Virus record (IMG/VR): IMGVR_UViG_2974521666_000001
DNA from: a virus
Direction: 5' to 3' (one strand)
DNA length: 64,000 nt
Part shown: one piece after another, positions 1 to 64,000 of the stretch
How the letters are laid out: each line of letters begins with the position of its first letter
How positions within the stretch are numbered: position 1 is the stretch's first letter
The notes under the pieces: generated by a model
Told to the model about the DNA's origin: nothing
Databases searched by the model: none
What the model saw: the letters and a program-made list of their open reading frames with translations, nothing else
Position numbers and translations under genes: made by a program

Positions 1-1
1 G

Positions 2-1807
2 GGCCTGTTTCCCATAGACAAGGTACCGGATAAGCCCCACCCACACTGCCGGTGCTTCGTCACGCCTGAAGAGGCCGATGACGAGATGCTGGAGCACATG
101 TTTAACAGTGGGCAGCTAGATGACTACCTGGACAACTTCATTGAAGGTGGCGACGACGCAGTACCTCTTACTGAGGCAATTGGTTCCTTGAAGGGTGGCC
201 CAGAGCCGTTCGACATGATTCCGTCGCCGCCCGAACCAGCCACCACTAAGGCCGCGCAGCCCAAGGGCTGGACTGGACCTCTGGTGGCTAAGGCTGCTGC
301 GAATGAAACCGTTAGGGCGACAACCAATTCCATCTGGAAGGCTAATGTTGCCCGGCTTGCCTTCCTGAACAAGGCCCGTGAGGGCTCCAGAATCGTTGAG
401 ACCAAAGGCTATAGGGGCGGCCTGTCTTCAGCCGGCAAGAAAGCCATGCTGGGACATGATCTTGAGGTTGATGCCCCTGACTCCATGGCCTTGGACGTTG
501 GCCGTGAGCTAACGGCTCGCATTGCGTACTCTGAAGGTACAACCCAAGAGCTATTCCACGCTATCAATCTCGAGGGCGCTGATATTGACCGGCTGATTTC
601 TGGCTCGGCCGACATCAGCATCCCTTTGACGCAGGTATCCACTACTGCTGCAGATGCTTTCGAGGCTGCTGCTGCGTTGAAGAACACGGAAACCCGTGTG
701 CTGCTACGGTTTAAAGAGGGCACCAAGGCAGCAGAGATTGACCCCACCCGGCAAGTCACCATGGGGTGGCTTAAGGTCAACGGTGGCGTAAAACGTAGTG
801 AGCCATCGGGAGGCCACTACTACATTCTGGATGTGGAACAACGCGACGTCCGCGAATTCGAGGCCTTTACTCCTGAGGGACAAACGATTCCGGACTTTGA
901 GCTAATTCAGGAAAACAAGCTTGTCAGCGCCGCTACGAAGGTAGACCCTAGCGACACTAAGAAAGTCGCCGGCTCCCCTGTCGTTGAACCTGAGCCAGAG
1001 TTCAAGACTGTGCGGCAACGTATCTCTGAGTCCAAGGACATCTTCGAGATTCGCACAATCCTCAAGGAAGAGTACTATTTTCAACTTAACAACTGGGACG
1101 ATCAGCACCTTGATCTTGCGTCCGCCAAGGAAATTGCTCTTGGCCTAGAGAAGAACATTTCCAAGTACCCAGAGGCCCTGGACACACTGACTCACGTTGA
1201 GATATGGCCCAACGATGCTATGGACGGGGCCTATGCTCACGTACAACCGGAGTGGGACGGTTCATCGAAGTTGCGTCTCAACGTCAAGTTCGCCAACAAC
1301 TATGCTCAAATGGAGAAGAGCAAGAAGAGTGGTGAGACAAGGCGTTGGACCACCACTGGAGCAGGCACCAACCCGTGGGATGCCACCATCACGCACGAGT
1401 TTGGCCATGTGTTGGATTGGCGTTACACGCGTATGGATTCATGGAAAGATCTGAACGCCATTATGGAGAGTGAGTACGCCAAGGCCAATCCAGCGTACAA
1501 GAAGGATAACCACACCCTTGCTGGCCGTAAGAAATTGGTATCCAGGTGGCTCGGCGAACGAGATGTGATCGAGGACTACCACCCTGAAACAGGGGAGAAG
1601 AAAGCATTCTACCGGCACATTGGCGGTGCCCCCAGCGGCTACTCGGTGAGTAAACCTAATGACTGGGGATTCAACCCGGCTGAGCTAGTGGCAGAATCAT
1701 TTACGGACGTGGAGCGTAACGGGGACGGGGCCAAGCCAACATCTAAGGCAGTCCACAAGTGGCTCATGAGGAAACGTAAGAAGTTACAACAGGAAGGCGT
1801 GATGTGA
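2..1807 (+). CDS. MuF-like minor capsid/head-morphogenesis protein, 5' end outside window, with long C-terminal extension carrying an HExxH metallopeptidase motif
   Basis: Frame of ORF 86..1807 stays open back to nt 2 (..KPHPHCRCFVTPEE), which is the HPxCRC end typical of Phage_Mu_F/SPP1 gp7 domains. HEFGH at nt 1394-1408. Lies upstream of scaffold and capsid genes. Confidence 0.6.
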   Translation, partial: GLFPIDKVPDKPHPHCRCFVTPEEADDEMLEHMFNSGQLDDYLDNFIEGGDDAVPLTEAIGSLKGGPEPFDMIPSPPEPATTKAAQPKGWTGPLVAKAAANETVRATTNSIWKANVARLAFLNKAREGSRIVETKGYRGGLSSAGKKAMLGHDLEVDAPDSMALDVGRELTARIAYSEGTTQELFHAINLEGADIDRLISGSADISIPLTQVSTTAADAFEAAAALKNTETRVLLRFKEGTKAAEIDPTRQVTMGWLKVNGGVKRSEPSGGHYYILDVEQRDVREFEAFTPEGQTIPDFELIQENKLVSAATKVDPSDTKKVAGSPVVEPEPEFKTVRQRISESKDIFEIRTILKEEYYFQLNNWDDQHLDLASAKEIALGLEKNISKYPEALDTLTHVEIWPNDAMDGAYAHVQPEWDGSSKLRLNVKFANNYAQMEKSKKSGETRRWTTTGAGTNPWDATITHEFGHVLDWRYTRMDSWKDLNAIMESEYAKANPAYKKDNHTLAGRKKLVSRWLGERDVIEDYHPETGEKKAFYRHIGGAPSGYSVSKPNDWGFNPAELVAESFTDVERNGDGAKPTSKAVHKWLMRKRKKLQQEGVM

Positions 1808-2028
1808 TCCCGGACAATTTCGACAGCAGGCCCGCATTTAACCGAGCACTTACTAACGCTAAAGAACACGGCCGCATGTGCCCCTTTGGCATAGGGTTGT
1901 CTACGGATACTATGCAGGCCATCAACGCGGTGGCTAAGGCGTACCCGAGCGCAACGGACGACCTAGTGGCACAGGCGCAGAACGCATTTCAGCGTGAAGT
2001 GGAACAGGAAGCCCTAGGACTGCAATAG
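1804..2028 (+). CDS. hypothetical protein (74 aa)
   Basis: GTG start overlapping the upstream stop (GTGA). On the coding strand. No recognisable motif. Confidence 0.4.
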   Translation: MIPDNFDSRPAFNRALTNAKEHGRMCPFGIGLSTDTMQAINAVAKAYPSATDDLVAQAQNAFQREVEQEALGLQ

Positions 2029-2131
2029 TTTCCGGCGATTTCGTTTGCGTGCCAACCCCCAGGCGCGGCCGACCGTGGGGTATCATCGCCTTCAAGCGAG
2101 CCTGCCGACCACTGAAAAGGTTAGAGACGCA

Positions 2132-2905
2132 ATGAAATCCTCCGAAGCTTTCGCCCTGTGGCCCATCCCGCCGTTTGGCGGTGAGACAGATGATGATACG
2201 TCTGGCGACGGCGCTGGTTCTGGCGATGGCGCAGCCGGTGGCGCTACGGGTACCGGTGGCACCCAAGGCAATACAGGCAAGGCTGACACCTCCAGTTCGT
2301 CTACTGGTGACGACACCGACGACGATGACGACGAATTCGCCGGCTTGACTCCTACGGAGATTAAGGCTTTGGCGAAGAAGAAGGCCCAGGAAGCCAAGGC
2401 GGCTGAAAAGGCCCGTAAAGAGGCACAGGCCAAGATCGACGCTGAAGAGCGGAAGAAGAACGACGAGGTCACCAATCTCCGCAAGGACGTTGAGGATCGC
2501 GACAACACCATTGCAACTCTACGTGCTACAGTTGCCAAGCAGGCCATTGAGGCTGCCATTCGTGACGATGGCCGCTGGTCATGGCACGACGTGGAGATGG
2601 TGGCTACCGTTGCAGCTCAAATCAATCCGGACATTGCCGTGAATGACGAGGGCAAGGTTGAGGGGTTGAAGGCAGCCCTTCCAAAGGTTGCCAAGCAGCA
2701 CCCGTTCCTGGTCAAGGAAGACAAGTCTTCTGTAGACAATGGGAACCAGGGTGGTAACGCCGGTGGCCGTCAGCAGCAGGCTGGTGGAAACGGCGGCGTT
2801 ACAGGCTTTCAGCCCGGTCAGGGCGGGACCAGTGGGGGTGCCGGGAACGAAACCGACACTAAGGCACTGGCAGAAAACTACCCGGCGCTCGCTGGCCGTA
2901 TCTGA
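2132..2905 (+). CDS. scaffolding protein (putative)
   Basis: ATG 2132 inside ORF 2045..2905. Ala/Lys/Glu-rich coiled-coil core (KKKAQEAKAAEKARKEAQAKIDAEERKK) with Gly/Asp-rich ends. Sits immediately before the capsid genes. Confidence 0.55.
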   Translation: MKSSEAFALWPIPPFGGETDDDTSGDGAGSGDGAAGGATGTGGTQGNTGKADTSSSSTGDDTDDDDDEFAGLTPTEIKALAKKKAQEAKAAEKARKEAQAKIDAEERKKNDEVTNLRKDVEDRDNTIATLRATVAKQAIEAAIRDDGRWSWHDVEMVATVAAQINPDIAVNDEGKVEGLKAALPKVAKQHPFLVKEDKSSVDNGNQGGNAGGRQQQAGGNGGVTGFQPGQGGTSGGAGNETDTKALAENYPALAGRI

Positions 2906-2951
2906 TAGCGGCGCTAGGTAATCTGTTCCTACCGAGACTGAAAGGGATACA

Positions 2952-3620
2952 GTGAGTAGGTACGACAAGTACGATCCGAAGAATGGAGGATACCGGGCTC
3001 CCCTGGCATCCGACTTCTCGGCATCGAATCGTGAACGCTTGCTTGGCGTTGGGCATGACGCCCAGGGCCGAGTGGTCATTGGCGCTGGTGTCTCTGGCAT
3101 CACGGGCGTGCTCGTTTTGACCAAGGCACGCAAGGCCGGTGAAATCATCGACGTTATGACCAGCGGTGAGATCGTGGAATTCGGTCCTACGCTTGGTGTT
3201 CCGGGCGTGGATTTCGGTGAGCCTGGTACCGTATATTTCTCGGACGACTTGGGCAATGTCAGCTCGGGTAACGAAGAGGTGCAGACGGTTACTGTCACCA
3301 ACGACGAGAACCCCTTCACCCTCAGCTGGGACGGCGCTGGCCCGACGGCAAGCATTCCCGGGAACGCCACTGCTGCAGCGGTTCAGACGGCTCTGGAAGG
3401 CCTGAGCAACATCGATCCTGGTGACGTTGTGGTGACCGGTGAAGCCGGTGGCCCCTACGCAGTCAAGTTCACCGGACGGTACAACGACACCGACGTTCCG
3501 CAGATGACCGGTAGCAACGCTACCGTTTCCACCACGACCGCCGGAGGTTCAACCACTGGCCTTACCCGCGTAGGCCATACGGTGTCCGGTCAGCGCCTGA
3601 TTGTGAGGGTTGAGCACTGA
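2952..3620 (+). CDS. capsid-associated protein (possible decoration/auxiliary head protein)
   Basis: GTG after a GAAAGGGA RBS. 222 aa between the scaffold and major capsid genes, with its stop overlapping the capsid start (TGATG). Function inferred from position only. Confidence 0.4.
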   Translation: MSRYDKYDPKNGGYRAPLASDFSASNRERLLGVGHDAQGRVVIGAGVSGITGVLVLTKARKAGEIIDVMTSGEIVEFGPTLGVPGVDFGEPGTVYFSDDLGNVSSGNEEVQTVTVTNDENPFTLSWDGAGPTASIPGNATAAAVQTALEGLSNIDPGDVVVTGEAGGPYAVKFTGRYNDTDVPQMTGSNATVSTTTAGGSTTGLTRVGHTVSGQRLIVRVEH

Positions 3621-4849
3621 TGAACACTGCACTGCTTGAGAGTGACCTGAAGATGTTGCGGGACAACCCCTCTCTTCGCTCACTCCTGACGCGACTTCCG
3701 TTCGGCGGAGAAGACACTGCAGGCGGTTACGGCACTGAGGGCGATATCGTCTACACGACGAACGACAACGTCGACCTCAACGCGCTGTGGGCTGAAGCGC
3801 AGCAGGCTCTTACGATCTGGAACCAGGGCCGGAACAAACTGGTTTCTCTACTGACCTACCAGGTTACAAAGGAAATCGAGGAAGTGCCTCAGGTCGGCGA
3901 AGCTACCTTCGAGGAAGCGTCGGAATTCGGTGAGCCTGAAGGCGAACGGCTGAAGCTTGGCTACTTCCAGCTTGGTTTCGACTTCAAGGACTACGACCGG
4001 GCCACCCGCTTCACCTGGAAGGCGTTGCGAGACATGGACGCCCGTCAGGTGCGTGCGGTCAACAACGCCATGCTGCAGGCCGACGAGCGTCTCGTGTTCC
4101 GGAAGGTCATGGAGGCCATCTTCGACAACCGCAATCGCGAGACGGACATTCGGAACAACCCGTATCCGGTGTACCCACTCTACAACGGTGATGGCACCGT
4201 GCCGCCGTCCTACGGAGACAACACCTTCGACGGCACACACGACCACTACCTCGTGAGCGGCAATACCCTCATCGACAGCGGTGACCTGGAAGATGCGTAC
4301 GAGCATCTGTTCCATCACGGTTACAGCATCGAAAACGGTACGCAGATCATCTGTCTGATGAACCGTCGCCAGATCAAGGAAGTCCGGAAGTTCCGGATGG
4401 GCCAGGTCAACAACAACGGCGTTGAGGCCAATTACGATTTCGTGCCCTCTCGCAACCAGCCTGCCCAGTTCCTCGATGGGCCGTTGGGACTCATCGGCAC
4501 TCTTCCGCCCGACTGGTGGCAAGGTCTGCGGGTGAGCGGCAGCTACGATGACATCCTGATCATCGAGCAGCCGTTCATTCCTGACGGGTACTTCCTGATG
4601 TTCGGCGCTGGTGGAGCCGGCAATCTGCAGAACCTCGTAGGCTTCCGGGAGCACAAGAACCCGGTGTACCGTGGCCTGCGCATTCTGCCGGGCCGTGACG
4701 CTGGCTACCCGCTGATCGAGTCCTACTACACTAGGGCTTTCGGTACCGGTATCCGCCAGCGCGGTGGTGCCGTGGTCGTCCAGATCAAGGAGGACGGCGC
4801 TTACGAACCTCCCGAGCAGTACACCCGTGGTCTGGATCTGATTGCCTAG
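3620..4849 (+). CDS. major capsid protein
   Basis: 409-aa ORF directly after the scaffold/auxiliary genes and followed by a 16-bp hairpin. Size and position are typical of HK97-fold capsid genes. Confidence 0.65.
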   Translation: MNTALLESDLKMLRDNPSLRSLLTRLPFGGEDTAGGYGTEGDIVYTTNDNVDLNALWAEAQQALTIWNQGRNKLVSLLTYQVTKEIEEVPQVGEATFEEASEFGEPEGERLKLGYFQLGFDFKDYDRATRFTWKALRDMDARQVRAVNNAMLQADERLVFRKVMEAIFDNRNRETDIRNNPYPVYPLYNGDGTVPPSYGDNTFDGTHDHYLVSGNTLIDSGDLEDAYEHLFHHGYSIENGTQIICLMNRRQIKEVRKFRMGQVNNNGVEANYDFVPSRNQPAQFLDGPLGLIGTLPPDWWQGLRVSGSYDDILIIEQPFIPDGYFLMFGAGGAGNLQNLVGFREHKNPVYRGLRILPGRDAGYPLIESYYTRAFGTGIRQRGGAVVVQIKEDGAYEPPEQYTRGLDLIA

Positions 4850-4861
4850 CAATCGGTTCCA

Positions 4862-4902
4862 CTGAGGAGGGCCAGTGGCTTCTGGTCACTGGCCTTCCTC
4901 AG
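4862..4902 (+). terminator. strong hairpin after capsid gene (terminator/mRNA stabiliser)
   Basis: CTGAGGAGGGCCAGTG (4862-4877) pairs with CACTGGCCTTCCTCAG (4887-4902): 16 bp including one G-U, with a 9-nt loop. Confidence 0.55.
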
Positions 4903-4925
4903 ACCAAATATCGAAGGGGGACAAC

Positions 4926-5264
4926 ATGTCTCGAGTGATTCGAAACGACCACCTGTGGACTGATGAAGAGGTGGCCTACAAGCTGGCCCGGTGCCTGGGG
5001 CACGAGGTTGCAGCGAACCGTAAGATGTTCGGTCCCGGTGGTCCTCGTGAGGGGCAGGCCCCTGAGCCTGAGGACGACGAGGACGACGGCGTTACGCTGA
5101 GCCTGGATCAGGACATCTACGAGCACGTTCTCAACCTGAAGGTGGAAGACCTGAAGGCAGAACTGAAGCAGCACAGCCTTTCTACTCGTGGCAACGAGCA
5201 AGAGCTGCGGTCCACGCTGGCCCAGTACCTCCAGGATACAAGGGATGCCAACGACAACGAGTGA
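4926..5264 (+). CDS. SAP/HeH-domain protein
   Basis: ATG after AAGGGGGA. C-terminal LKVEDLKAELKQHSLSTRGNEQELRSTLAQYL fits the SAP (Rho-N-like) helix-extended-helix motif. Confidence 0.55.
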   Translation: MSRVIRNDHLWTDEEVAYKLARCLGHEVAANRKMFGPGGPREGQAPEPEDDEDDGVTLSLDQDIYEHVLNLKVEDLKAELKQHSLSTRGNEQELRSTLAQYLQDTRDANDNE

Positions 5265-5613
5265 GCTTGTAGCTCTAGTCAACCGTCACCTTCCGACAGA
5301 CGCCAAACTGTCGGAAGATGATGGTGGCTATGGCTGGACAGACCAGTACGTAGAGGAGTTGCTCTCTACGGGTTTGAAGCCAGCTCAAGTCGTGAGGTTC
5401 TTTTGGTATCAGCGTACACAGGAAACTGCTGAGTACCTAGACCTTTCAAAGCCGTTGTCCCAGATCCATAGGCAGGCTAAGGAAATGCTTGCCTACTGGG
5501 ATACGGTGATACAGACCAACCCTGACGGCATGGAGCCGCTGGATCCCAGTGCTAACCAAAACCGTCACAAGAACATCACTTTCGGAAGCATTGAGAGGCC
5601 GTGGTCGAAATGA
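5245..5613 (+). CDS. head-to-tail connector protein (putative)
   Basis: ATG 5245 inside ORF 5188..5613. Lies between the capsid and tail genes. Function is positional. Confidence 0.4.
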   Translation: MPTTTSELVALVNRHLPTDAKLSEDDGGYGWTDQYVEELLSTGLKPAQVVRFFWYQRTQETAEYLDLSKPLSQIHRQAKEMLAYWDTVIQTNPDGMEPLDPSANQNRHKNITFGSIERPWSK

Positions 5614-5987
5614 AGGCTAGCCTGCTCAATGCACTCCGTAAAGGCACCAATATTAGCCTCAAGATCGATAGCCACACTATCGTTCTCGTACCGCACGAGA
5701 AGACCCACAAGGGTGGTGGCGTGTACGACAATGAGGCCCAAACCCCTAGGCCTCCTCAGCAATTCTCCGTTGAGCAACCATCAGGTGGACTCCGGACGGC
5801 CGAGGGAGCCCTTCTGCACCAATGGGATTATGAGCTTGTCGGCGCATACAACGCCGCAATCGCCATCGGGGACACCTGGACTCACAACGGAATGGTGTAC
5901 CGGGTGACAACGATCATGCCTGACAACGGGTATGAGAAGCGCGCTGCCATAGTGGCCGTAGGTAAGGACCCGGCATATGGCACGTAG
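5610..5987 (+). CDS. head-to-tail connector protein (putative)
   Basis: ATGA overlap with the upstream stop at 5610-5613. Function is positional. Confidence 0.45.
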   Translation: MKASLLNALRKGTNISLKIDSHTIVLVPHEKTHKGGGVYDNEAQTPRPPQQFSVEQPSGGLRTAEGALLHQWDYELVGAYNAAIAIGDTWTHNGMVYRVTTIMPDNGYEKRAAIVAVGKDPAYGT

Positions 5988-6372
5988 TAGCGCTCAGATC
6001 CAGATCACAGGCATTGACCAGATGGCCCGTGCCATGAAAGAGCATGACCAGAAGGTCAAGCGTGCCATGGCTTTTGAGTTCAAGCGAGCTGAGCCGTTAG
6101 CCACTAGTTACGCTAAGAAGAACGCGCCGTGGACAGACCGTAGTGGCAACGCTCGTGCTGGGCTACACGCCAAGGCCCGGTCAATCGACGCAGGCAACGC
6201 GTTTGATTTGACCATGGCACACAGTGTGTTCTACGGCATCTTTCTTGAGACCCGGTGGTCCGGCAAGTACGCAATCCTGTTGCCTACCATCAACTATATT
6301 GGCAAGATTCTGATGCAACGCATTGAGTCTCGCCTAGGGAGGCTTGGGGATACGGGGGTGCCTCGTGAGTAG
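5977..6372 (+). CDS. head-tail adaptor, HK97 gp10-like (putative)
   Basis: 131 aa. KKNAPWTDRSGNARAGL...FYGIFLE resembles the HK97 gp10 family by eye. Gene order supports this. Confidence 0.5.
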   Translation: MARSSAQIQITGIDQMARAMKEHDQKVKRAMAFEFKRAEPLATSYAKKNAPWTDRSGNARAGLHAKARSIDAGNAFDLTMAHSVFYGIFLETRWSGKYAILLPTINYIGKILMQRIESRLGRLGDTGVPRE

Positions 6373-6793
6373 AGCTGCCTTGTTCAACGCTCTCATTGCC
6401 GACGCCACCCTGAACGGCTATGGAATCAATTCTAATACGGTGTTCCACAACTGGTCCAAGGAAGAGCGCCCTACTAACGGTACGGCTTTCGCTATCTTGC
6501 GCTGGGAGGACGAGGCGAAGCCCCTGTGGGGTAGTGAACCCGAGCGCGGGCCTCGCAACCTTACTGCGTGGGTACACTACCCAATTGAGCTGAGTAACGA
6601 CTTCAATAAGGTCACTAGGGTTTTAGACCGCATGGATGACGTTCTCAGAGGGCTCAGAGACGTTGCAGGGAATGATGGTTACAAGCTGTCGTTCGTGCAA
6701 CTTGGCGGCAGGTCACCCGACCTGGTGGATGATGGCTTCAACACCATCACGCGACACGCCAGCTACCAAATCTACTCAGTCCCATCGATTTAG
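6365..6793 (+). CDS. neck/tail-terminator-like protein (putative)
   Basis: GTG 6365 overlaps the upstream end by 8 nt. The N-terminus (LFNALIADATL..VFHNW) resembles DUF3168-type tail-completion proteins by eye. Confidence 0.4.
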   Translation: MSRAALFNALIADATLNGYGINSNTVFHNWSKEERPTNGTAFAILRWEDEAKPLWGSEPERGPRNLTAWVHYPIELSNDFNKVTRVLDRMDDVLRGLRDVAGNDGYKLSFVQLGGRSPDLVDDGFNTITRHASYQIYSVPSI

Positions 6794-6801
6794 GAGAAGA
6801 C

Positions 6802-7203
6802 GTGGCAGAGGACAAGCCGGTGCTCAACCCGCCGACCAAACTTGACGTGGATCTCAGCACCAAAGCTGACGACAAGGCCGCTAAGACGGATGACCCTCGT
6901 CAGGGGTTGCCGACAACCGTACGGTTGCAGGAAAATCAGCCGGCGTACGACTACAGCAAGACGACCAAGGGCACTGATCCTCGGGGCAAGTACGTGCGGT
7001 ACAACGGTGTTGGCACCGTACGGGTCATGGGTCCCAAGGAGTGGAAGGCCGCTGGTGTCAAGTCGGACGACTACTTCGAGTGGAACGTCCTCAACAAGAA
7101 ACGAATCCCGTTGAGTTCGTTCAGCGATGAACAGCTGCAGTATCTGCTGCGTGTGGACGGCCGATTCGAGCTTGTTGAGGACAAGCCGGAAACCAAAGGC
7201 TGA
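6802..7203 (+). CDS. hypothetical protein (133 aa)
   Basis: GTG after a TAGGAGA RBS. Lies in the structural module. Confidence 0.5.
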   Translation: MAEDKPVLNPPTKLDVDLSTKADDKAAKTDDPRQGLPTTVRLQENQPAYDYSKTTKGTDPRGKYVRYNGVGTVRVMGPKEWKAAGVKSDDYFEWNVLNKKRIPLSSFSDEQLQYLLRVDGRFELVEDKPETKG

Positions 7204-7207
7204 CAAC

Positions 7208-7465
7208 ATGACTGTCGCTGTGTCCAGGGTCGAATACCGTTGCAAGGGTAAAGTGCACGGTGTTCGAAAGGTGTATCCCGACGGCAAGGTGTACGTTGAG
7301 ATTCGCTGCAAAGACCACTGGTGCACCGACAGGGAGCCGGGAGTTGTAGTGTTCCACTACTTCGATCCGGAAACTGGGGAACTGCACCACACGCAGAAGT
7401 ACTCCAGTGCAAAACCAACAAAGTCAGAGCGGGTACAGCTCGAATCAGATTGCAACGAAAGGTGA
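7208..7465 (+). CDS. hypothetical protein (85 aa)
   Basis: ATG 7208 inside ORF 7127..7465, 4 nt after the upstream stop. Confidence 0.45.
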   Translation: MTVAVSRVEYRCKGKVHGVRKVYPDGKVYVEIRCKDHWCTDREPGVVVFHYFDPETGELHHTQKYSSAKPTKSERVQLESDCNER

Positions 7466-7472
7466 TTCAGCA

Positions 7473-8330
7473 ATGACTTCCGCATTGGCTACGCAGGCCA
7501 AGTACCCCTTTGGTCTGCGAGATGTGAAGCTGTACCCCTTCATGGACAGTGAGGGCACCCAGCTCGCTGAAGAAGGTTTCGATCTCCCTGCGGCGCAGAC
7601 CTTTTCGTTCGCCGACAGTGAGGACTTCACTGACCTTCGAGGCGACGACGTTCTGTTGGCCAGCCACGGCAATGGCGCACAGGTCAACTGGACCATCGAG
7701 GCCGGTGGTATCAGCCTGCAGGCATGGGCCATTCTCACCGGTGGACAGATCATCGAGGAGGGGGTGGCCCCGAACCGGACCATTACTCTCCGTAAGTGCT
7801 CCGATGACGCACGCCCGTACTTCCAGGTGCGTGGCTTGGCCATGAACGACAACGGCGGCGACACCGTCGGTATCGTGTACCGCGCCAAGTGCAACGGTGA
7901 TGTGTCCGGCACGTTCGGTGACGGCCAGTTCTTCGTCACTAGCGCTGATGGCATTGGTCTTCCTATGCCTGGCACCAAGCTGCTGTACGACTTTGTGCAG
8001 CATGAGAGCCAGACGTTCCTTTCCTTGGAGCCTGAGCCCTTGCCCATCCTGCCGCCGAAGAACGTTGTGGTGGTTGTTCTTTCGCCCACCACTGGCAAGG
8101 CAATTTGGGAGCCGGTTACCGGGTACACCAAGTACTCTTACCAGCTGTCCACCGACGCCGGGGTTACCTGGGGTGCTGCCACTGAAGTCACAGCCAATGA
8201 AGCGTCTCTTACGCTTACGGCTGATACGGATTACCTCATCCGTGTGACTGGCGTTGTTGGCACTGATGTGGGCAACTACGGTACCCCGGTGGCATTCAGC
8301 ACCCCGGCAGAGCCAGGCGGCGGGGACTAA
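7473..8330 (+). CDS. major tail protein with C-terminal FN3/Ig-like domain
   Basis: ATG after a GAAAGGTGA RBS. Lies just upstream of the chaperone/tape-measure genes. The C-terminal ~90 aa (PPKNVVVV..YSYQLSTDAGVTW..YLIRVTG) looks like fibronectin type III. Confidence 0.7.
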   Translation: MTSALATQAKYPFGLRDVKLYPFMDSEGTQLAEEGFDLPAAQTFSFADSEDFTDLRGDDVLLASHGNGAQVNWTIEAGGISLQAWAILTGGQIIEEGVAPNRTITLRKCSDDARPYFQVRGLAMNDNGGDTVGIVYRAKCNGDVSGTFGDGQFFVTSADGIGLPMPGTKLLYDFVQHESQTFLSLEPEPLPILPPKNVVVVVLSPTTGKAIWEPVTGYTKYSYQLSTDAGVTWGAATEVTANEASLTLTADTDYLIRVTGVVGTDVGNYGTPVAFSTPAEPGGGD

Positions 8331-8375
8331 GCCCTACCCTCTAGCAAGACAAGACATTCCGAGAAAGGAAGACCA

Positions 8376-9152
8376 ATGTCCTACCCTGGTGTAGACCCCA
8401 CTGATACCATCACGAAGGAACCTGTTGGGACACAGGAGGTTTCAGTGGGGGAAACCCCTACTCCTGCTGCTCTTTTGGCATCTGCAGCCGGCGACCAAGC
8501 ACCGCAAGATGTTGATGAGGCCGTAAAGGCCGCAGTCAAAGACCTCTTTGCGGTTAACGAAAAAGCCTGGAAGCCTAAGCGGGTCGTCAAGTTCGTTGTC
8601 GATTGCCCGTCGGGGCAGGTGGCGCTGGTGAAGCACCTAGACACACTTGACCTGATCGAACACGATCTGGTTGAGGAACTGGACTTCTTCACCCGCAAGC
8701 TCTTTCCGGCAGACATCGACGCCAGCGGCAATCCTGTAGAGGTGCAAGCCAAGGTGGAGGACAACATCTGGCAGGCCTTGCGTGACCCTGAGAAACGCCG
8801 TCGCTTTCTAGAGGTTACGGGCCGTCTGATGCAAGCAGCGTCGATCAAGCCCAAGATTATTCACGATGGTGTCGTGTTGGTTGAGGACAAGGACAGCGCT
8901 GAAACGGGTAGAAAGACAACCAAGTTCGGCTATGAGCTTGACATGGCAGAACAGCTGGAGCACTTCAAGAGGCCCATCCCACCTCTCAAAGACGGGGAAG
9001 TGTACTCTGGCTATGTCGATTTCGCAGACAGGATGGCCTTCTTCCAAGAGCTGAACAAGCCTTTGGGGATGATCGAACCGTTTCGCGAAGAACAAGCTGC
9101 AGTGCTACAAGATATGGCACGAGGCGAAGGACATGGGGGTGAGACCCAGTGA
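8376..9152 (+). CDS. tail assembly chaperone (G-like)
   Basis: Lies between the major tail and tape-measure genes. Overlaps a downstream ORF that lacks its own RBS. Confidence 0.7.
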   Translation: MSYPGVDPTDTITKEPVGTQEVSVGETPTPAALLASAAGDQAPQDVDEAVKAAVKDLFAVNEKAWKPKRVVKFVVDCPSGQVALVKHLDTLDLIEHDLVEELDFFTRKLFPADIDASGNPVEVQAKVEDNIWQALRDPEKRRRFLEVTGRLMQAASIKPKIIHDGVVLVEDKDSAETGRKTTKFGYELDMAEQLEHFKRPIPPLKDGEVYSGYVDFADRMAFFQELNKPLGMIEPFREEQAAVLQDMARGEGHGGETQ

Positions 9153-9483
9153 GCTATGGGGCATCTCATGGCCGCTGGCAGCCTTCTACTTTGACCGTGC
9201 CCTAAGGAACTGGGCCACATTCGTTGACCGTCGCGTGGAGGAAGCAGAGATGACAGTGCGGATGCAGATGAAAAACCGTAAAGGCACAGACGGTTTCGCA
9301 TTGCAAGCTCGACACGTGGCGTTCAACAAGCTTATGGGCCTAGATGTTTCGAGCGCGTATGCACCTCCACCTGTAGCACCCAATGCCGCTGGCGCGGGCA
9401 AACGCAATTTGCGAGACGTTAGTGCTCCTAAGGTTCTCAGTGCCGAGGGGCATAAGATCGACCTCAGTAAGTTCAACGGATGA
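9133..9483 (+). CDS. tail assembly chaperone frameshift extension (T-like)
   Basis: The +1 frame is open from 9073. A G5 run at 9135-9139 allows tRNA-Gly to re-pair in the +1 frame. There is no usable RBS for ATG 9133. The ORF ends in an ATGA overlap with the tape-measure start. Confidence 0.55.
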   Translation: MGVRPSELWGISWPLAAFYFDRALRNWATFVDRRVEEAEMTVRMQMKNRKGTDGFALQARHVAFNKLMGLDVSSAYAPPPVAPNAAGAGKRNLRDVSAPKVLSAEGHKIDLSKFNG

Positions 9484-12400
9484 CCAGCCCGGCAGGCGGT
9501 GGAGCCGCCAATCTCGGTACCGTAACTGGTAAAGTCCGTATCACTTACGAGTCGAGTAACGTTCGCAGCGCTGTCAAAGACATTGAGGGCCTACAGGCTA
9601 CGCTGTCCGACGTAGGCCGGAGCGCGCAAAACGCTGCGTCGGACGTAGACCGCGCCGGTGGCGTTGTGTCCCAGTTTGGTCGAATGATCGATCGGCTGGG
9701 GCAGAAGGTCATTCCCAACCCTGCTGAGGGCCTTGGCACCAGGGTTGAGAACGAAACCACTAGGGCCACTAAAGCTGTAGCGAACCTGCAAAAGCAGGCC
9801 GGTAAGGCGAACGTCAAAACCTCTGTCACAGTATCGCCAACAGAGGTTCGCCTAGATCGGCGTGCGCTTGAGAATTCTCTTGAGCAACAGCAATTTCGCC
9901 GGCTGACTCTTAGAGCCCCTATTCAATTGGCTCCAAGCAGCTTGGAGCTGGATCGCCGGGCATTTGAGAGGGTTGTAGAGCAGCAACGGCTTACGCCACT
10001 GACACTGCGTGCCCCTGTACGTGTGGTGCCTACGCGCGTTGACGTTGACCAACCGCAAGGTGGCGCTAACAATGTCGGCGGTGGAGGCTCCAGTGGCATA
10101 GCAGGCGTACTGCCTATGCTGGGCCGTGTCACTGCTGCTGCTGCCGGTGCTACTGCTGCGGTGGCCGGTGTTGGGTTTGTCCTCACCAAAGGCTTTGGAC
10201 GCCTAACGGCTATCGAGGATGCAACAACCAAGTTGCATGCCATGGGGGTTCAGGCCAAGGACATCGAGCGAATCTCAAAGGCTTCCTTGCAGTCTGTTGA
10301 GGGCACGGCCTTTGGCCTGGAAGAGGCGTTCAACACTGCAGCCGATGCAATTAACGCAGGCATCAGGGTTGGCGATGACCTCAACAAGTACCTAAACGCC
10401 ACGGCCAACACGGCGTCCCTTGCTGGTGTTGGAATGCAAGACCTTGGTAGTGCTTTCAGCCAAGCAGCTATCCAGGGCAAGTTGACTGGTGACGTGCTGC
10501 AGCTGCTTGTGTCTCGTCAGGTGCCTGTGCTCAAGTTGCTGGCTGAAGAGTATGACGTAACCCAAACCAAGGCACAGGAAATGGTGTCGAATGGAGAGGT
10601 CAGTTTTGACCGCTTCATCAACGCTATGAGCAAGACCGGTGGCGCAGCAAAGGCCATGGGCAACACCATCGGTGGCAGCTGGCGTAACCTAGGCGCTGCT
10701 GTATCCCGTTTGGGTGCAAACCTTCTCGCTCCACTGTTCGGTAAGCAGGATGCCGGTGACGCTGGCGTTATCGCCACGGCTATTCAAAAGATCACGTCTG
10801 CCGTAGATGCCCTAGGTAAGAAGGTTAAAGAGCACCAGGGCACCATCATTAGCTTCTTCGAGGGAGTTGCTAAGGTAGGCATTGCCACTGGCAAAGTGTT
10901 TATCGGCCTGGTGACTGTAGTGTCGGATGCCGTGGTGAAGATCACGGAAATCGTTGGTGACCTAACAGGTTGGGTCTCACAGGCCTTTGCCGCTATAGCG
11001 GATACGTTTGGGGCCGACGGCGTTGCGGCCAACGCTCGCCAGTTCGCAGACTCCATGCATGACCTTGGCACTGGCATTCGAGAGATACGAGATGCCAACA
11101 TAGGCAAAGTAAACCGTGCCATGGATCAGGCATGGGCCACGGTTGAGAAGTGGGCCGCTGAGGCGCGGGCTGCCGCCAATGCCAATAAGGACCTAGGGGA
11201 TTCTACAGATCGACTCGCTCCAAAGTTCGTTACTCTCAAGGAAGCTCTCGAGAAGCTTGAGATTAAGGCTAAGTCGGCTGAGGCTGCCCTCATGGGCACC
11301 AACGCCCAGTTCAAGGAATTCCTCGAAGAGATCGAGGAAAAGGGTGGCACGCAGGAACTCATTGATACGCTAACGCGTATCCGCGAGCAGTTTGTCAACG
11401 GTGGCCGTCAGATCAAGAACTATGCGGATGCCATTGACAACCTAAAGGATTCGACGCAAAGCGCAGCAGACAGGGCTAACAGCCTAATTGACGCGCTACA
11501 GGGCCTGGGCCTGCTCCCCGGTGGAGATGCGTTGAGTTCCTACAACGAGGCATTTGAACAAATGACCTCGTACATGTCCAACATCATTGACCTTGCAGAC
11601 ACCACCGGTGATGCACTGGCCAATATGGATGGAACACTAAACCTCAACAGCAAGAACGGCCGAGCACTCCTCGAGAACATCGAGAAGATTCGTCGCGAGA
11701 TGGTGCAGCTCGTCGTTCAGGGCGAGGCTGATCCCGACGAGGCTTACGCGAGAACCGTACAGGGTCTACAGGATTTGCTGCAGCGTCAGGCTGGCATCAG
11801 CCCTGATGTGGCTCAACGGATCATCGATGCATACCTGCCCAAAGACGCGATCCTCGAGTCGCTCAAGGCGCAGAACCCAAGGGACGCTATCGAGTCCATC
11901 TGGGAAGGTGACCCGGCCAAGATCCAAAGCGAACTGGACCTGCTCACTACCACGCAGGACATTCTCGCGAAGATCGTTGGGCCTGATGGAAAGCTGCATG
12001 TTCCTACGGTTTTGGATACACCGGGAACCAATGCCGGTGACGAGACCAACCCGGCCCCAGCACTGCAGGGTCCACCTCACCCCGAAACCGGTACTGTTGC
12101 AGCACCGGACAATACACCCAAGCCGCCAACACCTGAGTTCAGCGGCCCTATCCCCCAGGGGCCTCCAGCCGGCAAGACTGTAGCACCGGAAAGCCTAGGG
12201 GGACTACTTGGTGGACCGGACTACGAGGCTCTGCAAAACCAGATACAGAACGACACTGAATTCCGTAAGAAGTTCTTGGATCTGGCGTCTAACAAGGAAG
12301 CCTTGGATAAGGCTCTCAAGGACAACCCAGAAATTGCCTCCCAGCTGGACGAGCTGGTTAAGCGTGCCCAGGCACAGGGCCAGAATCTTAGCGTTGCATT

Positions 12401-15035
12401 CGCAGAGGGCTTGATTGAAGGCACGCCTGAGGTGCGGCAAGCACTGCTTGAGCTGGCCGGTCTTGCCGGTGACTACCTAGGCAATTCGCCAGCAAAGTAC
12501 GGGCCTTTGTCCGGCAAGGGCTGGACACTGTTCCGTGGCAAGACGTTTACGTCAGACTGGGCCAAGGGTATAGCAAGCGAAAAGGCCACTGCCGCAGGCG
12601 TTACCAGTGATGTGGCGGGTGCAGCTGCAGACGGTCTAAGTGCTAGGGGCGCAACGCCTTTGAACACTCAGATTGAGGGCCTTTTACGTGACTTGCAAGC
12701 GTTCTCGGACATTGGCAAGCACCTGCTTGAGTTCGGTAACCAGATCTCAGACATTGCCTTTAGCGTTGCTAAGTTTGCCAACGACATGTCGGGTGGCAGG
12801 CTGTTCCCCAAGAGCTATATCAAGGACACTACAGCCAAGCAGGGTGGTAGCGCTCTAGGGCCTTGGAACCCAGGCGGTTCCGTGTGGGCCGGTGGTGCCC
12901 GTGGTAGCGGTGGCGCTACTGGTAGCGGCAGCCGCATGGCTGGGGCAGGCAGACGTGGTGGCGCACCAGGGAAGCTGGGACCCAACCCCTCCCAGCAAGA
13001 CATTGCTAACTACATCTACAACAAGGCTCTGTCAGAAGGGTATACGCCAGAGCAGGCCCGCGATTTTGTGGTGCAGGCGTATGGCGAAAGCCATTTGTCC
13101 CCTACGGCTTCCAACCCCGCTGGCTGGGAAGGCATCTTCCAGTTCGATAAGCCCACTTGGCAAAGTGCCGGTGGTGGCAACATGTACGATGCTGCCCAGA
13201 ACGTAGACAACTACTTCCGTCTCGCCCGCCAGCGCGGCCTAACACCTGAAAACTTTACTGCTGGTAGCCAACTGGGCACACAGGTTAGCATTGGTGGGCC
13301 TTGGCATCCGGAGAATGCAGCTAAGGGCCACCTTGATGCAGCGCTCAAGGGAGCCAAGCCTTTCCTTGATGCCATCGGCAGCACGCCGACAGTTACTCCG
13401 CAAACCACTACTGCCACTAAGGCAGCCACGCCCCCGGCCGCCAAGGGTGGCATGGTGGATGTGATCACTCCTGGTGGCCCGATTAAAGCCAAGGCAGACA
13501 TTGCCGAACGCATGGTTGGCAATGGTGCTTGGCAGTATGCAAGCCAAACCGCTACTGTCAGTAAGCAAAGCGGTGACATCACGCCGCCACCTGGACTGCC
13601 GGCTGGTGGTTCTCAAAACACTAACAGCGCATTGGGTTACCTTGAGCAGATTGCAAGCCAGTTCGGCTTGAAGCTGACATCAGGGAAACGTAGCAACGCT
13701 ATGACAGCCAGCGGCAAGAGCTGGCATCTGTCTGGTGAGGCTGGGGACTTTGCCATACCGGGCGTACAGGTCCCAACGGAGAACAAGCGCAAGTTTGCCG
13801 AGTACGTTAGGGACACATTCGCACCCTATATCCAAGAGCTGATCTACAGTGATGATCAGGGTGGCGTCAATCTCTTCCAAGGCAAGCCACACCAGTACAG
13901 CGCCGGAACGCTGTCAGAGCACCGTAATCACGTGCATGTGGCAGTCCGAAATGAGATGTTGGACGCTTTCGCGCAGGCCGCAGCACCAGGGTCCATCCCG
14001 CCAGCGTTCGCCCGTGACACGGGCCAGCAGGGCACGCCTGTGACCCTCACAGGGCAATCCGCAGCGGCCTTGCGGGGCATCTGGGGCAACACAAACGGCC
14101 TGCCTAGCATGCCCGGCAAGCTTGCTGATCTTGTAGAGACAGACCCGGTCTTGCGTGACGCAATGCGCAACCAGTCCCAGTTGACTAGCGACACAGTGGT
14201 TCCCGTGCTGCAGCACCTGGACGGCTTGATTGCTGATCAAGACAAGCTGGGTACACCTGAGTCCAAGGCCCTATCGGAAGCTCTGGGAGGCTACAAGTCC
14301 CAGTTGCAGAACCAGTTTGGCCTGCAAGAAGGCCCATCGGCTTTGGACCAGGCACAGACGATTGCTAGCGGTATTTCGTCTATTGCCACAGACATTTTCG
14401 GTGTGGTCGACCAAGGCCTGAAGGTTGTGGCAGCTACGCAGGATATGGCAAACACCTTTGTGCGGGGCATCGAGAACACGAAAGACGTTAACCGTCTAAT
14501 CGATAACGCGCAGGAATGGATCACCCTGTTCCAAAAGGGCTTCCAAACCGCTAGCAACATTACTGGTTTCGCAGCACAAATCGCTGCAATGGGTGGAGCT
14601 GATCCTACTGGTGGCGGCAGCGCGGCCCAGGGAGGCTTGGCCGCAGCAAGTGCTATCACTGGCATCATTGCTCAGGGCCTTGCAGCAGTGAACACAGCCA
14701 TTGACATTGGCCAAGAAGCCTATGGCATAGCTACCAAGTATGTTGGCCGTTTCATCCAGAGCTGGACCGGCCTCACTGGCTCCAGTGACGTACGGTACCT
14801 ACTGGATGAGGTTAGCGGCAAGGTTCAGGCGTACAGCAGCGACAACCCACAGAACAAGACTGAATTCAATACGCTTGGTAGGCAATTGGGTGCTAGAGGT
14901 TACAGTGACCGGCCAACCGTGATCAACAACAACACTGTGTACCAAGGGCCTGGGCAAGACCCACGAGACACGATGGATGACATGATGTTCACCATTCGAG
15001 CATCTGGACAAGGGGCGTTCGGTTATGCCATCTAA
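9480..15035 (+). CDS. tape measure protein with embedded lysozyme-like and M15-type peptidase motifs
   Basis: 1851 aa, Ala/Gly-rich and helical, after the chaperones. GWEGIFQFDKPTW (about 12990-13260) is lytic-transglycosylase-like. SGKRS..SWHLSGEAGDF..HRNHVHV (about 13660-13960) is an M15/VanY-like zinc site. Confidence 0.9.
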   Translation: MTSPAGGGAANLGTVTGKVRITYESSNVRSAVKDIEGLQATLSDVGRSAQNAASDVDRAGGVVSQFGRMIDRLGQKVIPNPAEGLGTRVENETTRATKAVANLQKQAGKANVKTSVTVSPTEVRLDRRALENSLEQQQFRRLTLRAPIQLAPSSLELDRRAFERVVEQQRLTPLTLRAPVRVVPTRVDVDQPQGGANNVGGGGSSGIAGVLPMLGRVTAAAAGATAAVAGVGFVLTKGFGRLTAIEDATTKLHAMGVQAKDIERISKASLQSVEGTAFGLEEAFNTAADAINAGIRVGDDLNKYLNATANTASLAGVGMQDLGSAFSQAAIQGKLTGDVLQLLVSRQVPVLKLLAEEYDVTQTKAQEMVSNGEVSFDRFINAMSKTGGAAKAMGNTIGGSWRNLGAAVSRLGANLLAPLFGKQDAGDAGVIATAIQKITSAVDALGKKVKEHQGTIISFFEGVAKVGIATGKVFIGLVTVVSDAVVKITEIVGDLTGWVSQAFAAIADTFGADGVAANARQFADSMHDLGTGIREIRDANIGKVNRAMDQAWATVEKWAAEARAAANANKDLGDSTDRLAPKFVTLKEALEKLEIKAKSAEAALMGTNAQFKEFLEEIEEKGGTQELIDTLTRIREQFVNGGRQIKNYADAIDNLKDSTQSAADRANSLIDALQGLGLLPGGDALSSYNEAFEQMTSYMSNIIDLADTTGDALANMDGTLNLNSKNGRALLENIEKIRREMVQLVVQGEADPDEAYARTVQGLQDLLQRQAGISPDVAQRIIDAYLPKDAILESLKAQNPRDAIESIWEGDPAKIQSELDLLTTTQDILAKIVGPDGKLHVPTVLDTPGTNAGDETNPAPALQGPPHPETGTVAAPDNTPKPPTPEFSGPIPQGPPAGKTVAPESLGGLLGGPDYEALQNQIQNDTEFRKKFLDLASNKEALDKALKDNPEIASQLDELVKRAQAQGQNLSVAFAEGLIEGTPEVRQALLELAGLAGDYLGNSPAKYGPLSGKGWTLFRGKTFTSDWAKGIASEKATAAGVTSDVAGAAADGLSARGATPLNTQIEGLLRDLQAFSDIGKHLLEFGNQISDIAFSVAKFANDMSGGRLFPKSYIKDTTAKQGGSALGPWNPGGSVWAGGARGSGGATGSGSRMAGAGRRGGAPGKLGPNPSQQDIANYIYNKALSEGYTPEQARDFVVQAYGESHLSPTASNPAGWEGIFQFDKPTWQSAGGGNMYDAAQNVDNYFRLARQRGLTPENFTAGSQLGTQVSIGGPWHPENAAKGHLDAALKGAKPFLDAIGSTPTVTPQTTTATKAATPPAAKGGMVDVITPGGPIKAKADIAERMVGNGAWQYASQTATVSKQSGDITPPPGLPAGGSQNTNSALGYLEQIASQFGLKLTSGKRSNAMTASGKSWHLSGEAGDFAIPGVQVPTENKRKFAEYVRDTFAPYIQELIYSDDQGGVNLFQGKPHQYSAGTLSEHRNHVHVAVRNEMLDAFAQAAAPGSIPPAFARDTGQQGTPVTLTGQSAAALRGIWGNTNGLPSMPGKLADLVETDPVLRDAMRNQSQLTSDTVVPVLQHLDGLIADQDKLGTPESKALSEALGGYKSQLQNQFGLQEGPSALDQAQTIASGISSIATDIFGVVDQGLKVVAATQDMANTFVRGIENTKDVNRLIDNAQEWITLFQKGFQTASNITGFAAQIAAMGGADPTGGGSAAQGGLAAASAITGIIAQGLAAVNTAIDIGQEAYGIATKYVGRFIQSWTGLTGSSDVRYLLDEVSGKVQAYSSDNPQNKTEFNTLGRQLGARGYSDRPTVINNNTVYQGPGQDPRDTMDDMMFTIRASGQGAFGYAI

Positions 15036-15897
15036 GAACCTGGAGCCGGGCCAGTTCCAAATTGGTAATCTGGTTATGGGTTACTACACCATGTACAGCA
15101 TCGAGCGCTTTGACATTGGCAATTACGATGTAAACGTACAGGACTCACAGGCTCAGGCTAGCAACTTTATTCGGTTTGGCCAGGATACGCTGAAGCCCGC
15201 GCCGGTGCAGTTGACCATCAACTTCCGTAAGAATCGCCAGATGGCCAATGTTTCTGCACTGCTAAAGGATCCAGTGGTCCTGAACTTCGACAATGACCCG
15301 GGGCTTGGGGACCTCCAACGTGAGTGGAGGGCTGAGGACGTTATGCTGGAGTGGGGTGCCACCAAGCCACTGTACTTCTGTGGCTCAGATGGCATTACGC
15401 GTATGTTCTTTGGCCGTCCAGGCAAGTTGGCCTATCAGCTGCAGAGGGTCGTAGACTCCCTATACTATCAGTGCCAGGCAGAGTTTCGCCGGCTGGATAC
15501 GTTTGCTTACAGTGAGACTGAGTGGTACCATCGCTTTGAGCTGAATGAGCCTGAGACTCTAACGCTTACTCGTGGCAATGCTCCGAGCTGGGTGCGGTTC
15601 TTGATCCAAGGACCGGCCAAGCACCCCATCATCAACTTTGGATACCATCAGCTGGAGCTAGACTACGATATTCCAGAGGGTGAGATTGTCGAAATCAGTA
15701 GCTATCCATGGTCTCGTCGTGCAGTGACCAGCGCGGGCAATAGCGTGGCGGCGTACTTGATCGGCGAAGACCCATATCTGGAACACGTACGCTTTAATGA
15801 CCATGAGGCCAAGGAGATTTCATGGAACGCTACCGACACTAACGAAAACACCTCAATGGTCTTGCTGTGGCACGACGCATACCAAATCCTGGAGTGA
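15025..15897 (+). CDS. minor tail protein (distal-tail-like)
   Basis: First ORF after the tape measure gene, overlapping its end. Confidence 0.6.
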   Translation: MPSKNLEPGQFQIGNLVMGYYTMYSIERFDIGNYDVNVQDSQAQASNFIRFGQDTLKPAPVQLTINFRKNRQMANVSALLKDPVVLNFDNDPGLGDLQREWRAEDVMLEWGATKPLYFCGSDGITRMFFGRPGKLAYQLQRVVDSLYYQCQAEFRRLDTFAYSETEWYHRFELNEPETLTLTRGNAPSWVRFLIQGPAKHPIINFGYHQLELDYDIPEGEIVEISSYPWSRRAVTSAGNSVAAYLIGEDPYLEHVRFNDHEAKEISWNATDTNENTSMVLLWHDAYQILE

Positions 15898-15901
15898 GGC
15901 A

Positions 15902-17089
15902 ATGAGTTACTACGACCGGTTCCACTTCATGGTGGAGGACATTCACGGCAATATCATTGCTCGTGACGTTGTCCCTATGGAACCCATAGTGACTCGTATG
16001 CTGTCTGGCCCGTGCGGCATTGAGTTTAAGGTCCACCCCAAAGACCCGAGCGTACAGCTCCCCAATAGCCAAGGGCCAATACAGTTCAAGCCATGGGGCC
16101 ACTGGATTCATGCGCTGAAGGAGGACCTTTCTGGCAACGAGAAGATATGGGCCTCAGCGCTGGTGCAACCCAGTGATGTTGACCCGCAGACCGGAATTCT
16201 GAGCCTCAGAGCTGAGGGGTTTGCCAACTACCCCAAGGGTATTCCGTGGCTGCAGAATTGGAACCCAATCGCAGTGGACCCCTTCGAGATTGTGACCAGA
16301 ATATGGACTCACATTCAGTCGTATGCCAATGGGAACCTAGGGGTTAAGGTCACCAACAAGAACGGGACAATGCCTGCTTTGTCAGGCACGCAAATGCTGC
16401 CCGGCTTCAGCTTCGAAAACGAAGAGTTCGTACAAGATTTCTTCGCGATTTTCATACGGGCAGTAGATCGTAACGACTGTGGGGAATACATCAACAGGCT
16501 GGCCCGTGACATTCCGTTCGACTACTGGGAGGCCACTACCTGGGAGGGTGGGCAGGCCCCGATTGAGAAGTTCATTAGGCTTGCATACCCTTCCGGTGGC
16601 GTAGACCAGGCAAGCTTGATCTTCCGCATGGGTGAAAACGTTATAGCCGCTACGCCAAAGCAAGAGACACAGGTCGAGTGGTTTTCAGACATCACGATCA
16701 ACGGCTACTTTCCTGGGAAGGTATACAGCTCTACGCTATCCAACGCAGACCCAGACCGCTACCGGCGTGTGATGGATGAGGTTGACCTCAGCATTAACTC
16801 GAATGAGCGTGCGGCCGCGTGGGCGAAGCGTAAACTAAGCCGCAGGCAGTACCCCGCAGCACAGTTCCAAAGCCTAGTGATTGATCCCTATCACCCAAAC
16901 GCGCCGCACGGCAGTTTTGATGTGGGAGATATCATTAGGATTCAGGGGCCGGTGCCGTGGGCAGGGGACATCAACGTGAAGCACAAGGTGTTGAGCCACA
17001 CATGGGATGAGCAGAAAGGCGTAGTCCAGCTAGGTGTCATGGCAGAGGGTGCGTTCAACTACGACCCGATTGAGTACGTGGAGCCATAA
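15902..17089 (+). CDS. minor tail protein
   Basis: ATG 15902 after GGAGTGAGG, inside ORF 15797..17089. Confidence 0.6.
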   Translation: MSYYDRFHFMVEDIHGNIIARDVVPMEPIVTRMLSGPCGIEFKVHPKDPSVQLPNSQGPIQFKPWGHWIHALKEDLSGNEKIWASALVQPSDVDPQTGILSLRAEGFANYPKGIPWLQNWNPIAVDPFEIVTRIWTHIQSYANGNLGVKVTNKNGTMPALSGTQMLPGFSFENEEFVQDFFAIFIRAVDRNDCGEYINRLARDIPFDYWEATTWEGGQAPIEKFIRLAYPSGGVDQASLIFRMGENVIAATPKQETQVEWFSDITINGYFPGKVYSSTLSNADPDRYRRVMDEVDLSINSNERAAAWAKRKLSRRQYPAAQFQSLVIDPYHPNAPHGSFDVGDIIRIQGPVPWAGDINVKHKVLSHTWDEQKGVVQLGVMAEGAFNYDPIEYVEP

Positions 17090-20000
17090 GTGACAAGCTT
17101 TTTGACGGGCGGTATGGCCGGTATCGGCAGCGGTGGCACAGGGTCAGCCGCTTCTAAAGCCCTGCGAGAGATTGACTCTCAGAAGATTAGTTACGCTAAC
17201 AAAGACTTTGTCAAGAACATTGCGTGGCTGAACCAAAGCGTAGACACGCTAAGCTCTTACACCCAGAAGCTTGAGGCCGGTGTCACACAGGCCAACATGA
17301 ATGCCCTAGAGCAGCTACAGGGTATCTGGGGAGACCTGTTTATTCTCTTTGCCGGTGGTGAGCCGACCGGTATTGAGTTGGGAGACATTAAGTATGTCAT
17401 CCAGGGCATCGGGGCGTTCTTTGGCATCAACCCCGACACGCCGTTCCCGCTGAACCTCGTTGAGGCAGCAACCCACATGCTCACCACGTATATCATTCCG
17501 TTGCCTCAATTTACGGACGTGATATTCGACTCAATCCTGCTGTGGGCAGAGGACTTTGGGCTGTCAGAAGACTTCATTGAGGCAGTCACTAACTTCCGGG
17601 ATGCCATAGAGGGACTAGGCACTAGCTTTGAAGGCTTCTTTGACGCAATCGGTGAGCTGCTCGGGGCGTTTGGCCTTTTGGAGTGGACCAGCACAAGCGG
17701 CATCGGTGAGTTGTGGGATGCACTGGTAGACTTCATCGGTGGCATCGGCAACCTTGAGTTGCTCAAACCCGTACTGCAGCTACTGGCTAATCTTGGCGTG
17801 CCGTTTATCAACGCCCTCACTGCAATCGTCAACGGTGGCAGCACCTTCCTCGGCTTCATCAGTGGCAGTCAGATTCGCTCTCTAGGCGATAACGTTGCAC
17901 CCGCCGCCAGCGCGGACACGACAGTGTGGAGCGTGGGTGGCAGTGCAACAACAGGCTGGACATTCGACGGTACCGTCAACGCCACCGGCACAGCACCGGG
18001 CAGCCTTACCACCATCGGTAATGGCATCGCGAAACGAGTATGGACACAGACGATCTACAAAGCCACCCCAGGCACCAAGTTCGTCATTGGCGGCAAGCTC
18101 CGCTGGCTTGGTATTCCGTTGGCTTCCAACGATATACAGCTGCAGCTGGTTTGGTTCAATGGTGAAACTGAAGTTAGCACTAGCCATGTCAGCATACCAG
18201 CCGGCCACGGTACTACTGGTGGATTTGTTACTGTCACATCAGAAGACATTGTCGTTCCGAACAACGTTGATGGCTTCAGAATCGCTGCGTGGGTAGGCAC
18301 TAGCATCAACACCGGCCAAGTGTGGGTTGACGACATCACCGTACAGCGTAGCGGTGGTATTGATGTCAACCTGATCGACGGCCTGATTGACTTCATCAAG
18401 CAGATTCCAATTAACGCAGCCAAGCTGATTGGTCTCATACCGTCACATCTGTTCGGTGGCGTACCCATATCAACACTAATTGATACGCCGCAAAACGTGT
18501 GGGCCTTAGGGGCATTCCCTCCAGAATCGGTTGAGGGACAAAGTATCTGGCACCTGGACACTGGCATTACCAAGAGCGCAGACGGCACTGGCAGTGTGCG
18601 CACCACTGCTGACGGCAGCCCGAAAGCCTTGCGGGGCATTGAGACTCCTGTTCACCCCCGGCAACGTCTGGAAATGACTGCCCAGGTGCAGTGGCAGAAC
18701 TTTGAGGGCACAGGCGAACCCATTCAGTTGCACTTGGTGCTGTACAAGCGTACGGGCACAGACGAATTCGGTGCCCCGGTATACACCGAAACCGGCTACC
18801 ACGAGGTGGCCAAGTTTGCCCCGTTCAGTGAAACGGGTGGCTGGACTGAAATCACTGGAACATATGAAGTTCCGAATGAAAACGTGGACATGGTTCGCCC
18901 TCGGCTGTATGTCGACGGTAGTGCCACAGCAGGTTTGGTGCGATTCGATGATGTCAAAGGATTCCTGCGCAACAAGATTCTTCCAGAGTGGGTTGAGGGC
19001 CTGCTTGAAGAGTTTCAAGAGATGCTCGCCCGGTGGCACCTGCTGAAGGACTCAATCTTTAACGCTCTCACCGGCAGTAGTGCATTCCTGGTAGAAATTG
19101 CCGATCTTGTAGAGTCACTACTCAACATTCCACAGATTAACATTATCGGATGGGGTGGGCCAGGCAACCTACTAGAGGCCCTAGAGGCTTTCGCTAATGC
19201 CATCGTTGGCGGTGCCGTAGGCGTTGTCGACGGCGTCGGAGCTGGGCTGGCAGACATCATTAACGTTCTGAACCTAGTGAGCCAACGTGCAAGCCAGGGC
19301 CAGAATGCATGGGAAGTGCTCGGAATCCGTAACAACACATCTATTCTCAGTGGTCTGCTAAAGACGAGCAGGGCCAACAGGAACCTGGACAAGGTCACCG
19401 GCAACGCCAGCGCCGTCTACTTTGCCGCAACACAGTCTAATACGGCCGTTATTAGTGACCGTGTGGAAGTGTCTCAGCCTCTAGGCGTTATCCGATGGAT
19501 AGGATACCCAGGCACCGGAATTACTGAGCTGTATATCAATATCTGGAAGGTCGAGGCCGACGCGTCCAAAACCCTAGTCCACCACTCTCCTAACATTGTT
19601 GGGGCTATCGACCCGACAGCCACATCTGGCAATCCGAAGTACATGCACTATGAGATTGAGGACAAGCTGGCACAGGTGGCCGGTGAGGAGTACTTCGTGC
19701 AGTGGGTGCCTGTTGGTGGCACTCTGTACCTGTTGGCAGACCAAGAAGGTAGCTACACACCAGTTGACACGGCAGCCACCATCGAGGCGTTCGCGTTTAC
19801 CCGTAGTGAGACTACGCCAAACGCGCCGGCTAGTGCCCTGGACAGAGAAGACTTCACTCCGGTTCATACAATCCCTTACGGAGAGTTCGCAATTGACCTT
19901 GGAGACTATTCTGGTCACCATGAACCTCTGGACCTGTACGTCACGGAAGAGGGCAGCCGCGTTGTTCCAGATTGGGTGAATCACGTTGACTACGTAATCG

Positions 20001-20584
20001 TTCCTGCAGCTGGTGGAGGCCGCGCGGGAGCCACTGGTGGTTTCTATGGCGAAAGCGGTGAGGCAGGCCCATTTGTTGCTGGAACTTGGCACAGAGGTAG
20101 CGATTTCAGCGGTAGCGGCGTGATCGTTGACATTGAGAAGCTGGGCCGTGGCGGTAACGGTGGCACACTACTTGATCCGTTTGGCAAACCTGGTACTGAG
20201 ACAATAATTTCTATCCCCACAGCTAGTGTCACCGTACCGGGCTGTGCCGGTGGCGTTGACCTACGCTTTGGTCTGGCTAGTGTTGGTAAGAGTCCTGGCA
20301 CGTATGAGTACAAGGGGATGAAATGCAAGGCCGGTGGGCAACAAAAGGTGTTCGGTGGCGATGGCGCATTCCCTGGAGGTGCAGGTAACGGCGGCAACTT
20401 TGCTTTGTTCCAAAGTGGAGGTAAGGGTGCCGGAGCTGCTGTGTGGCTACGGTTTAGGCAGGACGCCTTGGACGATGAAGTGTCAGAGGAAGATAACCAG
20501 CCGCCCACTCCACCTACTCTCATCAGCGTAGTCGAAAAGGGCTCGAGCTTCATTACCGTTGAGGCAGAGGGAGGTACGGACTAA
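17090..20584 (+). CDS. minor tail protein with glycine-rich C-terminal region
   Basis: 1164 aa. The C-terminus GGGRAGATGGFYGESGEAG..GGNGG..GGKGAGAA is typical of actinophage tail tip proteins. Confidence 0.65.
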   Translation: MTSFLTGGMAGIGSGGTGSAASKALREIDSQKISYANKDFVKNIAWLNQSVDTLSSYTQKLEAGVTQANMNALEQLQGIWGDLFILFAGGEPTGIELGDIKYVIQGIGAFFGINPDTPFPLNLVEAATHMLTTYIIPLPQFTDVIFDSILLWAEDFGLSEDFIEAVTNFRDAIEGLGTSFEGFFDAIGELLGAFGLLEWTSTSGIGELWDALVDFIGGIGNLELLKPVLQLLANLGVPFINALTAIVNGGSTFLGFISGSQIRSLGDNVAPAASADTTVWSVGGSATTGWTFDGTVNATGTAPGSLTTIGNGIAKRVWTQTIYKATPGTKFVIGGKLRWLGIPLASNDIQLQLVWFNGETEVSTSHVSIPAGHGTTGGFVTVTSEDIVVPNNVDGFRIAAWVGTSINTGQVWVDDITVQRSGGIDVNLIDGLIDFIKQIPINAAKLIGLIPSHLFGGVPISTLIDTPQNVWALGAFPPESVEGQSIWHLDTGITKSADGTGSVRTTADGSPKALRGIETPVHPRQRLEMTAQVQWQNFEGTGEPIQLHLVLYKRTGTDEFGAPVYTETGYHEVAKFAPFSETGGWTEITGTYEVPNENVDMVRPRLYVDGSATAGLVRFDDVKGFLRNKILPEWVEGLLEEFQEMLARWHLLKDSIFNALTGSSAFLVEIADLVESLLNIPQINIIGWGGPGNLLEALEAFANAIVGGAVGVVDGVGAGLADIINVLNLVSQRASQGQNAWEVLGIRNNTSILSGLLKTSRANRNLDKVTGNASAVYFAATQSNTAVISDRVEVSQPLGVIRWIGYPGTGITELYINIWKVEADASKTLVHHSPNIVGAIDPTATSGNPKYMHYEIEDKLAQVAGEEYFVQWVPVGGTLYLLADQEGSYTPVDTAATIEAFAFTRSETTPNAPASALDREDFTPVHTIPYGEFAIDLGDYSGHHEPLDLYVTEEGSRVVPDWVNHVDYVIVPAAGGGRAGATGGFYGESGEAGPFVAGTWHRGSDFSGSGVIVDIEKLGRGGNGGTLLDPFGKPGTETIISIPTASVTVPGCAGGVDLRFGLASVGKSPGTYEYKGMKCKAGGQQKVFGGDGAFPGGAGNGGNFALFQSGGKGAGAAVWLRFRQDALDDEVSEEDNQPPTPPTLISVVEKGSSFITVEAEGGTD

Positions 20585-22539
20585 TGGCATTGGCCGGGCG
20601 TAACTTCTACATTTCCACTGATCTTGAGGAGTGGACCAAAGGCAACCCTGATGTCTTGCCATTGAATGGGAGCCACACCTTTACGGGTTTGCCTAGCGCC
20701 ACAGAGCACTACATTGCGGCTACCAACATTGACGGCGCAGGTCTGGAAAGTGAACTGTCAGATCCAATCTCAGTGGAGACTAACGTGTATGTGCCTGGCA
20801 TGGACCCATTGCCACTTGCAATTCGCAACAATATAGATGCGTTATGCGAAGACTGCCTGTCTAAGGGAATGGGGCCTGGAATAGCCATTGCCGTAGAGTC
20901 TGATTTGGGCTGGTACCGTAAGGCCTACGGCCTGGCCACTTATGGTGGCCGGGCATTGACATTGGATGACCACTTCAGAATCGGTAGTCTTACAAAGACT
21001 TTCACTGCAACAGCAGTACTCAAGTGCATTGAAGATGGCTTACTGTCCCTGGAAGATAAGCTGGCCGATTTCGATACGGATGAGTACGTATTGAGTACAG
21101 TCCCTAATGCAAACAAGATCACAGTGCGGCATATGCTAATGATGCGCTCTGGCATTGCGAGTGAGCAGGCAGACTGGGGCCTTCTGCTCAACCTGCTGTT
21201 GTTCCCCGGCAATGCTGTTAGTGAGGCTACGCGTCTCAACATTATTCGTGGCGGCACTCCAATGTTTGAACCTGGGACACAGTTCTTTTACACCAACGGC
21301 AACTACCTGCTACTCGGGTTGATCGTGAGAGCCATTCGGGGCAGGCCGATTCGTAATGTGGTGCTAGAAGACATCATTCAGCCACTTGGATTGACTGAAA
21401 CAAGTTGGCCTACTACGGCAAGCATGCCATCCCCGTACGCAGCTGGTCACGGTGGCCTCACAGGTGGCCGTACACAGAACACCACTGGCGTTCACCCAAG
21501 CTTTGCCGGTGCTGCCGGGGCCATCGTTTCCAACATCTCTGACATGCTTGAGTGGGCAAAGCATATGCGAGACTATGCAATCCTGAGCGAGCAAACCACT
21601 GAGCTGTGGGAAAGCGTGTTCTGCCCTATTCCTTTGGGTGGATCAGCGCCACCGGAATGTGGATACGGCTTAGGGACATATGACGTTGGTGACTTCAATA
21701 GCCACCCTGGTAGTTGGACTGGCTATGAGTGCTTTTCGATGTACAACCGCTCTACCGGCACTGTCATAGCTGGCTTTGAGAACTCACAGACTACAGAACC
21801 TGATCTTCCTGGTGTGCCTATATTCACTAAGGTTTTCGCCGAAATCGCGTCGATGGTAGACCCTGGCAGCATGGACCCTGTACCGTACGTAGCTTGTACT
21901 GTGCCAACAGACCCGTACGTCGGAGCACCAGCTCCTATCAATCTTGGCTGGGGTGGCATTTCAAACCTGATGTACAGCAATGGCACTGGCACTGGCACAT
22001 TCACTGCCCCTGAGGGAGCTGACGTGTACATGTGCCTTTGTTGGGACCGGACTGGTAGTGTCACTCTGGCAGAGTATGCCGGTGAAAATATGGAGCTGGT
22101 AGCAGGCCCTGTACTGAACAATAATACTGCCGGCTATGGTGGACAAGCTATTTATCGTGCGGCCGGTGCTGGCACTGGAGAAGCAGAAACAGTGCGTTTC
22201 AGTGGTTCTGGTGGCTGGCATACCTGCTTTTGCCTAGCCTTCGAGGGCGTGACTGATGTCGGTACTCCTATGACTAACTACGGGGTTGGCACCACACAGA
22301 CCCAAGATGTGACAGTAGGAGAGAACGAGCAGATTCTCCAGGTGTTTGCCGCAGGCGCGGGCGGTGGCCCAATCTACATCCCTAGTACCATTACTGGGGC
22401 CAAGAACCGCAAGAAGGGTGCTGGCACCTATCCCATGATCTGCATCAGCACAACTCGAAGCACAGGCACGATCACAGCTACCTCCAGCGGCACAAATCGT
22501 TGGAGCTCTATTGCTCTGCCATTGGAGATTGACCTATGA
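20584..22539 (+). CDS. minor tail protein with beta-lactamase/DD-peptidase-family domain
   Basis: SxxK (GSLTKTF) and YxN (YTNGNY) serine-hydrolase motifs. The C-terminal module is repeated in the next gene. Confidence 0.75.
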   Translation: MALAGRNFYISTDLEEWTKGNPDVLPLNGSHTFTGLPSATEHYIAATNIDGAGLESELSDPISVETNVYVPGMDPLPLAIRNNIDALCEDCLSKGMGPGIAIAVESDLGWYRKAYGLATYGGRALTLDDHFRIGSLTKTFTATAVLKCIEDGLLSLEDKLADFDTDEYVLSTVPNANKITVRHMLMMRSGIASEQADWGLLLNLLLFPGNAVSEATRLNIIRGGTPMFEPGTQFFYTNGNYLLLGLIVRAIRGRPIRNVVLEDIIQPLGLTETSWPTTASMPSPYAAGHGGLTGGRTQNTTGVHPSFAGAAGAIVSNISDMLEWAKHMRDYAILSEQTTELWESVFCPIPLGGSAPPECGYGLGTYDVGDFNSHPGSWTGYECFSMYNRSTGTVIAGFENSQTTEPDLPGVPIFTKVFAEIASMVDPGSMDPVPYVACTVPTDPYVGAPAPINLGWGGISNLMYSNGTGTGTFTAPEGADVYMCLCWDRTGSVTLAEYAGENMELVAGPVLNNNTAGYGGQAIYRAAGAGTGEAETVRFSGSGGWHTCFCLAFEGVTDVGTPMTNYGVGTTQTQDVTVGENEQILQVFAAGAGGGPIYIPSTITGAKNRKKGAGTYPMICISTTRSTGTITATSSGTNRWSSIALPLEIDL

Positions 22540-24317
22540 CCGTTGGTTGGTGGGCCGAAAACTTCTCTGCCGTGGAGGCAGAGCTCAAACCGGCGTCAGC
22601 ATCTCTTTCGGCCGAGCAGCCACACGAGGGAGACCTAGAGTCACAGGTATTGCCAGCCACAGCGGATATGGTCGGCAACCAACCCTTTACTGCCACTATC
22701 GAATCAGAAGCGCAACCTGCTGAAGCCACCTTCGCTGGTGCTTTGCAGCCTGAAGGCAACCTGGAGTCCGCTCTGGGGCGTGCGTACTTTGGTGCAACAG
22801 CTGAAGTTCGGGCTGAGGCAGCAATGGAAGTGCGCCTAATCGTGGCGGGCATGGTGGCACAGGGCGAAGTGCGGCAGCAAGGTAGTGTTGCAGCACAATT
22901 GGCCCCATTGGTGGCTGGCTTTGCCGGAGAACAACCTTACGATGGTGACCTGGAGTCTTCTGCGAAGAAAGCCGTTGCCTCTCTATCGGGTTGGATGGCT
23001 CCAGAGGGTTCGCTTGGTGCACAGACAAAGTTGCACAAGGCCTCATTCAGTGGTGGTGTGGCACAGGAAGGCTCACTTACTCCGCAAGTGCGTGCCACCA
23101 GCTTTGTGTCAACGGCTATCGTAGCCAACGAGGTAACGTTTGCCGCAGCCAGTGCAGGCACCAATGTGGTGACGGCCAACCCTCTTGCGTTCACCATCAC
23201 CCCGTCATCTGCTGGGGAAGACGTTGTTGTCTGGTTTGCCTGTGACCGTAGTGCCACTATCGGTGCGGTAACCATTGGCGGTAACCCATTGCGACGCATG
23301 TCAATTCAGCGGCTCACCAGCACACAGAGCAGCAATGCGTTCCTATGCTGCTACGTTGGCAAGTCTACATCCAATGGTTCACACAGTATCTCGGTGGCCC
23401 TCAGCGGCTCTCGTTGGGCAGTGGCAACTGCTGTGTCTTACAAGGACGCACAGGCCCTGCACCCCATAATGTCTACCTCTGGGCGTGTGAGCGCTACTGT
23501 AGCACAGTCAGTTACGTGCCCACCCAGCGGCATGGTCAGCTGGGGCCTGTGCATCGGCGGCGGCTCCACCTTCAGCAGCGTCAATAGCGGTAGCACAGAG
23601 CGCTTCTGGAAAACAGGATCCAGTTTCGCAATGATGGTGCGAGATGCCAACGCGAACACCACTTTTGGTGGCATACTTCCAAGCACCACGTACTGGGCTG
23701 CACAAGCTCTGCGCCTGAGCCCCATAGCAATACAAGGGCCAAGGTACAACAATTACGGGGAGATGACGTCCCCGTCACTTGGAAACTCTAGCGCCAGCTT
23801 TACGGTGTTGGCTGATGCTGGTGATGACATCATCGTTGGTTTCTGCGTGGACCGTGGTACGGACCAAAGCATCACAGTCACATGTGCTGGCAACAACATG
23901 ACACTGCTTGGCACTCAGCTGTGGACTGGTGCCGGGGCCAACGCGCGAGTGCAGCTATACCGCTATGCGAACGTGCCGTCGGCCAACCCCACAATCCAAG
24001 TGACACTAGCAAGTAACTCTGGTTGGTATATCGCCGGTGGCATCTCTGTTAAGGGAATGACCTCTGCCGGTACAACTTCCGGCACAAACGGAAACTCTAC
24101 TAACGCAGCACAATCGGTGACATGTGGGGCAAATCAACTGATCGTGCAATGCTTTGCCTTTAATGGAACATTCGGGCAAGTCGATGGTGGTGCTACACTA
24201 GTGGATACGTCTAGCGGCAACCTAGTGACACTGGCCCTCAGCATTTCTGACGTATCAACAACGTTCACACACTATGTGAACAACAACTGGGGCAGCATCG
24301 CAGTGGTGCTGAGTTAG
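22536..24317 (+). CDS. minor tail protein (repeat-containing, probable receptor binding)
   Basis: ATGA overlap. The N-terminus carries five short repeats (..EQPHEGDLES.., ..LQPEGNLES.., ..EQPYDGDLES.., ..MAPEGSLG.., ..VAQEGSLT..), followed by two copies of a ~190-aa module. Confidence 0.6.
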   Translation: MTVGWWAENFSAVEAELKPASASLSAEQPHEGDLESQVLPATADMVGNQPFTATIESEAQPAEATFAGALQPEGNLESALGRAYFGATAEVRAEAAMEVRLIVAGMVAQGEVRQQGSVAAQLAPLVAGFAGEQPYDGDLESSAKKAVASLSGWMAPEGSLGAQTKLHKASFSGGVAQEGSLTPQVRATSFVSTAIVANEVTFAAASAGTNVVTANPLAFTITPSSAGEDVVVWFACDRSATIGAVTIGGNPLRRMSIQRLTSTQSSNAFLCCYVGKSTSNGSHSISVALSGSRWAVATAVSYKDAQALHPIMSTSGRVSATVAQSVTCPPSGMVSWGLCIGGGSTFSSVNSGSTERFWKTGSSFAMMVRDANANTTFGGILPSTTYWAAQALRLSPIAIQGPRYNNYGEMTSPSLGNSSASFTVLADAGDDIIVGFCVDRGTDQSITVTCAGNNMTLLGTQLWTGAGANARVQLYRYANVPSANPTIQVTLASNSGWYIAGGISVKGMTSAGTTSGTNGNSTNAAQSVTCGANQLIVQCFAFNGTFGQVDGGATLVDTSSGNLVTLALSISDVSTTFTHYVNNNWGSIAVVLS

Positions 24318-24329
24318 AAAGGAACACTA

Positions 24330-24614
24330 ATGGATAGCCAATTGGAGGCAATCCGGGATGCTGCATCTCCCGGGCCAGGCCGCAATCTGGAGCAGGCAAG
24401 AGACCTTGCCGATGCTTTCGTTGCGGCTCACCCTGAGCTGTATCCCGGTTGGGAGGACAAGACGGTCCACGAGGCCGTCAATGCCGTAGAGATCCTACGG
24501 GCTGCTGGCCTGGAGGAAGAGGCATGGCGCGCAGAGGCGTGGATCCTTCACCGCTGGGAACCTCAGAACATCGGTGGCCCGGCACAGGCAACGATTCGGG
24601 TGGTGGCTGAGTAG
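24330..24614 (+). CDS. hypothetical protein (94 aa)
   Basis: ATG after a GAAAGGAA RBS. Confidence 0.5.
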   Translation: MDSQLEAIRDAASPGPGRNLEQARDLADAFVAAHPELYPGWEDKTVHEAVNAVEILRAAGLEEEAWRAEAWILHRWEPQNIGGPAQATIRVVAE

Positions 24615-24615
24615 C

Positions 24616-25044
24616 ATGGCAAAACAGTTCTTTCTCACCCAGGCCGTGGTGGCCGGAATGCTCAACTCTACGGGTTTGGCTGAGGCCCTAGGCGCTTCAC
24701 CCAAAATCCGGCTGTACAGCGGCACGGTGCCGAGCAATGCGGATGCAGCACTGTCCAGTAACACTCAGCTGGCTGAACTGACATGTGCTTCATCGCCTTT
24801 CGCCAGCTACTCCGACACTGGCAGCGCAGCGCGGGCTGTATTCGGTACTATCACAGCGGATTCCTCGGCTGATGCCACAGGTACGGCAACGTTCTTCCGT
24901 ATCCTGAACTCAGCCGGCGACACGGTGAAAGCTCAAGGGACAGTAGGCACTACTGATGCTGACCTGATCCTCAACACCACGAGTATCACGCTCGGCTCTA
25001 CTGTCGCTATCACTTCCGCATACATCGAGCTGCCAGAGGGCTAA
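24616..25044 (+). CDS. hypothetical protein (142 aa), possibly virion-associated
   Basis: ATG 24616, 1 nt after the upstream stop, inside ORF 24574..25044. Confidence 0.5.
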   Translation: MAKQFFLTQAVVAGMLNSTGLAEALGASPKIRLYSGTVPSNADAALSSNTQLAELTCASSPFASYSDTGSAARAVFGTITADSSADATGTATFFRILNSAGDTVKAQGTVGTTDADLILNTTSITLGSTVAITSAYIELPEG

Positions 25045-25046
25045 AC

Positions 25047-26516
25047 ATGATCACGGAAAACGGTTGGCCCGATTGTGGGCCAAATGACTTAGATCGCAAG
25101 CCGATTCCCGGCACGGACGTAGTCATTCCACTTCAAAAGGGCCAACCGTCCTTGATCCTGAAAGCCTTTGCGGCTGATCTCAACTGGTATGTCGAGAGCG
25201 TCTACAACAGCCGTGGCGGCACGGACGAGGGCGGATGGACCGGTACAAACAAAGTGCCAACCAGTAACCACCTGGGAGGCACTGCCTTTGATTATAACTG
25301 GAGTGACCACCCACTCGGTTATGCAGCACCAGATCCAAGAGCCGGCTGGAATGGTTCATCTATAATCAAGGGTGACCAAACCCCATATGTCCGAGAGCTT
25401 TTGGACTACTACGAGGGTATGGTCTACTGGGGCAACGATTGGCGTAGTCCAAAAGATTCCATGCATTTCCAGATGGGATACAACACGTATGGGCCTGCTG
25501 GCTCTACTACGTGGAAGCGTGTGGAAGACTTCATTGCTCGCAAGATTGACATCACGACAGGTTTCAGTCGGTTCAAGGAGCATAAGGGCACTACTGGGGT
25601 CAACTTCACGGCTTTATTGTCTGAGGCCATGCTTGACGTGAGTGGTGTTGACTACGAGTACTACGTACCGTTGGTTGCCCGCACGCTGCGTGACTGCGAG
25701 TGCACCACTGAAGCGCGAATCGCTATGTGGTGCACACAGGTTGGGCATGAGTCACTGAGCCTGAAGTACATGGAAGAGATTGCCGACGGCAGCAAGTACG
25801 AAGGCCGTACTGACCTGGGTAATACACAGCCCGGTGATGGAAAGCGCTTCAAAGGCCGTGGCCCCATACAAGTTACAGGCCGGTACAACTACACCAAGTT
25901 CTCTGAGTGGGCACACTCCAAAGGCATAGTGTCTACTCCAGATTACTTTGTGATGAACCCTAGTGAACTGTCCAAGCCGGAGTACGGTTTTCATGCCGTG
26001 ACCTGGTACTGGACTGTTCAGAGGCCGATGAACCAAGCAGCAGACGCCAGAAACCTAGAGCAAGCTACAAAGTACGTCAATGGCGGGCTGAATGGCTTGC
26101 CAGACCGTAAAATGAGGTACGATCGCACCACAGCTATGGGTCCGCGACTCCTCAATTTACTACTTGGAGAGGAAGATTGGATGAGCGATCCAACAATCGT
26201 CAAGATGATTAAGGAAATCCACGGCTGCCTGTTCAATCAGATTGGCTCTCAGAGCCGTTACCGCGCTGACGGTGAAGGCGACATCTGGAAGTTGCACGAG
26301 CTGATCAAGAACGACGACGGCATGGTACACGAGGCCCACATCGAACGCCTTGCAGTACTAGGTGATCCGAGCAGCATTGCGCTGGTGGCCCGTAACAGCG
26401 AGCGCGGTGACAAGCTCGCTCAGGCAGTGCTGATTCGCATTGAGGACAAGTACCTCACCGAAACTCAACAGCACCTCAAGAACACCATTGTCGTACAACG
26501 GTTCCCGGAAGGATAG
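25047..26516 (+). CDS. lysA: endolysin (lysin A): M15-type peptidase + GH19 glycosidase + C-terminal domain
   Basis: SNHLGGTAFD..DSMHFQ is an H-x6-D..H zinc peptidase site. GRTDLGNTQPGDGKRFKGRGPIQVTGRYNY is a GH19 chitinase-like motif. Confidence 0.85.
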   Translation: MITENGWPDCGPNDLDRKPIPGTDVVIPLQKGQPSLILKAFAADLNWYVESVYNSRGGTDEGGWTGTNKVPTSNHLGGTAFDYNWSDHPLGYAAPDPRAGWNGSSIIKGDQTPYVRELLDYYEGMVYWGNDWRSPKDSMHFQMGYNTYGPAGSTTWKRVEDFIARKIDITTGFSRFKEHKGTTGVNFTALLSEAMLDVSGVDYEYYVPLVARTLRDCECTTEARIAMWCTQVGHESLSLKYMEEIADGSKYEGRTDLGNTQPGDGKRFKGRGPIQVTGRYNYTKFSEWAHSKGIVSTPDYFVMNPSELSKPEYGFHAVTWYWTVQRPMNQAADARNLEQATKYVNGGLNGLPDRKMRYDRTTAMGPRLLNLLLGEEDWMSDPTIVKMIKEIHGCLFNQIGSQSRYRADGEGDIWKLHELIKNDDGMVHEAHIERLAVLGDPSSIALVARNSERGDKLAQAVLIRIEDKYLTETQQHLKNTIVVQRFPEG

Positions 26517-26520
26517 TCCC

Positions 26521-26886
26521 ATGGCAGAGCCACTACCACCGGACATGACCGGTGACTCGCCCGCGCCAGTCAAGATTCGCATTGAGCCACTACCGAATCA
26601 GGTTGTGGTTCAAGACCAAACCGGTACTGAGCCAGAAGTTTTGCCGGCTGAGGTCAAGGTGCTGGCTGAGAAGCCAGGGGCCGTGAACTGGCTGGACAAG
26701 GCAAAGGCGTACTACCACACCATCATCACACTCATTGGTGCTCTGGTTGTGATGCTCAACGAGCTTACGCCTCTGTCGAACTTCATGGACGACACCACCC
26801 AACGAATCTTTAGCATTGCAGTGGTTTTCTTCACTGCAGCGCTGAACTTCCTCAAGTCCAATGAGGTTTGGGTCAATAAGCTGTGA
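26521..26886 (+). CDS. holin candidate (2 TM segments)
   Basis: ATG 26521, 4 nt after the lysin A stop. Hydrophobic stretches YYHTIITLIGALVVMLNEL and IFSIAVVFFTAALNFL. Confidence 0.5.
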   Translation: MAEPLPPDMTGDSPAPVKIRIEPLPNQVVVQDQTGTEPEVLPAEVKVLAEKPGAVNWLDKAKAYYHTIITLIGALVVMLNELTPLSNFMDDTTQRIFSIAVVFFTAALNFLKSNEVWVNKL

Positions 26887-27401
26887 CTGCTCCAGAGCCG
26901 AAAGACCTAGCGGCTCAGATCAAAAAGCTTCACGGTGATGTGACATTTGAGCTGCAGCTACGCGAACGCCCTGACAGGCACCCATACCAAACGGGTTGTC
27001 TGTCAGGGCTTCTCGTGGTATCGATCGCCCAGATGATCTTAGGGCTGCCTCCAGAATCAGCACTGTATAAGACAGTAGGGTATGCAACGGTAGTTACTCT
27101 CAACATACCGTTCGTGGTTGGTAGTGCCATGGCATTGGCCGGTGCTGCACTCAACCGTGAGCGGTGGTTTGAACTCAGCCTGAGGCTTGGCATCTTTGGC
27201 CACCTCTCGCTTTTCGTTGCGGCCCTATGTTATACGCTCTTTGTGATGGTTGCCACGCATGGCCCTGGTGACAAGCCCTATTGGATAGCAGTAACTTCCG
27301 TGGGGTTGAGTGTCGGCATCGCCTACGCCTCAGTACAACGTTTCCGTCAAATGCGAAAGCTGTTGGCAGAGTACCGGCGCAGGGAGCGGGAACGGAATTG
27401 A
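26883..27401 (+). CDS. membrane protein (about 4 TM), lysis cassette
   Basis: GTGA overlap. Four hydrophobic segments. Confidence 0.5.
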   Translation: MTAPEPKDLAAQIKKLHGDVTFELQLRERPDRHPYQTGCLSGLLVVSIAQMILGLPPESALYKTVGYATVVTLNIPFVVGSAMALAGAALNRERWFELSLRLGIFGHLSLFVAALCYTLFVMVATHGPGDKPYWIAVTSVGLSVGIAYASVQRFRQMRKLLAEYRRRERERN

Positions 27402-27802
27402 AGGTGTTAGAGTCCCTCATCACCCAAGCTGCGCTAGTCACGGTGGCTGCCATTTCTGCTGTAGGAGGCATCTACTCTACCTATGCCAATCGCAAGCAGA
27501 ACAGCGCCACCGCGGACAAGACGAAGAAAGAGGGTGAGCAGGTAGGTGATCAGACATGGATCAGACGCCTAGAAGCTCTAAGTCAAGACTTCGAGAAGCT
27601 GCAAAAGCTGTCCGATGAGCGCTTTGAACGCCTCGTTGAAATCGAGATGCTTATAACTGAACATGTTTCGTGGGACTTCCGCATCATGCGGTTGCTCCGG
27701 GAGCACGGTATTGAGGCCGAGACTCCACCGTCGCTGGTGTACGTGCGCCACAAACTTAAAGAGGCACAGGAGCAAGAGAAGAGCCTGGGGGAAACAGGAT
27801 GA
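27398..27802 (+). CDS. membrane-anchored coiled-coil protein, lysis cassette
   Basis: TTGA overlap start (GTG 27404 is the alternative). N-terminal TM segment LITQAALVTVAAISAVGGIY, then a charged helix. Confidence 0.45.
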   Translation: MKVLESLITQAALVTVAAISAVGGIYSTYANRKQNSATADKTKKEGEQVGDQTWIRRLEALSQDFEKLQKLSDERFERLVEIEMLITEHVSWDFRIMRLLREHGIEAETPPSLVYVRHKLKEAQEQEKSLGETG

Positions 27803-28848
27803 GAGTCAACGGCGTTTGGGTTGGTTGGGGTGTAGGGGACCACTCCGTAATTGATGATACGGTTCGCCGTGCCAAGGCGTACATGCGCGCAATGTACCGT
27901 AGCTACGCAGGGCATTTGGCTGATACAAACGAGTTTGACCGCGAGATGGAAGCTGCTGTTATCGAAATGCAGCAGCGTCTGGTCTTGCAGGGCCGGCTAG
28001 AGTTGGGTACCTACATAACTGGTGTGCTTGACTTGCCGACTCAAATTGCCATGGGGTTCAAGAAGGCACCAAACCCCGTGCGCCCCATCATCATTACTGT
28101 AGAGGGACACCTGAGCAGCATGTACGTTGGCCCTTGCGCGTACGTTGCCTCTAAGCTGGAAAGCGAAGGTGTATGTTGGTGGCAACCTATTGGTTACGAC
28201 AACACGAGCTTGCCGTTCCGTAACCAAACTGGTATCAGCGCAGTTCTAAACGTGCTGAGGCAGACGGTTCTGTTGGACGGCAACGGGCAGCCGACCAGAC
28301 CGTTTCCACTTGGAACACCATGGGGCATCGAGGGATTCAGCCAAGGGGCCATCATTGTCAACCGTATCCTTATGCTACTCAGGGATACCACAGACCCAAT
28401 GCTGCAGCAAAGGTACGCCGACCTCACACGGGGCCTCACTTTCGGTGACCCATACCGCGAGAAAGATGTAGTGGCAGAGTGGGTTACTGATCCACCCAAG
28501 CCGGGAACACAAGGCATCAGTGATGTGCGCCTAACGAATACGCCGAGCTGGTGGAAAGTAGTCAGCCGCCGTGGTGACCTGTATTCCGAGAATCCTGACA
28601 ACGAGGTCGGCCTAAACCGTAGTGCTATCTACAAGATTGCGGCCGAAAACAGCTGGGCCGGTGGGCCGGCTGGTTTGCTGCAGAGAATCGGTGACTTCCT
28701 AATGGATCCATTGGATGGCACCATCGATATCGGCCTTGCTATCATCGGCGGCGTGATGTTCATGGGCAACATGGAACCCCATGGGGGATATGACCTTAAC
28801 CCGTGTGTGGAGTACATGCGGGGTGTGGGAACAAGGAGAGTAGCATGA
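27799..28848 (+). CDS. lysB: lysin B (mycolylarabinogalactan esterase, cutinase-like)
   Basis: Peptidoglycan-binding-like N-terminus and a GFSQG nucleophile elbow. Lies in the lysis cassette. Confidence 0.8.
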   Translation: MRVNGVWVGWGVGDHSVIDDTVRRAKAYMRAMYRSYAGHLADTNEFDREMEAAVIEMQQRLVLQGRLELGTYITGVLDLPTQIAMGFKKAPNPVRPIIITVEGHLSSMYVGPCAYVASKLESEGVCWWQPIGYDNTSLPFRNQTGISAVLNVLRQTVLLDGNGQPTRPFPLGTPWGIEGFSQGAIIVNRILMLLRDTTDPMLQQRYADLTRGLTFGDPYREKDVVAEWVTDPPKPGTQGISDVRLTNTPSWWKVVSRRGDLYSENPDNEVGLNRSAIYKIAAENSWAGGPAGLLQRIGDFLMDPLDGTIDIGLAIIGGVMFMGNMEPHGGYDLNPCVEYMRGVGTRRVA

Positions 28849-29090
28849 GTGGTAGCAAGGCACGTGTGTACGGACGGCCTGGTTGTGTGCAGTGTGAACA
28901 TACCAAGAAGGTAATGGACAAAGAGGGTATCCCCTACGAGTACATCGACATTGACACCAACGAGGTTGCGCACCAAGAGGTCAAGGCCCTGGCGACAGGT
29001 ACAGCGCTTCCATTGGTGGTGGCCAAGGGCAAACAGTGGCAGGGCTTTTCTCCGGACAAGATCAAGGGCTTGAAACGTGAGCAATCCTGA
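28845..29090 (+). CDS. nrdH: NrdH-like glutaredoxin
   Basis: ATGA overlap. 81 aa with an N-terminal CVQC redox motif and thioredoxin-fold size. Confidence 0.7.
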   Translation: MSGSKARVYGRPGCVQCEHTKKVMDKEGIPYEYIDIDTNEVAHQEVKALATGTALPLVVAKGKQWQGFSPDKIKGLKREQS

Positions 29091-29442
29091 TGACATTGCG
29101 TACACGGTGGTACTGGAGACACTAGTGGCCTCGCTGGCCCTCAAGCTCGGCGCGGACCCAAACGAGCTGGTACCGAACGTGTTACGCGAAGTTGCAGAAG
29201 CTGAGGGCATGGAAAGCCTAGAGACAGATAGGCTTATCGAACAACGCTGGACTGGCCGGCAAATGCCGCTAGCGGCCCAAAGTGCCCTGTTGCCCCAGGT
29301 GAACGCTGCGGCTACCTGGGCAAACCGTGGGAAACGGGGCCTCAGAAGCCCTGAGACGGCCGAAAAGCCTGACCTTAGGGCCAGACTAGCCGACTACAAA
29401 CAACGCCTGTCTGAGGCTGTCTCTGAGGGCGGCCCTATTTAA
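29077..29442 (+). CDS. hypothetical protein (121 aa)
   Basis: GTG start overlapping the nrdH-like end. Last gene of the left arm. Confidence 0.45.
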   Translation: MSNPDDIAYTVVLETLVASLALKLGADPNELVPNVLREVAEAEGMESLETDRLIEQRWTGRQMPLAAQSALLPQVNAAATWANRGKRGLRSPETAEKPDLRARLADYKQRLSEAVSEGGPI

Positions 29443-29473
29443 AGCCCGTAAGCTGTAGTGTCCCTAGGGCACT

Positions 29474-29535
29474 GAGAGGCCCGTAGCTGCATAGCAGTAC
29501 GCTTGTACTGAGTGTCCGCCAGCTGCGGGCCTCTC
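29474..29535 (+). terminator. left-arm terminator-like long hairpin
   Basis: 29474-29489 pairs with 29520-29535 (GAGAGGCCCGTAGCTG / CAGCTGCGGGCCTCTC): 16 bp including one G-U. Lies 30 nt after the last left-arm gene. The U-tract is weak. Confidence 0.5.
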
Positions 29536-29601
29536 GCATTTCCTATGGTCAGGTTGCCGGCTGATGCCCTGACCAGCTCATATGTCCAGTGATACAGATA
29601 T

Positions 29602-29640
29602 CGGTTTGGTCACGGTTTGGTCAAGATTCGGAAAAGATTC
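29602..29640. repeat. tandem 11-mers (CGGTTTGGTCA x2) followed by AAGATTC x2 at 11-nt spacing
   Basis: 29602-29612 equals 29613-29623 exactly. AAGATTC occurs at 29623-29629 and 29634-29640. Lies in the ORF-free junction. Confidence 0.6.
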
Positions 29641-30194
29641 CCTGGTGGCGTTGCCGAAAAGTAGCAAGTCAGGCCCGTTTCTGGTACTCTTTTGCCTGGG
29701 GCGGCCCATGCCACCCCACCACAACCCAGCCGCCCGCACGGGCGGACGCGAGCACACCCTTGGCGAAACGACTACCAGCTCTTCGCCCGACGCGTGAAAA
29801 AGGCTCCACCCCACTGGGACATAAACGTAAGACCTAGAGGGTCTACACCATTCGTGTAAACGGTGGAGCTGTGACATGGAGCAGCGCTGTGGATCCTGGG
29901 ACGGGCTGTTTAGTGCAACATTAGGCCGAAGGCGCTCTTGCCCAAGAGTACCTAGGGAATTCAACCAGCGATAACGGATCGTCGTGAGACAGTACCGGAG
30001 TCACCCTACGGGGTGCCCGCTGAAGCCGGACACGGTGTGACCTGACTGAACCTAGGGAGTGTAGGGAATTGAGCCCGATGAGGCTGAAATACGTTGTGAC
30101 GGTACACCTTCATGCAGCAAGAGCAGGCACCACCCAAGCCCCTCACGCGGGGCCGGAGCACCTGCCGCTACAGGTCAATGTGTTACAACGTTTT

Positions 30195-30332
30195 CCATCC
30201 ATCCTCGGCACAGCGAGTTCAAACTCGTTGTGCCATTAGGGCACTCAAGCAAACTCAATCAGTTTGAGTGCTCCAATGGCACAATGAGTCCGGTTGAGCC
30301 ACAAAAGTTTACGGACAAAGAGGATGGTAACC
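30195..30332 (+). promoter_or_regulatory. leader of first right-arm gene: anti-motif CCATCCATCCTC plus two mutually exclusive hairpins
   Basis: Hairpin A (30207-30234) and hairpin B (30228-30284) share TTGTGCC (30228-30234). CCATCCTC (30199-30206) is complementary to GAGGATGG (30320-30327) at the start site. Confidence 0.45.
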
Positions 30333-30617
30333 ATGTTCGTCGAAACCCGCACCACTGCTGACGAAGTCAAGGCCGAGATGCTCCACGAAGTGGAGTGCTT
30401 GGCCAATCACTTGCTGAGTCAACCGCAAACGGTTGCATGGCATCCCAGTTACACCACCATCTCGAGCCTCCAAGAGGACCGGGCACGGTTTTCTGGGGCC
30501 GTGCGGCTGGTGCGACGGGTGTACGGAGACAAGTTCCCTGATGAGCTGGAGGCCAAAATCGTTCTTGCCATAGAGGCTAACGAACAGGCCATCCAGATCA
30601 AGCGCAGGAAGCGTTGA
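30333..30617 (+). CDS. hypothetical protein (94 aa)
   Basis: ATG 5 nt after AAAGAGGATGG, inside ORF 30294..30617. Confidence 0.6.
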   Translation: MFVETRTTADEVKAEMLHEVECLANHLLSQPQTVAWHPSYTTISSLQEDRARFSGAVRLVRRVYGDKFPDELEAKIVLAIEANEQAIQIKRRKR

Positions 30618-30787
30618 TGCCCACGCCTAGGCCCAACGTTAGTTGGGTAGACGGACACGGCCACCGGCTGTTCGGCACCTTCGTGTGTTGGGACCCTAAG
30701 GATTCCGACTACGCGATTTGCCGGACGGCCGTTGGCCGGTTCAAGGCACGCATCCATAAGTCAAACCTCACCTATGAATGCGGTTAG
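30617..30787 (+). CDS. hypothetical small protein (56 aa), not in ORF track
   Basis: TGATG coupling to the upstream stop. Open frame MPTPRPNVSWVDGHGHRLFGTFVCWDPKDSDYAICRTAVGRFKARIHKSNLTYECG. It fills a gap that would otherwise be noncoding. Confidence 0.4.
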   Translation: MPTPRPNVSWVDGHGHRLFGTFVCWDPKDSDYAICRTAVGRFKARIHKSNLTYECG

Positions 30788-30797
30788 GAGAAAGACG

Positions 30798-31040
30798 ATG
30801 GCACTCACCAATGTTCAAAAGGCTGATTTGGCACATGCCTTGCTGATCCAGGCAGGAAACCTTGTCGAGTACAGGGACCACTACGTGGATCAGTTGCACT
30901 CCAGCCTTCAGAATGCGACTACGGAAGACATTGCGACACAGCTCACTATCTGGCTGCAGCGTCTTCCTGGTGAATGGTGGGACTCAAGGCTTCCGAAGCC
31001 AGACGCTCTTCGAGACGGGCGAAAAGGTTACGGAAGCTAA
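30798..31040 (+). CDS. hypothetical protein (80 aa)
   Basis: ATG 30798 after an AGGAG RBS, inside ORF 30732..31040. Confidence 0.55.
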   Translation: MALTNVQKADLAHALLIQAGNLVEYRDHYVDQLHSSLQNATTEDIATQLTIWLQRLPGEWWDSRLPKPDALRDGRKGYGS

Positions 31041-31049
31041 GAGTCCAAC

Positions 31050-31089
31050 GCGCTACTGGCAGACACCCTGGTTCGAGTCCAGGGAGCGC
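31050..31089 (+). ncRNA. tRNA-like acceptor/T-arm minihelix TLM-1
   Basis: GCGCT-ACTGGCAGACA-CCCTGG-TTCGAGT-CCAGGG-AGCGC. 40 nt, 9-nt gap after stop 31040. Confidence 0.75.
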
Positions 31090-31132
31090 ACAAAGCTGTA
31101 GCGCCGCTACGGCACAACAGAGAGGATGGGAC

Positions 31133-31390
31133 ATGAGCAACTTCGAGTACCAGGCCGTTGATCCTGCTGCCGCTGCAGTCGGGTTTGGCAAGCCGTTGCT
31201 GAACAACCCCAGGTGGGCCGAGGAAAACTGTGCTGACACACTGCTTTCCGTAAAGGCCGGTGGGGCCGGTGATCTGTACCTCACAGATCAGCAGGGCAAC
31301 GTGTTCGTCAAGTTCGATTCGGGGCATCCGGATCAGGTCCACGCCGCAGCACGGTGGTTGTCGGTGTTCATACAGTCCATCGAGAGCTAA
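31133..31390 (+). CDS. hypothetical protein (85 aa)
   Basis: ATG 3 nt after AGAGGATGG, inside ORF 30974..31390. Confidence 0.6.
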   Translation: MSNFEYQAVDPAAAAVGFGKPLLNNPRWAEENCADTLLSVKAGGAGDLYLTDQQGNVFVKFDSGHPDQVHAAARWLSVFIQSIES

Positions 31391-31399
31391 AGGCTCTCA

Positions 31400-31439
31400 G
31401 CCGCACTGGCAGACATCAAGGTTCGAGTCCTTGAGCGGC
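31400..31439 (+). ncRNA. tRNA-like minihelix TLM-2
   Basis: GCCGC-ACTGGCAGACA-TCAAGG-TTCGAGT-CCTTGA-GCGGC. 40 nt, 9-nt gap after the stop. Identical to TLM-6. Confidence 0.75.
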
Positions 31440-31484
31440 ACAAAGCCATACAGTCCGTATGGCCCTTACGAGAGGATGGAAGCA

Positions 31485-31739
31485 ATGATCTGCGCACACA
31501 TTCACTACGGTCCTTTCAATTACGGACACAAGAAGTTTGACAACGTCAAGCAGGCCATGGACTACTTCGAGAACGAGGTTGCCGGTGTCGACTTTGGCAC
31601 TGGCACTTCCGAGCAGAACATGGATTTGTATGAGTCCGAATGGGATTGCCCGTGCAACGACCACATGAACTTCCATGATTACCCCATGGAGCGATTCGTG
31701 GTTGCGGCCGACGGCACTCCTGTGGCGGTGGCCATCTGA
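31485..31739 (+). CDS. hypothetical protein (84 aa)
   Basis: ATG 31485 after GAGAGGATGG (in-frame ATG 31476 is the alternative). Confidence 0.55.
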   Translation: MICAHIHYGPFNYGHKKFDNVKQAMDYFENEVAGVDFGTGTSEQNMDLYESEWDCPCNDHMNFHDYPMERFVVAADGTPVAVAI

Positions 31740-31930
31740 TGGCCGCTGAAGAGTCTGATCTTCAAACTGTGTACGACTGCTACTCAACAATGTTGGAGGC
31801 AGCAGGGGTGCCGGGTGACGAAATCGCCTGGTACCAAGAGTACATGGCCAACATCTTGGATAACGTTGGCACACAAGAAGATCTGCAAGAGGTAGTCAAA
31901 GCCATGGTGTACCTGAAAGGGAGACAGTAA
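31739..31930 (+). CDS. hypothetical protein (63 aa)
   Basis: TGATG coupling to the upstream gene. Confidence 0.55.
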   Translation: MAAEESDLQTVYDCYSTMLEAAGVPGDEIAWYQEYMANILDNVGTQEDLQEVVKAMVYLKGRQ

Positions 31931-31938
31931 GCTAAATC

Positions 31939-31978
31939 GGGGCAACGGTTTTCGGGGAGGTTCGATTCCTCCCGTCCC
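31939..31978 (+). ncRNA. tRNA-like minihelix TLM-3
   Basis: GGGGC-AACGGTTTTCG-GGGAGG-TTCGATT-CCTCCC-GTCCC. 40 nt, 8-nt gap after the stop. Confidence 0.75.
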
Positions 31979-32017
31979 ACTAGGCAACCAAAGTGGTTGC
32001 TAGAGAGGATGGGAACA

Positions 32018-32311
32018 ATGGCTACAATCAAGGCGCGCAACTTTCTCTGCCGCAACTGCCACGTGGACGTTAACGTCACCGAGTGTGGCTGCAACGCAGG
32101 CTCTTACTCAATCACCTCTTGGGATTGTGCTCAGTGCGGCATTGAGGTTGTGTCCAGCGGTGGTCGAGACGTTGACTGCTCCAAGTGCGGGGCCTGCTAC
32201 AACGGCTCCGGCCAGCGTCTTCGCAGCGATTGGCGTAGCAATCCATCGGTTTACGACGACAACGTCGGTGACCTGGAGGGCTACGAACTGCAGCACGCCA
32301 ACGACTGGTGA
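32018..32311 (+). CDS. Cys-rich (zinc-ribbon-like) protein (97 aa)
   Basis: ATG after GAGAGGATGG. Contains CRNC, CGC, CAQC and CSKCGAC pairs. Confidence 0.6.
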   Translation: MATIKARNFLCRNCHVDVNVTECGCNAGSYSITSWDCAQCGIEVVSSGGRDVDCSKCGACYNGSGQRLRSDWRSNPSVYDDNVGDLEGYELQHANDW

Positions 32312-32324
32312 CGTAATCACCGGA

Positions 32325-32364
32325 GGGCCAACGGTTTTCGTAGGGGTTCGATTCCCCTAGGCCC
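32325..32364 (+). ncRNA. tRNA-like minihelix TLM-4
   Basis: GGGCC-AACGGTTTTCG-TAGGGG-TTCGATT-CCCCTA-GGCCC. 40 nt, 13-nt gap after the stop. Confidence 0.75.
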
Positions 32365-32406
32365 GCTAGGTCGTTCGTACGGGACGACCTCACAGAAAGG
32401 ATGGAA

Positions 32407-32745
32407 ATGGCAGCACGAAAGATGAAGGTTGTCAAGTCGATTCAGGTCGAGAAGCCGACGAGGTTTGCCCGCGTTCGGAAGGGCAAGGGGCAGAACAGCA
32501 CTCGAGAGCTTCAGGCCCGGTCACTGAAGGCGGCGGCAAACCACGGTCAGCCGTGGAGCGACGACGAGGTGGCCCGAATCGTGGCCGGAATACAGAGAGA
32601 CGAAACGTCTTTCGAACTTGCGCTGGCTGTAGGACGAAGCTACTACAGCACCATGAGCGCCAGGTCACATGTGGCGTTTGCTATGCGCCACGCCAACGCC
32701 TTGGAGTTGGCCGTCAAGCAGGCAGCGCGGGCCAAGCACCACTGA
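32407..32745 (+). CDS. hypothetical protein (112 aa)
   Basis: ATG 32407 (or in-frame 32401) after GAAAGGATGG. Confidence 0.55.
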   Translation: MAARKMKVVKSIQVEKPTRFARVRKGKGQNSTRELQARSLKAAANHGQPWSDDEVARIVAGIQRDETSFELALAVGRSYYSTMSARSHVAFAMRHANALELAVKQAARAKHH

Positions 32746-32760
32746 CAACCCAATCGTGTA

Positions 32761-32801
32761 GCCCTGGTAAGGCGTACTGAGGTTCGATTCCTCAGCAGGG
32801 C
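32761..32801 (+). ncRNA. tRNA-like minihelix TLM-5
   Basis: GCCCTG-GTAAGGCGTA-CTGAGG-TTCGATT-CCTCAG-CAGGGC. 41 nt, 15-nt gap after the stop. Confidence 0.7.
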
Positions 32802-32844
32802 ACTTTGCCCGGCAAACCAGCCGGCAATTAGAGAGGATGGGAAA

Positions 32845-33012
32845 ATGGTGAATGTGTACAAGATTGACGGTTTGCAGCTGCAGGCGATCAGGGGTTATCT
32901 CAAGAACCCTGATACTCATACCCTTCGGATCATGGTTGATGAGGAGGGTGTGAAGGTCAAGTTCAATCAAGGGCCTTGGTCCCCACCACTCGGGGAACTT
33001 GAAAGGAACTGA
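32845..33012 (+). CDS. hypothetical small protein (55 aa), not in ORF track
   Basis: ATG 4 nt after GAGAGGATGG. Open frame MVNVYKIDGLQLQAIRGYLKNPDTHTLRIMVDEEGVKVKFNQGPWSPPLGELERN. Confidence 0.5.
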   Translation: MVNVYKIDGLQLQAIRGYLKNPDTHTLRIMVDEEGVKVKFNQGPWSPPLGELERN

Positions 33013-33013
33013 A

Positions 33014-33238
33014 ATGGCCGATATCCTATTGGCACATGGTGAAAGCACTTCAGGCACCAAACACACCCTGGAGATCGATCCAATCTACGGAAGTCATGAC
33101 TCAATTGATTGGCTGAAGTGGACTATCATGGGTCCCAACGGGAAACGGCACGCAAGTGTCAAGCTGACCTTGGCTGATGCCGAGGGCATTGCAAACCACC
33201 TGTTGGACATCGTAGAAGAGGCCCGTCGTAACGCATGA
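33014..33238 (+). CDS. hypothetical protein (74 aa)
   Basis: ATG 33014, 1 nt after the upstream stop, with a GAAAGGA RBS. Inside ORF 32999..33238. Confidence 0.55.
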   Translation: MADILLAHGESTSGTKHTLEIDPIYGSHDSIDWLKWTIMGPNGKRHASVKLTLADAEGIANHLLDIVEEARRNA

Positions 33239-33246
33239 CAGGGCGA

Positions 33247-33286
33247 GCCGCACTGGCAGACATCAAGGTTCGAGTCCTTGAGCGGC
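33247..33286 (+). ncRNA. tRNA-like minihelix TLM-6
   Basis: Same 40 nt as TLM-2. The 43-nt identity spans 33246-33288 and 31399-31441. 8-nt gap after the stop. Confidence 0.75.
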
Positions 33287-33333
33287 ACTAGGACAGTGGC
33301 ACGGGGCCACTGCCTTAACGAAAGAGGATGGAA

Positions 33334-34263
33334 ATGACCACCATTGAGAACAGTGTGAATGCAGTTGAGCTGATCGATCTGTCGGCAGCTTGCGAGAAGG
33401 CTGGAATCGGTGGGACAGTTCGCAATACGGAAGTTGGCACCGGTACGCTGTACGTGGTGGCCAAGCTTCCTGACGGGAACTGGGCTTTGGACTACGAAAC
33501 TGATGTGATCGACATTGCTGCTTTTCAGCAGGAGGGTTGGCTCGTTGTGTCCACGGCCACAGACGGCGAGGAGACAGAGCAGGATACCAAACCTGCTACG
33601 TACCAAGACTTCTTCGAAGGTTTGCCCACCTGGTCATACTTCTGGGACGGCCGAAACATTGACTGCCAGTACATCTTTACTGGCTGGAAGCAAAACAAGT
33701 ACGGCGACAACGTTCCTGCGTATGTCCACCACCGGTACATGACAACCAGCTTGATGTCCATCTTGGACCTGGATCACGAATGCCAGTGGGAGGCATTCAC
33801 AGTCAACGGTACGCCCAAGGAGGCCAGTCGCGATTTGCGGCAGGCAATCCGGACGATGTACTCGGCCTTGAAAGAGGCAGAGTCGTACAAGCAACTGCAT
33901 AAGGAAGAAGGTGAGCGGCTGGAGGCAGTCAAGCGTGATTTCCGAAAGCTGAACGAACACATCAATTCCTACGCTGAAGAAACCCACATGTGCGGCGACT
34001 ATGAGCGCCGTATCTACGGCTGGAACGAGACCTTCGAGGTCATGGAGCTCGAGGGCCGTGTTCGCGATTACAATGTGCCCGTACGGGTCCCTGGAGTGTT
34101 CGGGGACACTGAGGTCTGGGTTTCGGGTATCAAGGCCCGTACTCCAGAAGAGGCACGGGAACAGGTGCAGCGCATGACCGCTCAGGAAGTGCTGAACAAC
34201 CTGTATCAATCCGGTTACAGCATGCCGGAGTGGACCGTCGGCGATAGTACTCCGAGGGCCTAG
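33334..34263 (+). CDS. hypothetical protein (309 aa)
   Basis: ATG 33334 (or in-frame 33328) after AAGAGGATGG. Confidence 0.6.
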   Translation: MTTIENSVNAVELIDLSAACEKAGIGGTVRNTEVGTGTLYVVAKLPDGNWALDYETDVIDIAAFQQEGWLVVSTATDGEETEQDTKPATYQDFFEGLPTWSYFWDGRNIDCQYIFTGWKQNKYGDNVPAYVHHRYMTTSLMSILDLDHECQWEAFTVNGTPKEASRDLRQAIRTMYSALKEAESYKQLHKEEGERLEAVKRDFRKLNEHINSYAEETHMCGDYERRIYGWNETFEVMELEGRVRDYNVPVRVPGVFGDTEVWVSGIKARTPEEAREQVQRMTAQEVLNNLYQSGYSMPEWTVGDSTPRA

Positions 34264-34278
34264 CCCCAAAGCAGGGCA

Positions 34279-34318
34279 GGGTGACTGGCAGACATCAGGG
34301 TTCGAGTCCCTGACACCC
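34279..34318 (+). ncRNA. tRNA-like minihelix TLM-7
   Basis: GGGTG-ACTGGCAGACA-TCAGGG-TTCGAGT-CCCTGA-CACCC. 40 nt, 15-nt gap after the stop. Confidence 0.75.
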
Positions 34319-34363
34319 ACAAAGCCGTAGGCGTTCTACGGCCTAGCAAGAGAGGATGGAACA

Positions 34364-34597
34364 ATGCCGCTACCAAGGGGGTTCAAGTTCATACGCTGCC
34401 CCGAATGCAAACGCAAAGGTGTGTCATGTAGATTCAGCGGGCGAACCGGGGAGGACTACTGGCAATGCCGCTACTGCAGCTGGTACTGCTATGCAGGAGG
34501 GGAGGACCGGATTGACGTTGAGCGTCGACGAGCACTTGCTGCAGCCAATCCCGGTGAGCCTATATGGGTTACAGCACTGGACGATGACACACTGTAA
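34364..34597 (+). CDS. zinc-ribbon-like protein (77 aa)
   Basis: ATG 5 nt after AGAGGATGG. Contains CPEC..C and CRYCSWYC. Confidence 0.6.
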   Translation: MPLPRGFKFIRCPECKRKGVSCRFSGRTGEDYWQCRYCSWYCYAGGEDRIDVERRRALAAANPGEPIWVTALDDDTL

Positions 34598-34603
34598 CGG
34601 CAA

Positions 34604-34643
34604 GCCTGACTGGAAGGCACCGACGTTCAAGCCGTCGGCTGGC
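34604..34643 (+). ncRNA. tRNA-like minihelix TLM-8 (slightly degenerate)
   Basis: GCCTG-ACTGGAAGGCA-CCGACG-TTCAAGC-CGTCGG-CTGGC. 40 nt with one U-U mismatch in the outer stem. 6-nt gap after the stop. Confidence 0.6.
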
Positions 34644-34685
34644 GCGGGGTGAGCCACTATGGCTTACTACAAGAAAGGGGATGGA

Positions 34686-35051
34686 ATGAAGCACGTTATC
34701 GCTATTTCAGGCAATGACCTTGCGTACCTTCGCAAGGCAGCCTTGTCGGCGTTTCAAGAGGCCGGTCAGATTGGCGTACTACGCATTTACATTACCGATG
34801 ACGGTAAGCTCATGTTTGGAGCACGGGGTCACGTAACCAAAGTGATTGGTAGGCCCATTAAGGCTTCCGATGAAGAGCGCGAAATGGGTTTGAGTGCCCC
34901 AAGCGGAAATCCGTACGCCAACATTGACGACGATGAAGATGCGCAAGATGCTGCTGAGGCAGTAGGCCTCTCGCTTGAAGAACGTGTTGCACACCTGGAG
35001 GAACTGGTCAAGGGCGAGAACATCGTTGTGATCAACCTCTCAAAGTCCTAG
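34686..35051 (+). CDS. hypothetical protein (121 aa)
   Basis: ATG 34686 after AAAGGGGATGG, inside ORF 34659..35051. Confidence 0.55.
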   Translation: MKHVIAISGNDLAYLRKAALSAFQEAGQIGVLRIYITDDGKLMFGARGHVTKVIGRPIKASDEEREMGLSAPSGNPYANIDDDEDAQDAAEAVGLSLEERVAHLEELVKGENIVVINLSKS

Positions 35052-35063
35052 CAGCGCTAGGCA

Positions 35064-35106
35064 GCCGGCCACGGTTGGTTAATAGTGGTTCGAGTCCACT
35101 ACCGGC
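35064..35106 (+). ncRNA. tRNA-like minihelix TLM-9
   Basis: GCCGG-CCACGGTTGGTTAA-TAGTGG-TTCGAGT-CCACTA-CCGGC. 43 nt with a 14-nt linker. 12-nt gap after the stop. Confidence 0.7.
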
Positions 35107-35153
35107 ACGAAGGCAACAACCCGTTGCCTTACATCAAGATTCGAGGATGGAAC

Positions 35154-35555
35154 ATGAAACGTAATGTGAAAGAAGTCGTGGTTGCATTTCTTGTGACCAT
35201 GGGCCTGTTCTTCGCTCTCGCAGCAATCCACAACGCCGCCGTAACCAATGTGGCCAAGGCAGATCCAGGCGTTGGCTGCGAGACAATTCGTTGGGGTTTC
35301 CTAGGAAGCCAAAGGCGCACCATCTGCGACGGGCCGCGCAGGCCTGACGGCAGCTGGGAGCGTTTGCGTCTGATCTGGACGCCAGCGGGTTACGTGCCAC
35401 GCTACACCTACTGCGGTAGCTACTCATGCTCTTCCAGCGGTGGCTACTACCGGGAGGAGACGCTTCAGGGCAAGGAAACGTATGTGGTGTTTGACCACAA
35501 CGTGCTGCCCGATGAGCCGGGTTGGCTGCCACCGGGAACGGACATTATCCGATGA
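35154..35555 (+). CDS. secreted or membrane-anchored protein (133 aa)
   Basis: ATG 3 nt after CGAGGATGG. N-terminal hydrophobic segment VVVAFLVTMGLFFALAAI. Cys-rich mature part. Confidence 0.6.
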   Translation: MKRNVKEVVVAFLVTMGLFFALAAIHNAAVTNVAKADPGVGCETIRWGFLGSQRRTICDGPRRPDGSWERLRLIWTPAGYVPRYTYCGSYSCSSSGGYYREETLQGKETYVVFDHNVLPDEPGWLPPGTDIIR

Positions 35556-35734
35556 GAGACTGCAGCGAGCATGGAACCAATAGCAACGTATGCGATTTCG
35601 CCGGCTGCTTTGGCCCGGCAAAACCGTACCGTTGCATCTGCGGTGACTTCAAAACGGATTCCCCGAGAGTGCTAGACGTGCATATCCTCTGGGCGAATAA
35701 GTTCAGAGCCAATGTGGAGCACGGCTGGCCGTAG
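35552..35734 (+). CDS. Cys-rich small protein (60 aa)
   Basis: ATGA coupling. Inside ORF 35522..35734. Confidence 0.5.
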   Translation: MRDCSEHGTNSNVCDFAGCFGPAKPYRCICGDFKTDSPRVLDVHILWANKFRANVEHGWP

Positions 35735-35742
35735 CCACAAGA

Positions 35743-35782
35743 GCCGCAATGGCATACACCCAGGTTCGAGTCCTGGGGCGGC
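35743..35782 (+). ncRNA. tRNA-like minihelix TLM-10
   Basis: GCCGC-AATGGCATACA-CCCAGG-TTCGAGT-CCTGGG-GCGGC. 40 nt, 8-nt gap after the stop. Confidence 0.75.
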
Positions 35783-35828
35783 ACGAGTCCTGAGCAATCG
35801 GCTTGGGGCACTATGAAAGAGGATGGAA

Positions 35829-36050
35829 ATGCGAGTAGCAGATGCAGTGAGGAAGACCTCTGGCATTCATCGGCTCAAGGTGGGCGAGATGTTCACCGAC
35901 GCAGATGGTGATTGGGAGGTGACCAGAGAGCCTGTGGTTGATGGCGATTGGGTCGTCGTGTACCTGAGGCCCGTGCCCTTTCACGAGGGCCAGCGCGCTA
36001 GGGCCTACCGATATCCCTTGTCAACTCAGGTGAAGATGCTGCGTAAGTAA
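35829..36050 (+). CDS. hypothetical protein (73 aa)
   Basis: ATG 35829 (or in-frame 35823) after AAGAGGATGG. Confidence 0.55.
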   Translation: MRVADAVRKTSGIHRLKVGEMFTDADGDWEVTREPVVDGDWVVVYLRPVPFHEGQRARAYRYPLSTQVKMLRK

Positions 36051-36094
36051 AGCACTCTGCTGTGGCTACGGGGATTGTGCCAAGTAGAGAGATA

Positions 36095-36159
36095 CCCTGC
36101 AACGGTTTTGGCGTGTTCGAGGGTTACACACCAACAGAGGTTCGATTCCTCTGGCAGGG
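36095..36159 (+). ncRNA. expanded tRNA-like element TLM-11 (extra arm in linker)
   Basis: CCCTGC-[34-nt linker AACGGTTTTGGCGTGTTCGAGGGTTACACACCAA]-CAGAGG-TTCGATT-CCTCTG-GCAGGG. The linker can form GGCGTG/CACACC around a TTCGAGG-containing loop. Confidence 0.6.
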
Positions 36160-36202
36160 ACGACGGTGGGCCACCAGGTCTACCGAACGAAAGGGGATGG
36201 AA

Positions 36203-36619
36203 ATGCGTACGTTTACCTTTGGGACCCAGTATGTCCCAGAGACAAAGGCAGTCCTGAAGTGGGGCAAGTACGCCGACGGCAGCACTGCACTACGTGTTGT
36301 GTCGGAGTACGGTGAGCCTCTGGCTACGGCCACAGTCTGCCTGCGCAACTACAACCTTCAGCCGGGTAAAGGCAATGTCTTCATCTACGGGGACTACAGC
36401 GAACATGTCGGAGTGTTCGAGGCCCTGCGGAAGGCCGGGATTGTCGGTGACCCTGTGAACCGAATTCCCATGGGAGGCTTTGGCGCTTTCGCGTACGAGG
36501 CTCCCCTGCTGTGGAGCGAGCACGAGCCAACCTGTGAGGGTATGGCAGACGTGGACTACCACACCCAAGTTGATGCCATGCTCGAACGAGTGGCACAGCA
36601 AGACAACAAGTCCCAGTAG
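36203..36619 (+). CDS. hypothetical protein (138 aa)
   Basis: ATG 36203 (or 36197) after AAAGGGGATGG. The upstream part of ORF 36062.. covers TLM-11 and is rejected. Confidence 0.55.
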   Translation: MRTFTFGTQYVPETKAVLKWGKYADGSTALRVVSEYGEPLATATVCLRNYNLQPGKGNVFIYGDYSEHVGVFEALRKAGIVGDPVNRIPMGGFGAFAYEAPLLWSEHEPTCEGMADVDYHTQVDAMLERVAQQDNKSQ

Positions 36620-36627
36620 ACTGGGCA

Positions 36628-36667
36628 GCCCGAAAGGCATACACGCTGGTTCGAGTCCAGCGCGGGC
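36628..36667 (+). ncRNA. tRNA-like minihelix TLM-12
   Basis: GCCCG-AAAGGCATACA-CGCTGG-TTCGAGT-CCAGCG-CGGGC. 40 nt, 8-nt gap after the stop. Confidence 0.75.
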
Positions 36668-36709
36668 ACGAGCGCCATAGTGGCGTATCAAGAAAGGGGA
36701 TGGACTGAG

Positions 36710-36916
36710 TTGCATAGAGAAACGGAATTCGTGCTCGCCCGCGAGCTCAGCGATGGCAGCCTACCTCACATGCCACCGGCAGATGAGCTGCCACATCGTG
36801 GCCGAATCACAAGGATTCTCAACGACTCTGGGGTGTTGACAATCGAGTGTGAGGACGGTATGCTCAGCCGAGGGATGAACGCCCCGGTTGAACGGTACAA
36901 GAGGGAGGCTCAGTGA
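36710..36916 (+). CDS. hypothetical protein (68 aa)
   Basis: TTG 36710, 6 nt after AAAGGGGATGG. The track start GTG 36680 lies inside the spacer hairpin. Confidence 0.45.
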   Translation: MHRETEFVLARELSDGSLPHMPPADELPHRGRITRILNDSGVLTIECEDGMLSRGMNAPVERYKREAQ

Positions 36917-37038
36917 ACAAACTGCGGAAGTTGTTGCGAGCCTACAGAGTTTCGCAGCACAGACGCCGGCTGAATGACGAAGCCCATATCGCTTGGGCCA
37001 GATCACTACTGGCAGAACGTGAACGACCGGTAGACTAG
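36913..37038 (+). CDS. hypothetical small protein (41 aa), not in ORF track
   Basis: GTGA coupling. Its stop lies 12 nt before TLM-13, matching the stop-then-minihelix rule. Confidence 0.35.
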   Translation: MNKLRKLLRAYRVSQHRRRLNDEAHIAWARSLLAERERPVD

Positions 37039-37050
37039 TACAGCACAGGA

Positions 37051-37090
37051 GTCCGACTGGCAGACATCAGGGTTCGAGTCCCTGACGGAC
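37051..37090 (+). ncRNA. tRNA-like minihelix TLM-13
   Basis: GTCCG-ACTGGCAGACA-TCAGGG-TTCGAGT-CCCTGA-CGGAC. 40 nt. The core is identical to TLM-7 with a compensated outer stem. Confidence 0.75.
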
Positions 37091-37148
37091 ACGACTTGGA
37101 GCCACGAGGGAGACTCCAAGCACCACAACAGAAAGAGGATGGGAAACA

Positions 37149-38345
37149 ATGGGCGCAGAAACCATGGAGTGGTACAACAACTTCTGCCTGATCGGGCACA
37201 CCAATCAGCGTGGAAAGAGTTGGCACTATATGGAGTCCATGCAGGGAGAGGAGCCGAATCATTACCCCGAGGGCATCCCGTATGACGATGTTGTACGGCG
37301 GCTATTCAATTGGAAGCCAATGCTTACCCGTACGGCAAACATGATTCCATGTGAGTTGCTACGGGATGAGGCAGGACAGCCCTTGACCGACGACCAGGGA
37401 CGCCGTCGCTACGAACCTGAGCCGTCAGTATGGGTTCAGCGTGTGGACAGCAACGGCAACCCAGTGTTCCACGAGGGCCGTCCGGTCAACGTTCCCATGA
37501 AACTGGTAGAGGTCCATGACAAACGGGGCCTGGTCCGTAGCGACAACTACCTGGAGCTGGGGCACCCCGGCAAGAACTACAAGATCCACGACTACGAGGA
37601 GTGGCTCTTGCAGTTGCTATCCAACGTGATTGGGGACACTCTCGACATTTGGTCAGCAATCCTGTTGCGCAATGGCGCTCAGGCCTGTGTCCAGGTGGCT
37701 CTTCCTGAGACGGCTCACGACAGCACAACTGGAATGGACTTTGTTCCATACGTCCACTGCTATACGAGCCTAGACAGTAGTCTGGCTACCACTTTCGCTG
37801 GCCAAACGCTGTTGATCGTGTGCGACAACACGATGACTGCGGCCAACGCAAGAGCAGCCAAGGCAGGGCGGCAGTACAAGGCACGTCACACGTCCGGAAG
37901 CCTTGAGACCCACAAGATCTCTGAGGTCCGGCAAGCCCTGTCGATTATTCACCAAACCGCAGACAGCTCTATGGAATTCTTCCACAAGCTGGCTGCCATT
38001 GAAGTGCCCAACAAGAAGTGGATTGAGGTGCTAGACATCATCATTCCACCGGGTGATCCCAACAAGGACAGCACCAGGACCGTTCGTGGTCGTGAGTCCA
38101 AGAGGGAACACCTGAACAGCGTGTACCAAAGTGACCCTATGGCGAATACCTGGAAAGGTACTGGCCTTGGGGTGGTACAGGCAATCAACACCTACGCAAC
38201 CCACTACGCGCCACTGCGCGGCCGCTCCCGTGTTCAGGGCAACGCTGCCAAGCTGGTGGACGGTGAGTTTGCCAAGGTGGACAGCAAGAGCGTGCAGGCC
38301 CTTGCTCAAGTGATGGATATGCCAGAGTTGTTGACTACCAACTAG
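37149..38345 (+). CDS. hypothetical protein (398 aa), possibly DUF932/TIGR03299-like phage-plasmid protein
   Basis: ATG after AAGAGGATGG. The family guess is from memory of its size and N-terminal features only. Confidence 0.35.
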   Translation: MGAETMEWYNNFCLIGHTNQRGKSWHYMESMQGEEPNHYPEGIPYDDVVRRLFNWKPMLTRTANMIPCELLRDEAGQPLTDDQGRRRYEPEPSVWVQRVDSNGNPVFHEGRPVNVPMKLVEVHDKRGLVRSDNYLELGHPGKNYKIHDYEEWLLQLLSNVIGDTLDIWSAILLRNGAQACVQVALPETAHDSTTGMDFVPYVHCYTSLDSSLATTFAGQTLLIVCDNTMTAANARAAKAGRQYKARHTSGSLETHKISEVRQALSIIHQTADSSMEFFHKLAAIEVPNKKWIEVLDIIIPPGDPNKDSTRTVRGRESKREHLNSVYQSDPMANTWKGTGLGVVQAINTYATHYAPLRGRSRVQGNAAKLVDGEFAKVDSKSVQALAQVMDMPELLTTN

Positions 38346-38353
38346 TCTGGTGC

Positions 38354-38393
38354 GGGTGACTGGCAGCCACCGGGGTTCAAGGCCCCGGCACCC
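38354..38393 (+). ncRNA. tRNA-like minihelix TLM-14
   Basis: GGGTG-ACTGGCAGCCA-CCGGGG-TTCAAGG-CCCCGG-CACCC. 40 nt, 8-nt gap after the stop. Last copy of the array. Confidence 0.7.
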
Positions 38394-38565
38394 ACTTACT
38401 CGTGATGGATAACAGCCTGGGTTACTAGCCTGAGCATCTCAGTGTTAGTCCTACGGCTATCTCATTTTTCGTGCCAAGCAGGCTCTCGTGTGTTATGATC
38501 CGGGGCAGGGTTAGGGCCTAGGCCCGACGCCCTAGACTCCCTACGGAACACACAGAGGATGGCCC

Positions 38566-39144
38566 ATGGCATTACCAGCCGAGGAACCAGTTGTTAAGGC
38601 AATGAAGATTGCCGTTGCAGCGAAACGCAATGACTGGCATGGCAATATCGAGGCCCCGTTGGTGGACGGGATTCGCCACACAACAGTGATAGCAACCAGA
38701 AACGATGAGAGGCTGGAGGTTTCATACAAAGGCAACGCATATGAAGCTGGAGAGTACCGGATCTTTGACCGTCGTCAAAACCTACACTGTGCCAGCGTAG
38801 CTTTAGAGAAGGTTGAGGGGTGGCCGGACATCCTGGACTTGTTCAAGGCGTTCCCCAACAAGAACAAACCCAATCTAGTAGAAACATATCGCCGGCTGCC
38901 ATTCGATGAACATACGGACACACCGGAATTCATCATGGAGCAGATGATCGGCCGTCAGCTGTTCTGGTTCTCGCACGAGTACAACAGGCTGGACTTTGAC
39001 GTAGTCCTGCAACCTCGCAAGAGCAACTCGAAGAACTTTCGCATAGCGCCAGTAGGCCATCGGAAGATCTTTCACTTCATGGGAGCCAAGGCAGGCTTCC
39101 GTTCTGTCATTCTCGACACAATCATCAAGGTAGGCAACGCATGA
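38566..39144 (+). CDS. hypothetical protein (192 aa)
   Basis: ATG 3 nt after CAGAGGATGG. Confidence 0.6.
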   Translation: MALPAEEPVVKAMKIAVAAKRNDWHGNIEAPLVDGIRHTTVIATRNDERLEVSYKGNAYEAGEYRIFDRRQNLHCASVALEKVEGWPDILDLFKAFPNKNKPNLVETYRRLPFDEHTDTPEFIMEQMIGRQLFWFSHEYNRLDFDVVLQPRKSNSKNFRIAPVGHRKIFHFMGAKAGFRSVILDTIIKVGNA

Positions 39145-39785
39145 CCGCAGTGTATCCCAACGACGTAGACGCTGTACTGGATCAGTGCATCCGGGAAGAC
39201 AAGGCCCTTAAAGAGGCCCGGGAGTACGCCTCTGACATGGAGCTTCCGGACATTGCTGTATCCGTGCAGCAAGCGAAGTTCCTTGAGCTGTTAGTTCGTA
39301 CAGCCAAGGCCAAGAACGTCCTAGAGATCGGCACACTGGCAGGCTACAGCACCATTGCCCTAGCCCGCGCCGTCGGGGAGGACGGGTACGTGACCACCGT
39401 GGAGTATGAGCCACGGCACGCCAAGGTTGCACATGTGAACCTGTATCACGCTGGAATCCACCACAGAACCAGTGTGTTGGTAGGGGATGCACACGACATC
39501 TTGCCCAAGCTGGAGCCAAACTCGTTTGACTTCATCTTCATTGACGCCGACAAGGAGTCCAACGAGGCTTACTTCAAGTACGCGTACGGCCTTGGCACAG
39601 AAGACGTTACCGTGGTGGTGGACAACGTGATTCGCGACGGCAGGGTGCTGGACCCTAGCAGGCCGGACAAGCGGGAATTCATAGAGTTCCTCGGCCGTCA
39701 GCCTGCATTTGACGTATCCGTTATCCAGACAACGGGTTCCAAGGGCTGGGACGGGTTCGTGCTGGCCAAGCGAAAGGTGATGTGA
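39141..39785 (+). CDS. SAM-dependent O-methyltransferase (class I, family 3 / CCoAOMT-like)
   Basis: VLEIGTLAGYSTIALA is SAM motif I. FDFIFIDADKESNEAYF is typical of cation-dependent O-MTases. Confidence 0.7.
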   Translation: MTAVYPNDVDAVLDQCIREDKALKEAREYASDMELPDIAVSVQQAKFLELLVRTAKAKNVLEIGTLAGYSTIALARAVGEDGYVTTVEYEPRHAKVAHVNLYHAGIHHRTSVLVGDAHDILPKLEPNSFDFIFIDADKESNEAYFKYAYGLGTEDVTVVVDNVIRDGRVLDPSRPDKREFIEFLGRQPAFDVSVIQTTGSKGWDGFVLAKRKVM

Positions 39786-39928
39786 TGGCTCGTCTGTTAA
39801 CCATCCACATTCAGACTCAACGTAGGGACCGTACTGTTGTCGCCAAGATGACACGGTGCCAGTGCCTCAAGGCTGCTTGTATCATGGTCTGGGCTGCGCT
39901 CACTGGAGATTCGGAGAACCACGAGTGA
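39785..39928 (+). CDS. hypothetical small protein (47 aa), not in ORF track
   Basis: TGATG coupling to the O-MTase stop. Open frame MARLLTIHIQTQRRDRTVVAKMTRCQCLKAACIMVWAALTGDSENHE. Confidence 0.3.
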   Translation: MARLLTIHIQTQRRDRTVVAKMTRCQCLKAACIMVWAALTGDSENHE

Positions 39929-39976
39929 ACACAGTGGAGTTCAGGCTCGCAGCCGGCGCGAAAGGCGTAGTGGTAT

Positions 39977-40306
39977 ATGATTATTGAGTCAACACGTGAA
40001 TTCATGATTTCGTGCGATTCGTTTAGGATCGAATGCAACCAATGTGGTGATTGGTCAAATGGCTTGTCCCGCAACGATCTTGATGAGTTCAAAGCCAAGC
40101 ATGAGCACAAGAACGAACGCTTCTATGTCCAATGCAATTCAGAGGGCGAAGATTTGGCCGTAGTGAAAATGACCTACGATCAACAGGCCGTAATCGAAAA
40201 GTTTGAACGAGATTCGGCGCGAAAACGTCAGTGGCGCAAAGAGAATGAGGGCAAATTTGCCACTCATGAGGAAATGATGGAGGCGTACAAAAAGGAATTT
40301 GGTTGA
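39977..40306 (+). CDS. hypothetical protein (109 aa) in low-GC island
   Basis: ATG ORF. Local composition is visibly AT-richer than its surroundings. Confidence 0.5.
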   Translation: MIIESTREFMISCDSFRIECNQCGDWSNGLSRNDLDEFKAKHEHKNERFYVQCNSEGEDLAVVKMTYDQQAVIEKFERDSARKRQWRKENEGKFATHEEMMEAYKKEFG

Positions 40307-40391
40307 TGAATCTTAGCAGGGCCACCCGTGTGGACTGCACCAACATCATCACCGCTCTTACTGCGGCTCTAGAAGATAGGTAGGTTTTAGG

Positions 40392-42152
40392 GTGCCACAA
40401 TCAGACCTCGGAGTTGCCCTTCACAGTAGGCCGTTCCAGCTAGCAGGCGCACGGTTTGCCATGCGACATAAGAACGTACTGATTGCCGATGAACCTGGAC
40501 TCGGTAAGACCATCCAGGCCATTGCAGCTGTAACAGGTAACAAGACTACGGGTTCCGTGCTGATTGTGGCACCCAAAACCGCTGCGTACGTAACATGGCC
40601 AGCTGAGCTACGGCGCTGGTTACACGATCTTGCACCAGATGACCCTGTGCGTATCATCACCGGCAATGCAGACAAGCGTACTCGCATAGCGTTGCTACGA
40701 GATACGGTCAAGTGGGAGACCTCCAGCCAGCGCGCGGGCCAACGCCAGTGGGTTATCGTATCTCCTAACTACTTACGCTTCAAGATTGAGTGCGATGACA
40801 AGGGGCGCTACGTCCATGACGACAAGGGCAACAAGATCATCACCCCGGTACGTGAGGCCCTGAAGCCTCTGCTGTACATACAGTGGGCTGCCGTGATTGT
40901 TGACGAGGCCCACGAAACCCTAGCTGGTGCTACGGGAAACTTGAAGAAGCAAAGTGCTCAGAGCAGAGGCCTACGTCTGCTTGACATTCGTGAAGACGGA
41001 ATGCGACTTGCGTTGTCTGGCACGCCCTTTCGTGGTAAGCACGAGAACATCTGGGGCATCCTCAACTGGATTGACCCTGTGGAGTACAACGCCAATGGTG
41101 GCCCTAACTCTTACTGGAAGTGGGTCTACAGGTACTTCCAGGTCTACCACGACGACGTATTCGATACGGACGTTATCGGAAAGCTGCGCAGTGAACGCGA
41201 CTTGCGAGCTGCATTAAAGCCGTACATGATTCGGCGCACCAAGAAGAAAGTGCTACCGGAGCTACCGGATAAGCAATACGGTGGCACACCGCTGTACCCA
41301 AAGAAGAAGCCTCCCAAAGAGCTACTGGACGCCGTAGCCCGCGCTGCGGAGGAGCAGAAGGCCAATCCCAAGGCAAGGCTAGGTTACCGGAAGGCACAAG
41401 CCAAGCTGGCTGGGTGGTACGACAAGAACAACCCCGTTGCAGTATGGCTTCCGATGGACGGCAAGCAACGTACAGCCTACAACCAGATGAAGACCCAGGC
41501 CATGGCCAACATCGAAGGTGGTACGCTGCTAGCCAATTCGTTGTTGGCTGAGATGACAAGGCTTAAGCAGTTTGCGAATAGCTATGGGAGACTAGACGAA
41601 CAGGGCAATTACCACCCTGATATGCCCTCGAACAAATTCGACTGGATACTCCAGTTCCTTAATGAGAGAGGCATTTACGGCCCAGAACCAAGCGGCAACA
41701 GGATCATCATTGCATCCCAGTTCACTAAGCACATCAACCTGTTTGCGCAAGTCTTGTTAGAACAGTACAAGATACCGAATTACAAGATCACCGGTGCCAC
41801 CAGTGCAGATGAGAGACTACGGATTCAAGAGGAATTCCAGTCTGGGCAGACGCCGGCTGGTAAGCCGAGTCCGGAAGTGTTGCTACTGAATACGAAAGCT
41901 GGTGGCGTGGGCATCACCCTGGATGCTGCCGACGACATGATCGTGGTGGACAGTACCCACAACGTGGATGATCAAGTGCAACTAGAAGATCGGATTCACC
42001 GCATCTCCAGGATACATAGCGTTACTATCTGGAACCTTGTTACCAAGGGTACTATCGACGAGAAGATCTTACGAGCCACCCGTAAGACGGGCCGTAGTCT
42101 TAAGCGTATCTTGGACACACCAGAGGCAGCTAAGGACTTATTGGAGAGCTGA
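40392..42152 (+). CDS. SNF2/Rad54-family helicase
   Basis: LIADEPGLGKT (motif I), VIVDEAHE (DEAH box), and LLLNTKAGGVGITL with QLEDRIHRI (motifs V/VI). Confidence 0.85.
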   Translation: MPQSDLGVALHSRPFQLAGARFAMRHKNVLIADEPGLGKTIQAIAAVTGNKTTGSVLIVAPKTAAYVTWPAELRRWLHDLAPDDPVRIITGNADKRTRIALLRDTVKWETSSQRAGQRQWVIVSPNYLRFKIECDDKGRYVHDDKGNKIITPVREALKPLLYIQWAAVIVDEAHETLAGATGNLKKQSAQSRGLRLLDIREDGMRLALSGTPFRGKHENIWGILNWIDPVEYNANGGPNSYWKWVYRYFQVYHDDVFDTDVIGKLRSERDLRAALKPYMIRRTKKKVLPELPDKQYGGTPLYPKKKPPKELLDAVARAAEEQKANPKARLGYRKAQAKLAGWYDKNNPVAVWLPMDGKQRTAYNQMKTQAMANIEGGTLLANSLLAEMTRLKQFANSYGRLDEQGNYHPDMPSNKFDWILQFLNERGIYGPEPSGNRIIIASQFTKHINLFAQVLLEQYKIPNYKITGATSADERLRIQEEFQSGQTPAGKPSPEVLLLNTKAGGVGITLDAADDMIVVDSTHNVDDQVQLEDRIHRISRIHSVTIWNLVTKGTIDEKILRATRKTGRSLKRILDTPEAAKDLLES

Positions 42153-42154
42153 GC

Positions 42155-42457
42155 ATGACGTGCTTCTTACTTACAGTAGGTTCTGGCCTCTTGGGCATCG
42201 TCGCAGGTAGTTGGGTCACGTGGCGTGTGAACGAGCGGCTCTTTAATCGTCTGCAGGCCCGTCGGGCCACCCTGGAGCTGATCAGGGAACTGGAAAACCG
42301 TAGAGTCGCAACGGAATCCGACCGTGAGCACCTTGTGCGGGCCAGGGCCGGAGCACCAGCGCGTGTCAACGACGGGATGACTACTAAGCCAGGCACGCTC
42401 GCCCGGTACCTGCGTGATACAGCTGCTGCTAACAAATTCGCCCCGAAACGGGGTTGA
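42155..42457 (+). CDS. membrane-anchored hypothetical protein (100 aa)
   Basis: N-terminal hydrophobic segment CFLLTVGSGLLGIVAGSWV. Confidence 0.5.
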   Translation: MTCFLLTVGSGLLGIVAGSWVTWRVNERLFNRLQARRATLELIRELENRRVATESDREHLVRARAGAPARVNDGMTTKPGTLARYLRDTAAANKFAPKRG

Positions 42458-42538
42458 CAGGCCGCTGGCGGTGGTGTATCGTTGTCGTCGTCAGGCCACC
42501 GGGGCATCCCGGAAGAACGAAAAGGGAAGAGACACAAC

Positions 42539-42988
42539 ATGACTGTTGAGACGACCGAAAAGACGGGCCGTGGCGGCGCTCGTGGACCTCGTGTGTTCAA
42601 GGACACGCCGACTCCCCGCGACCGGGTGATCAGTGAGTCGTTGGCCGACAAGGTCAAAGAGCTCACCGGCAAGACCATTTCGCCGGAGGACTGCCGCGCC
42701 GTCAAGTTCAGTCTCTCTCGGTGGTACGAAGACCCTGCCACCAAGGAACTGCTGAACGACATGGACGCTCAGCTCAAGAAGGCCAAGGCCAAGGAGAAGG
42801 CCGAGAAGGCCCGCAAGCTCCTGGAAGAGGCCCAGCGGGAGCTGGAAGACGCTGAGGAAGACGACGATTCGGACGACGCGTCGGACGAGGACACCCAGGC
42901 CGCTGCTGCGGACGAGGACGACGAGGACGACGAGGACTCGTTGTTCGACGACGAGGACGAGGACGACAAGGTCAGCGCGACCTTCTGA
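42539..42988 (+). CDS. protein with extremely acidic C-terminal tail (149 aa)
   Basis: ATG 42539 after AAAAGGGAAGAG, inside ORF 42482... The last ~45 aa are almost entirely D/E. Confidence 0.55.
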   Translation: MTVETTEKTGRGGARGPRVFKDTPTPRDRVISESLADKVKELTGKTISPEDCRAVKFSLSRWYEDPATKELLNDMDAQLKKAKAKEKAEKARKLLEEAQRELEDAEEDDDSDDASDEDTQAAAADEDDEDDEDSLFDDEDEDDKVSATF

Positions 42989-44151
42989 TCCGGTCCTCTA
43001 GGGCAGCTACCGAATTGGGGATTAAGTAGCCCCACTACCATCCTCTGGTGAAGAAGATTGCACGGCCTCCCCGTACAGCCACGCAATGTCTCCCCAGTTC
43101 GGTAGCTCTAAAGGGTAGAGAGACATCGACACTCAGCACGTATTGAGTAGCCCCTCGGCAAGCTGAAAACGTCTGTCTCTCTACTCCTTAGGGCAGGACC
43201 TGCCCTCCAGTGACCGGGGTACGCACCAGCGAAGAGTCAAGTACAGTCCCTCCAAGCCTGGAAGACCCAGTAGCACAGAGCCTCTGCCCCGGTACACGGG
43301 AATTGTTCTTACACAGTTGAATATACTTCGAGCCTGATCGATAGGCAGTAGCAATGCTGCTGAAAGGCCGGTTGATCCCCGGTCGCCTAGTAATCCTAGG
43401 TAACTCAGGCAATCCAGTACCTTCGCCCATCTGAACGGTGGTGGGACGCAGGCAAGCAGAGCGGGCCAGGCCGATACGGTGAGGCCAGTCGTGTACGCAG
43501 CGACTCAAACGCTATAAGCTGCAAGCCTGATGGTTGGTACATGGGAGGGATACATAGTGCGAGTAGGCATACAAGTGCGGTATCCATGGAGGCCCCAAGG
43601 CGTGGTTGGCGAATCACGTAGGAGCTGAAGAGCACAAGTAGCGGGCACGTGAAAGTGCGATGGCGTGGTGCATTCTGTGGCTCAAAAGGCGACGGAACAC
43701 CTGGGGCAGCACGTCGTCAGATCGTATGGCCTGGTCTCCCTAAGGGACCACCAAAGCGCTCAGGCAAGAGCACTACCATTGGGAGGTAGCAACGGTGTAA
43801 AAGCCGTTTCCGGTTCGACTCCGGCAAAGCAAAAGTCTGTCCCCGCTAGCAACGAAAGTACCCTAATCCCTAGGGCTTACGCCAACTAGGGCACCGGAAG
43901 GCTCGCAAGGCCGACTGGTGTTGCTAGACAAAGTAGTGCAGGTAGGGGGAGGCCACCCCTGACCGAATCGAAACGTCAGCGAGTAGTTCGCTAGTGTAGG
44001 TAGTGGTTCCGCCAATCAAACGGGACCGGGTACGGTGGCTGCAAGTGGGAGCTTGCGGACAAGGAACTAACACATAAGGTTCTGAAAGGCCACTGGGATT
44101 AGGGTCAAGTCTACGCCCTTTCCACCCCTAACAACAAGAGGATGGTAACTC
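42989..44151 (+). ncRNA. 1.16-kb ORF-free, highly base-paired region (candidate large structured RNA or replication origin)
   Basis: No credible ORF or RBS. 16-bp helix 43005-43020/43092-43107, 13-bp helix 43113-43125/43174-43186, many local hairpins, and a T-arm-like CCGG-TTCGACT-CCGG at 43810-43824. Confidence 0.4.
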
Positions 44152-45321
44152 ATGGATAACGTTCCGTTGCTACGCAACTCAGAACGGCACGACTTCAAGC
44201 GATGCCCCTTGCGCTGGTGGTGGCGCTATGGCGAGCACCTCGTGCCTGTCAACTTCTCTACTGGCCCACTGGTTTTCGGAAGCCTTGGCCACCTTGCCCT
44301 AGCAGAGCACTACATTCCAGGCCGCAAGCGTGGAATCGACCCACGCGAGACCTGGGACAAGATTACCCAAGAGCTATGGGACTCAGTCAAAGTCGAAAAG
44401 TTCGTCGACGACGAGATTGAGGGTACTTGGGAGGACGCCCGCGTGCTGGGCCACGAAATGCTCGGGCACTACCTGGAACACTACGGCAATGACGAGCACT
44501 GGGAAGTCCTGTGGACAGAAGACCAGTTCCACCAACGTATTCCACACCCTGATGACCTACGCAAGCAGGCCAAGAGACCTCGCCCCATTGTGGAATACGT
44601 AGGGACCATAGACCTGATCGTTCGGAATCACATCACAGGTCTGATCGAGTACGTGGACCACAAGTTCATGAAAACCATAGAGGTAGATCACCTTTACATT
44701 GATGACCAGAACGGTGGTTACCTTGCCATCGGCACACACGAGCTGCGAAAAAGGGGGCTGATTGGGCCTCGAGAGTCAGTTCGTGTGCTGGTCTACAACT
44801 TCCTGCGCAAGGCTAAGCCGGACCAAAGGCCCCGTAACGCTGATGGCAAGTACACCAACCTTCCTACCAAGGAAGACTACGTCAAAGCCATTCAGGCATA
44901 CCTAGACCAGCGTGGCAAAGGCGATATCGGAGACTACATCTCCTCGAGGGCCAAGAAAGAAGAATACGAATCCCTTGCTAGGGGATTGAATTTGGTTGTG
45001 CTGGGCGAGGTCTCTAAGAGTCAGCCTGCCCCGTACTTCCACCGGGAGCGCATTGAGCGCACCAATGCCGAACGCAACGTACAGATCAAGCGCATCGGCC
45101 AAGAGGCTTTGGTTATGGAGCAGTTCAGGTCTCGCCGGCTGCCCATCTACAAGACACCAACACGTGACTGCAAATGGGACTGTAGCTTTTTCGACCTCTG
45201 CCAGATCCACGAAAGCGGTGGAGACGTAGAGTTTGCCAAGAGCCACATGTTCCGCAAAGAAGACCCGTACCAAGAGTACTACTCTGGTGCAGAGTCACCG
45301 AAACTGTTGCGCGACAGGTAG
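44152..45321 (+). CDS. RecB/Cas4-family exonuclease
   Basis: ATG after AAGAGGATGG. N-terminal Cys (RCPLRWWW) plus a C-terminal CKWDCSFFDLC cluster around a PD-(D/E)XK-type core. Confidence 0.7.
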   Translation: MDNVPLLRNSERHDFKRCPLRWWWRYGEHLVPVNFSTGPLVFGSLGHLALAEHYIPGRKRGIDPRETWDKITQELWDSVKVEKFVDDEIEGTWEDARVLGHEMLGHYLEHYGNDEHWEVLWTEDQFHQRIPHPDDLRKQAKRPRPIVEYVGTIDLIVRNHITGLIEYVDHKFMKTIEVDHLYIDDQNGGYLAIGTHELRKRGLIGPRESVRVLVYNFLRKAKPDQRPRNADGKYTNLPTKEDYVKAIQAYLDQRGKGDIGDYISSRAKKEEYESLARGLNLVVLGEVSKSQPAPYFHRERIERTNAERNVQIKRIGQEALVMEQFRSRRLPIYKTPTRDCKWDCSFFDLCQIHESGGDVEFAKSHMFRKEDPYQEYYSGAESPKLLRDR

Positions 45322-45418
45322 ATTCGTGGTACACTGTGGCCACGCTCGAGGACGTACGAGTAACTCTTAGTAGCACATCACAATTCGCCTCACGAGTAAC
45401 TGAGTAAGGGAGACTATT

Positions 45419-46249
45419 ATGCCGACATGGGATGAAGCTGTACAGGATCCAGATATCGTTGCGTTGGATGCCATTTCGCCGCACCCAAACTTTATGGTCT
45501 ACGGGGCCTCTGGCTGTGGTAAGACGGTGCTGGGAGGCAGCGACGACAAGGTGCTGTTCCTCACGTGTGAGCCAGAGGGTTGCATCAGTGCAAAGCGCAT
45601 GGGCAGCAATGCAAGACAGGTGATCATCCATCATTGGGACCAGCTGGAAGAGTGGTACGACAAGCTATCCGAGTGGGCCGAGGACGGCACCGGCATCCCG
45701 TTCAACTGGATCGTGATCGATACCATTAGTGACGCACAGGGATTGTTGTTCGACAAGCTGCTGGATGAGAAGGGCCTGGACGTAGAGGACTGGCCCACCT
45801 ACCGCAAGAACCAGAAGATACTGCTACGCTACGTCAAGAAGATGAACCAGCTGCCGGTCAACCTGCTCTGGTTGGCATGGGACCGTAAGGAAACCGACGC
45901 CGACGGTGAGGACTTCTTCTGCCCTGAGATTCACGGCAAGGGCTACTCCATTGCAATGCAAGTGGCAGCACAGATGACCTCGTACGGTTACATGCAGGTT
46001 CGCACCGAGCGCAAGCAGGTGATGAAAGACGGTAAGGCAGTAGTCAATCCGAAGACTAAGAAGCCACGCACAACACTAGAGACACATCGCTATATATACT
46101 GGCAGGACATTCAAAGCTTGAGAGGCAAGGACCGAACGATGGCGCTGGCCCCGTTCACAAAGGACTTGACTCTCAGAGACATTCGCCTGAAGGTTGAAAA
46201 GGCCTTTGCCGGCGAAGCTGAGAAAACCGATGAGAAAGTAGGGAACTGA
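45419..46249 (+). CDS. AAA/RecA-like ATPase (Sak4-like)
   Basis: Walker A GASGCGKT and Walker B-like WIVIDTISD. Confidence 0.65.
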   Translation: MPTWDEAVQDPDIVALDAISPHPNFMVYGASGCGKTVLGGSDDKVLFLTCEPEGCISAKRMGSNARQVIIHHWDQLEEWYDKLSEWAEDGTGIPFNWIVIDTISDAQGLLFDKLLDEKGLDVEDWPTYRKNQKILLRYVKKMNQLPVNLLWLAWDRKETDADGEDFFCPEIHGKGYSIAMQVAAQMTSYGYMQVRTERKQVMKDGKAVVNPKTKKPRTTLETHRYIYWQDIQSLRGKDRTMALAPFTKDLTLRDIRLKVEKAFAGEAEKTDEKVGN

Positions 46250-46950
46250 TGCCCAAGGTGATGAAGCCGCCCACCGATTACGATGACTCGGCGACCAACA
46301 CAGGCGGTGATTGGTACGATGGCCCACCGCCAAAGCCGGGCCTGTACAAGGGCGTTGTGAAGAAGATGCTGCTGTCCAAGGTCACCCAAGGGGAGAAGAA
46401 GGGCGAGCAGCGAATCATGGTGATCTGTGAGATCTCTGAGGGCAAGTTCAAGGGAGCCGGTGTCTCCAAGTGGCTTCAGCTCACCCAGCAAGGCAGCCCG
46501 TGGGTCAACCAGTTCCTCCATGCCCTCACCGACGGCAGCGAAACCCAGAAGGCCGCAATCCGCAAGGCTTTCAAGGAGATTGGCTTTGCCGTCGACGATG
46601 CAGATGCCAAGAAGCGCTACCCGATTGTCCGTATCGGCAAGAAGACCAACCCGATTGGCCGCCCAATTAGCTTCGTGACGAAAATGCGTACGGACGACCA
46701 GGGAGTCGAACGGGCCGAAATCAGCCGCTTCGTCACGCCTCGTGCTGCGGATGACGATGAGGACGAGGACGATTCGGACGACATCTTGACGGCCGACGAC
46801 GACACCACAGAGGACGACGGCGACGAGGGCAACGCCGACGACACGTTCGGTGACATGGACTCGGACGACGATGCAACCGATGGCGATTCGGAAGACGAAG
46901 AGTTGCCGGCTGATGACTCAGACGACGAGGGTGAGCCCTGGGAAGTCTGA
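46249..46950 (+). CDS. ssDNA-binding-like protein with acidic C-terminal tail
   Basis: Lies between the ATPase and polymerase genes. The C-terminal ~70 aa are D/E-rich and end in an aromatic-containing EPWEV, as in gp2.5-type SSBs. No OB-fold check was possible. Confidence 0.45.
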   Translation: MPKVMKPPTDYDDSATNTGGDWYDGPPPKPGLYKGVVKKMLLSKVTQGEKKGEQRIMVICEISEGKFKGAGVSKWLQLTQQGSPWVNQFLHALTDGSETQKAAIRKAFKEIGFAVDDADAKKRYPIVRIGKKTNPIGRPISFVTKMRTDDQGVERAEISRFVTPRAADDDEDEDDSDDILTADDDTTEDDGDEGNADDTFGDMDSDDDATDGDSEDEELPADDSDDEGEPWEV

Positions 46951-47042
46951 TCCCATGCGGCGCTAGGGGAGTCGGGGCGGTAACTGACTCGTGGTAACTC
47001 GGCTCCCCTAGTGCCCCAATCCAATTGAACAAGGAATACAAC

Positions 47043-47978
47043 GTGATTTGGGTTAGCCTGCATACACATTCGACCTTTTCGTACGGGGACGGGTACGGGC
47101 CGGTGGGCGTTCACGTTGACAGAGTTGCAGACCTTGGCATGACCGCGTTGGCGCTCACAGAGCACGGTAACTGCTCCAGCTGGGTCCAGCTCGAAAAGCA
47201 TTGTAAGCGTAGGGAAATCAAGCCAATCTTTGGCCTGGAGGCCTACGTTGCCTCAGAGAACCAGCCACGCAAGTTCCACATGATCCTTCTCGCGAAAGAC
47301 GATGAGGGACTACACAATCTGAACTGCATCATTACTGAGAGCTGGAAGACACTCGGGACTACTAGCAAATCTAAGTTTCCCACCGTTCACGCACCAGTAC
47401 TGAGGAAGTACAATCGTGGCATCATTGCTCTGTCGGGCTGCGCGGACGGCCCCATCTCTTGCATCCTGTTGGGTGGAAAGTCATTGGGTGACAAACGATT
47501 GGAACCCAGAGACGGGGACATTCAACGAGCCAGGCGTGCAATTGAAAGGTTCCAGGCGATATTTGGCGACAGGTATTACCTTGAGACCCAGCGATTTTCT
47601 GGTCTCGCTCGCACTCGTGCTCTCAACCCGTGTTTCGAGGAACTTAGCAACACAACGGGAGCACGAATGGCTGCTACTGCTGACGTGCATTATCCCTACC
47701 CGAATGACAATGAGATGCAGCGCATCTTGCACGCGGCTCACCGTCAGAGCACTGTTGAAGTTACTGACGCTAACTGGGAGTACGACATACTGCTCACGTA
47801 CCCTGAAACCGATAGAGAGGTATACAGAGACCTTGTGGGCACGGGACTCAGCACTGCGGGAGCCAAGGCCGCTGTTGAGGCCACGGCGCACATTGCAGAC
47901 CAATGCAATGTAGAGCTGCCCAAAGCGCCGCCACCGAAATATGTACCGGGGGAAAGAGATTGGGAGCCATGGACGTAG
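47043..47978 (+). CDS. dnaE: DNA polymerase III alpha, N-terminal PHP-domain fragment
   Basis: VIWVSLHTHSTFSYGDG and ALTEHGN are PHP motifs. The ORF ends where the PHP domain normally joins the palm domain. Confidence 0.75.
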   Translation: MIWVSLHTHSTFSYGDGYGPVGVHVDRVADLGMTALALTEHGNCSSWVQLEKHCKRREIKPIFGLEAYVASENQPRKFHMILLAKDDEGLHNLNCIITESWKTLGTTSKSKFPTVHAPVLRKYNRGIIALSGCADGPISCILLGGKSLGDKRLEPRDGDIQRARRAIERFQAIFGDRYYLETQRFSGLARTRALNPCFEELSNTTGARMAATADVHYPYPNDNEMQRILHAAHRQSTVEVTDANWEYDILLTYPETDREVYRDLVGTGLSTAGAKAAVEATAHIADQCNVELPKAPPPKYVPGERDWEPWT

Positions 47979-48355
47979 AGCGTGTGGACGCACACGAGGA
48001 GCTAGTTGAGAAAGTTAAACGGCTCCTAAGGCGTAGGGGCTGGGACATCCTAGTCATTGCGAGACTAGGCGGTTGGGTGGAGGCAGTGGACTTCTTTGCC
48101 TTCAAGCCAGATCGGGGCGTGGCAGGCATCATCTGCCACGTCAAAGAGGGGCAGGACTACTGTCTGCGGGCCGCACAGGCTGAACGCTGTGTAGACTGGG
48201 ACAGCCCGGCATACGTGGTCTATAGCAACGGGGCCACGATACCGGCCAAAGACCTAGCAGCACATGGGCGCAAAGAGCAGTACGCAGGCCACCACCCGTT
48301 CTACAGGTACATCAGGACCAATAGGGTGTACACGTTCAACGAGGTGTTCCGGTGA
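47969..48355 (+). CDS. small nuclease-like protein inserted between the dnaE halves
   Basis: ATG 47969 overlaps the upstream end by 10 nt, and its stop overlaps the downstream GTG (GTGA). The pattern E..D(FFAF)..HVK is compatible with a PD-(D/E)XK fold. This is a weak call. Confidence 0.35.
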   Translation: MDVERVDAHEELVEKVKRLLRRRGWDILVIARLGGWVEAVDFFAFKPDRGVAGIICHVKEGQDYCLRAAQAERCVDWDSPAYVVYSNGATIPAKDLAAHGRKEQYAGHHPFYRYIRTNRVYTFNEVFR

Positions 48356-50664
48356 CGAAACCTGTACTGTCAGAGCAGGAGACTGAGAAACTCTTCAAGT
48401 TCTGGCTTGCCGAGGGGTTCAAGTTCCGTAGGCGCACTAGCAAAGAGATGCAGGCCGAACCTAAGAAGTACCAAGAGCGCCTGCGCATGGAATTCGGCGT
48501 AATCCGTAGCGTACCAGGGTATATCGACTACTTTCTCATGGTGAGCGACTTGGTGCGTTGGGCCAAAGACAATGGCATTCTAGTGGGTCCAGGCCGTGGT
48601 AGTGCAGCCGGCAGTCTGTGTTGCTGGCTTTTGCGTATCACCGAGATTGACCCACTGCTGTACCCCATGCTCTTTGAGCGGTTCCTGGACCCTACGCGTA
48701 CAGACCCTCCAGATATCGATATCGACTTTGAGGACGAGAGGCGTTGGGAGGTTATTCAATACGCCCAGGAAAAGTACGGATACGATAGGGTTGCTAACAT
48801 TCTGACGTTCACCCGGTACAAGGGCAAGAACAGCCTGGATGACGTAGCGCGCGTATACGAAATCCCAGAGTGGAAGATTGAGAACATCAAGGGTAAGCTG
48901 GTGGAGCGGCAAGACGGCCACCCACGGTTCTCCATGACACTGCTTGACACCTTCGATAGCTACGACGACGTTGCCGAAACAGTTAGGCGTACACCTGAAT
49001 TGCAGTACGCGCCACGGCTGGAGGGCATCAACGGGCAGTCCAACTACCGTACGGCCGGTATCCACCCCGCTGGCATTGTGATCAGTGGCGTACCGTTGAC
49101 TCAGATTACAGCCACCTACGAAAAGCAGAGTGGTGCCCAGCGCGGAAGCGGCGTTGCGTACGACAAGAAAGACAGTGAGTACCTAGGTCTTCTGAAGGTT
49201 GACTTCCTTAGCCTAACTACGCTTACCGGCATCCGAGCGACACTAGAACACCTACAGTGGGTGCGTGACCGAATCGGCATGACTATCGAGGAGTTCTACC
49301 AGATACCACTAGATGACCCTAAGGTTTTCGAGGCGTTTCGCGCTGGTGACGTATTGGGCATATTCCAGTTTGAGGGTGTGGCAACACGGCGCGTGCTCAA
49401 AGGCGTACAGCCAGATAAGTTTATGGACCTGGTAGACGTAAACGCACTGAGCCGCCCTGGTGGCGACGATACGGCGTACATCAAGGCCAAGAGCACAGGC
49501 CAGCTGCCAGAGCCGGTCCACCCCACAGTTGATGACCACATCCAATGGACCTGGGGCACTATCGTTTACCAGGAACAGATTCTTCTAATCCTTAGGGACT
49601 TTGGAGGATTCGCGCCGGCTGAGGTCAACCGCATTAGGAAGATCATCTCGGCCAAGGAAGACTCAAGTGTCTTCAACGAGTTCCTCGAAAGGTTCGTGGA
49701 AGGTGCTGCGTCTCACGGCGTTTCACGCGAGAAGGCCGTGGGTGTGTGGCAGAAGATGGTCAACGCTACAGGGTACGCGTTCAACATCAGTCACGCTGTG
49801 TGTTATAGCGATACGGCCTACCGTCAGATGTGGCTTAAGGTGTACTACCCTGAGTTCTACCTAGGGCAGCTACTCAAGTGTCCCGACACAGCAGAAGGCT
49901 TGGAGCGCCGTAGGAAGTTGATCGTGGAGGCCGAACGCAAGGGTATTAAGGTCAATAGCCTGGATCTGCATGAGTCACAGGCAGGCTGGAGCTTGCGCGG
50001 CGGCAGCCTGTACGCTGGCTTTACAGCCGTGAAGGGCATTGGCCTCAAGACCGCTGAGAAGATTGTCCAGTGGCGTGATGAACACAAAACAGAGGCTCTT
50101 GAGTGGTCTAGCCTTACAGCCGTTTCTGGCATTGGTGACGGCAGAGTAAAAGTGATGCGCCAGTTCGCAGAAGACGATGACCCGTTTGGCGTGCTGGCCA
50201 CCAAACGCCTACTTGATAGCATACGTAGGGAATTTGAGGCAGGCAAATTTCCTGGTGTTCCAGAGCCGACGCACGTCAGCATCGACATTGTGGAAGAAGA
50301 TGAGTACGTAGTCTTTATGGGCGTGCTGCGCAAGAAGACCTACAAAGACACTGTGCAGCAGCGTCTTAAGTACGGGGGAGACGGCCTCACCCGAGAGAAA
50401 ATCCTAGAGGAGCTAGATGAACCGCACCTACTGAAGTACGCAACCCTGGACGTTGACGACGAGTACGACGAGCCAATACGCTTGCGGGTGAGCCGGAAGA
50501 AGTACCCACAGTACGCCGGTCTGATTGCCAACGCCCGCGCTGGTGTGGACGTAATCCTGGTGACAGGCTACGTGACTCACTTTGGAGGCTTGGCCATTCA
50601 GGTCAAGGAACTAATCGTAATCAATCCGGAAGAGGATGAAACACAGGATGACTTATCGTTCTGA
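48352..50664 (+). CDS. dnaE: DNA polymerase III alpha, palm-thumb-fingers-OB fragment
   Basis: YFLMVSDLVRWAKDNGILVGPGRGSAAGS and FERFLDPTRTDPPDIDIDFE are DnaE palm motifs. HhH-like GIGLKTAEKI. Confidence 0.85.
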   Translation: MTKPVLSEQETEKLFKFWLAEGFKFRRRTSKEMQAEPKKYQERLRMEFGVIRSVPGYIDYFLMVSDLVRWAKDNGILVGPGRGSAAGSLCCWLLRITEIDPLLYPMLFERFLDPTRTDPPDIDIDFEDERRWEVIQYAQEKYGYDRVANILTFTRYKGKNSLDDVARVYEIPEWKIENIKGKLVERQDGHPRFSMTLLDTFDSYDDVAETVRRTPELQYAPRLEGINGQSNYRTAGIHPAGIVISGVPLTQITATYEKQSGAQRGSGVAYDKKDSEYLGLLKVDFLSLTTLTGIRATLEHLQWVRDRIGMTIEEFYQIPLDDPKVFEAFRAGDVLGIFQFEGVATRRVLKGVQPDKFMDLVDVNALSRPGGDDTAYIKAKSTGQLPEPVHPTVDDHIQWTWGTIVYQEQILLILRDFGGFAPAEVNRIRKIISAKEDSSVFNEFLERFVEGAASHGVSREKAVGVWQKMVNATGYAFNISHAVCYSDTAYRQMWLKVYYPEFYLGQLLKCPDTAEGLERRRKLIVEAERKGIKVNSLDLHESQAGWSLRGGSLYAGFTAVKGIGLKTAEKIVQWRDEHKTEALEWSSLTAVSGIGDGRVKVMRQFAEDDDPFGVLATKRLLDSIRREFEAGKFPGVPEPTHVSIDIVEEDEYVVFMGVLRKKTYKDTVQQRLKYGGDGLTREKILEELDEPHLLKYATLDVDDEYDEPIRLRVSRKKYPQYAGLIANARAGVDVILVTGYVTHFGGLAIQVKELIVINPEEDETQDDLSF

Positions 50665-51163
50665 AGTAGTAGACAAGGCATTTCAGAAGGCCCTTGAGAC
50701 ACTACGCGGCTGGGAGAACGTTCACAGCGCCGTTGTGGACTTTGGCCTGGGGGACAGTGCCTCTCGAGAGCTGCCCCACGACAAGGTAGTGACAGATAAC
50801 GTACCGCTTGACGACGGGGCAAACGCTATCGGCAGCTACGTTGTTGGCACGGCACCGGTCCATGAGATCGTTCACCCCTTTGACGACCGGATACAGGGTG
50901 CTCGTATCTACAAGAGCGAAGGGAAGCATAGGGTCCTATTGGATCTGGACTGCCCACACGTGTACGTTCCCAGCAGCACACCGGGCCACGGGCACTTGAT
51001 CATTGATGTGCCACAGGACTGGAACACCTACAAGCGCTTGCTGCAGCTGTTGGGAGACATGGGGATTCTTCAGTACGGCTACGTGGACGCCAGCTTCAAG
51101 CGGGAGGAAACGTGGCTCCGAGCACCTGGAGTGCCCAAGAGCCAAGGAGGTATGGGCCTGTGA
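50648..51163 (+). CDS. hypothetical protein (171 aa)
   Basis: ATG 50648 or 50636, both in frame. Overlaps the dnaE end. Confidence 0.5.
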   Translation: MTYRSEVVDKAFQKALETLRGWENVHSAVVDFGLGDSASRELPHDKVVTDNVPLDDGANAIGSYVVGTAPVHEIVHPFDDRIQGARIYKSEGKHRVLLDLDCPHVYVPSSTPGHGHLIIDVPQDWNTYKRLLQLLGDMGILQYGYVDASFKREETWLRAPGVPKSQGGMGL

Positions 51164-52164
51164 ACGACGCAGACACACTCATCAGCACGACCTTGACACA
51201 CGTCATGAACCAAGGCATGTACATTGCAACCGAGAAGGATTCGTCTTGGGAGCTATGCGACTACCAAACAATTCCCATGACAGACATCAGGTCTCGTATC
51301 TTCACCAACCCTAACAGGCCATTGAACATCGTGACGGCCGTAGCTCGCTTCACCTGGTTGATGGCGGGCAACAATCGTGTTGAGGACATAGCGTTTTACG
51401 AGCCGAAAGTCCGCAACTTCAGTGACGACAAGCTCACCGTTCCTGGAAGTGATTACGGCCTTAGGATCTTCCAGCCACGACCGGGCCTGAACCAGATCGA
51501 GGGAGTCGTTGAGCGGCTACGCCATTCACCGTACTCCAGACAGGCAGCTGCGGTTGTGTGGCAACCGGAAGACGCTGTGCGCCAAAGTGGGGATATCCCT
51601 TGCACATTCGGTATGTTCTTCAGGCTCAGGCCCTGCCCTGACGGGGAGCACGCCTACGCGTTGCACATGACCACAGTCATGAGGTCCAATAACGCTTTCC
51701 GTATCCTGCCTTTCAACGTGTTTGAGTTCACGATGCTGCACGAGCTGGTGGCTGCTGAACTTGGTGTGGGCCTAGGGAGCTACAAGGTGTGGGCTGCCTC
51801 GATGCACGCGTACGACAACCCACGCGAAACGCCTGCCACGAGGGCTATTGCGGATGGTGAAGTGTTCAAGAGCATTAGGATGGACCCTATGCCTCAGCGA
51901 GATGGTTCACCCCTTGGCACAGACCCGTTGGTGTGCGCACGGCACTTGGCCATACTGGAGGCTAGCCTACGGCACGCCTGTGACGAAGACGAATACGGCA
52001 GTATCGTTTTGGAGGCCTTCAATGTGCTGCCCAATTACTGGCTTGACCTGTTTGGCGTGCTTGCAGCCTGGGGTGCGGCCAAGCGTAACTGGGGACCACA
52101 GTACAGCATGATTAGCAACAGCGAACTACGGGACCTAACGGCAGCTGTCTGCCAGAAAGTGTAA
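51160..52164 (+). CDS. ThyA-family enzyme (divergent thymidylate synthase or dUMP-modifying homologue)
   Basis: GTGA start. DIPCTFGMFF aligns with ThyA PCH, MRSNNAFRILPFNV with RSxDxxLGLPFN, and SMHAYDN with DTHLY. Confidence 0.65.
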   Translation: MNDADTLISTTLTHVMNQGMYIATEKDSSWELCDYQTIPMTDIRSRIFTNPNRPLNIVTAVARFTWLMAGNNRVEDIAFYEPKVRNFSDDKLTVPGSDYGLRIFQPRPGLNQIEGVVERLRHSPYSRQAAAVVWQPEDAVRQSGDIPCTFGMFFRLRPCPDGEHAYALHMTTVMRSNNAFRILPFNVFEFTMLHELVAAELGVGLGSYKVWAASMHAYDNPRETPATRAIADGEVFKSIRMDPMPQRDGSPLGTDPLVCARHLAILEASLRHACDEDEYGSIVLEAFNVLPNYWLDLFGVLAAWGAAKRNWGPQYSMISNSELRDLTAAVCQKV

Positions 52165-52168
52165 AGCC

Positions 52169-52747
52169 ATGGGACGCAAGACCAAAAAGCAAAAGCAGAG
52201 GGCGAAAGCCAAAGCAACGCAGGCACAAACGCCGGCTGCTAAGCCAAAGGCGAAATCGCAAATGCCTAGCGGCGCTAAGAAACCGTTACGGGTGGTGAAC
52301 GGGCCGTCGACGCCCCAGGAAGATGCTGCGGCCAAACTGCAGAAGTTGGCAGAGACTTTGCGTAGTGCCGGTACAACTTTGGGTGACCCACGGCGAAGGC
52401 CTAGTCAGATGCCTCAACAACAACTGAGGCCAGAAGTGGGGAAGTTCAAGAAGGCCAAGCCTTCTGAGTACCAGCAGGAGCAAGCTGTGTTGCGACTGCA
52501 GGCCCTGCAGAACTTCCTGCACGCCAAGCCCAAGCCTATCCTGAATCAGCTTGAAGAGCTAGGTGTTCGGATTGTGCCCTTTCAGGCATCGTTCGGGCCG
52601 GACGGTATTGAGCAGGCCATGCTGATCCCAATGCGAGATATTGCGCGTGCGGATGCCGAAATCGCTAGCAGAGGTACGCTTTACGATCAACTGTACAGAG
52701 GGGAGGACCCAAGCAAGATCACACTGCCAGAACCCAAGAAACCCTAA
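52169..52747 (+). CDS. hypothetical protein with Lys/Ala-rich basic N-terminus (192 aa)
   Basis: ATG ORF starting MGRKTKKQKQRAKAKATQAQTPAAKPKAK. Confidence 0.55.
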   Translation: MGRKTKKQKQRAKAKATQAQTPAAKPKAKSQMPSGAKKPLRVVNGPSTPQEDAAAKLQKLAETLRSAGTTLGDPRRRPSQMPQQQLRPEVGKFKKAKPSEYQQEQAVLRLQALQNFLHAKPKPILNQLEELGVRIVPFQASFGPDGIEQAMLIPMRDIARADAEIASRGTLYDQLYRGEDPSKITLPEPKKP

Positions 52748-52776
52748 GCAACACAGAAAAGGTTGGTGAAAACCAG

Positions 52777-53739
52777 ATGTGGGCAACTCTTTGGTTGGCC
52801 TTCGTCCTGCTCGTGACGATTGGCTTTGCCGTATGGTTCCTGTTCTTCCCGATCACCAAAGAACGGGAAGTGTCCTACGGACGCTATGAGAAACGTACGT
52901 TCCGTAACCCAGCAGCTCTGATTGGCCTTGGCACCTCAGCTTTGGTGTTCCTGATCAGTTTGGTGTTGGCTTGCACCACGATTGTGGGCACGCGACAGGT
53001 TGGCATTGTGACACAGTGGAATCGGCCGACAGGCGAAACCCTTAGCAACGGATTGCATTTCATTCTGCCGTGGACCTCAGTGCATGAGATGGACGCCGCC
53101 ATTCAGAACGACGTGTACAACGGCGACCACAGAATCCAAGTGCGCCTAGGGAACAACAGCACTGCCATGGCAGACGTGAATGTGCGCTGGGAAATCAAGC
53201 CGGATCAGGCCGACGAGCTGTTCCAGCAGTACAAGACGTTCGACAACGTGCGGTCCAATCTTGTAGAGCGCAATCTGCGTACTGTGCTCAACGAGGCGTT
53301 CATGGCGTTCGACCCTCTGGCTGGTGATCCCAAGCCACCTGTTGGGCCGGACGGCAAGCCCACGGGGCCTGCTCCAAAGCCAGTGACACTCAGCTCGGTG
53401 ACGGCAGATGCTCTTGCACAGTTGCAAGCCAAGAGTGATCAGGTCACCATCCTGGACCTGAGCGTGCCGGTGATCGACTACGACGACAACACAGAGCAGA
53501 AGATCAACGCCATCAACGCTGCTCGTGCCGACACCACCAGGGCCGAGCAAGAGGCCAAGACGGCAGAGCAGAAACGTCTTGCGGCAGAGGAATTGGCCAA
53601 ACAGCCAATCCCAGACCTACGCATTGCCATTGCCGCGTGTGTCAACAAGATGGCTGAGACAGGCCAGACGCTCAACTGTTTCCCGTTGGGTAACAACGTT
53701 GTACCAACACTGCAGGTTCCAAACCCGGCTGCTCCGTAA
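52777..53739 (+). CDS. SPFH/band-7 domain membrane protein
   Basis: Two N-terminal TM segments, then VGIVTQWNRPTGETLSNGLHFILPWTSVHEMD, which is typical of prohibitin/HflC-like domains. Confidence 0.65.
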   Translation: MWATLWLAFVLLVTIGFAVWFLFFPITKEREVSYGRYEKRTFRNPAALIGLGTSALVFLISLVLACTTIVGTRQVGIVTQWNRPTGETLSNGLHFILPWTSVHEMDAAIQNDVYNGDHRIQVRLGNNSTAMADVNVRWEIKPDQADELFQQYKTFDNVRSNLVERNLRTVLNEAFMAFDPLAGDPKPPVGPDGKPTGPAPKPVTLSSVTADALAQLQAKSDQVTILDLSVPVIDYDDNTEQKINAINAARADTTRAEQEAKTAEQKRLAAEELAKQPIPDLRIAIAACVNKMAETGQTLNCFPLGNNVVPTLQVPNPAAP

Positions 53740-53746
53740 GCCGGTG

Positions 53747-53786
53747 GGGTGAGCGGCACACACCAAGGTTCGAGTCCTTGGCACCC
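53747..53786 (+). ncRNA. tRNA-like minihelix TLM-15 (orphan copy)
   Basis: GGGTG-AGCGGCACACA-CCAAGG-TTCGAGT-CCTTGG-CACCC. 40 nt, 7-nt gap after stop 53739. Confidence 0.7.
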
Positions 53787-53820
53787 ACGGTTCAACAACC
53801 AAGTAACCCTAGGAGATACA

Positions 53821-54282
53821 GTGGCAAATCAGGGGATGTTTCCCACTCCGCACGTCTACGTTGCTTCGAGCTGGCGAAACCAATTCCAACCCAATGTCGT
53901 TCAGGCCCTAAGGGCTGCCGGCTACGCTGTGTACGACTTCAAGAACCCCAACGGTGAGAAGGGGTTTGCGTGGTCGGACATTGTAGACGACAACCACGAC
54001 AGTGTGTCCACAACTGAGTACCTGGACATCATCGCTCACCCCTTGGCAGACAAGGGCTTCCAGCGAGACATGAACGCTCTGTTCGCCTCTGACATTGTGG
54101 TGCTGGTGCTGCCGTGCGAACGTGACGCTCACCTGGAGTTGGGGTGGGCCGTCGGCGCGGGCAAGCAGACACACATTTTGCTTGACAACCCTTGTAAGGC
54201 TAGCCTGATGTACAAGATGGTGGACTTCATCCACCCGACGCTGGAGGACCTGCTTGTCACCCTAGGGGATGCTGATGCCTGA
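53821..54282 (+). CDS. nucleoside 2-deoxyribosyltransferase-like protein
   Basis: GTG after an AGGAG RBS. YVASSWRN..VVLVLPCERDAHLELGWAVGAGK resembles the NDT-like family seen in actinophages. Confidence 0.5.
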   Translation: MANQGMFPTPHVYVASSWRNQFQPNVVQALRAAGYAVYDFKNPNGEKGFAWSDIVDDNHDSVSTTEYLDIIAHPLADKGFQRDMNALFASDIVVLVLPCERDAHLELGWAVGAGKQTHILLDNPCKASLMYKMVDFIHPTLEDLLVTLGDADA

Positions 54283-54691
54283 GCAGGAGAAGACCGCCGA
54301 ACAGCTGGAGGCTGAGGCCGCTGAGATGCTGGCCAAGGTGGCGGCGCTGAAGGCAAAGAAGAGGGCCAAGACAGGTAAAGCCCCTGTGCGAGAGGGCGAT
54401 ACGCTACGCCGCATCCAGCAGGACCAGACGGTCAAAAGCGCTACTCTGGCTAAGAGTTTCGGTGGCTACGGTGGCCGCACACTAATCAACAAGATCGAAG
54501 AGCAGATGGACCAGCGCCGAAAAGTTATGGAGTCCATCGTGGTCAAAACCGGCGAAACTAGTAGCAACGCTAACTGGTTGAAAAACAAGCACCGTCGGGA
54601 AGGCATGGCAGCAGCGCTGGCAATCCTTCGCAGTTCCAGTGTGGCGCATGAACTTCAGCGCAGCGACGAAAGGTTGGGCATCGATGGCTAA
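54269..54691 (+). CDS. hypothetical protein (140 aa)
   Basis: ATG 54269 or 54275. Overlaps the upstream end. Confidence 0.5.
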   Translation: MLMPEQEKTAEQLEAEAAEMLAKVAALKAKKRAKTGKAPVREGDTLRRIQQDQTVKSATLAKSFGGYGGRTLINKIEEQMDQRRKVMESIVVKTGETSSNANWLKNKHRREGMAAALAILRSSSVAHELQRSDERLGIDG

Positions 54692-54896
54692 GAAGGGCCA
54701 AAAGACAACGGTAACGTGTGTAGGTGGACCAAAGCACATGCGTACCTTCACATACGGCAAGCCCTATCCAAAGGAGTTGCTGTTCAACGACTTCCAGAAA
54801 GGCATCCAAGAGGTGTACTACCGGAAGCCAGACAGTACAACGTACCTGTACCAGGGAGCCAAGCCCGCGCAGCGAGTGGAGGTTGGAAATGCCTGA
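54684..54896 (+). CDS. hypothetical protein (70 aa)
   Basis: ATG 54684 inside ORF 54639.., with an 8-nt overlap. Confidence 0.5.
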   Translation: MAKKGQKTTVTCVGGPKHMRTFTYGKPYPKELLFNDFQKGIQEVYYRKPDSTTYLYQGAKPAQRVEVGNA

Positions 54897-55143
54897 CATT
54901 CACGGCCGAAAGCTGGTGAGCGAGACCCACTTTCACGGCATCCAAGAGACGCGGTTGGTGATCAGCCTGGAACTGAAGGTGGACAAGGACGTTCTGGAAG
55001 AGCTGCCCAGCTACAAGCGCAAAGCCATTGCGTGGCTACGGGATACCATCGAAGAGGTGAAGACACCGCAGGGTGTGCTGGCAGCAATCGAAGAGGCTGA
55101 CGGTGTTTACGTGGTAGACACCACGATTCAGGCCGCAGGCTGA
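54889..55143 (+). CDS. hypothetical protein (84 aa)
   Basis: ATG 54889 after GGAGG, inside ORF 54724.., with an 8-nt overlap. Confidence 0.5.
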   Translation: MPDIHGRKLVSETHFHGIQETRLVISLELKVDKDVLEELPSYKRKAIAWLRDTIEEVKTPQGVLAAIEEADGVYVVDTTIQAAG

Positions 55144-55159
55144 AAGGGGTAGGAAGACT

Positions 55160-55867
55160 ATGTCATACAGGCAGTCCACGGTTGAGCGTCCGGCCGGATA
55201 CTACGGCCCAATGCGCCGTGATCTGCGAATCCACTACCCTGACAGGCCCAAGGCAAGGCCGTTGGCAGGCGTAAACCTTACTCGGGTACCGATTCTGGCG
55301 TTTGACCCAGGCGGTACCACGGGCTGGAGCTTGCTTGTGTTGCCACGGCAGATCAGGGGCCGTGACGTGTTCAGCTACGATCCAGCGACCATACTACGCA
55401 ACGCCGTTATTTGGGAGCATGGGGAGATGGTCACCACTGGCGACGAGGACGCAGCCAGCTTCCAGCTGTTCAAGATGTGCCAGGCGTGGCCAGGGGCCGC
55501 AATCGTGGTGGAAGACTTCATCTTACGTGTAGAACGAAAGGAGAAGAGCCGAGAGCTGTTGTCCCCGGTGCGCATCACCGCCAAACTTGAGGCGTACCTA
55601 TGGCGTAACACCGACAGGTGCATGTTCAAGCAGGATCCATCACAGGCCAAGCGGGTAACGGACGACCGACTGAAAGCGTTGGGAGCCATTGCAGAAGACG
55701 GCCTGCCGGACCACGCAAGAGACGCTGACCGCCACGCGGTGATGTTCATGCGCCGGTGCATTGGCCCGCAGGGTGTCGGCCTGAAGCGTGTGGCTTGGCC
55801 AGAGCTGTACGGTGTCATTGGGGATGAGCCGGTGGATGAGGAAGAGCTGGAGGATGCCAGCGCATGA
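55160..55867 (+). CDS. RuvC-like Holliday junction resolvase
   Basis: AFDPGGTTGWS, VVEDF and HARDADRH acidic motifs in RuvC order. Confidence 0.7.
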   Translation: MSYRQSTVERPAGYYGPMRRDLRIHYPDRPKARPLAGVNLTRVPILAFDPGGTTGWSLLVLPRQIRGRDVFSYDPATILRNAVIWEHGEMVTTGDEDAASFQLFKMCQAWPGAAIVVEDFILRVERKEKSRELLSPVRITAKLEAYLWRNTDRCMFKQDPSQAKRVTDDRLKALGAIAEDGLPDHARDADRHAVMFMRRCIGPQGVGLKRVAWPELYGVIGDEPVDEEELEDASA

Positions 55868-56007
55868 GCGAAATCGTAAAGGTGGCTGCCGCTACGCTTT
55901 CCGTAGTGGTGATCACAGTGGTGGGCATTATGGCCATTGTGTTCGCGGACAACGTAGGGCAGCAACCAGATTACCTTCGATGTGAAATGAGCAATAGCAG
56001 TGAGTGA
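55864..56007 (+). CDS. small membrane protein (47 aa), not in ORF track
   Basis: ATGA coupling. Hydrophobic core AAATLSVVVITVVGIMAIVFA. Confidence 0.45.
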   Translation: MSEIVKVAAATLSVVVITVVGIMAIVFADNVGQQPDYLRCEMSNSSE

Positions 56008-56284
56008 CATCCAGATTATCATCCCGCTGAGCGTATTGGGCACGGCCTCAAGCCTCACCCCTGAAGAGATCAGTCGCACGCTCAACAATGCCACAGCGTA
56101 CCAGCAGGCAGCCGAGCGCTACCGGGAGCTGGTCAACGTCATGGTCGTCCAGTTCCAAAGTGCCGCTAGGGATTTGCTGCGCATACTGGACGAGGTGGAT
56201 GACCCCTGGCACAAGGTTCAGGCGTTGCGACAGCTGGCAACCGACATGCAAGAGGCAGCCCAAAACACTAGGGAGATACCATGA
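56000..56284 (+). CDS. hypothetical protein (94 aa)
   Basis: GTG start overlapping the upstream end. Confidence 0.5.
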   Translation: MSDIQIIIPLSVLGTASSLTPEEISRTLNNATAYQQAAERYRELVNVMVVQFQSAARDLLRILDEVDDPWHKVQALRQLATDMQEAAQNTREIP

Positions 56285-56484
56285 GTAACCGAATCACTCG
56301 GGACCACAGCTACAAGTTCACGGTGTACGGATATCCGAGCGTTGACGAACTAGTGGCAGAGTTGCAAAGGGCCAAAGAATCAGTGTCTCCCAACGGAGAG
56401 CAGAGCACCGTAGATATCCAAAGCCACAATGCAATAGACCAGCGTGAACGGTCGTACGTTACCATAACCGTTAGGAGAGGCTAG
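56281..56484 (+). CDS. hypothetical protein (67 aa)
   Basis: ATGA coupling. Confidence 0.5.
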   Translation: MSNRITRDHSYKFTVYGYPSVDELVAELQRAKESVSPNGEQSTVDIQSHNAIDQRERSYVTITVRRG

Positions 56485-57131
56485 TGACCGAAAACCTTAC
56501 CAGCACACTGGAAGAGCGCGTGGCCAAGCTTGAGGTCCAGACCGTCAAGCTCAAGCAGTTTGCTCTAATGTTGCTACGGTACAGGGGAGTGCCGGCTGAA
56601 CACCTTACGCAGGCATGGCGAGAGGCGTTGTATGACAGCTCAGCCCCGGTGCCGGAGAAAGAGCTGGGCCTGATGGGCGACATGACCATCATCGAAGGCG
56701 AAAGTGCCCCATCGGGATTCCACAACCTGTTGGAAGCTACGGCCCAGTTCCATAAGCTTGCAGAGGTTCCCATCGATCAGTGGATTGGCACCGAAAGCGG
56801 CGAGGGCATGATCAGCTACGCCGAGCTGCAGCAGTTGCGTAGTCTGCGTAAGGATTTGCTCCGAGAAGAGGTCAAGGAATACTTCGACGCAGAGGACGGC
56901 AATGACCTAATCGAGATTGTGGACGGCCTGCTGGACATCATCGTGATCGCCTGGGGCACATTGCTTTCCTACGTTGGAGAGGACCGGGCACGGTTGGCGG
57001 CTCACGAGGTGGCACGCTCAAACCTGTCCAAAGTTGATGGGTCCCTAGGGCCTATCGTTCGCCGCACGGACGGCAAGATCCTCAAGCCGGAAGGCTGGAC
57101 CGGGCCGGACATCTTGGGGGCACTGCAGTGA
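56484..57131 (+). CDS. mazG: MazG-like nucleotide pyrophosphohydrolase
   Basis: LREEVKEYFDAEDGNDLIEIVDGLLDIIVIAWG is an EExxE..D metal-binding helix pair. Confidence 0.65.
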   Translation: MTENLTSTLEERVAKLEVQTVKLKQFALMLLRYRGVPAEHLTQAWREALYDSSAPVPEKELGLMGDMTIIEGESAPSGFHNLLEATAQFHKLAEVPIDQWIGTESGEGMISYAELQQLRSLRKDLLREEVKEYFDAEDGNDLIEIVDGLLDIIVIAWGTLLSYVGEDRARLAAHEVARSNLSKVDGSLGPIVRRTDGKILKPEGWTGPDILGALQ

Positions 57132-57535
57132 CACCCCAGGAGAAAATAGTTGAGGCACAACAGCTTTTACGCGAAGCTGCAGCACTTAAAGCTGGCGAAC
57201 CTGTATTGGCCGCAGTGCAACGATACAACGGTGCTCTCGAAGAATACCGTGCCAAGTACGGGAAGACAAAACGAAAGCACTATACCCTCTATCGGTTCCG
57301 TGACGACGAGGACAACCTACTGTACGTTGGTATGACGCGCACCTTCATTAACCGCATGAAAAACCATGCGATGGATAAAGATTGGTGGGAGGACGTATCG
57401 TACATCACTGTGGAGCACTATCCTGACGCTGAATCACTTAGGCAGGCAGAGCTTCACGCGATTGCAACAGAGAATCCGCTACACAACCAAGCAGATCTAC
57501 CAATGCCAGCGAAACCCCTTGTCTCGCATCAGTAG
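57128..57535 (+). CDS. GIY-YIG-like nuclease domain protein
   Basis: YTLYRF-x9-LYVGMT..INRMKNH..E pattern. GTGA coupling. Confidence 0.55.
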   Translation: MTPQEKIVEAQQLLREAAALKAGEPVLAAVQRYNGALEEYRAKYGKTKRKHYTLYRFRDDEDNLLYVGMTRTFINRMKNHAMDKDWWEDVSYITVEHYPDAESLRQAELHAIATENPLHNQADLPMPAKPLVSHQ

Positions 57536-57573
57536 TGGCTACCGGGCGGCGCGACCACTAGATCCAGTGGTTG

Positions 57574-57605
57574 CGTCGTCCCAGGTCACGGGGTAGGCTG
57601 ACCTG
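57574..57605. promoter_or_regulatory. hairpin built from CCCAGGTCA / TGACCTG sites upstream of primase gene
   Basis: CAGGTCA (57582-57588) pairs with TGACCTG (57599-57605). The same site family recurs at 60.5-60.8 kb. Confidence 0.45.
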
Positions 57606-57718
57606 TTCACTGCCCTAACCTCTAACGATATGAGACGCCCTGAGCGTCAACCTCACGGCCGAAAACACAGTCACCTAGCGGATCTAGCGCGACGGCGCGC
57701 GAAAGAGGATGGACAAAC

Positions 57719-60466
57719 TTGAACGCACCCAAGAACATCGGAGCGGCAGCACCATTCGCGAAAGCGGCCTTGGAGTACACCTTGAAGGGGTGGAACGTTC
57801 TGCCGTTGCCTCCCAACAAGAAGAAATCACCACCCAGCAAAGAGGACGACGAACAGGGTCTAGGGTTTACGGGGCGCAACGGCCGACTTGCCACACGCGA
57901 TGACATAGATGCCTGGATACAGGACAAGCGGTGGCGCAAGGGCAACATTGCGGTACGGCCCGGCAACGAGGTCACCAACGACGGTGAGGCCTACGAGGTC
58001 ATAGGGATTGACGTTGACGACTACGACGGGAAGAGCGGCGCGGCTCACCTGGAAGAGCTGATCAAAACCTATGGGCCACTACCAAATACGTGGACAAGCT
58101 CGGCGCGCTCGGACGGCAAGAGCGGCATCCGCTGGTTCCTGACTCCAGTTGGCTACGAGTACATGGGCAAGCCGGTGCTGCCATCCACAGGCCGCGCCAG
58201 CGATAGTATCGAAATCGTACAGAGAGTGCACCGTTACGGCCTGGTGTTCCCCTCGATGCACCCCGACGGCATGCAATACCGTTGGTACGATAGGGGACAG
58301 GCCCCTGACGGCATCCACGTCAACGACCGTATCCCTAGGGTGCAAGAGCTGGCTGTACTGCCGGAGCGCTGGTGGAAGTTCTTGACTCGCAACGGCGTTG
58401 CCAACGCAGGTGGCGCTGTGATCGACATGCAGAGCACCAATGCACAGCTACGCAACTGGCAGAAGAAGCGCTGGGTCGACGGTGAAGACATGTGCGACAT
58501 CATGACCAACGCCCTCAACCGGCACCTGGAAGACGTGGACAGTGCCAGCGACCACCACGAGCCGCTTATCCGTGCGCACTGGAGCCTGTTGCGCCTAGGG
58601 GCGGAAGGACACACAGGCTGGGCCACAGCCTGCCACGTTCTCGAGCAGAGCTGGGCGGATCGTGTAGCGGCAGATCAAGTTCGGAGTGTTGCTGAAACCA
58701 AGTACGAGATTGCCCGGTCCCGCTACGGCACGCTGCGAAAGATCAAGGGCGAGTACGTTCAGTTCAAGCGCAAAGGCCTAGAGTACCTAGAGACTCTGGA
58801 TCCCTGTGAGTGCCGTCGCAACTGGGAGCCTCCCAAGCAACGCAAACCTCCTAAGAGGCCTACGCAATACGAGCGCAACGAGGACGGCAATGCACAGCAC
58901 TTCCTGCATCTTAACCGTGGCAACGTGCGGTTTGTCCCCAACTATCCTGAGTCCCAAGGCGGTAGGTGGATGCTGTTCAGAGACGGCCGTTGGGTGGTGG
59001 ACAACAAGGAAACCCTAGTGCGCCATATGTTCCGACGCGTCAAAACCAGGCAGCAACGGGATGCTCAGCGCCGGTTACAGCTGGCTGCTGCTGCTGTGGC
59101 TGCCGCCGGTGGTACAGCTGCCGCTACGCCTGCGCAGAAGGCAGAGCTGGCAGAGGCCAGAGCGTGGGTGGCGTTCGCGCTTGAGAGCGGCAACAAGGCC
59201 CGTGTGAGCAACAGCTTGGCTCAGGCCCAAAGCTTTCCGGACATTGCACTGTTGTACGAAGAGCTGGACAACAACCCAATGTTGCTTCCAGTGGCCAACG
59301 GGGTGATCAGGTTCCACACCAGGGAAGAGGTGCTGGCTGGAGCCAAACCCTTTGAGTGGGTACAAGATCCAGACGTGATCAAGCACGAGCTGGTCACGCA
59401 GAACACGCATGTGCCGTACATTCCGTTGCGAGAGCAGAAAGACCACCCCGACGCTGAGGTTCGCGAAGGCTACAAACGGTTCTGGGAGTACATGAACAAG
59501 TTCCTGCGCAGCCAGCTTGGTAAAGAGGCGTGGGAGTACACCCTTAAGCTACTAGGGGTTTCGATCCTCGGCGTGAACACCAAAAAGGCTGTGTTCCTAG
59601 TGGGTTTGCCACACACCGGCAAGAGCACCCTGCAGAACATGATGGACCACGCCCTAGGGGACCTATCGATTTGGCGCGAACCAGCCGTATTCGAGGACAC
59701 AACGTTCAAGTCCGCGCTGGCAGAGGCCCTGTCTCGCAGGGTCATGATGGTGGGAGAACTGGGCCAAAAGCATATAGACGCAGGCCTATTCAAGCGCATC
59801 ACAGGTGGAGACGAGGTGTCGTGCCAGCTCAAGAACATCAACAAGCCGGTGACGCTGAAGCCTAGGTGTACCATCATCTCTGGCTGCAACCAGGCCCCAG
59901 AGGTGCCAGACGTGGACGAAGCGACAAAGGAACGCTTTGTGGTCGTACCCTTTAGGCACCAGGTCACCGACGAGGAGCGCGACCCCAACGCCATTGACGA
60001 TCTGCCTGTGCAGTGCCGGTTTGCCATGCTAGCAACGTTGGTAGAGTTCGCCTCTCGTGGTTTGGTGGAGGGCGTTCACATCGTGCCCGATGAGCTGCAG
60101 TTTGAGACTAAGGAATTCGTGTCCAGTCTGAGCGAGCTGTCGGACTTCCTGAAGGAGACAGTGGTCCCGTCGCCACCTAGTGCCTGGAAGAAGTACGCAC
60201 GCAATGACCGTCTGGACGTGGAGAACCCCAAGCCACGGTGGCCCGACGAGCTGTGCCTTGGAGATCGAGACTTGTACAAACAGTACGAAAGATGGTGCAC
60301 ATCCAACGGCATCGCGCCAAGCGAGAAGCTTAGCAAGACTAAGTTCACACGCAAGCTGAAGGACAGTGGTTGGGTGCAGGACGGCAGCTGGACAGCGAAC
60401 AACCAACGGCGATGGCTTGGTTGGAGTTTCGCACCAACCGTTGCAAGGGTGAAGCGGGCCGACTGA
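57719..60466 (+). CDS. bifunctional primase-polymerase / SF3 (D5-like) helicase
   Basis: TTG 6 nt after AAGAGGATGG. Prim-pol motifs GWNVLPLPP and IGIDVDDYD. Walker A GLPHTGKST and Walker B MMVGE. Confidence 0.8.
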   Translation: MNAPKNIGAAAPFAKAALEYTLKGWNVLPLPPNKKKSPPSKEDDEQGLGFTGRNGRLATRDDIDAWIQDKRWRKGNIAVRPGNEVTNDGEAYEVIGIDVDDYDGKSGAAHLEELIKTYGPLPNTWTSSARSDGKSGIRWFLTPVGYEYMGKPVLPSTGRASDSIEIVQRVHRYGLVFPSMHPDGMQYRWYDRGQAPDGIHVNDRIPRVQELAVLPERWWKFLTRNGVANAGGAVIDMQSTNAQLRNWQKKRWVDGEDMCDIMTNALNRHLEDVDSASDHHEPLIRAHWSLLRLGAEGHTGWATACHVLEQSWADRVAADQVRSVAETKYEIARSRYGTLRKIKGEYVQFKRKGLEYLETLDPCECRRNWEPPKQRKPPKRPTQYERNEDGNAQHFLHLNRGNVRFVPNYPESQGGRWMLFRDGRWVVDNKETLVRHMFRRVKTRQQRDAQRRLQLAAAAVAAAGGTAAATPAQKAELAEARAWVAFALESGNKARVSNSLAQAQSFPDIALLYEELDNNPMLLPVANGVIRFHTREEVLAGAKPFEWVQDPDVIKHELVTQNTHVPYIPLREQKDHPDAEVREGYKRFWEYMNKFLRSQLGKEAWEYTLKLLGVSILGVNTKKAVFLVGLPHTGKSTLQNMMDHALGDLSIWREPAVFEDTTFKSALAEALSRRVMMVGELGQKHIDAGLFKRITGGDEVSCQLKNINKPVTLKPRCTIISGCNQAPEVPDVDEATKERFVVVPFRHQVTDEERDPNAIDDLPVQCRFAMLATLVEFASRGLVEGVHIVPDELQFETKEFVSSLSELSDFLKETVVPSPPSAWKKYARNDRLDVENPKPRWPDELCLGDRDLYKQYERWCTSNGIAPSEKLSKTKFTRKLKDSGWVQDGSWTANNQRRWLGWSFAPTVARVKRAD

Positions 60467-60494
60467 AGAGAAGGGTTTCCTCAGGTTGATCAAC

Positions 60495-60830
60495 AGGCTG
60501 ACCTGGGGAAATGGAAGTGATGATGAAAGGTGATGAGTTGCTGCGGGAGACATCGTCCCAGGTCAGGGCGTTTTTCAAGTTTGCTAATCATCAGTCCTCA
60601 CTTTAAATAGAATGATGTAGAGAGGGAAGAAAATACGCAATGTGCTCTAAAGTAATGCACACACATGCATTTCTTTCCGCGCACACATTTTCATGTAGAC
60701 GCTGTGAAGTCAGCTGAAACTGAGGACTGATGATACGGCCCATTTGCACTGGTCAGGGCGTTGCGGCCATCCTCACTTTTCGCGGGCGAGCCCCTGACCT
60801 GGGCAAATAGACAAATCAAACTGAGGATAG
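60495..60830. promoter_or_regulatory. repeat-rich intergenic hub with AT-rich core (candidate origin/operator region)
   Basis: 12-bp site CCCAGGTCAGGG at 60557-60568 (+) and 60792-60803 (-), with partial copies at 60498-60507 (-) and 60751-60758 (+). Inverted 16-mers at 60587-60602 and 60719-60734 flank an AT-rich ~115 bp. Confidence 0.5.
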
Positions 60831-60901
60831 GCTTTAGACAAATGACGAACGACATTGCAACTCTAAAGGTTACAGCCGGCGACTAAAGAGAGGGATCGAA
60901 A

Positions 60902-61633
60902 ATGGATGCGCAGGTAAAGAATAACGCTGTTGACGCCGTAAGTCATGCAGCTGACACGAGTTTTGAAGGAGATCCTCTACATCAGAAGATCTCTAATCCA
61001 GCCGACCGTATTACAGAGGGAGACATCGTGAATGGTCCAGTAGAGCTCAGTGTGGATGACCCTGCATTCCAACAGGTGCTCCGTAGCATCTCGGAATACG
61101 GTTCCCCGTTGCCGCTGTGGGACGACTCAAAAAGCTACGGCCGCAATGTGATTCGTATCGCTCAGCAGCAGTGTGACCAGTGCTGCAAGGGAAACTGCCC
61201 CGGCCACGTTGCAGAGATGACCATGCCGGAAAGGTACGGGGCCAAGTCTTACGACGCTGTGAGTCCGCCGCACTACCAGCGCGGGCCTAGGGTGTTTCTG
61301 AGTGACCATGAGACTGCTGAGTTCTACGACATCCAGTGCATCGATGTGTTCCGGCAAATGCAGGACCCTAGGCTCGCTACAGCTTTCAAGTACATCTGGC
61401 GCGTGGCTTTCGGTGGTAAGGCAGAGCCGTGGGACAGTAGGACACAGGTGGAACGAGATGCTAGGGACATCAAGTCAGCCATCTGGTACCTGGAAGACTA
61501 TGTGGCGAATCCCGTTGAGCCTCTAGCGGATTTGCGCGCGGCGGCGTATGATGCTCTTAAGGCCCGACTGCAGGCAGCAGAGGCCAAGCTGGCAGACAAG
61601 CAGGCGGAAGGCAAAGGGACACAGCAGGACTGA
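60902..61633 (+). CDS. DUF3310-like domain protein
   Basis: SPPHYQ.., IQCIDV, FKYIWRVAFGGK and DIKSAIWYLEDY resemble the DUF3310 signature by eye. Confidence 0.5.
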   Translation: MDAQVKNNAVDAVSHAADTSFEGDPLHQKISNPADRITEGDIVNGPVELSVDDPAFQQVLRSISEYGSPLPLWDDSKSYGRNVIRIAQQQCDQCCKGNCPGHVAEMTMPERYGAKSYDAVSPPHYQRGPRVFLSDHETAEFYDIQCIDVFRQMQDPRLATAFKYIWRVAFGGKAEPWDSRTQVERDARDIKSAIWYLEDYVANPVEPLADLRAAAYDALKARLQAAEAKLADKQAEGKGTQQD

Positions 61634-62301
61634 TGAAGACCATACTGGACCTGTGTGCGGGCACAGGCGCGTGGAGTGAGCCGTATCGGATCAAGGGCTA
61701 CAACGTGATCCGGATCACGTTGCCTGACTACGACGTAACCAAGGTCAACATCAGCGACAGGGAGGTAGTGTTCCTGTCCCAGAACCCTAGTGTCTCAGAC
61801 GCAGTCGTCAAGCTCGTGCGTATCCACGGCATCCTCGCTGCCCCTCCCTGCACACAGTTCAGCTTGGCCAACACTAGGCAGACATACGCACTGCGACCCA
61901 ACTTTGCGGAAGGCCTAGTGCCAGTACGCGCTTGTGAAGACATCATTCGGGCCGCAATGTGCAAGGGTTACACCAAGTTCTGGGCACTGGAGAATCCGTT
62001 CGGCCATCTGCGCAAGTTCCTTGGCCACCCGCGCTATACCTTTGAGGCGTGGTGGTTTGACCTAGAGGCTATGTGGTCCAAGAAGACTGACCTGTGGGGC
62101 TACTTCAACAATCCCGTACGGACAGTAGAAGAACGGCCGGCTAGACACACGAACCAGCAGCGAGACCAGTACCGGCACACTGACGGCTGGTACAGGCCAC
62201 AGTGTCCACCGGAGTACGCACACCTGGGCTTAGACAGAGCAGGCATTAGGGCCATCACGCCCAAGGGCTTTGCGCAAGCGTTCTATAGGGCGAACAAATG
62301 A
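61633..62301 (+). CDS. compact DNA (cytosine-5) methyltransferase-like protein
   Basis: DLCAGTGAWS (motif I), PPCTQFS (motif IV, catalytic Cys) and ALENP (motif VI). At 222 aa there is little room for a target-recognition domain. Confidence 0.6.
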   Translation: MKTILDLCAGTGAWSEPYRIKGYNVIRITLPDYDVTKVNISDREVVFLSQNPSVSDAVVKLVRIHGILAAPPCTQFSLANTRQTYALRPNFAEGLVPVRACEDIIRAAMCKGYTKFWALENPFGHLRKFLGHPRYTFEAWWFDLEAMWSKKTDLWGYFNNPVRTVEERPARHTNQQRDQYRHTDGWYRPQCPPEYAHLGLDRAGIRAITPKGFAQAFYRANK

Positions 62302-62334
62302 CTGCCCCTAAGGCATTGAGGGAGAATGGTTAAG

Positions 62335-62454
62335 GTGCTCAAGGACATTCGTTTTGTGCTGGCTTGCATGGTCTTTGAGGCCGTGGACTGGCTGCACAGT
62401 GCGCTGGAGGCCAAGATCGACAGTTGGTGTGAGGAGGACACATGGACCCGATGA
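62335..62454 (+). CDS. hypothetical small protein (39 aa), not in ORF track
   Basis: GTG start. Its stop is coupled (ATGA) to the next small ORF. Confidence 0.3.
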   Translation: MLKDIRFVLACMVFEAVDWLHSALEAKIDSWCEEDTWTR

Positions 62455-62591
62455 AAAGCGTTGCGTCACAGATTGATTTGCTGCGTTGCGCCAAATGTGG
62501 TGATATCCACTTGGACAACAACGCCTGTGCAATGAACATGGCCGCACGGCAGCAGCAGGCCCAAGAGGAAGGAAACTCTAGTGCCACTTAA
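62451..62591 (+). CDS. hypothetical small protein (46 aa), not in ORF track
   Basis: ATGA coupling. Contains CAKC..C. Confidence 0.3.
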   Translation: MKSVASQIDLLRCAKCGDIHLDNNACAMNMAARQQQAQEEGNSSAT

Positions 62592-62943
62592 TCCCAACGA
62601 CTTGCCCGACGGCAACAGCGAATACAGCTGGGGGCCAGGAATGTTCCCGCCCGGTATCGCCAACGGTGAAGGCCAGCGTAGGCCACAGGACGACTTTGGT
62701 GCCAACATGGTGCCACCGCGACTGAGAGACAAGGCAGGAGACGCCAGTGACAATTACGCTCGAGCCGTGGCAGACAGGCGTACTGATCCTACTGATCCTG
62801 ATAGCAACAGGGACTTTGACACACTTGGGAATCCGGATAGGTACGGCGCTGCGCCGCCGTTGGTCAGCCCAGATGCACCAACGGAACGCAATGTCTCCTA
62901 TCGCCAAGACCCGCCACCCAAGAAGCTTGTCCGCAAGTGGTGA
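62581..62943 (+). CDS. Pro/Asp/Gly-rich hypothetical protein (120 aa)
   Basis: GTG ORF. Competes with the overlapping ORF 62747..63097. Confidence 0.4.
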   Translation: MPLNPNDLPDGNSEYSWGPGMFPPGIANGEGQRRPQDDFGANMVPPRLRDKAGDASDNYARAVADRRTDPTDPDSNRDFDTLGNPDRYGAAPPLVSPDAPTERNVSYRQDPPPKKLVRKW

Positions 62944-62959
62944 AGGCCGCTTTGCAAAC

Positions 62960-63097
62960 GTGCACCTGGGCACCGACGAGTACTCAAGTGTCAGTACGGG
63001 TTTGACTCCCACGGGTGTACCGTTTGAGCCTAGCCTGTACGACCAACCGCAGGGGCGCGCGAAGAGGAAGGGGATGTTCAGCCGGCAAAACTACTGA
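62960..63097 (+). CDS. hypothetical small protein (45 aa; alternative is full ORF 62747..63097)
   Basis: First in-frame start after the stop of 62581..62943. Assignment is ambiguous. Confidence 0.25.
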   Translation: MHLGTDEYSSVSTGLTPTGVPFEPSLYDQPQGRAKRKGMFSRQNY

Positions 63098-63149
63098 CCT
63101 AGTCAGGGTAGGGGATACCTGACATACGCGAACCGAGAGAAACCCTAGG

Positions 63150-63413
63150 GTGAGTATGTCACTGGGAAAGACAGATCCACGACTGTGGATGCTGGTGAGT
63201 TTGGGAGCATGGACGGCCCTGTTCTTCTTTAGGCTTGCTACATTTTCCGATGTAACCAACGCCTGGGGATACGGGGTCACGGTGGCTGGAAGTGCGCTGT
63301 GTAGCATCGCTTTCGGCTACAACCTGTGCCGGGTGGCCCAATGTCTGCGCAAGAGACGGCAGCTTAGGCAGCTGGCTAACAAACTACAGGAACGGGAAGA
63401 GTTCGTGGCATGA
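63150..63413 (+). CDS. membrane protein (87 aa)
   Basis: GTG 63150 or ATG 63156. Two hydrophobic segments. Confidence 0.5.
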   Translation: MSMSLGKTDPRLWMLVSLGAWTALFFFRLATFSDVTNAWGYGVTVAGSALCSIAFGYNLCRVAQCLRKRRQLRQLANKLQEREEFVA

Positions 63414-63544
63414 CGTATGCTCGTGCAGCACTATGGTTCTGGGTGCTGGCAACAGTGGCGTGGACCCTGTTGCTGGCACCCAGCCTGCTATGGTGGAATG
63501 AGAATGCGGGCCGAGAAGCGAGAGTCCGAGGAAAAGGACGATGA
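63410..63544 (+). CDS. small membrane protein (44 aa), not in ORF track
   Basis: ATGA coupling at both ends. Hydrophobic ALWFWVLATVAWTLLLAPSLLWW. Confidence 0.4.
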   Translation: MTYARAALWFWVLATVAWTLLLAPSLLWWNENAGREARVRGKGR

Positions 63545-63876
63545 GTAACAACGAGATTCGGAAATGCCACAGCTGTGGTAATCCTCGTGACAATGCCAGT
63601 CACGAAACCCTATGCCCTGTATGCTTAGTGGACGGCAAGGGAGCAGAGGTCCATGAAGCCGTGTGCGAAAACTTCGTGGGCAAACGGGAGTGGGGCATAG
63701 GGCCAGTAGAGCCCTGGAGGCGTTGCGTCAACTGTGGTTGGCCCAAGGCGCAGCACGTATTGCCTAGCTGCACAGGTGGACTGACACTTGGCGGCCTGTT
63801 CTACCCCTGTGAACTCAATGCGCCACATGATGGCTGGGGCCACAGCAACAGGGAGGCGCAGGCAATATGGCAGTAG
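63541..63876 (+). CDS. Cys-rich (zinc-binding-like) protein (111 aa)
   Basis: Contains CHSC, CPVC, CVNC and C..C pairs. Confidence 0.55.
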   Translation: MSNNEIRKCHSCGNPRDNASHETLCPVCLVDGKGAEVHEAVCENFVGKREWGIGPVEPWRRCVNCGWPKAQHVLPSCTGGLTLGGLFYPCELNAPHDGWGHSNREAQAIWQ

Positions 63877-63911
63877 AGCCGTGGCTCTGAACATCAAAGG
63901 TGTTGAGTTAG

Positions 63912-64000
63912 ATGATGAATCGCAAGTGCCGTCGCGAGCACCAGAAGCACTGGAAGACTAAGACAATCAGCGACAACCGCCGGCTGGTAGTCTGTGGCCT
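63912..64000 (+). CDS. hypothetical protein, 3' end outside window
   Basis: ATG after an AAAGGTG RBS. The frame stays open to the window end (MMNRKCRREHQKHWKTKTISDNRRLVVCG..). Confidence 0.35.
   Translation, partial: MMNRKCRREHQKHWKTKTISDNRRLVVCG

What the first reader, a model, noticed from the sequence alone, without database searches (positions are those of the whole stretch)
30319..57721. Frame-independent start-associated motif AGAGGATGG at 16 gene starts, forming a fixed module with the minihelix and a spacer hairpin
Thirteen exact GAGGATGG and three near copies (AAGGATGG and GGGGATGG x2) end 2-7 nt before the chosen start codons of 16 genes. The embedded ATGs are at 30324, 31126, 31476, 32009, 32401, 32837, 33328, 34356, 35147, 35823, 36197, 36700, 37139, 38559, 44142 and 57709.

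The embedded ATG is in frame with the gene in 7 cases. In the other 9 it is out of frame or stops immediately. The motif is therefore conserved at the nucleotide level, not as coding sequence.

Structural and lysis genes use other RBS types (GAAAGGTGA, AGGAG).

Within the array the order is always the same: stop, minihelix, a 6-9 bp hairpin of unrelated sequence, a purine-rich tract with the motif, then the start. Examples of the spacer hairpin are 31096-31112, 31445-31463, 33294-33312, 34324-34342 and 35111-35129.

Only the GAGG part fits the anti-SD. The invariant ATGG extension is unexplained. It recalls the start-associated sequences reported for some mycobacteriophage clusters, but the sequence is different.
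Basis: partly seen in the sequence, partly recalled or inferred. Interest (0 to 1): 0.6.

Follow-up and report, generated by a model that had tools for sequence, protein, structure and literature searches.

The report
Standard ribosome-binding motif in phage cassettes
A mycobacteriophage puts the same short sequence, RRGGATGG, just before the start of 17 early genes, as the ribosome-binding end of a repeated cassette (tRNA-like minihelix, hairpin, motif); this looks like a natural way to cut one long transcript into uniformly translated messages.

Summary
The window is Mycobacterium phage Send513 (Cluster R). All 17 plus-strand RRGGATGG copies (13 exact GAGGATGG) end 1-6 nt before a start codon. 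At 13 consecutive junctions the motif closes a fixed cassette: stop, tRNA-like minihelix (covariation-supported), a hairpin of arbitrary sequence, an A-rich linker, the motif, then the start.

The same cassette and an invariant GGATGG occur in the distantly related phages MrMiyagi, Fowlmouth and Cuke. Of 284 minihelices in other viral contigs, 281 lack GGATGG and are followed instead by GAGAGGA or GGAGGA.

AGARAGGA-U-GG can pair with all ten 3'-terminal nucleotides of 16S rRNA if the U is bulged. So only the identity of the U, and of the following AA, remains unexplained.

Best reading: this is a standardised strong Shine-Dalgarno site on mRNAs released by tRNA-type processing. That step is inferred, not shown. 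The motif resembles the Cluster K start-associated sequences but is not a member of that family. I found no description in Rfam or in the searchable literature.

The parts
30320..30327 (+). Motif GAGGATGG before gp43, the first gene of the early array. The likely start is ATG 30333; Send513 annotates the embedded ATG 30324.
   Evidence: Weiss13 annotators chose the equivalent of 30333. The motif is predicted to pair with CCATCCTC at 30199-30206.
31048..31135 (+). Cassette before gp46: minihelix 31048-31094, hairpin 31095-31113, motif 31122-31129, start ATG 31133.
31398..31487 (+). Cassette before gp47: minihelix 31398-31444, hairpin 31445-31463, motif 31472-31479, start 31485. A 3' hairpin at 31382-31398 spans the gp46 stop codon.
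31937..32020 (+). Cassette before gp49: minihelix 31937-31983, hairpin 31980-32003, motif 32005-32012, start 32018.
32323..32409 (+). Cassette before gp50: minihelix 32323-32369, hairpin 32365-32393, motif AAGGATGG 32397-32404, start 32407.
32760..32847 (+). Cassette before gp51: minihelix about 32760-32806 with a 6-bp acceptor stem (the covariance-model hit is partial, 32776-32795), hairpin 32805-32827, motif 32833-32840, start 32845.
33245..33336 (+). Cassette before gp53: minihelix 33245-33291, hairpin 33290-33315, motif 33324-33331, start 33334.
34277..34366 (+). Cassette before a 77-aa CxxC...CxxC ORF (34364-34597): minihelix 34277-34323, hairpin 34324-34342, motif 34352-34359, start 34364.
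   Evidence: The ORF matches phrog_23077 over 1-77 of 77 positions, E=3.5e-58. Rope annotates this ORF.
34602..34688 (+).
35062..35156 (+). Cassette before gp56: minihelix 35062-35111, hairpin 35110-35130, motif 35143-35150, start ATG 35154. The annotated GTG 35085 lies inside the minihelix.
35741..35831 (+). Cassette before gp58: minihelix 35741-35787, hairpin 35787-35809, motif 35819-35826, start 35829.
   Evidence: phrog_16434 is matched over 1-73 of 73 positions from 35829.
36096..36205 (+). Cassette before gp59: minihelix with an extra arm at about 36096-36163, hairpin 36161-36189, motif GGGGATGG 36193-36200, start 36203. The annotated GTG 36062 lies upstream of the minihelix.
36626..36712 (+). 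Cassette before gp60: minihelix 36626-36672, hairpin 36670-36689, motif GGGGATGG 36696-36703, start TTG 36710.
37049..37151 (+). Cassette before gp61: minihelix 37049-37095, hairpin 37095-37120, motif 37135-37142, start 37149.
38352..38398 (+). Minihelix just after the gp61 stop codon. The next motif lies 157 nt downstream.
   Evidence: 42.5 bits; weak mascRNA-like Rfam match
38555..38562 (+). Motif GAGGATGG before gp62 (start 38566).
44138..44145 (+). Motif before gp69, the exonuclease gene (start 44152), directly after the GOLLD RNA. The stretch 44137-44147 is an 11-nt perfect complement of 43036-43046.
57705..57712 (+). Motif before gp89, the primase gene (start TTG 57719), preceded by small hairpins and no minihelix.
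53745..53791 (+). Minihelix between gp78 and gp79 that is not followed by the motif. The ribosome-binding site there is CTAGGAGATACA and the likely start is GTG 53822.
30185..30208 (+). Leader element ACAACGTTTTCCATCCATCCTCGG. It contains the exact complements of GGATGGAA and of GAGGATGG.
   Evidence: 24 of 24 nt are identical in Send513, MrMiyagi, Cuke and Fowlmouth. It pairs with the gp43 motif in the minimum-free-energy fold, z=-7.45. An alternative upstream partner appears in the consensus fold.

Best explanation
RRGGAUGG is the ribosome-binding site of a standardised intergenic expression cassette.

**Shown**
- Thirteen consecutive early-gene junctions in Send513 share one layout: stop codon (often inside a small 3' hairpin), tRNA-like minihelix, 3-5 nt, a 7-11 bp hairpin of unrelated sequence, an A-rich linker, RRGGAUGG, 1-6 nt, start codon.
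- The minihelix has a 5-bp acceptor-like stem, an 11-nt bulge carrying a GG, a 6-bp T stem, a UUCGAGU loop, and then A-C.
- The purine tract plus motif (AGARAGGA-U-GG) is complementary to all ten 3'-terminal nucleotides of actinobacterial 16S rRNA if the U is bulged.
- The spacing to the start fits a Shine-Dalgarno helix that ends at the last G.
- The embedded AUG abuts the Shine-Dalgarno sequence, is frame-independent, and is best read as a by-product rather than a start.

**Inferred**
- The polycistronic early transcript is cut at each minihelix by the host tRNA-processing enzymes: RNase P on the 5' side, and RNase Z or an equivalent after the discriminator-like A.
- The released monocistronic mRNAs begin 3-4 nt before a protective hairpin.
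- All of them carry the same strong ribosome-binding site, which gives uniform, context-independent translation of unrelated small early genes.

**Not explained**
The invariant U, and the AA that follows in the sister lineage, are not explained by rRNA pairing. They point to an additional constraint that is still unidentified.
For: **Start association.** All 17 + strand copies lie 1-6 nt upstream of starts, and only at genes that follow a noncoding gap of at least 33 nt, never at overlapping or coupled starts.

**Pairing with 16S rRNA.**
- Predicted duplex energy with GAUCACCUCCUUUCU is -12.6 kcal/mol with the U bulged, and -10.4 when TGG is replaced.
- Motif genes have stronger and more uniform predicted Shine-Dalgarno pairing than the other 78 genes: -11.3 +/- 2.0 against -8.9 +/- 2.9, P=0.002.
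- The 16S 3' end was confirmed in Mycobacterium, Nocardia, Rhodococcus and Streptomyces genomes.

**Minihelix structure.**
- Within Send513, 100% of 99 cells are paired and 8 of 11 pairs show compensatory changes.
- Across 66 copies, 98.9% of cells are paired and 10 of 11 pairs covary.

**Hairpin.** It starts 3-5 nt after the minihelix in 13 of 13 Send513 cassettes and in the related phages.

**Conservation.**
- GGATGG follows 32 of 33 strict minihelices in Send513, MrMiyagi, Cuke and Fowlmouth.
- These phages share only 35-70% amino-acid identity in the early proteins they share, and the hairpins between them are unrelated in sequence.
- Against Rope and Weiss13 there are no real substitutions in 120 motif nucleotides, while 4.5% of cassette positions vary. 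Indels change the motif-to-start spacing.

**Gene prediction.** Starts predicted from the motif give better gene models than the Send513 annotation.
Against: - No experimental data were available: no RNA ends, toeprints or ribosome profiling. Processing at the minihelix and use of the second AUG are therefore inferred.
- Pairing with 16S does not explain why the bulged base is always U, since A or C give the same predicted energy.
- It also does not explain why the same cassette in Streptomyces-type phages lacks TGG although the host anti-SD sequence is identical.
- Predicted accessibility of the motif is no higher than that of its surroundings: unpaired probability 0.38-0.42 against 0.40-0.47.
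- The acceptor-like stem has 5 bp, not 7, and no CCA follows it. Whether RNase P or RNase Z accepts it is untested.
Confidence: 0.6

Rival explanations
1. The motif is a recognition tag for a dedicated trans-acting partner, either a phage or host RNA-binding protein or a complementary phage RNA. That partner would co-regulate the tagged early mRNAs, as has been proposed (but not shown) for the Cluster K start-associated sequences. The Shine-Dalgarno pairing would be only part of the story.
For: - The U, and the following AA, are invariant although 16S pairing does not require them.
- The TGG extension is confined to two related M. smegmatis phage lineages, although the host anti-SD is the same as in Streptomyces.
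- The exact complement CCATCCTC occurs three times on the + strand, always in the 8.9% of the window that is noncoding.
- One of those copies sits in a 24-nt leader block that is identical across lineages and also contains TTCCATCC, the complement of GGATGGAA.
- MrMiyagi keeps a CCATCCTCC element before its exonuclease gene even though that gene lacks the motif.
Against: - No RNA-binding or RNase domain was found in the Send513 early proteins by Pfam or PHROGs.
- The leader anti-motif has sufficient cis explanations: it can pair with the gp43 ribosome-binding site and with an upstream purine stretch.
- Three copies on one strand is not itself an excess, since about 1.15 are expected.
- No anti-motif was seen in the partial loci of other lineages.
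Confidence: 0.2
2. The motif is an ordinary Shine-Dalgarno sequence with no further function. Its uniformity would reflect descent of all cassettes from one ancestral cassette and occasional gene conversion, with ATGG as a frozen accident.
For: - One viral contig (L079) has cassettes whose hairpin and ribosome-binding site are nearly identical, ACGACGGCGCACCGTGCGCCGACAGAGAGGACAYCATG. This shows that concerted evolution of such cassettes does happen.
- The GAGAGGA part is shared with Streptomyces phage cassettes.
Against: - In Send513 the hairpins and acceptor stems next to the motif share no sequence, so the cassettes are old. Gene conversion would homogenise more than 8 nt.
- The motif survives between lineages whose orthologous cassettes are otherwise unalignable.
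- It also survives in the strongly diverged gp59 cassette of Rope.
- There are no substitutions in 120 nt where about 5 are expected.
Confidence: 0.13
3. The embedded AUG is itself functional. It could be an alternative start, the start of a tiny upstream ORF that couples to the main start, or the 5' end of a leaderless mRNA made by cleavage just before AUGG.
For: - An AUG is present at every site.
- Send513 annotates it as the start of gp43 and gp58.
- In the Fowlmouth-type phages many sites read AUG-GAA-ACA-UGA, with the stop overlapping the main AUG.
Against: - The embedded AUG is in frame in only 7 of 16 sites in Send513 and 14 of 53 overall.
- Out-of-frame reading runs up to 139 codons.
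- The Shine-Dalgarno sequence abuts the AUG with no spacer.
- Indels between close relatives change the offset.
- The 3-codon upstream ORFs need only an A after the main ATG. Such A-first second codons looked common among the non-motif genes of these phages, but I did not count them.
- PHROG profiles for gp58 and for the 77-aa protein start at the second ATG.
Confidence: 0.04
4. The motif is a DNA-level site, such as an asymmetric operator like the Cluster A stoperators, or a methylase or restriction target (GGATG).
For: - The motif has a single orientation and an intergenic location, as stoperators do.
- Send513 encodes an HTH protein (gp50) and several methyltransferases.
Against: - The position is locked 1-6 nt before start codons and overlaps the Shine-Dalgarno sequence.
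- The sites lie inside what look like continuous transcription units, not at promoter-like sites.
- No repressor or integrase is annotated.
- The site is only 8 nt long and asymmetric.
Confidence: 0.03

Closest known systems
Start-associated sequences (SAS) and extended SAS of Cluster K mycobacteriophages (Pope et al. 2011, PMC3203893)
   Same: - A short asymmetric repeat in 11-19 copies, all in one orientation, 3-8 nt upstream of start codons.
- Restricted to non-structural genes.
- A preference for ATG starts.
- Contains a Shine-Dalgarno core plus conserved positions that cannot pair with 16S rRNA.
- Often preceded by a second conserved element.
- Function unproven.
   Different: - The sequence is unrelated: RRGGATGG against GGGATAGGAGCCC.
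- The upstream partner here is a covarying RNA structure (tRNA-like minihelix plus hairpin). For the 17-bp ESAS repeats the authors found no support for RNA pairing and favoured DNA binding.
Extended Shine-Dalgarno sequences of actinobacterial mRNAs (anti-SD CCUCCUUUCU-3')
   Same: A purine-rich stretch complementary to the 16S 3' tail, placed a few nucleotides before the start codon.
   Different: - One nucleotide (U) interrupts the helix and is invariant.
- The sequence is far more uniform than a Shine-Dalgarno sequence needs to be. The same cassette in Streptomyces-type phages shows ordinary Shine-Dalgarno variation.
tRNA punctuation of mitochondrial transcripts, plant mitochondrial t-elements, and MALAT1 mascRNA (from general knowledge)
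   Same: Acceptor-plus-T-arm mimics placed between functional RNAs, where RNase P and RNase Z define the ends. One Send513 copy gives a weak mascRNA match.
   Different: - Here the elements are in a bacteriophage, in arrays of 13-15 copies.
- They have only a 5-bp acceptor stem and an 11-nt bulge in place of the D and anticodon arms.
- They are coupled to a fixed hairpin and ribosome-binding site.
- Cleavage has not been shown.
T4 RegB and RegA control of early mRNAs (from general knowledge)
   Same: A short sequence at the ribosome-binding sites of many phage early genes marks them for common post-transcriptional control.
   Different: No RegB- or RegA-like protein or any RNase was detected in Send513. 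The motif differs, and control of this kind is only a hypothesis here.

Membership tests
Shine-Dalgarno ribosome-binding site | Complementary to the 3' end of the host 16S rRNA | tested here: met
   AGAGAGGA-U-GG pairs with all 10 terminal nucleotides, with one G-U pair and one bulged U, at -12.6 kcal/mol. The 16S 3' end GGATCACCTCCTTTCT was confirmed in a Mycobacterium genome and three other actinobacterial genera. M. smegmatis itself was not retrieved.
Shine-Dalgarno ribosome-binding site | Lies a few nucleotides upstream of the start codon | tested here: met
   There are 1-6 nt between the last G and the start, or 5-10 nt from GGA.
Shine-Dalgarno ribosome-binding site | Directs 30S binding and initiation at the downstream codon | not testable with these tools
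   This needs toeprinting, ribosome profiling or reporter assays.
Cluster K start-associated sequence (SAS) | 13-bp consensus GGGATAGGAGCCC with at most two deviations | tested here: not met
   The motif here is RRGGATGG. The consensus is taken from PMC3203893.
Cluster K start-associated sequence (SAS) | Many copies, one orientation, 3-8 bp before the starts of non-structural genes, with a preference for ATG | tested here: met
   There are 17 + strand copies between 30.3 and 57.7 kb, all at starts: 15 ATG and 2 TTG.
Cluster K start-associated sequence (SAS) | Conserved positions beyond what 16S pairing explains | tested here: met
   The U, and the AA in the sister lineage, are invariant. U to A or C is energetically neutral.
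Cluster K start-associated sequence (SAS) | Extended SAS: 17-bp imperfect inverted repeats upstream, without RNA covariation | tested here: not met
   The upstream elements here are RNA helices with compensatory changes.
tRNA-like processing element (minihelix, t-element, mascRNA type) | Acceptor-like stem stacked on a T arm with the T-loop consensus | tested here: met
   There are 12 exact GGTTCGA[GT]TCC copies in the array. Fifteen covariance-model hits were found in the window.
tRNA-like processing element (minihelix, t-element, mascRNA type) | Helices maintained by compensatory substitutions | tested here: met
   98.9% of 629 cells are paired, 10 of 11 pairs covary, and slid controls give 32-57% paired.
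tRNA-like processing element (minihelix, t-element, mascRNA type) | Cleaved by RNase P and RNase Z | not testable with these tools
   Only indirect support is available: an A-C follows the acceptor stem, no CCA is encoded, and the downstream hairpin starts 3-5 nt later.
Genuine tRNA gene | Full cloverleaf with an anticodon arm | tested here: not met
   ARAGORN finds no tRNA in the window. No Rfam tRNA hit was found. An 11-nt bulge replaces the D and anticodon arms.
Stoperator-type DNA operator (Cluster A phages) | Asymmetric sites bound by a phage repressor in a temperate phage, not tied to start-codon distance | tested here: not met
   No repressor or integrase is annotated. The sites are locked 1-6 nt before starts. 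Binding was not tested.

The most novel reading that the evidence does not exclude
GGAUGG(AA) is an address label, not just a Shine-Dalgarno sequence. It would mark a regulon of phage early mRNAs for a dedicated trans-acting partner. The best candidate is the pyrimidine element UUUUCCAUCCAUCCUC in the conserved structured leader RNA upstream of gp43. That element is an exact complement of the motif and is identical across diverged lineages. An unidentified early protein is the alternative. Either partner would give the phage translation control that is partly orthogonal to the host's.
Probability: 0.12. Interest if true: 0.85.

Novelty: new variant of a known kind. Interest (0 to 1): 0.66.

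Why it matters
- **A natural insulated expression cassette.** If the inferred mechanism holds, these phages solve a problem that synthetic biologists solve with ribozyme or tRNA insulators and standard ribosome-binding sites. Each small early gene would carry its own processing signal, 5' stabiliser and uniform ribosome-binding site. Expression would then not depend on neighbouring genes, and genes could be shuffled as cassettes.
- **A second case of start-associated sequences.** This case is more tractable than Cluster K, whose sequences have stayed unexplained since 2011. The partner elements here are clearly RNA structures, and the unexplained part is reduced to one bulged U. That makes a direct mutational test possible.
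- **Practical annotation value.** The motif pinpoints true start codons. Seven Send513 gene starts or gene models look wrong on this basis.
- **A widespread, uncurated RNA element.** The minihelix family is common in actinophage contigs but is not in Rfam.

Tried and rejected
1. **CsrA-like binder.** From memory, the motif resembles the CsrA SELEX consensus RUACARGGAUGU. Pfam found no CsrA, RNA-binding or RNase domain in gp43-68 and gp73-98; only CDGP (gp56) and DUF932 (gp61) appeared. PHROGs gave only families of unknown function.
2. **A second rRNA pairing site, like the T7 epsilon enhancer.** No CCATC or CATCC occurs anywhere in the 16S rRNA of a Mycobacterium, Nocardia, Rhodococcus or two Streptomyces genomes.
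3. **A host difference in the anti-SD sequence as the reason for TGG.** The 16S 3' ends are identical.
4. **A constant cis partner inside each cassette.** CCATCC is absent from the array. It occurs only in the leader and once inside the gp43 coding sequence.
5. **Upstream-ORF or reinitiation coupling.** Frames and upstream-ORF lengths show no signal beyond base composition.
6. **Higher predicted accessibility of the motif.** Inconclusive.
7. **RNAduplex scan of the anti-motifs against all ribosome-binding sites.** Too noisy to use.
8. **Rfam.** No family covers the minihelix or the leader. Only GOLLD passes threshold.
9. **An anti-motif in other lineages with their own standard ribosome-binding site.** None was found in the partial loci held.
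10. **Literature.** No description of the motif or cassette was found. Hatfull's 2014 review could not be read, so an earlier mention in a subscription review cannot be excluded.

Full report
**Identity and annotation**

The window is the last 64,000 bases of Mycobacterium phage Send513 (Cluster R, genus Papyrusvirus). Window coordinate equals record coordinate minus 7547. The region 30.3-38.6 kb holds the small early genes gp43-gp62.

**Checking the observation**

- GAGGATGG occurs 13 times on the + strand and 3 times on the - strand, against about 2.3 expected for both strands.
- RRGGATGG occurs 17 times on + and 4 on -, against 9.06 expected.
- There is a 17th site at 34677-34684.
- Every + strand copy ends 1-6 nt before a start codon: 15 ATG and 2 TTG.
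In the wider set of related phages it is in frame in 14 of 53 sites.
- Between close relatives, small indels change the distance between motif and start while the motif stays intact.
- The motif is therefore a nucleotide-level signal.
- It occurs only at genes that follow a noncoding gap, never at overlapping or coupled starts. Structural and lysis genes use other ribosome-binding sites.

**Anatomy of the module**

Twelve exact copies of the tRNA T-loop sequence GGTTCGA[GT]TCC lie between 31.07 and 37.07 kb. Each sits in a minihelix with these parts:
- a 5-bp acceptor-like stem;
- an 11-nt bulge that always contains GG (ACTGGCAGACA or AACGGTTTTCG);
- a 6-bp T stem and a 7-nt loop;
- the 3' acceptor strand, followed by A-C.

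Within Send513 alone, all 99 pair cells are standard pairs and 8 of 11 pairs show compensatory changes. A covariance model built from nine copies finds 15 copies in the window. Three of these are new: 34602-34648, 38352-38398 and 53745-53791. It finds 66 copies in seven sources, with 98.9% pairing and 10 of 11 pairs covarying.

A hairpin of 7-11 bp and unrelated sequence begins 3-5 nt after the minihelix in all 13 array cassettes. An A-rich linker, the motif, and the start codon follow. About eight cassettes also have a small hairpin just before the minihelix, often spanning the upstream stop codon.

ARAGORN finds no tRNA, and Rfam has no family for the element. One copy gives a sub-threshold mascRNA match.

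There are exceptions to the fixed order:
- gp43, gp62, gp69 and gp89 have the motif without an adjacent minihelix;
- the minihelix at 53745 is followed by AGGAG instead of the motif.

**Related sequences**

MrMiyagi, Fowlmouth and Cuke are M. smegmatis phages of about 49% G+C. They share only 35-70% amino-acid identity with Send513 in the early proteins they share with it. They carry the same cassette array, with the consensus ACAACAGAAAAGGATGGAA-N-ATG.
- The invariant core there is GGATGGAA.
- The two bases before it vary (AA, GA, GG, TA), so GAGG is not the conserved part.
- Orthologous cassettes, such as those before gp61 and MrMiyagi gene 53, are unalignable except for the T loop and CAACAGAAA-GAGGATGG-AAA.

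The minihelix itself is much more widespread.
- It occurs in Streptomyces phages such as Yosif, Nanodon and phiCAM.
- It occurs in at least 120 IMG/VR stretches, and that scan was truncated. There are up to 12 copies per locus.
- In a strict structural scan, GGATGG follows 32 of 33 minihelices in the four mycobacteriophages but only 3 of 284 elsewhere. In the other contigs the shared element is (C)GAGAGGA or ACAGGAGGA, followed by 3-6 nt and the start.

Among Cluster R genomes, 4.5% of cassette positions vary between Send513, Rope and Weiss13. There are no real changes in 120 motif nucleotides or in 132 T-loop nucleotides. Stems show compensatory changes.

**What the motif is**

The 16S rRNA 3' end is GGAUCACCUCCUUUCU in Mycobacterium, Nocardia, Rhodococcus and Streptomyces. 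The duplex results are:
- AGAGAGGA-U-GG pairs with all ten terminal nucleotides when the U is bulged, at -12.6 kcal/mol.
- Replacing TGG gives -10.4.
- Deleting the U gives -16.4.
- Changing U to A or C changes nothing.

Motif genes have stronger and more uniform predicted Shine-Dalgarno pairing than the other genes. Counted from the last G, the spacer to the start is 1-6 nt, with a mode near 4. This matches the spacer after GGA in the TGG-less cassettes of other lineages.

So the A and both G of 'ATGG' belong to the Shine-Dalgarno helix. The embedded AUG has no spacer after the Shine-Dalgarno sequence and is frame-independent, which fits a by-product. The open questions are why the bulged base is always U, why AA follows in the sister lineage, and why only these mycobacteriophage lineages have the extension although the host anti-SD is the same.

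**How it most likely works**

The anatomy is shown. The rest is inferred.
- A polycistronic early transcript would be cut at each minihelix by RNase P on the 5' side and by RNase Z or an equivalent after the discriminator-like A. No CCA is encoded, as is also the case for MrMiyagi's own tRNA-Gln.
- Each downstream mRNA would then begin 3-4 nt before a hairpin. From general knowledge of 5'-end-dependent decay, this is the arrangement that protects against it.
- All these mRNAs would carry the same strong ribosome-binding site.

This is a natural counterpart of tRNA punctuation in mitochondria and of synthetic insulator-plus-standard-RBS designs.

**Rivals**

1. *A trans-acting partner reads the motif.* The exact complement CCATCCTC occurs three times on the + strand, always in the 8.9% of the window that is noncoding.
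   - One copy lies in a 24-nt leader block (30185-30208) that is identical in all four lineages. The block also contains TTCCATCC, the complement of GGATGGAA.
   - However, this element has cis explanations. It pairs with the gp43 motif in a very stable fold (z=-7.45). In the consensus fold it pairs with an upstream purine stretch, which gives an anti-anti-SD / anti-SD / SD layout.
   - No RNA-binding protein was found.
2. *Pure descent or gene conversion.* One contig (L079) shows that concerted evolution of such cassettes occurs. In Send513, though, the sequence next to the motif is unrelated between cassettes.
3. *A functional embedded AUG.* The frame data argue against it.
4. *A DNA-level site.* The lock to start codons argues against it.

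**Comparison with what is known**

The nearest described thing is the Cluster K start-associated sequence (PMC3203893).
- It behaves the same way in position, orientation, gene class and ATG preference, and in having conserved positions beyond rRNA pairing.
- The consensus is different, and the upstream partner here is clearly an RNA structure.
- This motif therefore works like a start-associated sequence but is not a member of that family.

I found no description of the motif or cassette in Rfam or in the searchable literature. Reviews I could not open might mention it.

**Verdict**

The feature is real, strongly non-random and conserved. It is best read as a standardised extended Shine-Dalgarno site that closes a tRNA-like processing cassette, with one unexplained invariant nucleotide. 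I class it as a new variant of a known kind, with interest of about 0.66.

Noticed in passing
window 43658-44118 (+), with 43036-43046 and 44137-44147: A GOLLD RNA (Rfam RF02032, 180 bits, full length) lies in the 1.16-kb noncoding gap before the gp69 exonuclease gene. TACCATCCTCT at 43036-43046 is an 11-nt perfect complement of AGAGGATGGTA at 44137-44147, which is the gp69 ribosome-binding site, so the two could close the whole structured region. MrMiyagi has no GOLLD but keeps a CCATCCTCC element before its exonuclease gene (L191:3966).
   Followed up: partly
window about 29940-30209 (+): A noncoding block of roughly 270 nt upstream of gp43 is far better conserved with MrMiyagi and Cuke than the proteins are. 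It folds into a consensus structure in which 16 pairs keep pairing through changes on both sides, and it matches no Rfam family. It ends in the anti-motif UUUUCCAUCCAUCCUC. That element can pair either with an upstream GAUGARGGCUGAAA stretch or with the gp43 ribosome-binding site, which looks like a translational riboregulator.
   Followed up: partly
window 34364-34597, 34686, 35154, 36203, 30333, 35829, 53822: Several Send513 gene calls look wrong. Annotated gp54 (34491-34652) should be the 77-aa CxxC...CxxC ORF at 34364-34597, which matches phrog_23077 over its full length and is annotated in Rope. The annotated starts of gp55 (34659), gp56 (GTG 35085), gp59 (GTG 36062) and gp79 (GTG 53749) lie inside or upstream of a minihelix or hairpin. 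gp43 and gp58 are annotated at the embedded ATG.
   Followed up: yes
loci L069, L070, L071-L190 (Streptomyces phages and IMG/VR contigs): The tRNA-like minihelix is a widespread viral intergenic element: at least 120 IMG/VR stretches in a truncated scan, 192 covariance-model hits in 80 loci, and arrays of up to 12. It is nearly always followed by a hairpin and a ribosome-binding site, and it is not in Rfam. One lineage (L079) has almost identical whole cassettes, which indicates concerted evolution.
   Followed up: partly
L069 and L070 (for example L069 about 2190-2225 and 5480-5520): In the Streptomyces phages Yosif and Nanodon, a promoter-like repeat directly precedes many minihelices. Its forms are TTGACACAC...GTGAGAGTGTAGC and GTGTGATAGTGTCGCAA.
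   Followed up: no
L191 about 4155-4172, 15350-15365 and 19498-19513; window about 60884-60901: Several later genes of MrMiyagi use a second recurrent ribosome-binding site, AGGGTCGAAA followed by the start codon. Send513 gp91 has the similar AGAGAGGGATCGAAAATG.
   Followed up: no
window 31382-31398, and just upstream of the minihelices at 32323, 33245, 34277, 35062, 35741 and 36626: Small hairpins lie directly before the minihelix and often contain the stop codon of the upstream gene, for example GAGAGCTAAAGGCTCTC. They could act as 3'-end stabilisers after cleavage.
   Followed up: partly
window 60767-60774 (+): A third CCATCCTC lies in the 295-nt gap between gp90 and gp91. No partner motif is nearby, and in the fold of that gap the gp91 ribosome-binding site pairs elsewhere.
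   Followed up: partly

Follow-up and report, generated by a model that had tools for sequence, protein, structure and literature searches.

Conserved structured RNAs in putative leaders of Mycobacterium phage Send513 carry candidate anti-Shine-Dalgarno elements

The Start-Associated Sequences (SAS/ESAS) of Cluster K mycobacteriophages (Pope et al. 2011, PMC3203893) are asymmetric repeats located a few nucleotides 5' of start codons, almost entirely in one orientation, which combine a Shine-Dalgarno core with conserved bases for which 16S rRNA offers no partner, and which serve non-structural right-arm genes only, after intergenic gaps. The K1 phages additionally have one reverse-oriented copy unlinked to a gene start, which in Anaya (K1) lies within a 385-nt noncoding gap. 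Whether RNA or protein reads the motif was left open in that paper. The repeats of Mycobacterium phage Send513 (Cluster R), the source of the 64,000-nt window analysed here, resemble the Cluster K sequences in these sequence features. However, the Send513 motif is AGAGGATGG and not GGGATAGGAGCCC, it is preceded by a tRNA-like minihelix and a hairpin instead of the 17-bp inverted repeat of ESAS, and its reverse copies lie within conserved structured RNAs, for which we propose a pairing role. Another known element present in Send513 is the GOLLD RNA (RF02032; Weinberg 2009; cryo-EM in PMC12286853), the expression of which was reported to rise during phage-induced lysis (PMC12286853). A 1.16-kb gap of Send513 holds a bona fide phage GOLLD, with a tRNA-like linker insert as in other GOLLDs, but the anti-motif of this gap sits in a separate upstream hairpin that is kept in GOLLD-less relatives.

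An exact search of the window found the anti-motif CCATCCTC three times on the + strand (30199-30206, 43038-43045, and 60767-60774), with the copy at 43038 reading CCATCCTCT and extending to 43046, and its complement GAGGATGG 13 times on the + strand, in 12 cases as AGAGGATGG. The tally for the complete Send513 genome of 71,547 bp was identical (13 GAGGATGG and 3 CCATCCTC). As the first-pass annotation had claimed, all three anti-motif copies are outside annotated CDS, in the 8.4% of the window that is noncoding, and there are none elsewhere on the + strand. Its placement of them in the three largest noncoding regions is only partly right, as the gaps concerned rank first, second, and fourth in size; a 413-nt gap at 63414-63826 contained no copy in the exact search. 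Under a first-order Markov model, 0.05 copies would be expected in the noncoding + strand, giving a Poisson P(≥3) of ~2e-5. This value overstates the case, because 60 different 8-mers reach at least three copies in the noncoding DNA of the window; an empirical P would lie closer to the range 1e-3 to 1e-2.

Each GAGGATGG copy stands 2-6 nt 5' of a start codon (ATG or TTG), in the Shine-Dalgarno position, and all copies lie within 30320-57712. The first one, AGAGGATGG with the gp43 start codon (30319-30335, + strand), is associated with two possible in-frame ATGs, at 30324 (annotated) and 30333. Ten more are found within 31121-38562 on the + strand (31122, 31472, 32005, 32833, 33324, 34352, 35143, 35819, 37135, and 38555), each 2-6 nt 5' of an ATG, and most of them terminate an intergenic module of ~90 nt. 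The others are AGAGGATGGTA with the ATG (44152) of gp69, a Cas4/RecB-family exonuclease gene (44137-44154, + strand), and AGAGGATGG with the start codon of the primase gene gp89, a TTG at 57719 (57704-57721, + strand). Two relatives that carry GOLLD, L243 and L244, have AGAGGATGGTA as well. Variant forward motifs are AAAGGATGG at gp50, and AAGGGGATGG at gp60 and within annotated gp59; the 16 initiation regions counted previously thus comprise 13 exact motifs, the remainder being these variants.

The early genes of Send513 are also punctuated by ~14 tRNA-like minihelices, a signature present in 116 viral contigs. These consist of acceptor-like and T arms only (9 of 11 pairs with compensatory changes), and the possibility that they are full tRNAs was rejected, as they form no cloverleaf with an anticodon arm. 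ARAGORN called no tRNA in the window. In the 60 related loci scanned, it called none where the pattern had its hits, but reported a few unrelated tRNAs elsewhere and one tmRNA overlapping the hit in L074; Rfam gave no tRNA match at E ≤ 5.

The first anti-motif copy (30199-30206, + strand; an exact match within CCATCCATCCTC) is an exposed part of a previously undescribed structured leader RNA of ~270 nt (29941-30208, + strand), which ends at its 3' side with the invariant block ACAACGTTTTCCATCCATCCTCGG (30185-30208), and has no match in Rfam. Its nucleotide identity to the Cuke and MrMiyagi elements is 75-78% over 267 nt, although the identity between the exonuclease proteins is no more than ~52%. 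RNAalifold applied to four lineages returned 84 pairs, 14 of them with compensatory changes, and the G-U pairs fit the + strand; L255 contributes an additional A-U to G-C compensatory change in a long-range helix. The 24-nt block ending in copy 1 is unchanged in four lineages; of L255 and L254, one has two substitutions and the other four, placed at the motif's edge or beyond it. Five lineages (Send513, MrMiyagi, Cuke, Fowlmouth, and L255) share the motif itself without change, and the L254 version is CCATCCATCCTT.

Between this copy and the gp43 motif, sequence and folds indicate two mutually exclusive hairpins, H1 (30208-30235) and H2 (~30223-30287), which have the segment GTTGTGCC in common (30208-30287, + strand). 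Similar mutually exclusive hairpins of different sequence are present in MrMiyagi, Cuke, and L255, and the combination of motif, hairpins, and complementary first ribosome-binding site recurs in Fowlmouth too. In ViennaRNA folds, 30199-30206 pairs with 30320-30327, the gp43 site, over 8 bp (P = 0.6-0.73). Minimum-free-energy folding gives the identical pairing for MrMiyagi, Cuke, Fowlmouth, and L255, so that in five of the six lineages copy 1 is predicted to pair with the ribosome-binding site that comes first downstream; in L254, where that site is 720 nt from the motif, the predicted fold pairs only part of it. The paired bases are all invariant, and hence this pairing is without covariation. 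The computed pairing and its conservation in other lineages lend support to a putative cis sequestration switch between 30199 and 30320, as suspected in the first-pass annotation. A terminator-like hairpin lies directly 3' of the site 1 motif; in the Fowlmouth group it has the form GGTGCAAC-TTCG-GTTGCACC-TTT(T), the TTT(T) being found in this group only.

The second copy (TACCATCCTCT, 43036-43046, + strand) is displayed in the ~70-nt loop of hairpin HP1 (43003-43108, + strand), which folds and alignment define as having a stem of 15-17 bp. Aligning seven lineages yielded 15 consensus pairs, 6 of them with compensatory changes, and the sole conserved block of the loop is CCATCCT(C/T). In Send513, the loop motif is partly masked by weak local pairs (per-base unpaired probability of 0.13-0.95 in the fold). 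Hairpin HP2, GGGTAGAGAGA...TCTCTCTAC (43106-43187, + strand), recurs throughout the seven lineages, its stem sequence changed (e.g., GGTTGCACAG/CTGTGCAACC, GGACACCAGG/CCTGGTGTCC, and GGTTGTGGG/CCCACAACC), and is followed by a terminator-like hairpin that has no clear U-run in Send513. The 16-bp helix reported previously to close the loop is real, but the large structured region to which it was assigned consists of the HP1-HP2 leader (43003-43187) and a separate GOLLD. The latter occupies ~43323-44118 on the + strand, with the 5' domain from ~43323 and the Rfam 3' domain at 43658-44118 (RF02032, + strand; 180.4 bits, above the gathering score of 150, with E = 4e-49), and its linker contains a truncated tRNA-like T-arm at 43812. 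Its 5' boundary was drawn from the alignment with IMG/VR GOLLDs and with plasmid pCBMA213_1, in which a tRNA ends exactly at the start of the 5'-domain alignment; two other GOLLDs align only from ~43322. The GOLLD starts ~285 nt downstream of the anti-motif. That the anti-motif at 43038 is a part of GOLLD was rejected, since HP1 and the motif are found in L137, L240, L245, and Fowlmouth, all of which are without GOLLD at this locus.

The nine-base complementarity noted earlier at site 2 proved to be longer: 43036-43046 is perfectly complementary over 11 nt to AGAGGATGGTA at 44137-44147, the exonuclease site. In six relatives, the corresponding complementarity is 5-10 bp; it amounts to 10-11 bp in the GOLLD-bearing lineages (Cluster R and two others) and 5-9 bp elsewhere, with duplex energies of -12 to -26 kcal/mol across lineages. 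Two apparent compensatory events, each single, keep it: L240 has CCAUCCUU against AGGGAUGG, with a C-G to U-A change and a U.G pair, and L137 has UACCACC against GGUGGUA. The counter-example is Fowlmouth, which keeps CCATCCTC in HP1, but whose exonuclease ribosome-binding site, AGGTGGT, gives only ~5 bp (-12.4 kcal/mol); no GGATGG occurs within 300 nt. In L137, a second CCATCCTC makes a local hairpin with GAGG just 5' of the helicase ORF. The most consistent partner of the site 2 anti-motif is the ribosome-binding site of the next gene, a cis relation; the predicted pairing is a pseudoknot, a type of structure beyond the scope of nested folding.

The third copy (60767-60774) lies in the loop of a local hairpin, ATTTGCACTGGTCAGGG/CCCTGACCTGGGCAAAT (60742-60808, + strand), with 6 of its 8 bases unpaired at P > 0.9. 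It is limited to Cluster R, as the homologous gaps in L250, L251, L252, and Fowlmouth do not contain it. We regard it as a lineage-specific copy of uncertain significance, which may have arisen by chance.

Counts, conservation, covarying helices around the motif, and thermodynamic predictions are direct results of this analysis. Since copies 1 and 2 are deeply conserved and exposed in structured leaders, they most likely pair with the forward motif to control translation. Our preferred, though still tentative, reading, at somewhat below even probability, is that CCAUCCUC is an anti-Shine-Dalgarno-type element of leader RNAs, with gp43 and gp69 as its main targets, reached in cis. The leader regions would be included in the mRNAs, and copies 1 and 2 would be single-stranded or loop-displayed on the transcribed strand in the 29941-30208 element and in HP1-HP2 (43003-43187). 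Each anti-motif could then pair in vivo with GAGGAUGG of the first downstream gene (gp43 or the exonuclease gene gp69), occluding the ribosome-binding site and repressing translation. At site 1, the mutually exclusive hairpins between anti-motif and motif would decide whether the pairing forms, which would place the first early gene under the control of a translational switch. At site 2, the loop-to-ribosome-binding-site pairing would be a long-range pseudoknot, inside which the ~800-nt GOLLD would have been inserted in Cluster R and two related lineages.

A less probable, and in our view doubtful, alternative is that the leaders, possibly released as stable RNAs, act in trans as a regulator or sponge, using CCAUCCUC as a C-rich seed on 13-16 GAGGAUGG initiation regions to shut off or tune early-gene translation, with site 2 co-expressed with abundant GOLLD; this corresponds to the global off-switch or sponge proposed in the first-pass annotation, and such action may coexist with that in cis. 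Actinobacterial small RNAs with a C-rich seed include 6C/B11, Mcr7, and MrsI. Their C-rich unpaired loops or tails likewise meet G-rich ribosome-binding regions of several mRNAs, but the Send513 elements are phage-encoded and embedded in operon leaders. There are 13 exact targets plus variants, and the forward motif is predicted to form stronger duplexes with the anti-motif segments (-14 to -25 kcal/mol) than with the 16S 3' tail (-9 to -14 kcal/mol). Moreover, motif and anti-motifs occur together in every lineage examined, sites 2 and 3 present the anti-motif in loops closed by strong helices, and the site 1 anti-motif directly precedes the terminator-like hairpin with TTT(T) of the Fowlmouth group; the reported increase in GOLLD expression during lysis fits as well. 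In Fowlmouth, the HP1 motif is kept even though it can form only ~5 bp with the exonuclease site and has no good partner nearby, which favours some trans or other role; the early genes of this phage have six exact GAGGATGG sites. On the other hand, consensus scans of all three regions were negative for sigma-70-like promoters, a result that also weighs against the cis reading, the forward motif is the same in all lineages and hence gives no trans covariation signal, site 1 is upstream of the very genes to be silenced, and the HP1 loop motif of Send513 is partly occluded. In addition, the site 2 complementarity follows the local exonuclease site in L240 and L137, something that a seed acting only globally would have no need to do.

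It is improbable that a protein or the ribosome reads the motif and that its complementarity to GAGGAUGG is incidental, as would be the case for an RNA-binding autoregulator, a factor-titrating mimic of the 16S tail, or a double-stranded DNA operator bound either way. At site 1, 12-24 nt are strictly invariant, more than an 8-bp pairing would call for, the extended consensus CCAUCCUCCCC occurs in GOLLD-less lineages without a matching GGGGAGGAUGG target, and protein binding was weighed by the Cluster K authors for their sequences (PMC3203893). However, the best-conserved loop block of one RNA and the conserved tail of the other both match, in exact reverse complement, the most over-represented ribosome-binding-site word of the genome, which makes an incidental match very unlikely; the 13:3 bias between strands and the constant spacing from start codons favour an RNA-level reading, and the surrounding helices covary as + strand RNA. 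The chance landing of three copies of one 8-mer in noncoding DNA is highly improbable as a whole: each strand of a 64-kb sequence should hold ~0.9 copies (the both-strand shuffle mean being 1.75), 60 other 8-mers also reach three noncoding copies, and site 3 is not conserved beyond Cluster R, but the noncoding + strand expectation is far lower, and for sites 1 and 2 chance is refuted by their conservation across six and seven lineages, with flanking proteins only ~50-75% identical to those of Send513 and diverging loop sequence around the conserved sites.

The cis reading would place Send513 beside the known anti-Shine-Dalgarno leaders, namely riboswitch expression platforms, RNA thermometers, and the pseudoknot operators of ribosomal-protein operons and T4 gene 32. 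As in these, an upstream pyrimidine-rich stretch complements the ribosome-binding site, with alternative hairpins between them, and the geometry predicted for site 2 is that of a loop-to-ribosome-binding-site pseudoknot. In contrast to them, the Send513 leaders have no assigned signal (ligand, protein, or temperature), anti-motif and ribosome-binding site are far apart (by 115 nt at site 1 and by ~1.1 kb, with the whole GOLLD enclosed, at site 2), and one anti-sequence is reused at two or three leaders, matching a genome-wide motif.

The window proved to be part of the genome of Mycobacterium phage Send513 (Cluster R, genus Papyrusvirus), with window coordinates equal to genome coordinates minus 7547 and the window extending to the right genome end. 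The + strand carries every gene except gp42, a small doubtful ORF whose annotated length varies among sister genomes, some of which do not annotate it. The gp65 gene (39977-40306, 330 bp) is 96-97% identical to its counterparts in Cluster U phages Patience, Madruga and Labelle, and is missing from Papyrus and Rope, both of Cluster R, whose similarity to Send513 is interrupted precisely at this gene; gp65 has the appearance of a mobile gene acquired by recent exchange.

An exact search of the window returned three + strand copies of the anti-motif CCATCCTC, at 30199, 43038 and 60767 (sites 1, 2 and 3), which are precisely the copies listed in the first-pass annotation, and 13 + strand copies of its complement, the start-associated forward motif GAGGATGG (shuffle mean of 1.75, both strands combined); 12 of the 13 read AGAGGATGG. 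The whole genome contains no extra copy. The gaps that hold the anti-motifs had been taken for the three largest noncoding ones, but they rank first, second and fourth. In annotated noncoding DNA, which makes up 8.4% of the window, 0.05 anti-motif copies would be expected under a first-order Markov model (Poisson P ~2e-5), a probability that is optimistic because 60 other 8-mers, mostly via repeats, also reach at least 3 noncoding copies. We rejected the possibility that the anti-motifs are forward motifs of minus-strand genes, as the ORFs opened by the ATG within each reverse copy are only 5-19 codons long or are antisense and overlap gp68. A larger repeat common to the four large gaps was rejected too, since pairwise local alignment revealed only the 8-mer. 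The pattern CTACCGNATTGGGGA gave 100 matches in viral contigs, almost all of them chance. Cluster R genomes are uninformative on conservation, because they are 97-99% identical in these regions.

The forward motif is located 2-6 nt before the starts of gp43, 46, 47, 49, 51, 53, 54, 58, 61, 62, 69 and 89, and one copy precedes an internal ATG of annotated gp56. This is the position of a Shine-Dalgarno sequence. The 3' tail of 16S rRNA can pair with AGAGGA of the motif and not with its conserved UGG. Predicted duplexes of the motif with this tail have energies of -9 to -14 kcal/mol, and those with anti-motif segments of -14 to -25 kcal/mol.

Site 1 closes a ~270-nt structured leader RNA (29941-30208) upstream of gp43. 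In blastn searches this region was 75-78% identical to Cuke and MrMiyagi and partially similar to Fowlmouth, a comparison set whose exonucleases are only ~52% identical to that of Send513, and the nucleotide similarity stopped exactly at the anti-motif. The 24-mer ACAACGTTTTCCATCCATCCTCGG at site 1 is invariant in all four of these lineages, Send513 included. RNAalifold predicted 84 pairs in the leader, 14 of them with compensatory changes, and paired the first half of the 24-mer with an upstream GGCUGAAAYACGUUGUG. Variants of the block occur in two metagenomic loci, L255 (GCAACGCTTTCCATCCATCCTCGG, with an A-U to G-C compensatory change in the long-range helix) and L254 (...CCATCCATCCTTGG). 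The anti-motif is followed by two mutually exclusive hairpins, conserved in architecture and not in sequence, and then by the ribosome-binding site of the first gene (AGAGGATGG in Send513, GGAGGATGA in the Fowlmouth group and AAGGATGG in L255). Pairing of the anti-motif with this ribosome-binding site was predicted with P = 0.6-0.73 in Send513 (ViennaRNA), and an equivalent pairing is present in the minimum-free-energy folds of MrMiyagi, Cuke, Fowlmouth and L255; in L254 the two are 720 nt apart and the predicted pairing is only partial. As these predictions are conserved, the cis sequestration switch proposed earlier for this site is well supported in silico; every pairing base is invariant among the lineages and so shows no covariation. 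Consensus promoter scans indicated no promoter at site 1. The 1.6-2.0 kb that separate the lysis genes from the first early gene in L254 (6163-8180) and L255 (6351-7965) are ORF-free and contain the region-1 element along with large insertions; no Rfam matches were found there.

Site 2 had been assigned to the loop closed by the long helix of a large structured region. It does lie in the loop of a closing helix, that of hairpin HP1 (43003-43108), which is followed by hairpin HP2 (to 43187); this element, however, is outside the GOLLD RNA that occupies 43658-44118 (Rfam, 180 bits; whole element 43323-44118). The 5' domain of GOLLD begins at ~43322, as aligned with the GOLLDs of an IMG/VR contig and of plasmid pCBMA213_1, in which a tRNA ends at the GOLLD 5' boundary, and the anti-motif is 285 nt upstream of this boundary. 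Moreover, L245, L137, L240 and Fowlmouth carry HP1-HP2 with no GOLLD, and in L243 and L244 the gap is of GOLLD size and contains sequence that matches the 5' domain and the 3' end of GOLLD. The alignment and the GOLLD-less relatives rule out the anti-motif as a GOLLD component. The HP2/GOLLD junction sequence TGTTCTTACACA...AATACTTCG is conserved in L243 and L244. In blastn, the GOLLD gap matched only Cluster R phages and one plasmid, and a GOLLD-core pattern search among genome contigs gave no mycobacterial loci. GOLLD-bearing Send513 has no true tRNA genes; its GOLLD linker contains a truncated tRNA-like element (T-arm at 43812), in the place where the GOLLDs of L019 and L006 nest a real tRNA.

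HP1-HP2 precedes an orthologous exonuclease gene (gp69 in Send513) in six further lineages, whose exonucleases are 53-74% identical to that of Send513. Aligned across the seven lineages, HP1 shows 15 pairs, six with compensatory changes, and a sole conserved loop block, CCATCCT(C/T); the HP2 stems differ wholly in sequence between lineages and always retain pairing. The HP1 loop is complementary to the exonuclease ribosome-binding site over 11 bp in Send513 (UACCAUCCUCU : AGAGGAUGGUA) and 10 bp in L243 and L244 (UACCAUCCUC : GAGGAUGGUA), all with GOLLD, and, among lineages with no GOLLD, over 9 bp in L240 (CCAUCCUU with AGGGAUGGU, with one compensatory change and one wobble), 7 bp in L245 (covering the start codon), 7 bp in L137 (UACCACC : GGUGGUA) and only weakly, over ~5 bp, in Fowlmouth. 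The complementarity is longest where the loop-to-site distance is greatest. A nested helix of 43036-43046 with 44137-44147 enclosing GOLLD had a probability of 0 in ViennaRNA, which models nested folds only; since the anti-motif sits inside the HP1 loop, this pairing would be a pseudoknot. The most economical reading is that of an ancestral exonuclease leader, the loop of which sequesters the ribosome-binding site, with GOLLD inserted later between them. Fowlmouth is a real counter-example to local pairing at site 2, and its weak complementarity keeps a trans or other role alive. In L137, a second CCATCCTC (139-146) is located in a local hairpin (CCTCACAG / CTGTGAGG) with GAGG just before a helicase ORF, a candidate for another cis Shine-Dalgarno-sequestering use of the same word.

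At site 3, a strong hairpin carries the anti-motif in its loop, 130 nt ahead of gp91, whose ribosome-binding site, GAGAGGGAUCG, is only partly complementary to the anti-motif. The homologous gaps of L250 (which lies on the contig of L243), L251, L252 and Fowlmouth do not contain the motif; this copy is Cluster R-specific and may be due to chance. The gap around it (60467-60901) follows the primase gene and contains a terminator-like hairpin with TTTTT (60554-60575), which falls within a block that relatives conserve (GGGACATCGTC.C.GGTCAGGG.GTTTT), as well as two sets of direct repeats, AAACTGAGGA (near 60717 and 60819) and TAGACAAAT; the equivalent gap of Fowlmouth has many iteron-like GGTAACCGAAA repeats instead. 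Another noncoding gap, of 413 nt near the right genome end (63414-63826), has CAGCACGTATTG..TAGC in common with the HP2 loop (about 43133).

Most forward motifs terminate a ~90-nt intergenic module composed of a tRNA-like minihelix, a hairpin, an A-rich linker and the motif. In the minihelix, an acceptor-like stem of 5 bp is linked by an 11-nt connector (ACTGGCAGACA or AACGGTTTTCG) to a T-arm, GGTTCGAGTCC, with GGTTCGANTCC followed by AC. About 14 such T-arms lie on the + strand between early genes (31070, 31420, 31959, 32345, 32781, 33267, 34299, 35087, 35763, 36139, 36648, 37071, 38374 and 53767). Compensatory changes affect 9 of the 11 minihelix pairs (19 copies); ARAGORN and Rfam made no call at them. 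The signature TGGCAKACA-N3-8-GGTTCGANTCC was found in 116 IMG/VR contigs of 27-72% GC (L020-L135), where it usually precedes a ribosome-binding site and ATG, typically 40-70 nt before the ATG. The minihelices may serve as RNase P/Z processing or stabilising punctuation of polycistronic early mRNAs. In L045 (IMGVR_UViG_3300037439_000038, a 72-kb contig of 45% GC), a minihelix is followed by acagAGAGGATGGgaaATG, so the same start motif exists in a phage of much lower GC and similar genome size. Probable annotation errors, the variable gp42 among them, were noted at 35085-35153, 36062-36250, 34264-34362, 53749-53800 and 29578-29739; tRNA-like modules with start motifs fall within the 5' regions annotated for gp56 and gp59, and a tRNA-like element alone within that of gp79, and gp54 probably starts near 34363.

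Taken together, these results favour anti-Shine-Dalgarno action predominantly in cis, to which we give somewhat less than an even chance. A trans regulator or sponge, which may coexist with cis action, is possible at a lower probability, as cis has the more specific support: at site 1 the anti-motif is predicted to pair locally in 5 of 6 lineages, and at site 2 it tracks the neighbouring ribosome-binding site. That the motif is instead read by a protein, by the ribosome or at the DNA level seems unlikely; the dominant ribosome-binding-site word of the genome has its exact complement in two independent conserved RNA elements, the forward motif has a 13:3 strand bias and the surrounding helices covary on the + strand, all of which disfavours a protein or DNA-level reading. 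Chance is very improbable, being excluded at sites 1 and 2 by conservation. More speculatively, and rather doubtfully, the seed CCAUCCUC of the conserved leader RNAs would act as a phage-encoded RNA reader of the start-associated motif that out-competes the 16S anti-Shine-Dalgarno in cis and trans and times translation of a class of early genes separated by tRNA-like punctuation, with seed hairpin and target clamping GOLLD in Cluster R. If this holds, it would identify the binding partner of start-associated sequences and link both GOLLD and the tRNA-like elements with the control of translation.

Mycobacteriophage start-associated sequences have been unexplained since 2011, and the exact complement of one, now found conserved in two new structured RNAs, is a concrete, testable candidate for its RNA partner. 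Two RNA families with no Rfam entry emerge from our analysis, one being the early leader of ~270 nt and the other HP1-HP2. The analysis also places GOLLD, a functionally enigmatic RNA, as an insertion between an anti-Shine-Dalgarno loop and a ribosome-binding site, and brings to light a tRNA-like element that is widespread in intergenic positions and may act in the processing of polycistronic phage mRNAs. The M. smegmatis phage system is tractable for testing these readings. Literature searches returned nothing on phage tRNA-like intergenic elements or Cluster R motifs, and no description of these RNAs, their start-motif link or the GOLLD insertion, which are, as far as the literature searched shows, undescribed. 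Sequestration by anti-Shine-Dalgarno sequences is an established mechanism, as are C-rich seeds. The nearest published parallel to the Send513 forward motif is the Cluster K start-associated sequence, whose reader was left as 'either RNA or protein' and which has, in Cluster K1 genomes, a single reverse-oriented copy away from any gene start (PMC3203893). In Anaya, this copy, GGCCTCCTATCCC (L253 34871, genome position 59870), is on the transcribed strand within the 385 noncoding nucleotides that separate gp96 from gp97, a parallel to the anti-motifs of Send513.

Follow-up and report, generated by a model that had tools for sequence, protein, structure and literature searches.

The mini-tRNA array of phage Send513

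The window, the whole 64-kb stretch of DNA that was analysed, is Mycobacterium phage Send513, of Cluster R. It carries 15 copies of a 40-nt RNA fold among small genes, 14 in an array and one isolated. This fold imitates the top half of a tRNA together with its elbow, and it is not a tRNA gene. The copies, here called mini-tRNA elements, are the following:

31050..31089, + strand: element 1, GCGCT / ACTGGCAGACA / CCCTGG TTCGAGT CCAGGG / AGCGC, then A-C; 59.5 bits; 9 nt past the gp45 stop at 31040
31400..31439, + strand: element 2, 61.8 bits; 9 nt past the gp46 stop; 43-nt core identical to that of element 6
31939..31978, + strand: element 3, AACGGTTTTCG linker subtype, TTCGATT loop; outer-stem G.U (A-U in the Papyrus and Rope orthologues)
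32325..32364, + strand: element 4, AACGGTTTTCG subtype, G at position 41; 48.9 bits
32761..32801, + strand: element 5, 41 nt with a 6-bp outer stem and a 10-nt linker; partial covariance-model match, 18.7 bits
33247..33286, + strand: element 6, 61.8 bits
34279..34318, + strand: element 7, 62.2 bits; 32-nt core common to element 13
34604..34643, + strand: element 8, 48 bits; outer-stem U.U mismatch; overlaps annotated Send513 gp54
35064..35106, + strand: element 9, 43 nt with a 14-nt linker; 21.2 bits
35743..35782, + strand: element 10, 60.9 bits
36095..36159, + strand: expanded element 11, 65 nt; three-way junction; folding z = -3.0
36628..36667, + strand: element 12, 56.5 bits
37051..37090, + strand: element 13, 60.8 bits
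38354..38393, + strand: element 14, end of the array, 55.9 bits; no ribosome-binding site 3'
53747..53786, + strand: 15th, isolated element, 57.4 bits; 7 nt past the gp78 stop, preceding a nucleoside deoxyribosyltransferase gene

The first-pass annotation had described 14 array copies, 11 of them exactly 40 nt long, with four loop sequences (TTCGAGT in eight copies, TTCGATT in four, TTCAAGG and TTCAAGC in one each) and starts 6-15 nt after a stop codon (44 nt for the copy at 36095), and all of these counts were reproduced. It is also correct that the cores of the copies at 34279 and 37051, 32 nt long, are identical, and that three outer pairs differ between them with compensation. Stem cells are paired in 99.2% of cases (37-52% in slid controls). 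The copy at 34604 departs from the description: the U.U mismatch interrupts its outer stem, and its inner stem ends in CG instead of GG.

The 13 internal cassettes each carry a variable hairpin of 7-9 bp and the ribosome-binding site (A/G)GGATGG:

31095..31113, + strand: cassette 1 downstream hairpin, then ribosome-binding site AGGATGG and ATG at 31133
31445..31463, + strand: cassette 2 downstream hairpin, ATG at 31485
31980..32003, + strand: cassette 3 downstream hairpin, ATG at 32018
32368..32390, + strand: cassette 4 downstream hairpin, ATG at 32407
32805..32827, + strand: cassette 5 downstream hairpin, ATG at 32845
33290..33315, + strand: cassette 6 downstream hairpin, ATG at 33334
34324..34342, + strand: cassette 7 downstream hairpin, ATG at 34364
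34648..34668, + strand: cassette 8 downstream hairpin, ATG at 34686
35110..35130, + strand: cassette 9 downstream hairpin, ATG at 35154
35787..35809, + strand: cassette 10 downstream hairpin, ATG at 35829
36164..36185, + strand: cassette 11 downstream hairpin, ATG at 36203; sequence differs in the Rope orthologue, hairpin kept
36670..36689, + strand: cassette 12 downstream hairpin, TTG at 36710
37095..37120, + strand: cassette 13 downstream hairpin, ATG at 37149

A promoter-like site lies 3' of element 14, at 38471-38499. The ATGA/TGATG couplings reported between genes with no intervening element are seen in the sequence, and the gene layout fits the proposed role of the elements as borders of expression units. 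The array has no extra promoters or terminators: no promoter excess was found inside it, and its 7 terminator-like sites compare with an expectation of 9.4. Neither an encoded RNA enzyme nor an associated recombinase was found in the array gene block. Papyrus and Rope have an additional gene, and its insertion point is precisely where the gp48 stop meets element 3.

A covarying tRNA-like elbow and its distribution

The T-arm pattern occurs 15 times in the 64-kb window, against 0.6 occurrences expected by chance. A covariance model, built with element 9 left out and run with filters off, recovered exactly the 15 sites, all on the + strand, and no further element elsewhere in the 64 kb. Covariation in the stems is strong, since 9 of the 11 pairs change on both sides, a level reached by none of 500 shuffles, and RNAalifold independently predicts the same structure. 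The folding z-scores of single sequences are modest (-1.3 to -2.0), so the case for the fold rests on covariation and not on folding energy. In the expanded element 11, an extra hairpin follows the D-loop-like linker and precedes the T arm; in Rope the sequence of this extra arm differs and a 7-bp hairpin is kept, and the T stem shows an A-U to C-G change.

On this comparative evidence, the predicted structure of the element is that of a minimal tRNA top half, consisting of an 11-bp coaxial acceptor/T stack and a canonical T-loop. Two Watson-Crick covariations were found beyond the stems: linker nucleotide 7 with nucleotide 13, and linker nucleotide 14 with the last T-loop nucleotide (29). Of 145 diverse copies, 141 have a Watson-Crick pair at 7:13, and four pair types occur there; the 14:29 pair uses all four Watson-Crick types, with two cases within the Send513 window, where the loop TTCAAGC of element 8 is compensated by linker G14 (G14:C29) and the loop TTCAAGG of element 14 by linker C14 (C14:G29). 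The G53-C61 pair and the TTCRA loop are invariant and the linker GG is near-invariant, figures biased for those columns, and only partly corrected, because the family set was retrieved with sequence patterns fixing part of the linker and loop; the GG holds even in copies retrieved without a GG-containing pattern. Stem covariation, the two additional pairs and these invariant positions together argue for a folded tRNA elbow, and not merely two hairpins. The 11-nt linker would thus substitute for the D-loop, its GG and the pairs 7:13 and 14:29 building the elbow. The docking of the GG onto the T-loop, as first suggested, fits the near-invariance of this dinucleotide and the new contacts. Among non-Watson-Crick stem positions there are 42 G.U against 9 A.C, which indicates that the folded strand is the sense strand, and every copy has the orientation of the genes. 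This evidence strengthens the original reading of a tRNA top-half mimic on the mRNA strand, and the element is predicted to be an RNA made within the polycistronic phage mRNA.

The flanks are also conserved, with A at -1 in 66%, a purine at 41 in 95% and C at 42 in 93% of copies; C at position 43 is avoided (8% against 29% background), and no element encodes CCA. Across the family, elements start 6-10 nt past a stop codon (mode 7), almost never 1-5 nt, and the next start codon follows their 3' end at a distance of about 33-53 nt.

None of the 15 Send513 copies is reported as a tRNA by ARAGORN or Rfam, in line with the view that they are not tRNA genes. The Rfam search returned only mascRNA matches, all below threshold; the element has no Rfam family and no description in the searchable literature, which lacks most subscription journals, and within that coverage the claim of an undescribed element stands. 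The rarity that had been implied proved wrong, because covariance-model, BLAST and bacterial-genome searches reveal a large and widespread family. The covariance model recovered 291 copies from 137 uncultivated viral contigs, BLAST matches came from about 115 Streptomyces R4-like phages plus Cluster R and H mycobacteriophages, and the bacterial scan found the element in Actinomycetota and in prophage-like loci of Bacteroidota. The element is thus widely distributed among phages, whose hosts belong to two or more bacterial phyla, and occurs in loci with a GC content from 0.29 to 0.70. The downstream hairpin is enriched in the GC-rich loci (p about 1e-15). In Bacteroidota Mu-like prophages the transposase gene has the element in its 5' UTR, in some prophage-like loci the element stands in the first rightward operon, adjoining the repressor region, and some phages have tandem arrays without ORFs between the copies.

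Processing by host tRNA enzymes as the favoured reading

The wide GC range, the two phyla and the lack of a block-encoded RNA enzyme point to dependence on a universal host factor. The reading tentatively favoured here, at a little under an even chance, is that host RNase P and a 3'-end enzyme process the polycistronic phage mRNA at the elements; these may work as processing signals because their surface is the one read by the universal host tRNA-maturation enzymes. RNase P would cut at the 5' edge of the element, 6-10 nt past the upstream stop codon, and in this way separate the cistrons. Between the conserved R41 and C42, RNase Z, RNase E or trimming by an exonuclease may form the 3' end and free a mini-tRNA of about 41 nt. 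The downstream message of an actinophage would thereby have a 5' end shielded by structure, either the base-paired mini-tRNA itself or the conserved hairpin after it. As a result, every small, probably early, gene would have a stability and dosage of its own. Where tandem arrays lack ORFs, the elements would excise spacer RNAs.

In RNase P binding, G19, G53 and A58 matter, and C74 pairs with GGU of the RNase P RNA (PMC11143913). The sharply defined helix ends of the element (A at -1, purine at 41, C at 42 and non-C at 43) would suit this enzyme. Its stack has 11 bp against the 12 bp measured by RNase P, which leaves the exact cut site (-1/+1 or -2/-1) uncertain. Real tRNAs are also found close by: a tRNA-His begins 3 nt past the element stem in one locus (L156) and a tRNA-Thr lies 23 nt from the element in another (L036), so that elements and tRNAs probably share transcripts there. 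Several observations count against processing. CCA is not encoded and C43 is avoided, after a cut at the 5' edge the upstream mRNA would end in an unprotected tail of 6-10 nt, and loci of low GC do not in general have the downstream hairpin. Besides, a few low-GC phages (L025, L068 and L093) have a TTGACA-17-TAnnnT promoter 3' of the element, and in these the element cannot be a 5' cap for transcripts starting at that promoter.

Alternative readings and known systems

In the mRNA channel of a terminating ribosome, 6 nt past the stop codon is approximately the channel mouth. This coincides with the lower bound of the element spacing and favours a compact fold that stays uncut and acts physically, as a block to exonucleases (3'-5' or 5'-3'), as an insulator of cistrons or, while translation terminates, at the ribosome entry channel. 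Resemblance to tRNA would then only provide a very stable small fold, or an elbow bound by a protein or the ribosome. The distance to the next start codon, always at most about 50 nt, and the transposase 5' UTR position are in agreement; however, a plain hairpin would suffice for such jobs, the predicted stability is modest (z -1.3 to -2), and selection keeps the T-loop, the GG, two tertiary pairs and unpaired flanks, which suggests a reader of tRNA shape. We regard this reading as rather unlikely.

Toxins of the toxSAS, MenT and AbiEii types are common in Actinomycetota. Elements released from abundant, probably early, transcripts and tailed with CCA could act as decoys that titrate host antiphage toxins or enzymes of the acceptor end or elbow, the candidates being toxSAS (CapRel/FaRel/PhRel type), MenT/AbiEii nucleotidyltransferases or RNase P itself. 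The many copies in blocks of small, uncharacterised and plausibly early genes, the ORF-less tandem arrays and a mimicry limited to the acceptor/T/elbow half would all suit a decoy, and toxSAS enzymes are reported to read acceptor-stem minihelices and to act in antiphage defence (bioRxiv 10.1101/2024.07.05.602228). Nevertheless, the acceptor-stem sequences vary freely, which fits poorly with toxins reading acceptor identity; two processing steps and CCA addition would be required first, since CCA is not encoded and C43 is avoided; and the sharp stop spacing and fixed distance to the next start codon are left unexplained. This role is unlikely.

Very unlikely is a DNA-level module whose repeats mark cassette borders and promote recombination or gene shuffling, or else fold in single-stranded DNA. 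The succession of small ORFs, each with a structured repeat after it, and the extra gene of Papyrus and Rope at a junction are suggestive, and a strand-specific fold in single-stranded DNA would likewise give the G.T bias. Against it, the stems covary and their sequences are not kept, so that a site for protein binding to double-stranded DNA is excluded and the copies have limited homology to one another; what is conserved is the T-loop/D-loop signature of tRNA and the linker/T-loop pairs; no recombinase accompanies the block; and the same element occurs in unrelated phages from different phyla. A terminator, attenuator or antiterminator RNA is highly improbable: the elements are intergenic and GC-rich, with a second hairpin 3', and some stand in the first operon beside the repressor region, but they have no 3' U-tract, the terminator-like sites are no more frequent than expected, 14 terminators or nut-like sites in one 7-kb operon are implausible, and the tRNA-specific features are left unexplained. 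Functionless remnants of decayed tRNA genes are effectively refuted by covariation and conserved length: the linker and T arm resemble part of tRNA-Leu (the 23-nt pattern falls within real bacterial tRNA-Leu genes in 73 of 119 matches), but more than 200 distinct copies keep the exact 40-nt architecture with compensatory changes, the few ARAGORN calls that coincide with copies are poor folds centred on the T arm, and relatives have no cloverleaf at syntenic positions.

As for known systems, a DNA-level module would liken the elements to the PeSL cassettes of T4 and to integron attC sites. Processing by host enzymes, the reading favoured here, would set them beside the known substrates of RNase P, which include phage RNAs and operon mRNAs (PMC11143913).

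The Send513 copies and their fold

The window region matches Mycobacterium phage Send513 (Cluster R, Papyrusvirus) with 100% identity, the window position being the record position minus 7547, and 11 further Cluster R genomes match the region at 96.5-99.2%. Neither the GenBank nor the RefSeq record of Send513 carries a tRNA or repeat feature at the 40-nt folds that imitate the top half and elbow of a tRNA, called here elements. Fifteen of them are found in the window:

31050, 31400, 31939, 32325, 32761, 33247, 34279, 34604, 35064, 35743, 36095, 36628, 37051, 38354 (starts), plus strand: array copies 1 to 14, from sequence reading and mechanical parse
53747-53786, plus strand: isolated 15th copy, from covariance model R1

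The first-pass annotation had described an array of 14 copies, 11 of them exactly 40 nt long; sequence reading together with the mechanical parse bears out the first count and the parse the second, and the loop counts, stop-to-element gaps and comparison of the copies at 34279 and 37051 that it gave all agree with the parse. Its description of the stems holds in general, with the exception of the copy at 34604, which contains a U.U mismatch and whose inner stem ends in CG. The 40-nt copies follow a single plan: an outer stem of 5 bp, an 11-nt linker (A..GG....CA), an inner stem of 6 bp, a 7-nt TTCRANN loop, and two 3′ strands that adjoin without a gap. In the window the T-arm pattern is found 15 times, against 0.6 expected.

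Covariance model R1 was built from twelve 40-nt Send513 copies and run with the filters off. On the 64 kb window it reports 15 sites, all on the plus strand, including the three atypical copies left out of the building as well as the 15th copy, so that the covariance check suggested at first pass recovers every copy. Within the window, 99.2% of the stem cells are paired and both sides change in 9 of the 11 pairs; none of 500 shuffles pairs as well and slid registers reach 37-52%, which upholds the compensatory nature of the stem changes. A sequence-conserved intergenic repeat (REP/MITE-like, stoperator or SAS) was rejected on this same compensated variation. RNAalifold gives the identical fold. 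Since single-sequence folding z-scores are modest (-1.3 to -2.0, and -3.0 for the expanded copy at 36095), the evidence for the fold is comparative rather than energetic. Non-Watson-Crick stem positions are G.U in 42 cases versus A.C in 9, and this excess indicates that the folded strand is the sense (mRNA) strand.

Columns 22:30 (element columns are numbered 1-40), equivalent to G53-C61, are G-C in 145/145 copies; within the loop, T, T and C at positions 1-3 and A at position 5 never vary (T54, T55, C56 and A58), and position 4 (57) is a purine, as in the canonical tRNA loop and closing pair with which the element had been equated. The linker GG, the counterpart of G18 and G19, is present in 64/70 and 63/70 of the copies retrieved without a GG-containing pattern. 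By mutual information over about 190 distinct copies, two non-helical column pairs rank among the helix pairs. In 145 diverse copies, linker nucleotides 7 and 13 form A-U (68), C-G (51), G-C (17), U-A (5) or other combinations (4), while linker nucleotide 14 and nucleotide 29, the last of the T loop and equivalent to tRNA nucleotide 60, form A-U (100), G-C (13), C-G (5), U-A (1) or G-U (2); the exceptions to 14:29 are mostly U.U, in the AACGGTTTTCG/TTCGATT subtype. Both pairs persist in 70 copies outside either retrieval pattern, and 14:29 is visible within the window itself, where the loop TTCAAGG (38354) accompanies linker C14 and the loop TTCAAGC (34604) accompanies linker G14. As read from these comparisons, the invariant T arm, the near-invariant GG and the two extra pairs characterise a T-loop/D-loop elbow that forms with no D stem, and the docking of the linker GG on the T loop, proposed at first pass, fits both the near-invariance of GG and the covariation of 7:13 and 14:29. 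The coaxial stack comprises 5 + 6 = 11 Watson-Crick pairs, versus the 12 bp of the tRNA acceptor/T stack; the sole candidate for a 12th layer is the conserved A just 5′ of the element (-1), facing the purine just 3′ of it (R41).

Relation to known RNAs and distribution

The elements are not tRNA genes: ARAGORN finds 0 tRNA genes and 0 tmRNAs in the whole window, the tRNA model RF00005 has no match there at the gathering threshold or at E<=10, and the acceptor-to-T-stem interval, only 11 nt long, contains neither the D nor the anticodon arm of a cloverleaf. Decayed tRNAs are rejected as well, since Cluster R, Cluster H and R4-like relatives carry mini-elements and never cloverleaves; 0 cloverleaves replace elements among the relatives compared, a check that the first-pass annotation had fixed beforehand. 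A few ARAGORN calls do overlap elements in viral contigs; these are artefacts, poor folds around the T arm. At E<=10 the sole Rfam family with even a weak match is mascRNA (RF01684), whose best element scores are 20.5 and 18.0 bits versus a gathering threshold of 42.5, and tmRNA yields only a 17-nt, 13.7-bit beta-tmRNA fragment. The elements lack the tag frame, the pseudoknots and the acceptor strands drawn from both ends of a ~350-nt RNA that define the tRNA-like domain of tmRNA. No Rfam match to the bacterial Y RNA YrlA is found in the window or in 14 related loci, and the element is a closed 40-nt unit, unlike the Ro-binding stem plus tRNA-like module of YrlA.

With Rfam 15 at gathering thresholds, the only family in the window is GOLLD RNA (RF02032; 43658-44118, plus strand, 180 bits, full model), which sits in a 1.16-kb unannotated gap between gp68 and gp69 of Send513 and contains a T-arm-like CCGGTTCGACTCCGG at 43810-43824. 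GOLLD is known from Mycobacterium tRNA arrays (Morgado 2020); in Send513 it is present without tRNA genes. A link between GOLLD and the elements was rejected, as GOLLD is a separate locus and the phages Konstantine and Joe have elements without it.

No description of the element was found in the full-text literature searched, and an earlier mention in subscription papers is possible. A survey from 2023, covering candidate structured RNAs in IMG/VR, brings up tRNA-like candidates solely at ARAGORN overlaps, and in the phiJoe genome paper the words tRNA, stem-loop and intergenic are each absent. The element is classed as a tRNA mimic using tRNA-processing logic, otherwise undescribed in Rfam 15 and in the literature searched.

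Two sequence patterns taken from the linker and T arm retrieved 137 contig stretches from IMG/VR, on which R1 gives 291 matches at E<=1e-3, nearly all full-length; the copies of a locus number up to 11-14 and all lie on one strand. BLAST of one copy against cultured phages returns 170 records, of which about 115 are Streptomyces phages of the R4-like type (Joe, phiHau3, phiCAM, Endor1, phiScoe2 and others) and 27 are Mycobacterium phages of Cluster R and Cluster H (the latter including Konstantine, Predator and Damien), with no feature annotated at the full-length matches. In phiJoe the 8 copies all lie within the leftward small-gene block (43.0-47.7 kb), and in Konstantine 7 copies lie between small genes past the lysis cassette. 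In bacterial genomes, 73 of the 119 matches to a 23-nt pattern fall inside genuine tRNA-Leu genes, none of which R1 reports as a full-length match; this serves as a control for the specificity of R1, which on 703 kb of bacterial loci gives 29 matches, 28 of them full-length mini-elements. Genomic copies occur in Actinomycetota (Kribbella, Nocardia, Knoellia, Microbacterium, Gryllotalpicola) and in Bacteroidota (Riemerella, Bergeyella, Flavobacterium, Chryseobacterium, Capnocytophaga, Bacteroidales), and the GC content of element-bearing loci ranges from 0.29 to 0.70. A low-GC-type element gives no BLAST match among E. coli genomes and plasmids, a Bacteroidota-type element only a partial one among cultured phages, and exact-protein look-ups for transcript-derived contigs returned nothing on record.

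The setting of the Riemerella locus L153, with copies at 2170-2209 and 7150-7189, looks like a Mu-like prophage, and three other Bacteroidota loci (L012, L251, L067) also have two copies. In these loci one copy sits ahead of a transposase-like ORF of ~680 aa, at a distance of 19-28 nt (28 nt and 680 aa in L153), with a conserved AT-rich motif (AAATATAGTGATTTA) on its upstream side; the other copy is ~5 kb downstream.

Gene context and proposed mechanism

From the stop codon of a same-strand ORF to the element there are 6-10 nt (mode 7) and almost never 1-5 nt; from the end of the element to the next start codon, which is preceded by a Shine-Dalgarno sequence, there are 33-53 nt. The flanks are biased, with A at -1 in 66%, a purine at 41 in 95% and C at 42 in 93%; C at 43 falls to 8% versus 29% background, so that a full CCA is avoided. 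All 13 internal cassettes of the window consist of the element, 3-5 nt, a hairpin of 7-9 bp, (A/G)GGATGG and the start codon, the hairpins having a different sequence in each (-8.5 to -15.9 kcal/mol). In GC-rich loci generally, the 35 nt downstream have a median of -11.4 versus -7.9 kcal/mol in random windows (p about 1e-15); in low-GC loci they are no more structured than random windows. Genes that no element separates overlap through TGATG, ATGA or GTGA, as the coupling described at first pass implies.

An extended ribosome-binding motif, GAGAGGATGG / AAAGGGGATGG, is strongly conserved 3-7 nt upstream of each array start codon (31120-31129 and 12 more sites within 31-37.2 kb) and resembles the 'start-associated sequences' of other mycobacteriophage clusters; GGATGG is also found 3′ of elements in ~70 kb contigs with GC 0.45-0.49 (L123-L127). 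Send513 gene calls conflict with the elements at 34364-34652, 35085-35154, 36062-36203 and 53749-53821. The annotated gp54 (34491-34652) overlaps element 8 (34604), and the ORF 34364-34597 with a ribosome-binding site, to which the Send513 annotation assigns no gene, is the gp54 of the Papyrus and Rope annotations. For gp56, gp59 and gp79 the annotated starts fall within or upstream of elements, and starts at 35154, 36203 and 53821, each adjoining a ribosome-binding site, fit better. Inside gp56, a CDGP-domain protein, 55 nt (35481-35535) are 93% identical to phages of which Phrann, Carcharodon and Panchino (Cluster N) are examples; this match is isolated.

Among Cluster R phages, element 3 (31939) has G.U in Send513 and A-U in Papyrus and Rope; in Rope, the expanded element 11 (36095) has a T-stem A-U changed to C-G and an outer-stem C changed to U, giving G.U, while its extra arm, of unrelated sequence, keeps a 7-bp hairpin and its downstream hairpin is kept in another sequence. 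Papyrus (L264, 2431-2651) and Rope (L265) carry an extra gene of ~213 nt exactly between the gp48 stop and element 3 (Send513 31928-31939), which places the cassette boundary at the stop codon/element junction. In a Gryllotalpicola koreensis locus (L156, 7043-7160, minus strand), an ORF stop is followed by 14 nt, a mini-element, 3 nt (ACU) and a genuine tRNA-His, so that the 'ACU' tail of the element is there a tRNA 5′ leader that RNase P must cut; in another locus (L036) a tRNA-Thr lies 23 nt downstream of a mini-element. Three GC-rich viral contigs contain tandem mini-elements ~110-120 nt apart without an ORF between them:

L010 6500-7100, minus strand: tandem array
L066 9950-11450, minus strand: tandem array
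L069 1850-2250, minus strand: tandem array

Their spacers, 70-80 nt long, hold about ten (N2-3 GGC) repeats, e.g., catGGCgcgacgaGGCgtGGC...taGGCcgGGCcgGGC. The whole looks like a non-coding array punctuated by mini-tRNAs; it also has the look of a track to which a multimeric RNA-binding protein could bind, or of an array from which small RNAs are processed.

Acceptor/T-stem/T-loop hairpins are efficient and accurately cut substrates of RNase P, for which G19, G53 and A58 matter and C74 pairs with the GGU of the enzyme; phage RNAs and operon mRNAs are among its known substrates (PMC11143913). By this analysis, the element would present features that RNase P reads. Elements occur in more than one phylum, and no phage RNA enzyme is recognisable in the block, where DUF932, a CDGP domain and an HTH protein are all that can be identified; both facts speak for a host factor of universal occurrence. 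The favoured reading is therefore an RNase P-dependent punctuation of polycistronic phage mRNA by the elements. A second cut or trimming between R41 and C42 would probably release a free ~41-nt RNA, and the new 5′ end may be shielded by the downstream hairpin or by the element itself. A minimum tail of 6 nt past the stop codon would put about 9 nt downstream of the codon in the P site, close to the point beyond which trans-translation no longer regards a ribosome as stalled; this limit would explain the sharp lower bound of the stop-to-element gap. Against RNase P punctuation stand the 11-bp rather than 12-bp stack, the lack of an encoded CCA, the upstream 3′ end that would be left unprotected, and a promoter directly 3′ of the element in a few low-GC phages.

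Among the rival explanations, the elements might be decoys for toxins acting on the tRNA acceptor end. In a fuller form, which we regard as improbable, host tRNA enzymes would excise the elements into free, CCA-tailed ~44-nt 'half-tRNAs', a phage small-RNA class with mRNA punctuation as a by-product; these would serve in counter-defence as decoys for acceptor-end-attacking toxins (toxSAS, MenT/AbiE-type) or, alternatively, would compete for proteins or RNAs binding the tRNA elbow. The elements might also be structural barriers that stay uncut, or recombination modules. In a comparison with integron attC sites, no integrase was found near the array and no recombinase domain in the block; the tRNA-type loop and tertiary pairs argue for an RNA fold, although sequence alone does not separate a DNA fold from an RNA fold. 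The last rival is that they are transcription signals. In three low-GC viral contigs (L025, L068, L093) the AC tail leads straight into a consensus promoter (ACTTGACA-17 nt-TAnAnT), and in this phage group the element ends one transcription unit just before the next promoter. Inside the Send513 array, promoter-like and terminator-like sites are not enriched, and the first plausible promoter lies 3′ of the last copy, at 38471-38499. Intrinsic terminators are rejected: ACNNN and then a hairpin without a T-run lie 3′ of the elements, and a terminator scan gives 7 sites versus 9.4 expected, 0 of them at elements.

If confirmed, the elements would constitute a new class of structured RNA, and an abundant one: phages of at least two bacterial phyla use them, often in 8-15 copies per genome. 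They would also be the smallest tRNA mimic in nature in which an elbow still forms. Phages would then order the expression of small, probably early, genes via the host tRNA-maturation machinery, providing a bacterial-virus counterpart to mitochondrial tRNA punctuation. From a practical point of view, the element is a small, naturally occurring part with which RNA processing could be multiplexed in Actinomycetota, and it allows gene starts to be corrected in many phage annotations; in structural biology, it is a 40-nt model of the minimal sequence for a T-loop/D-loop elbow, whose two covarying contacts make testable predictions. Were the decoy explanation true, the elements would represent an RNA-based counter-defence against tRNA-directed immunity.

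Likeness to known systems

The tRNA punctuation of mitochondria and the t-elements of plant mitochondria also place tRNA-shaped modules between or beside the coding regions of a long transcript, and the proposed logic, in which RNase P and RNase Z set the mRNA ends, is shared. The organelle modules are full tRNAs or larger tRNA-like folds, whereas the phage element is a 40-nt top half without an anticodon arm and its cleavage is only proposed. Similarly, MALAT1 mascRNA and MEN-beta (RF01684) are tRNA-like folds within longer transcripts; mascRNA undergoes RNase P and RNase Z cleavage before it receives a CCA tail, but it is a cloverleaf of vertebrates, ~60 nt long and equipped with an anticodon-like arm, and the elements reach 20.5 bits of its 42.5-bit threshold.

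The TMERs of Murid herpesvirus 68, eukaryotic Pol III units, consist of a viral tRNA-like unit followed by pre-miRNA hairpins, the two being split by RNase Z. They share with the phage cassettes a viral tRNA-like unit directly before a hairpin, several units per genome, and tRNA enzymes as the processing tool; unlike the elements, they are full cloverleaves and their hairpins give rise to miRNAs. Repeated motifs between small phage genes are known as PeSL in T4 and as SAS/ESAS in Cluster K mycobacteriophages, and the conserved GAGAGGATGG just upstream of the Send513 start codons recalls the start-associated sequence. In those motifs it is the sequence that is conserved (they are promoters, or inverted repeats beside start codons), and they have neither tRNA features nor covarying stems.

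The tRNA-like domain of tmRNA and the YrlA module resemble the element in combining an acceptor stem and T arm with a D-loop/T-loop elbow while lacking an anticodon arm, and YrlA, likewise a mimic of tRNA, is also present in phages (PMC4201824). They differ from it in that their acceptor strands lie far apart in a large RNA with further modules, namely a tag ORF and pseudoknots or a Ro-binding stem. Finally, RNase P model substrates such as the AT1 and pATSer hairpins demonstrate that an acceptor/T-stem/T-loop hairpin is enough for accurate cleavage, and natural non-tRNA substrates (P1/P7 C4 RNA, phage M3 RNA, operon mRNAs) indicate that phages already exploit this enzyme (PMC11143913). The models are laboratory constructs and the natural substrates single sites; beyond both, the element includes a substitute for the D loop, its family is large and conserved, and it is organized in arrays.
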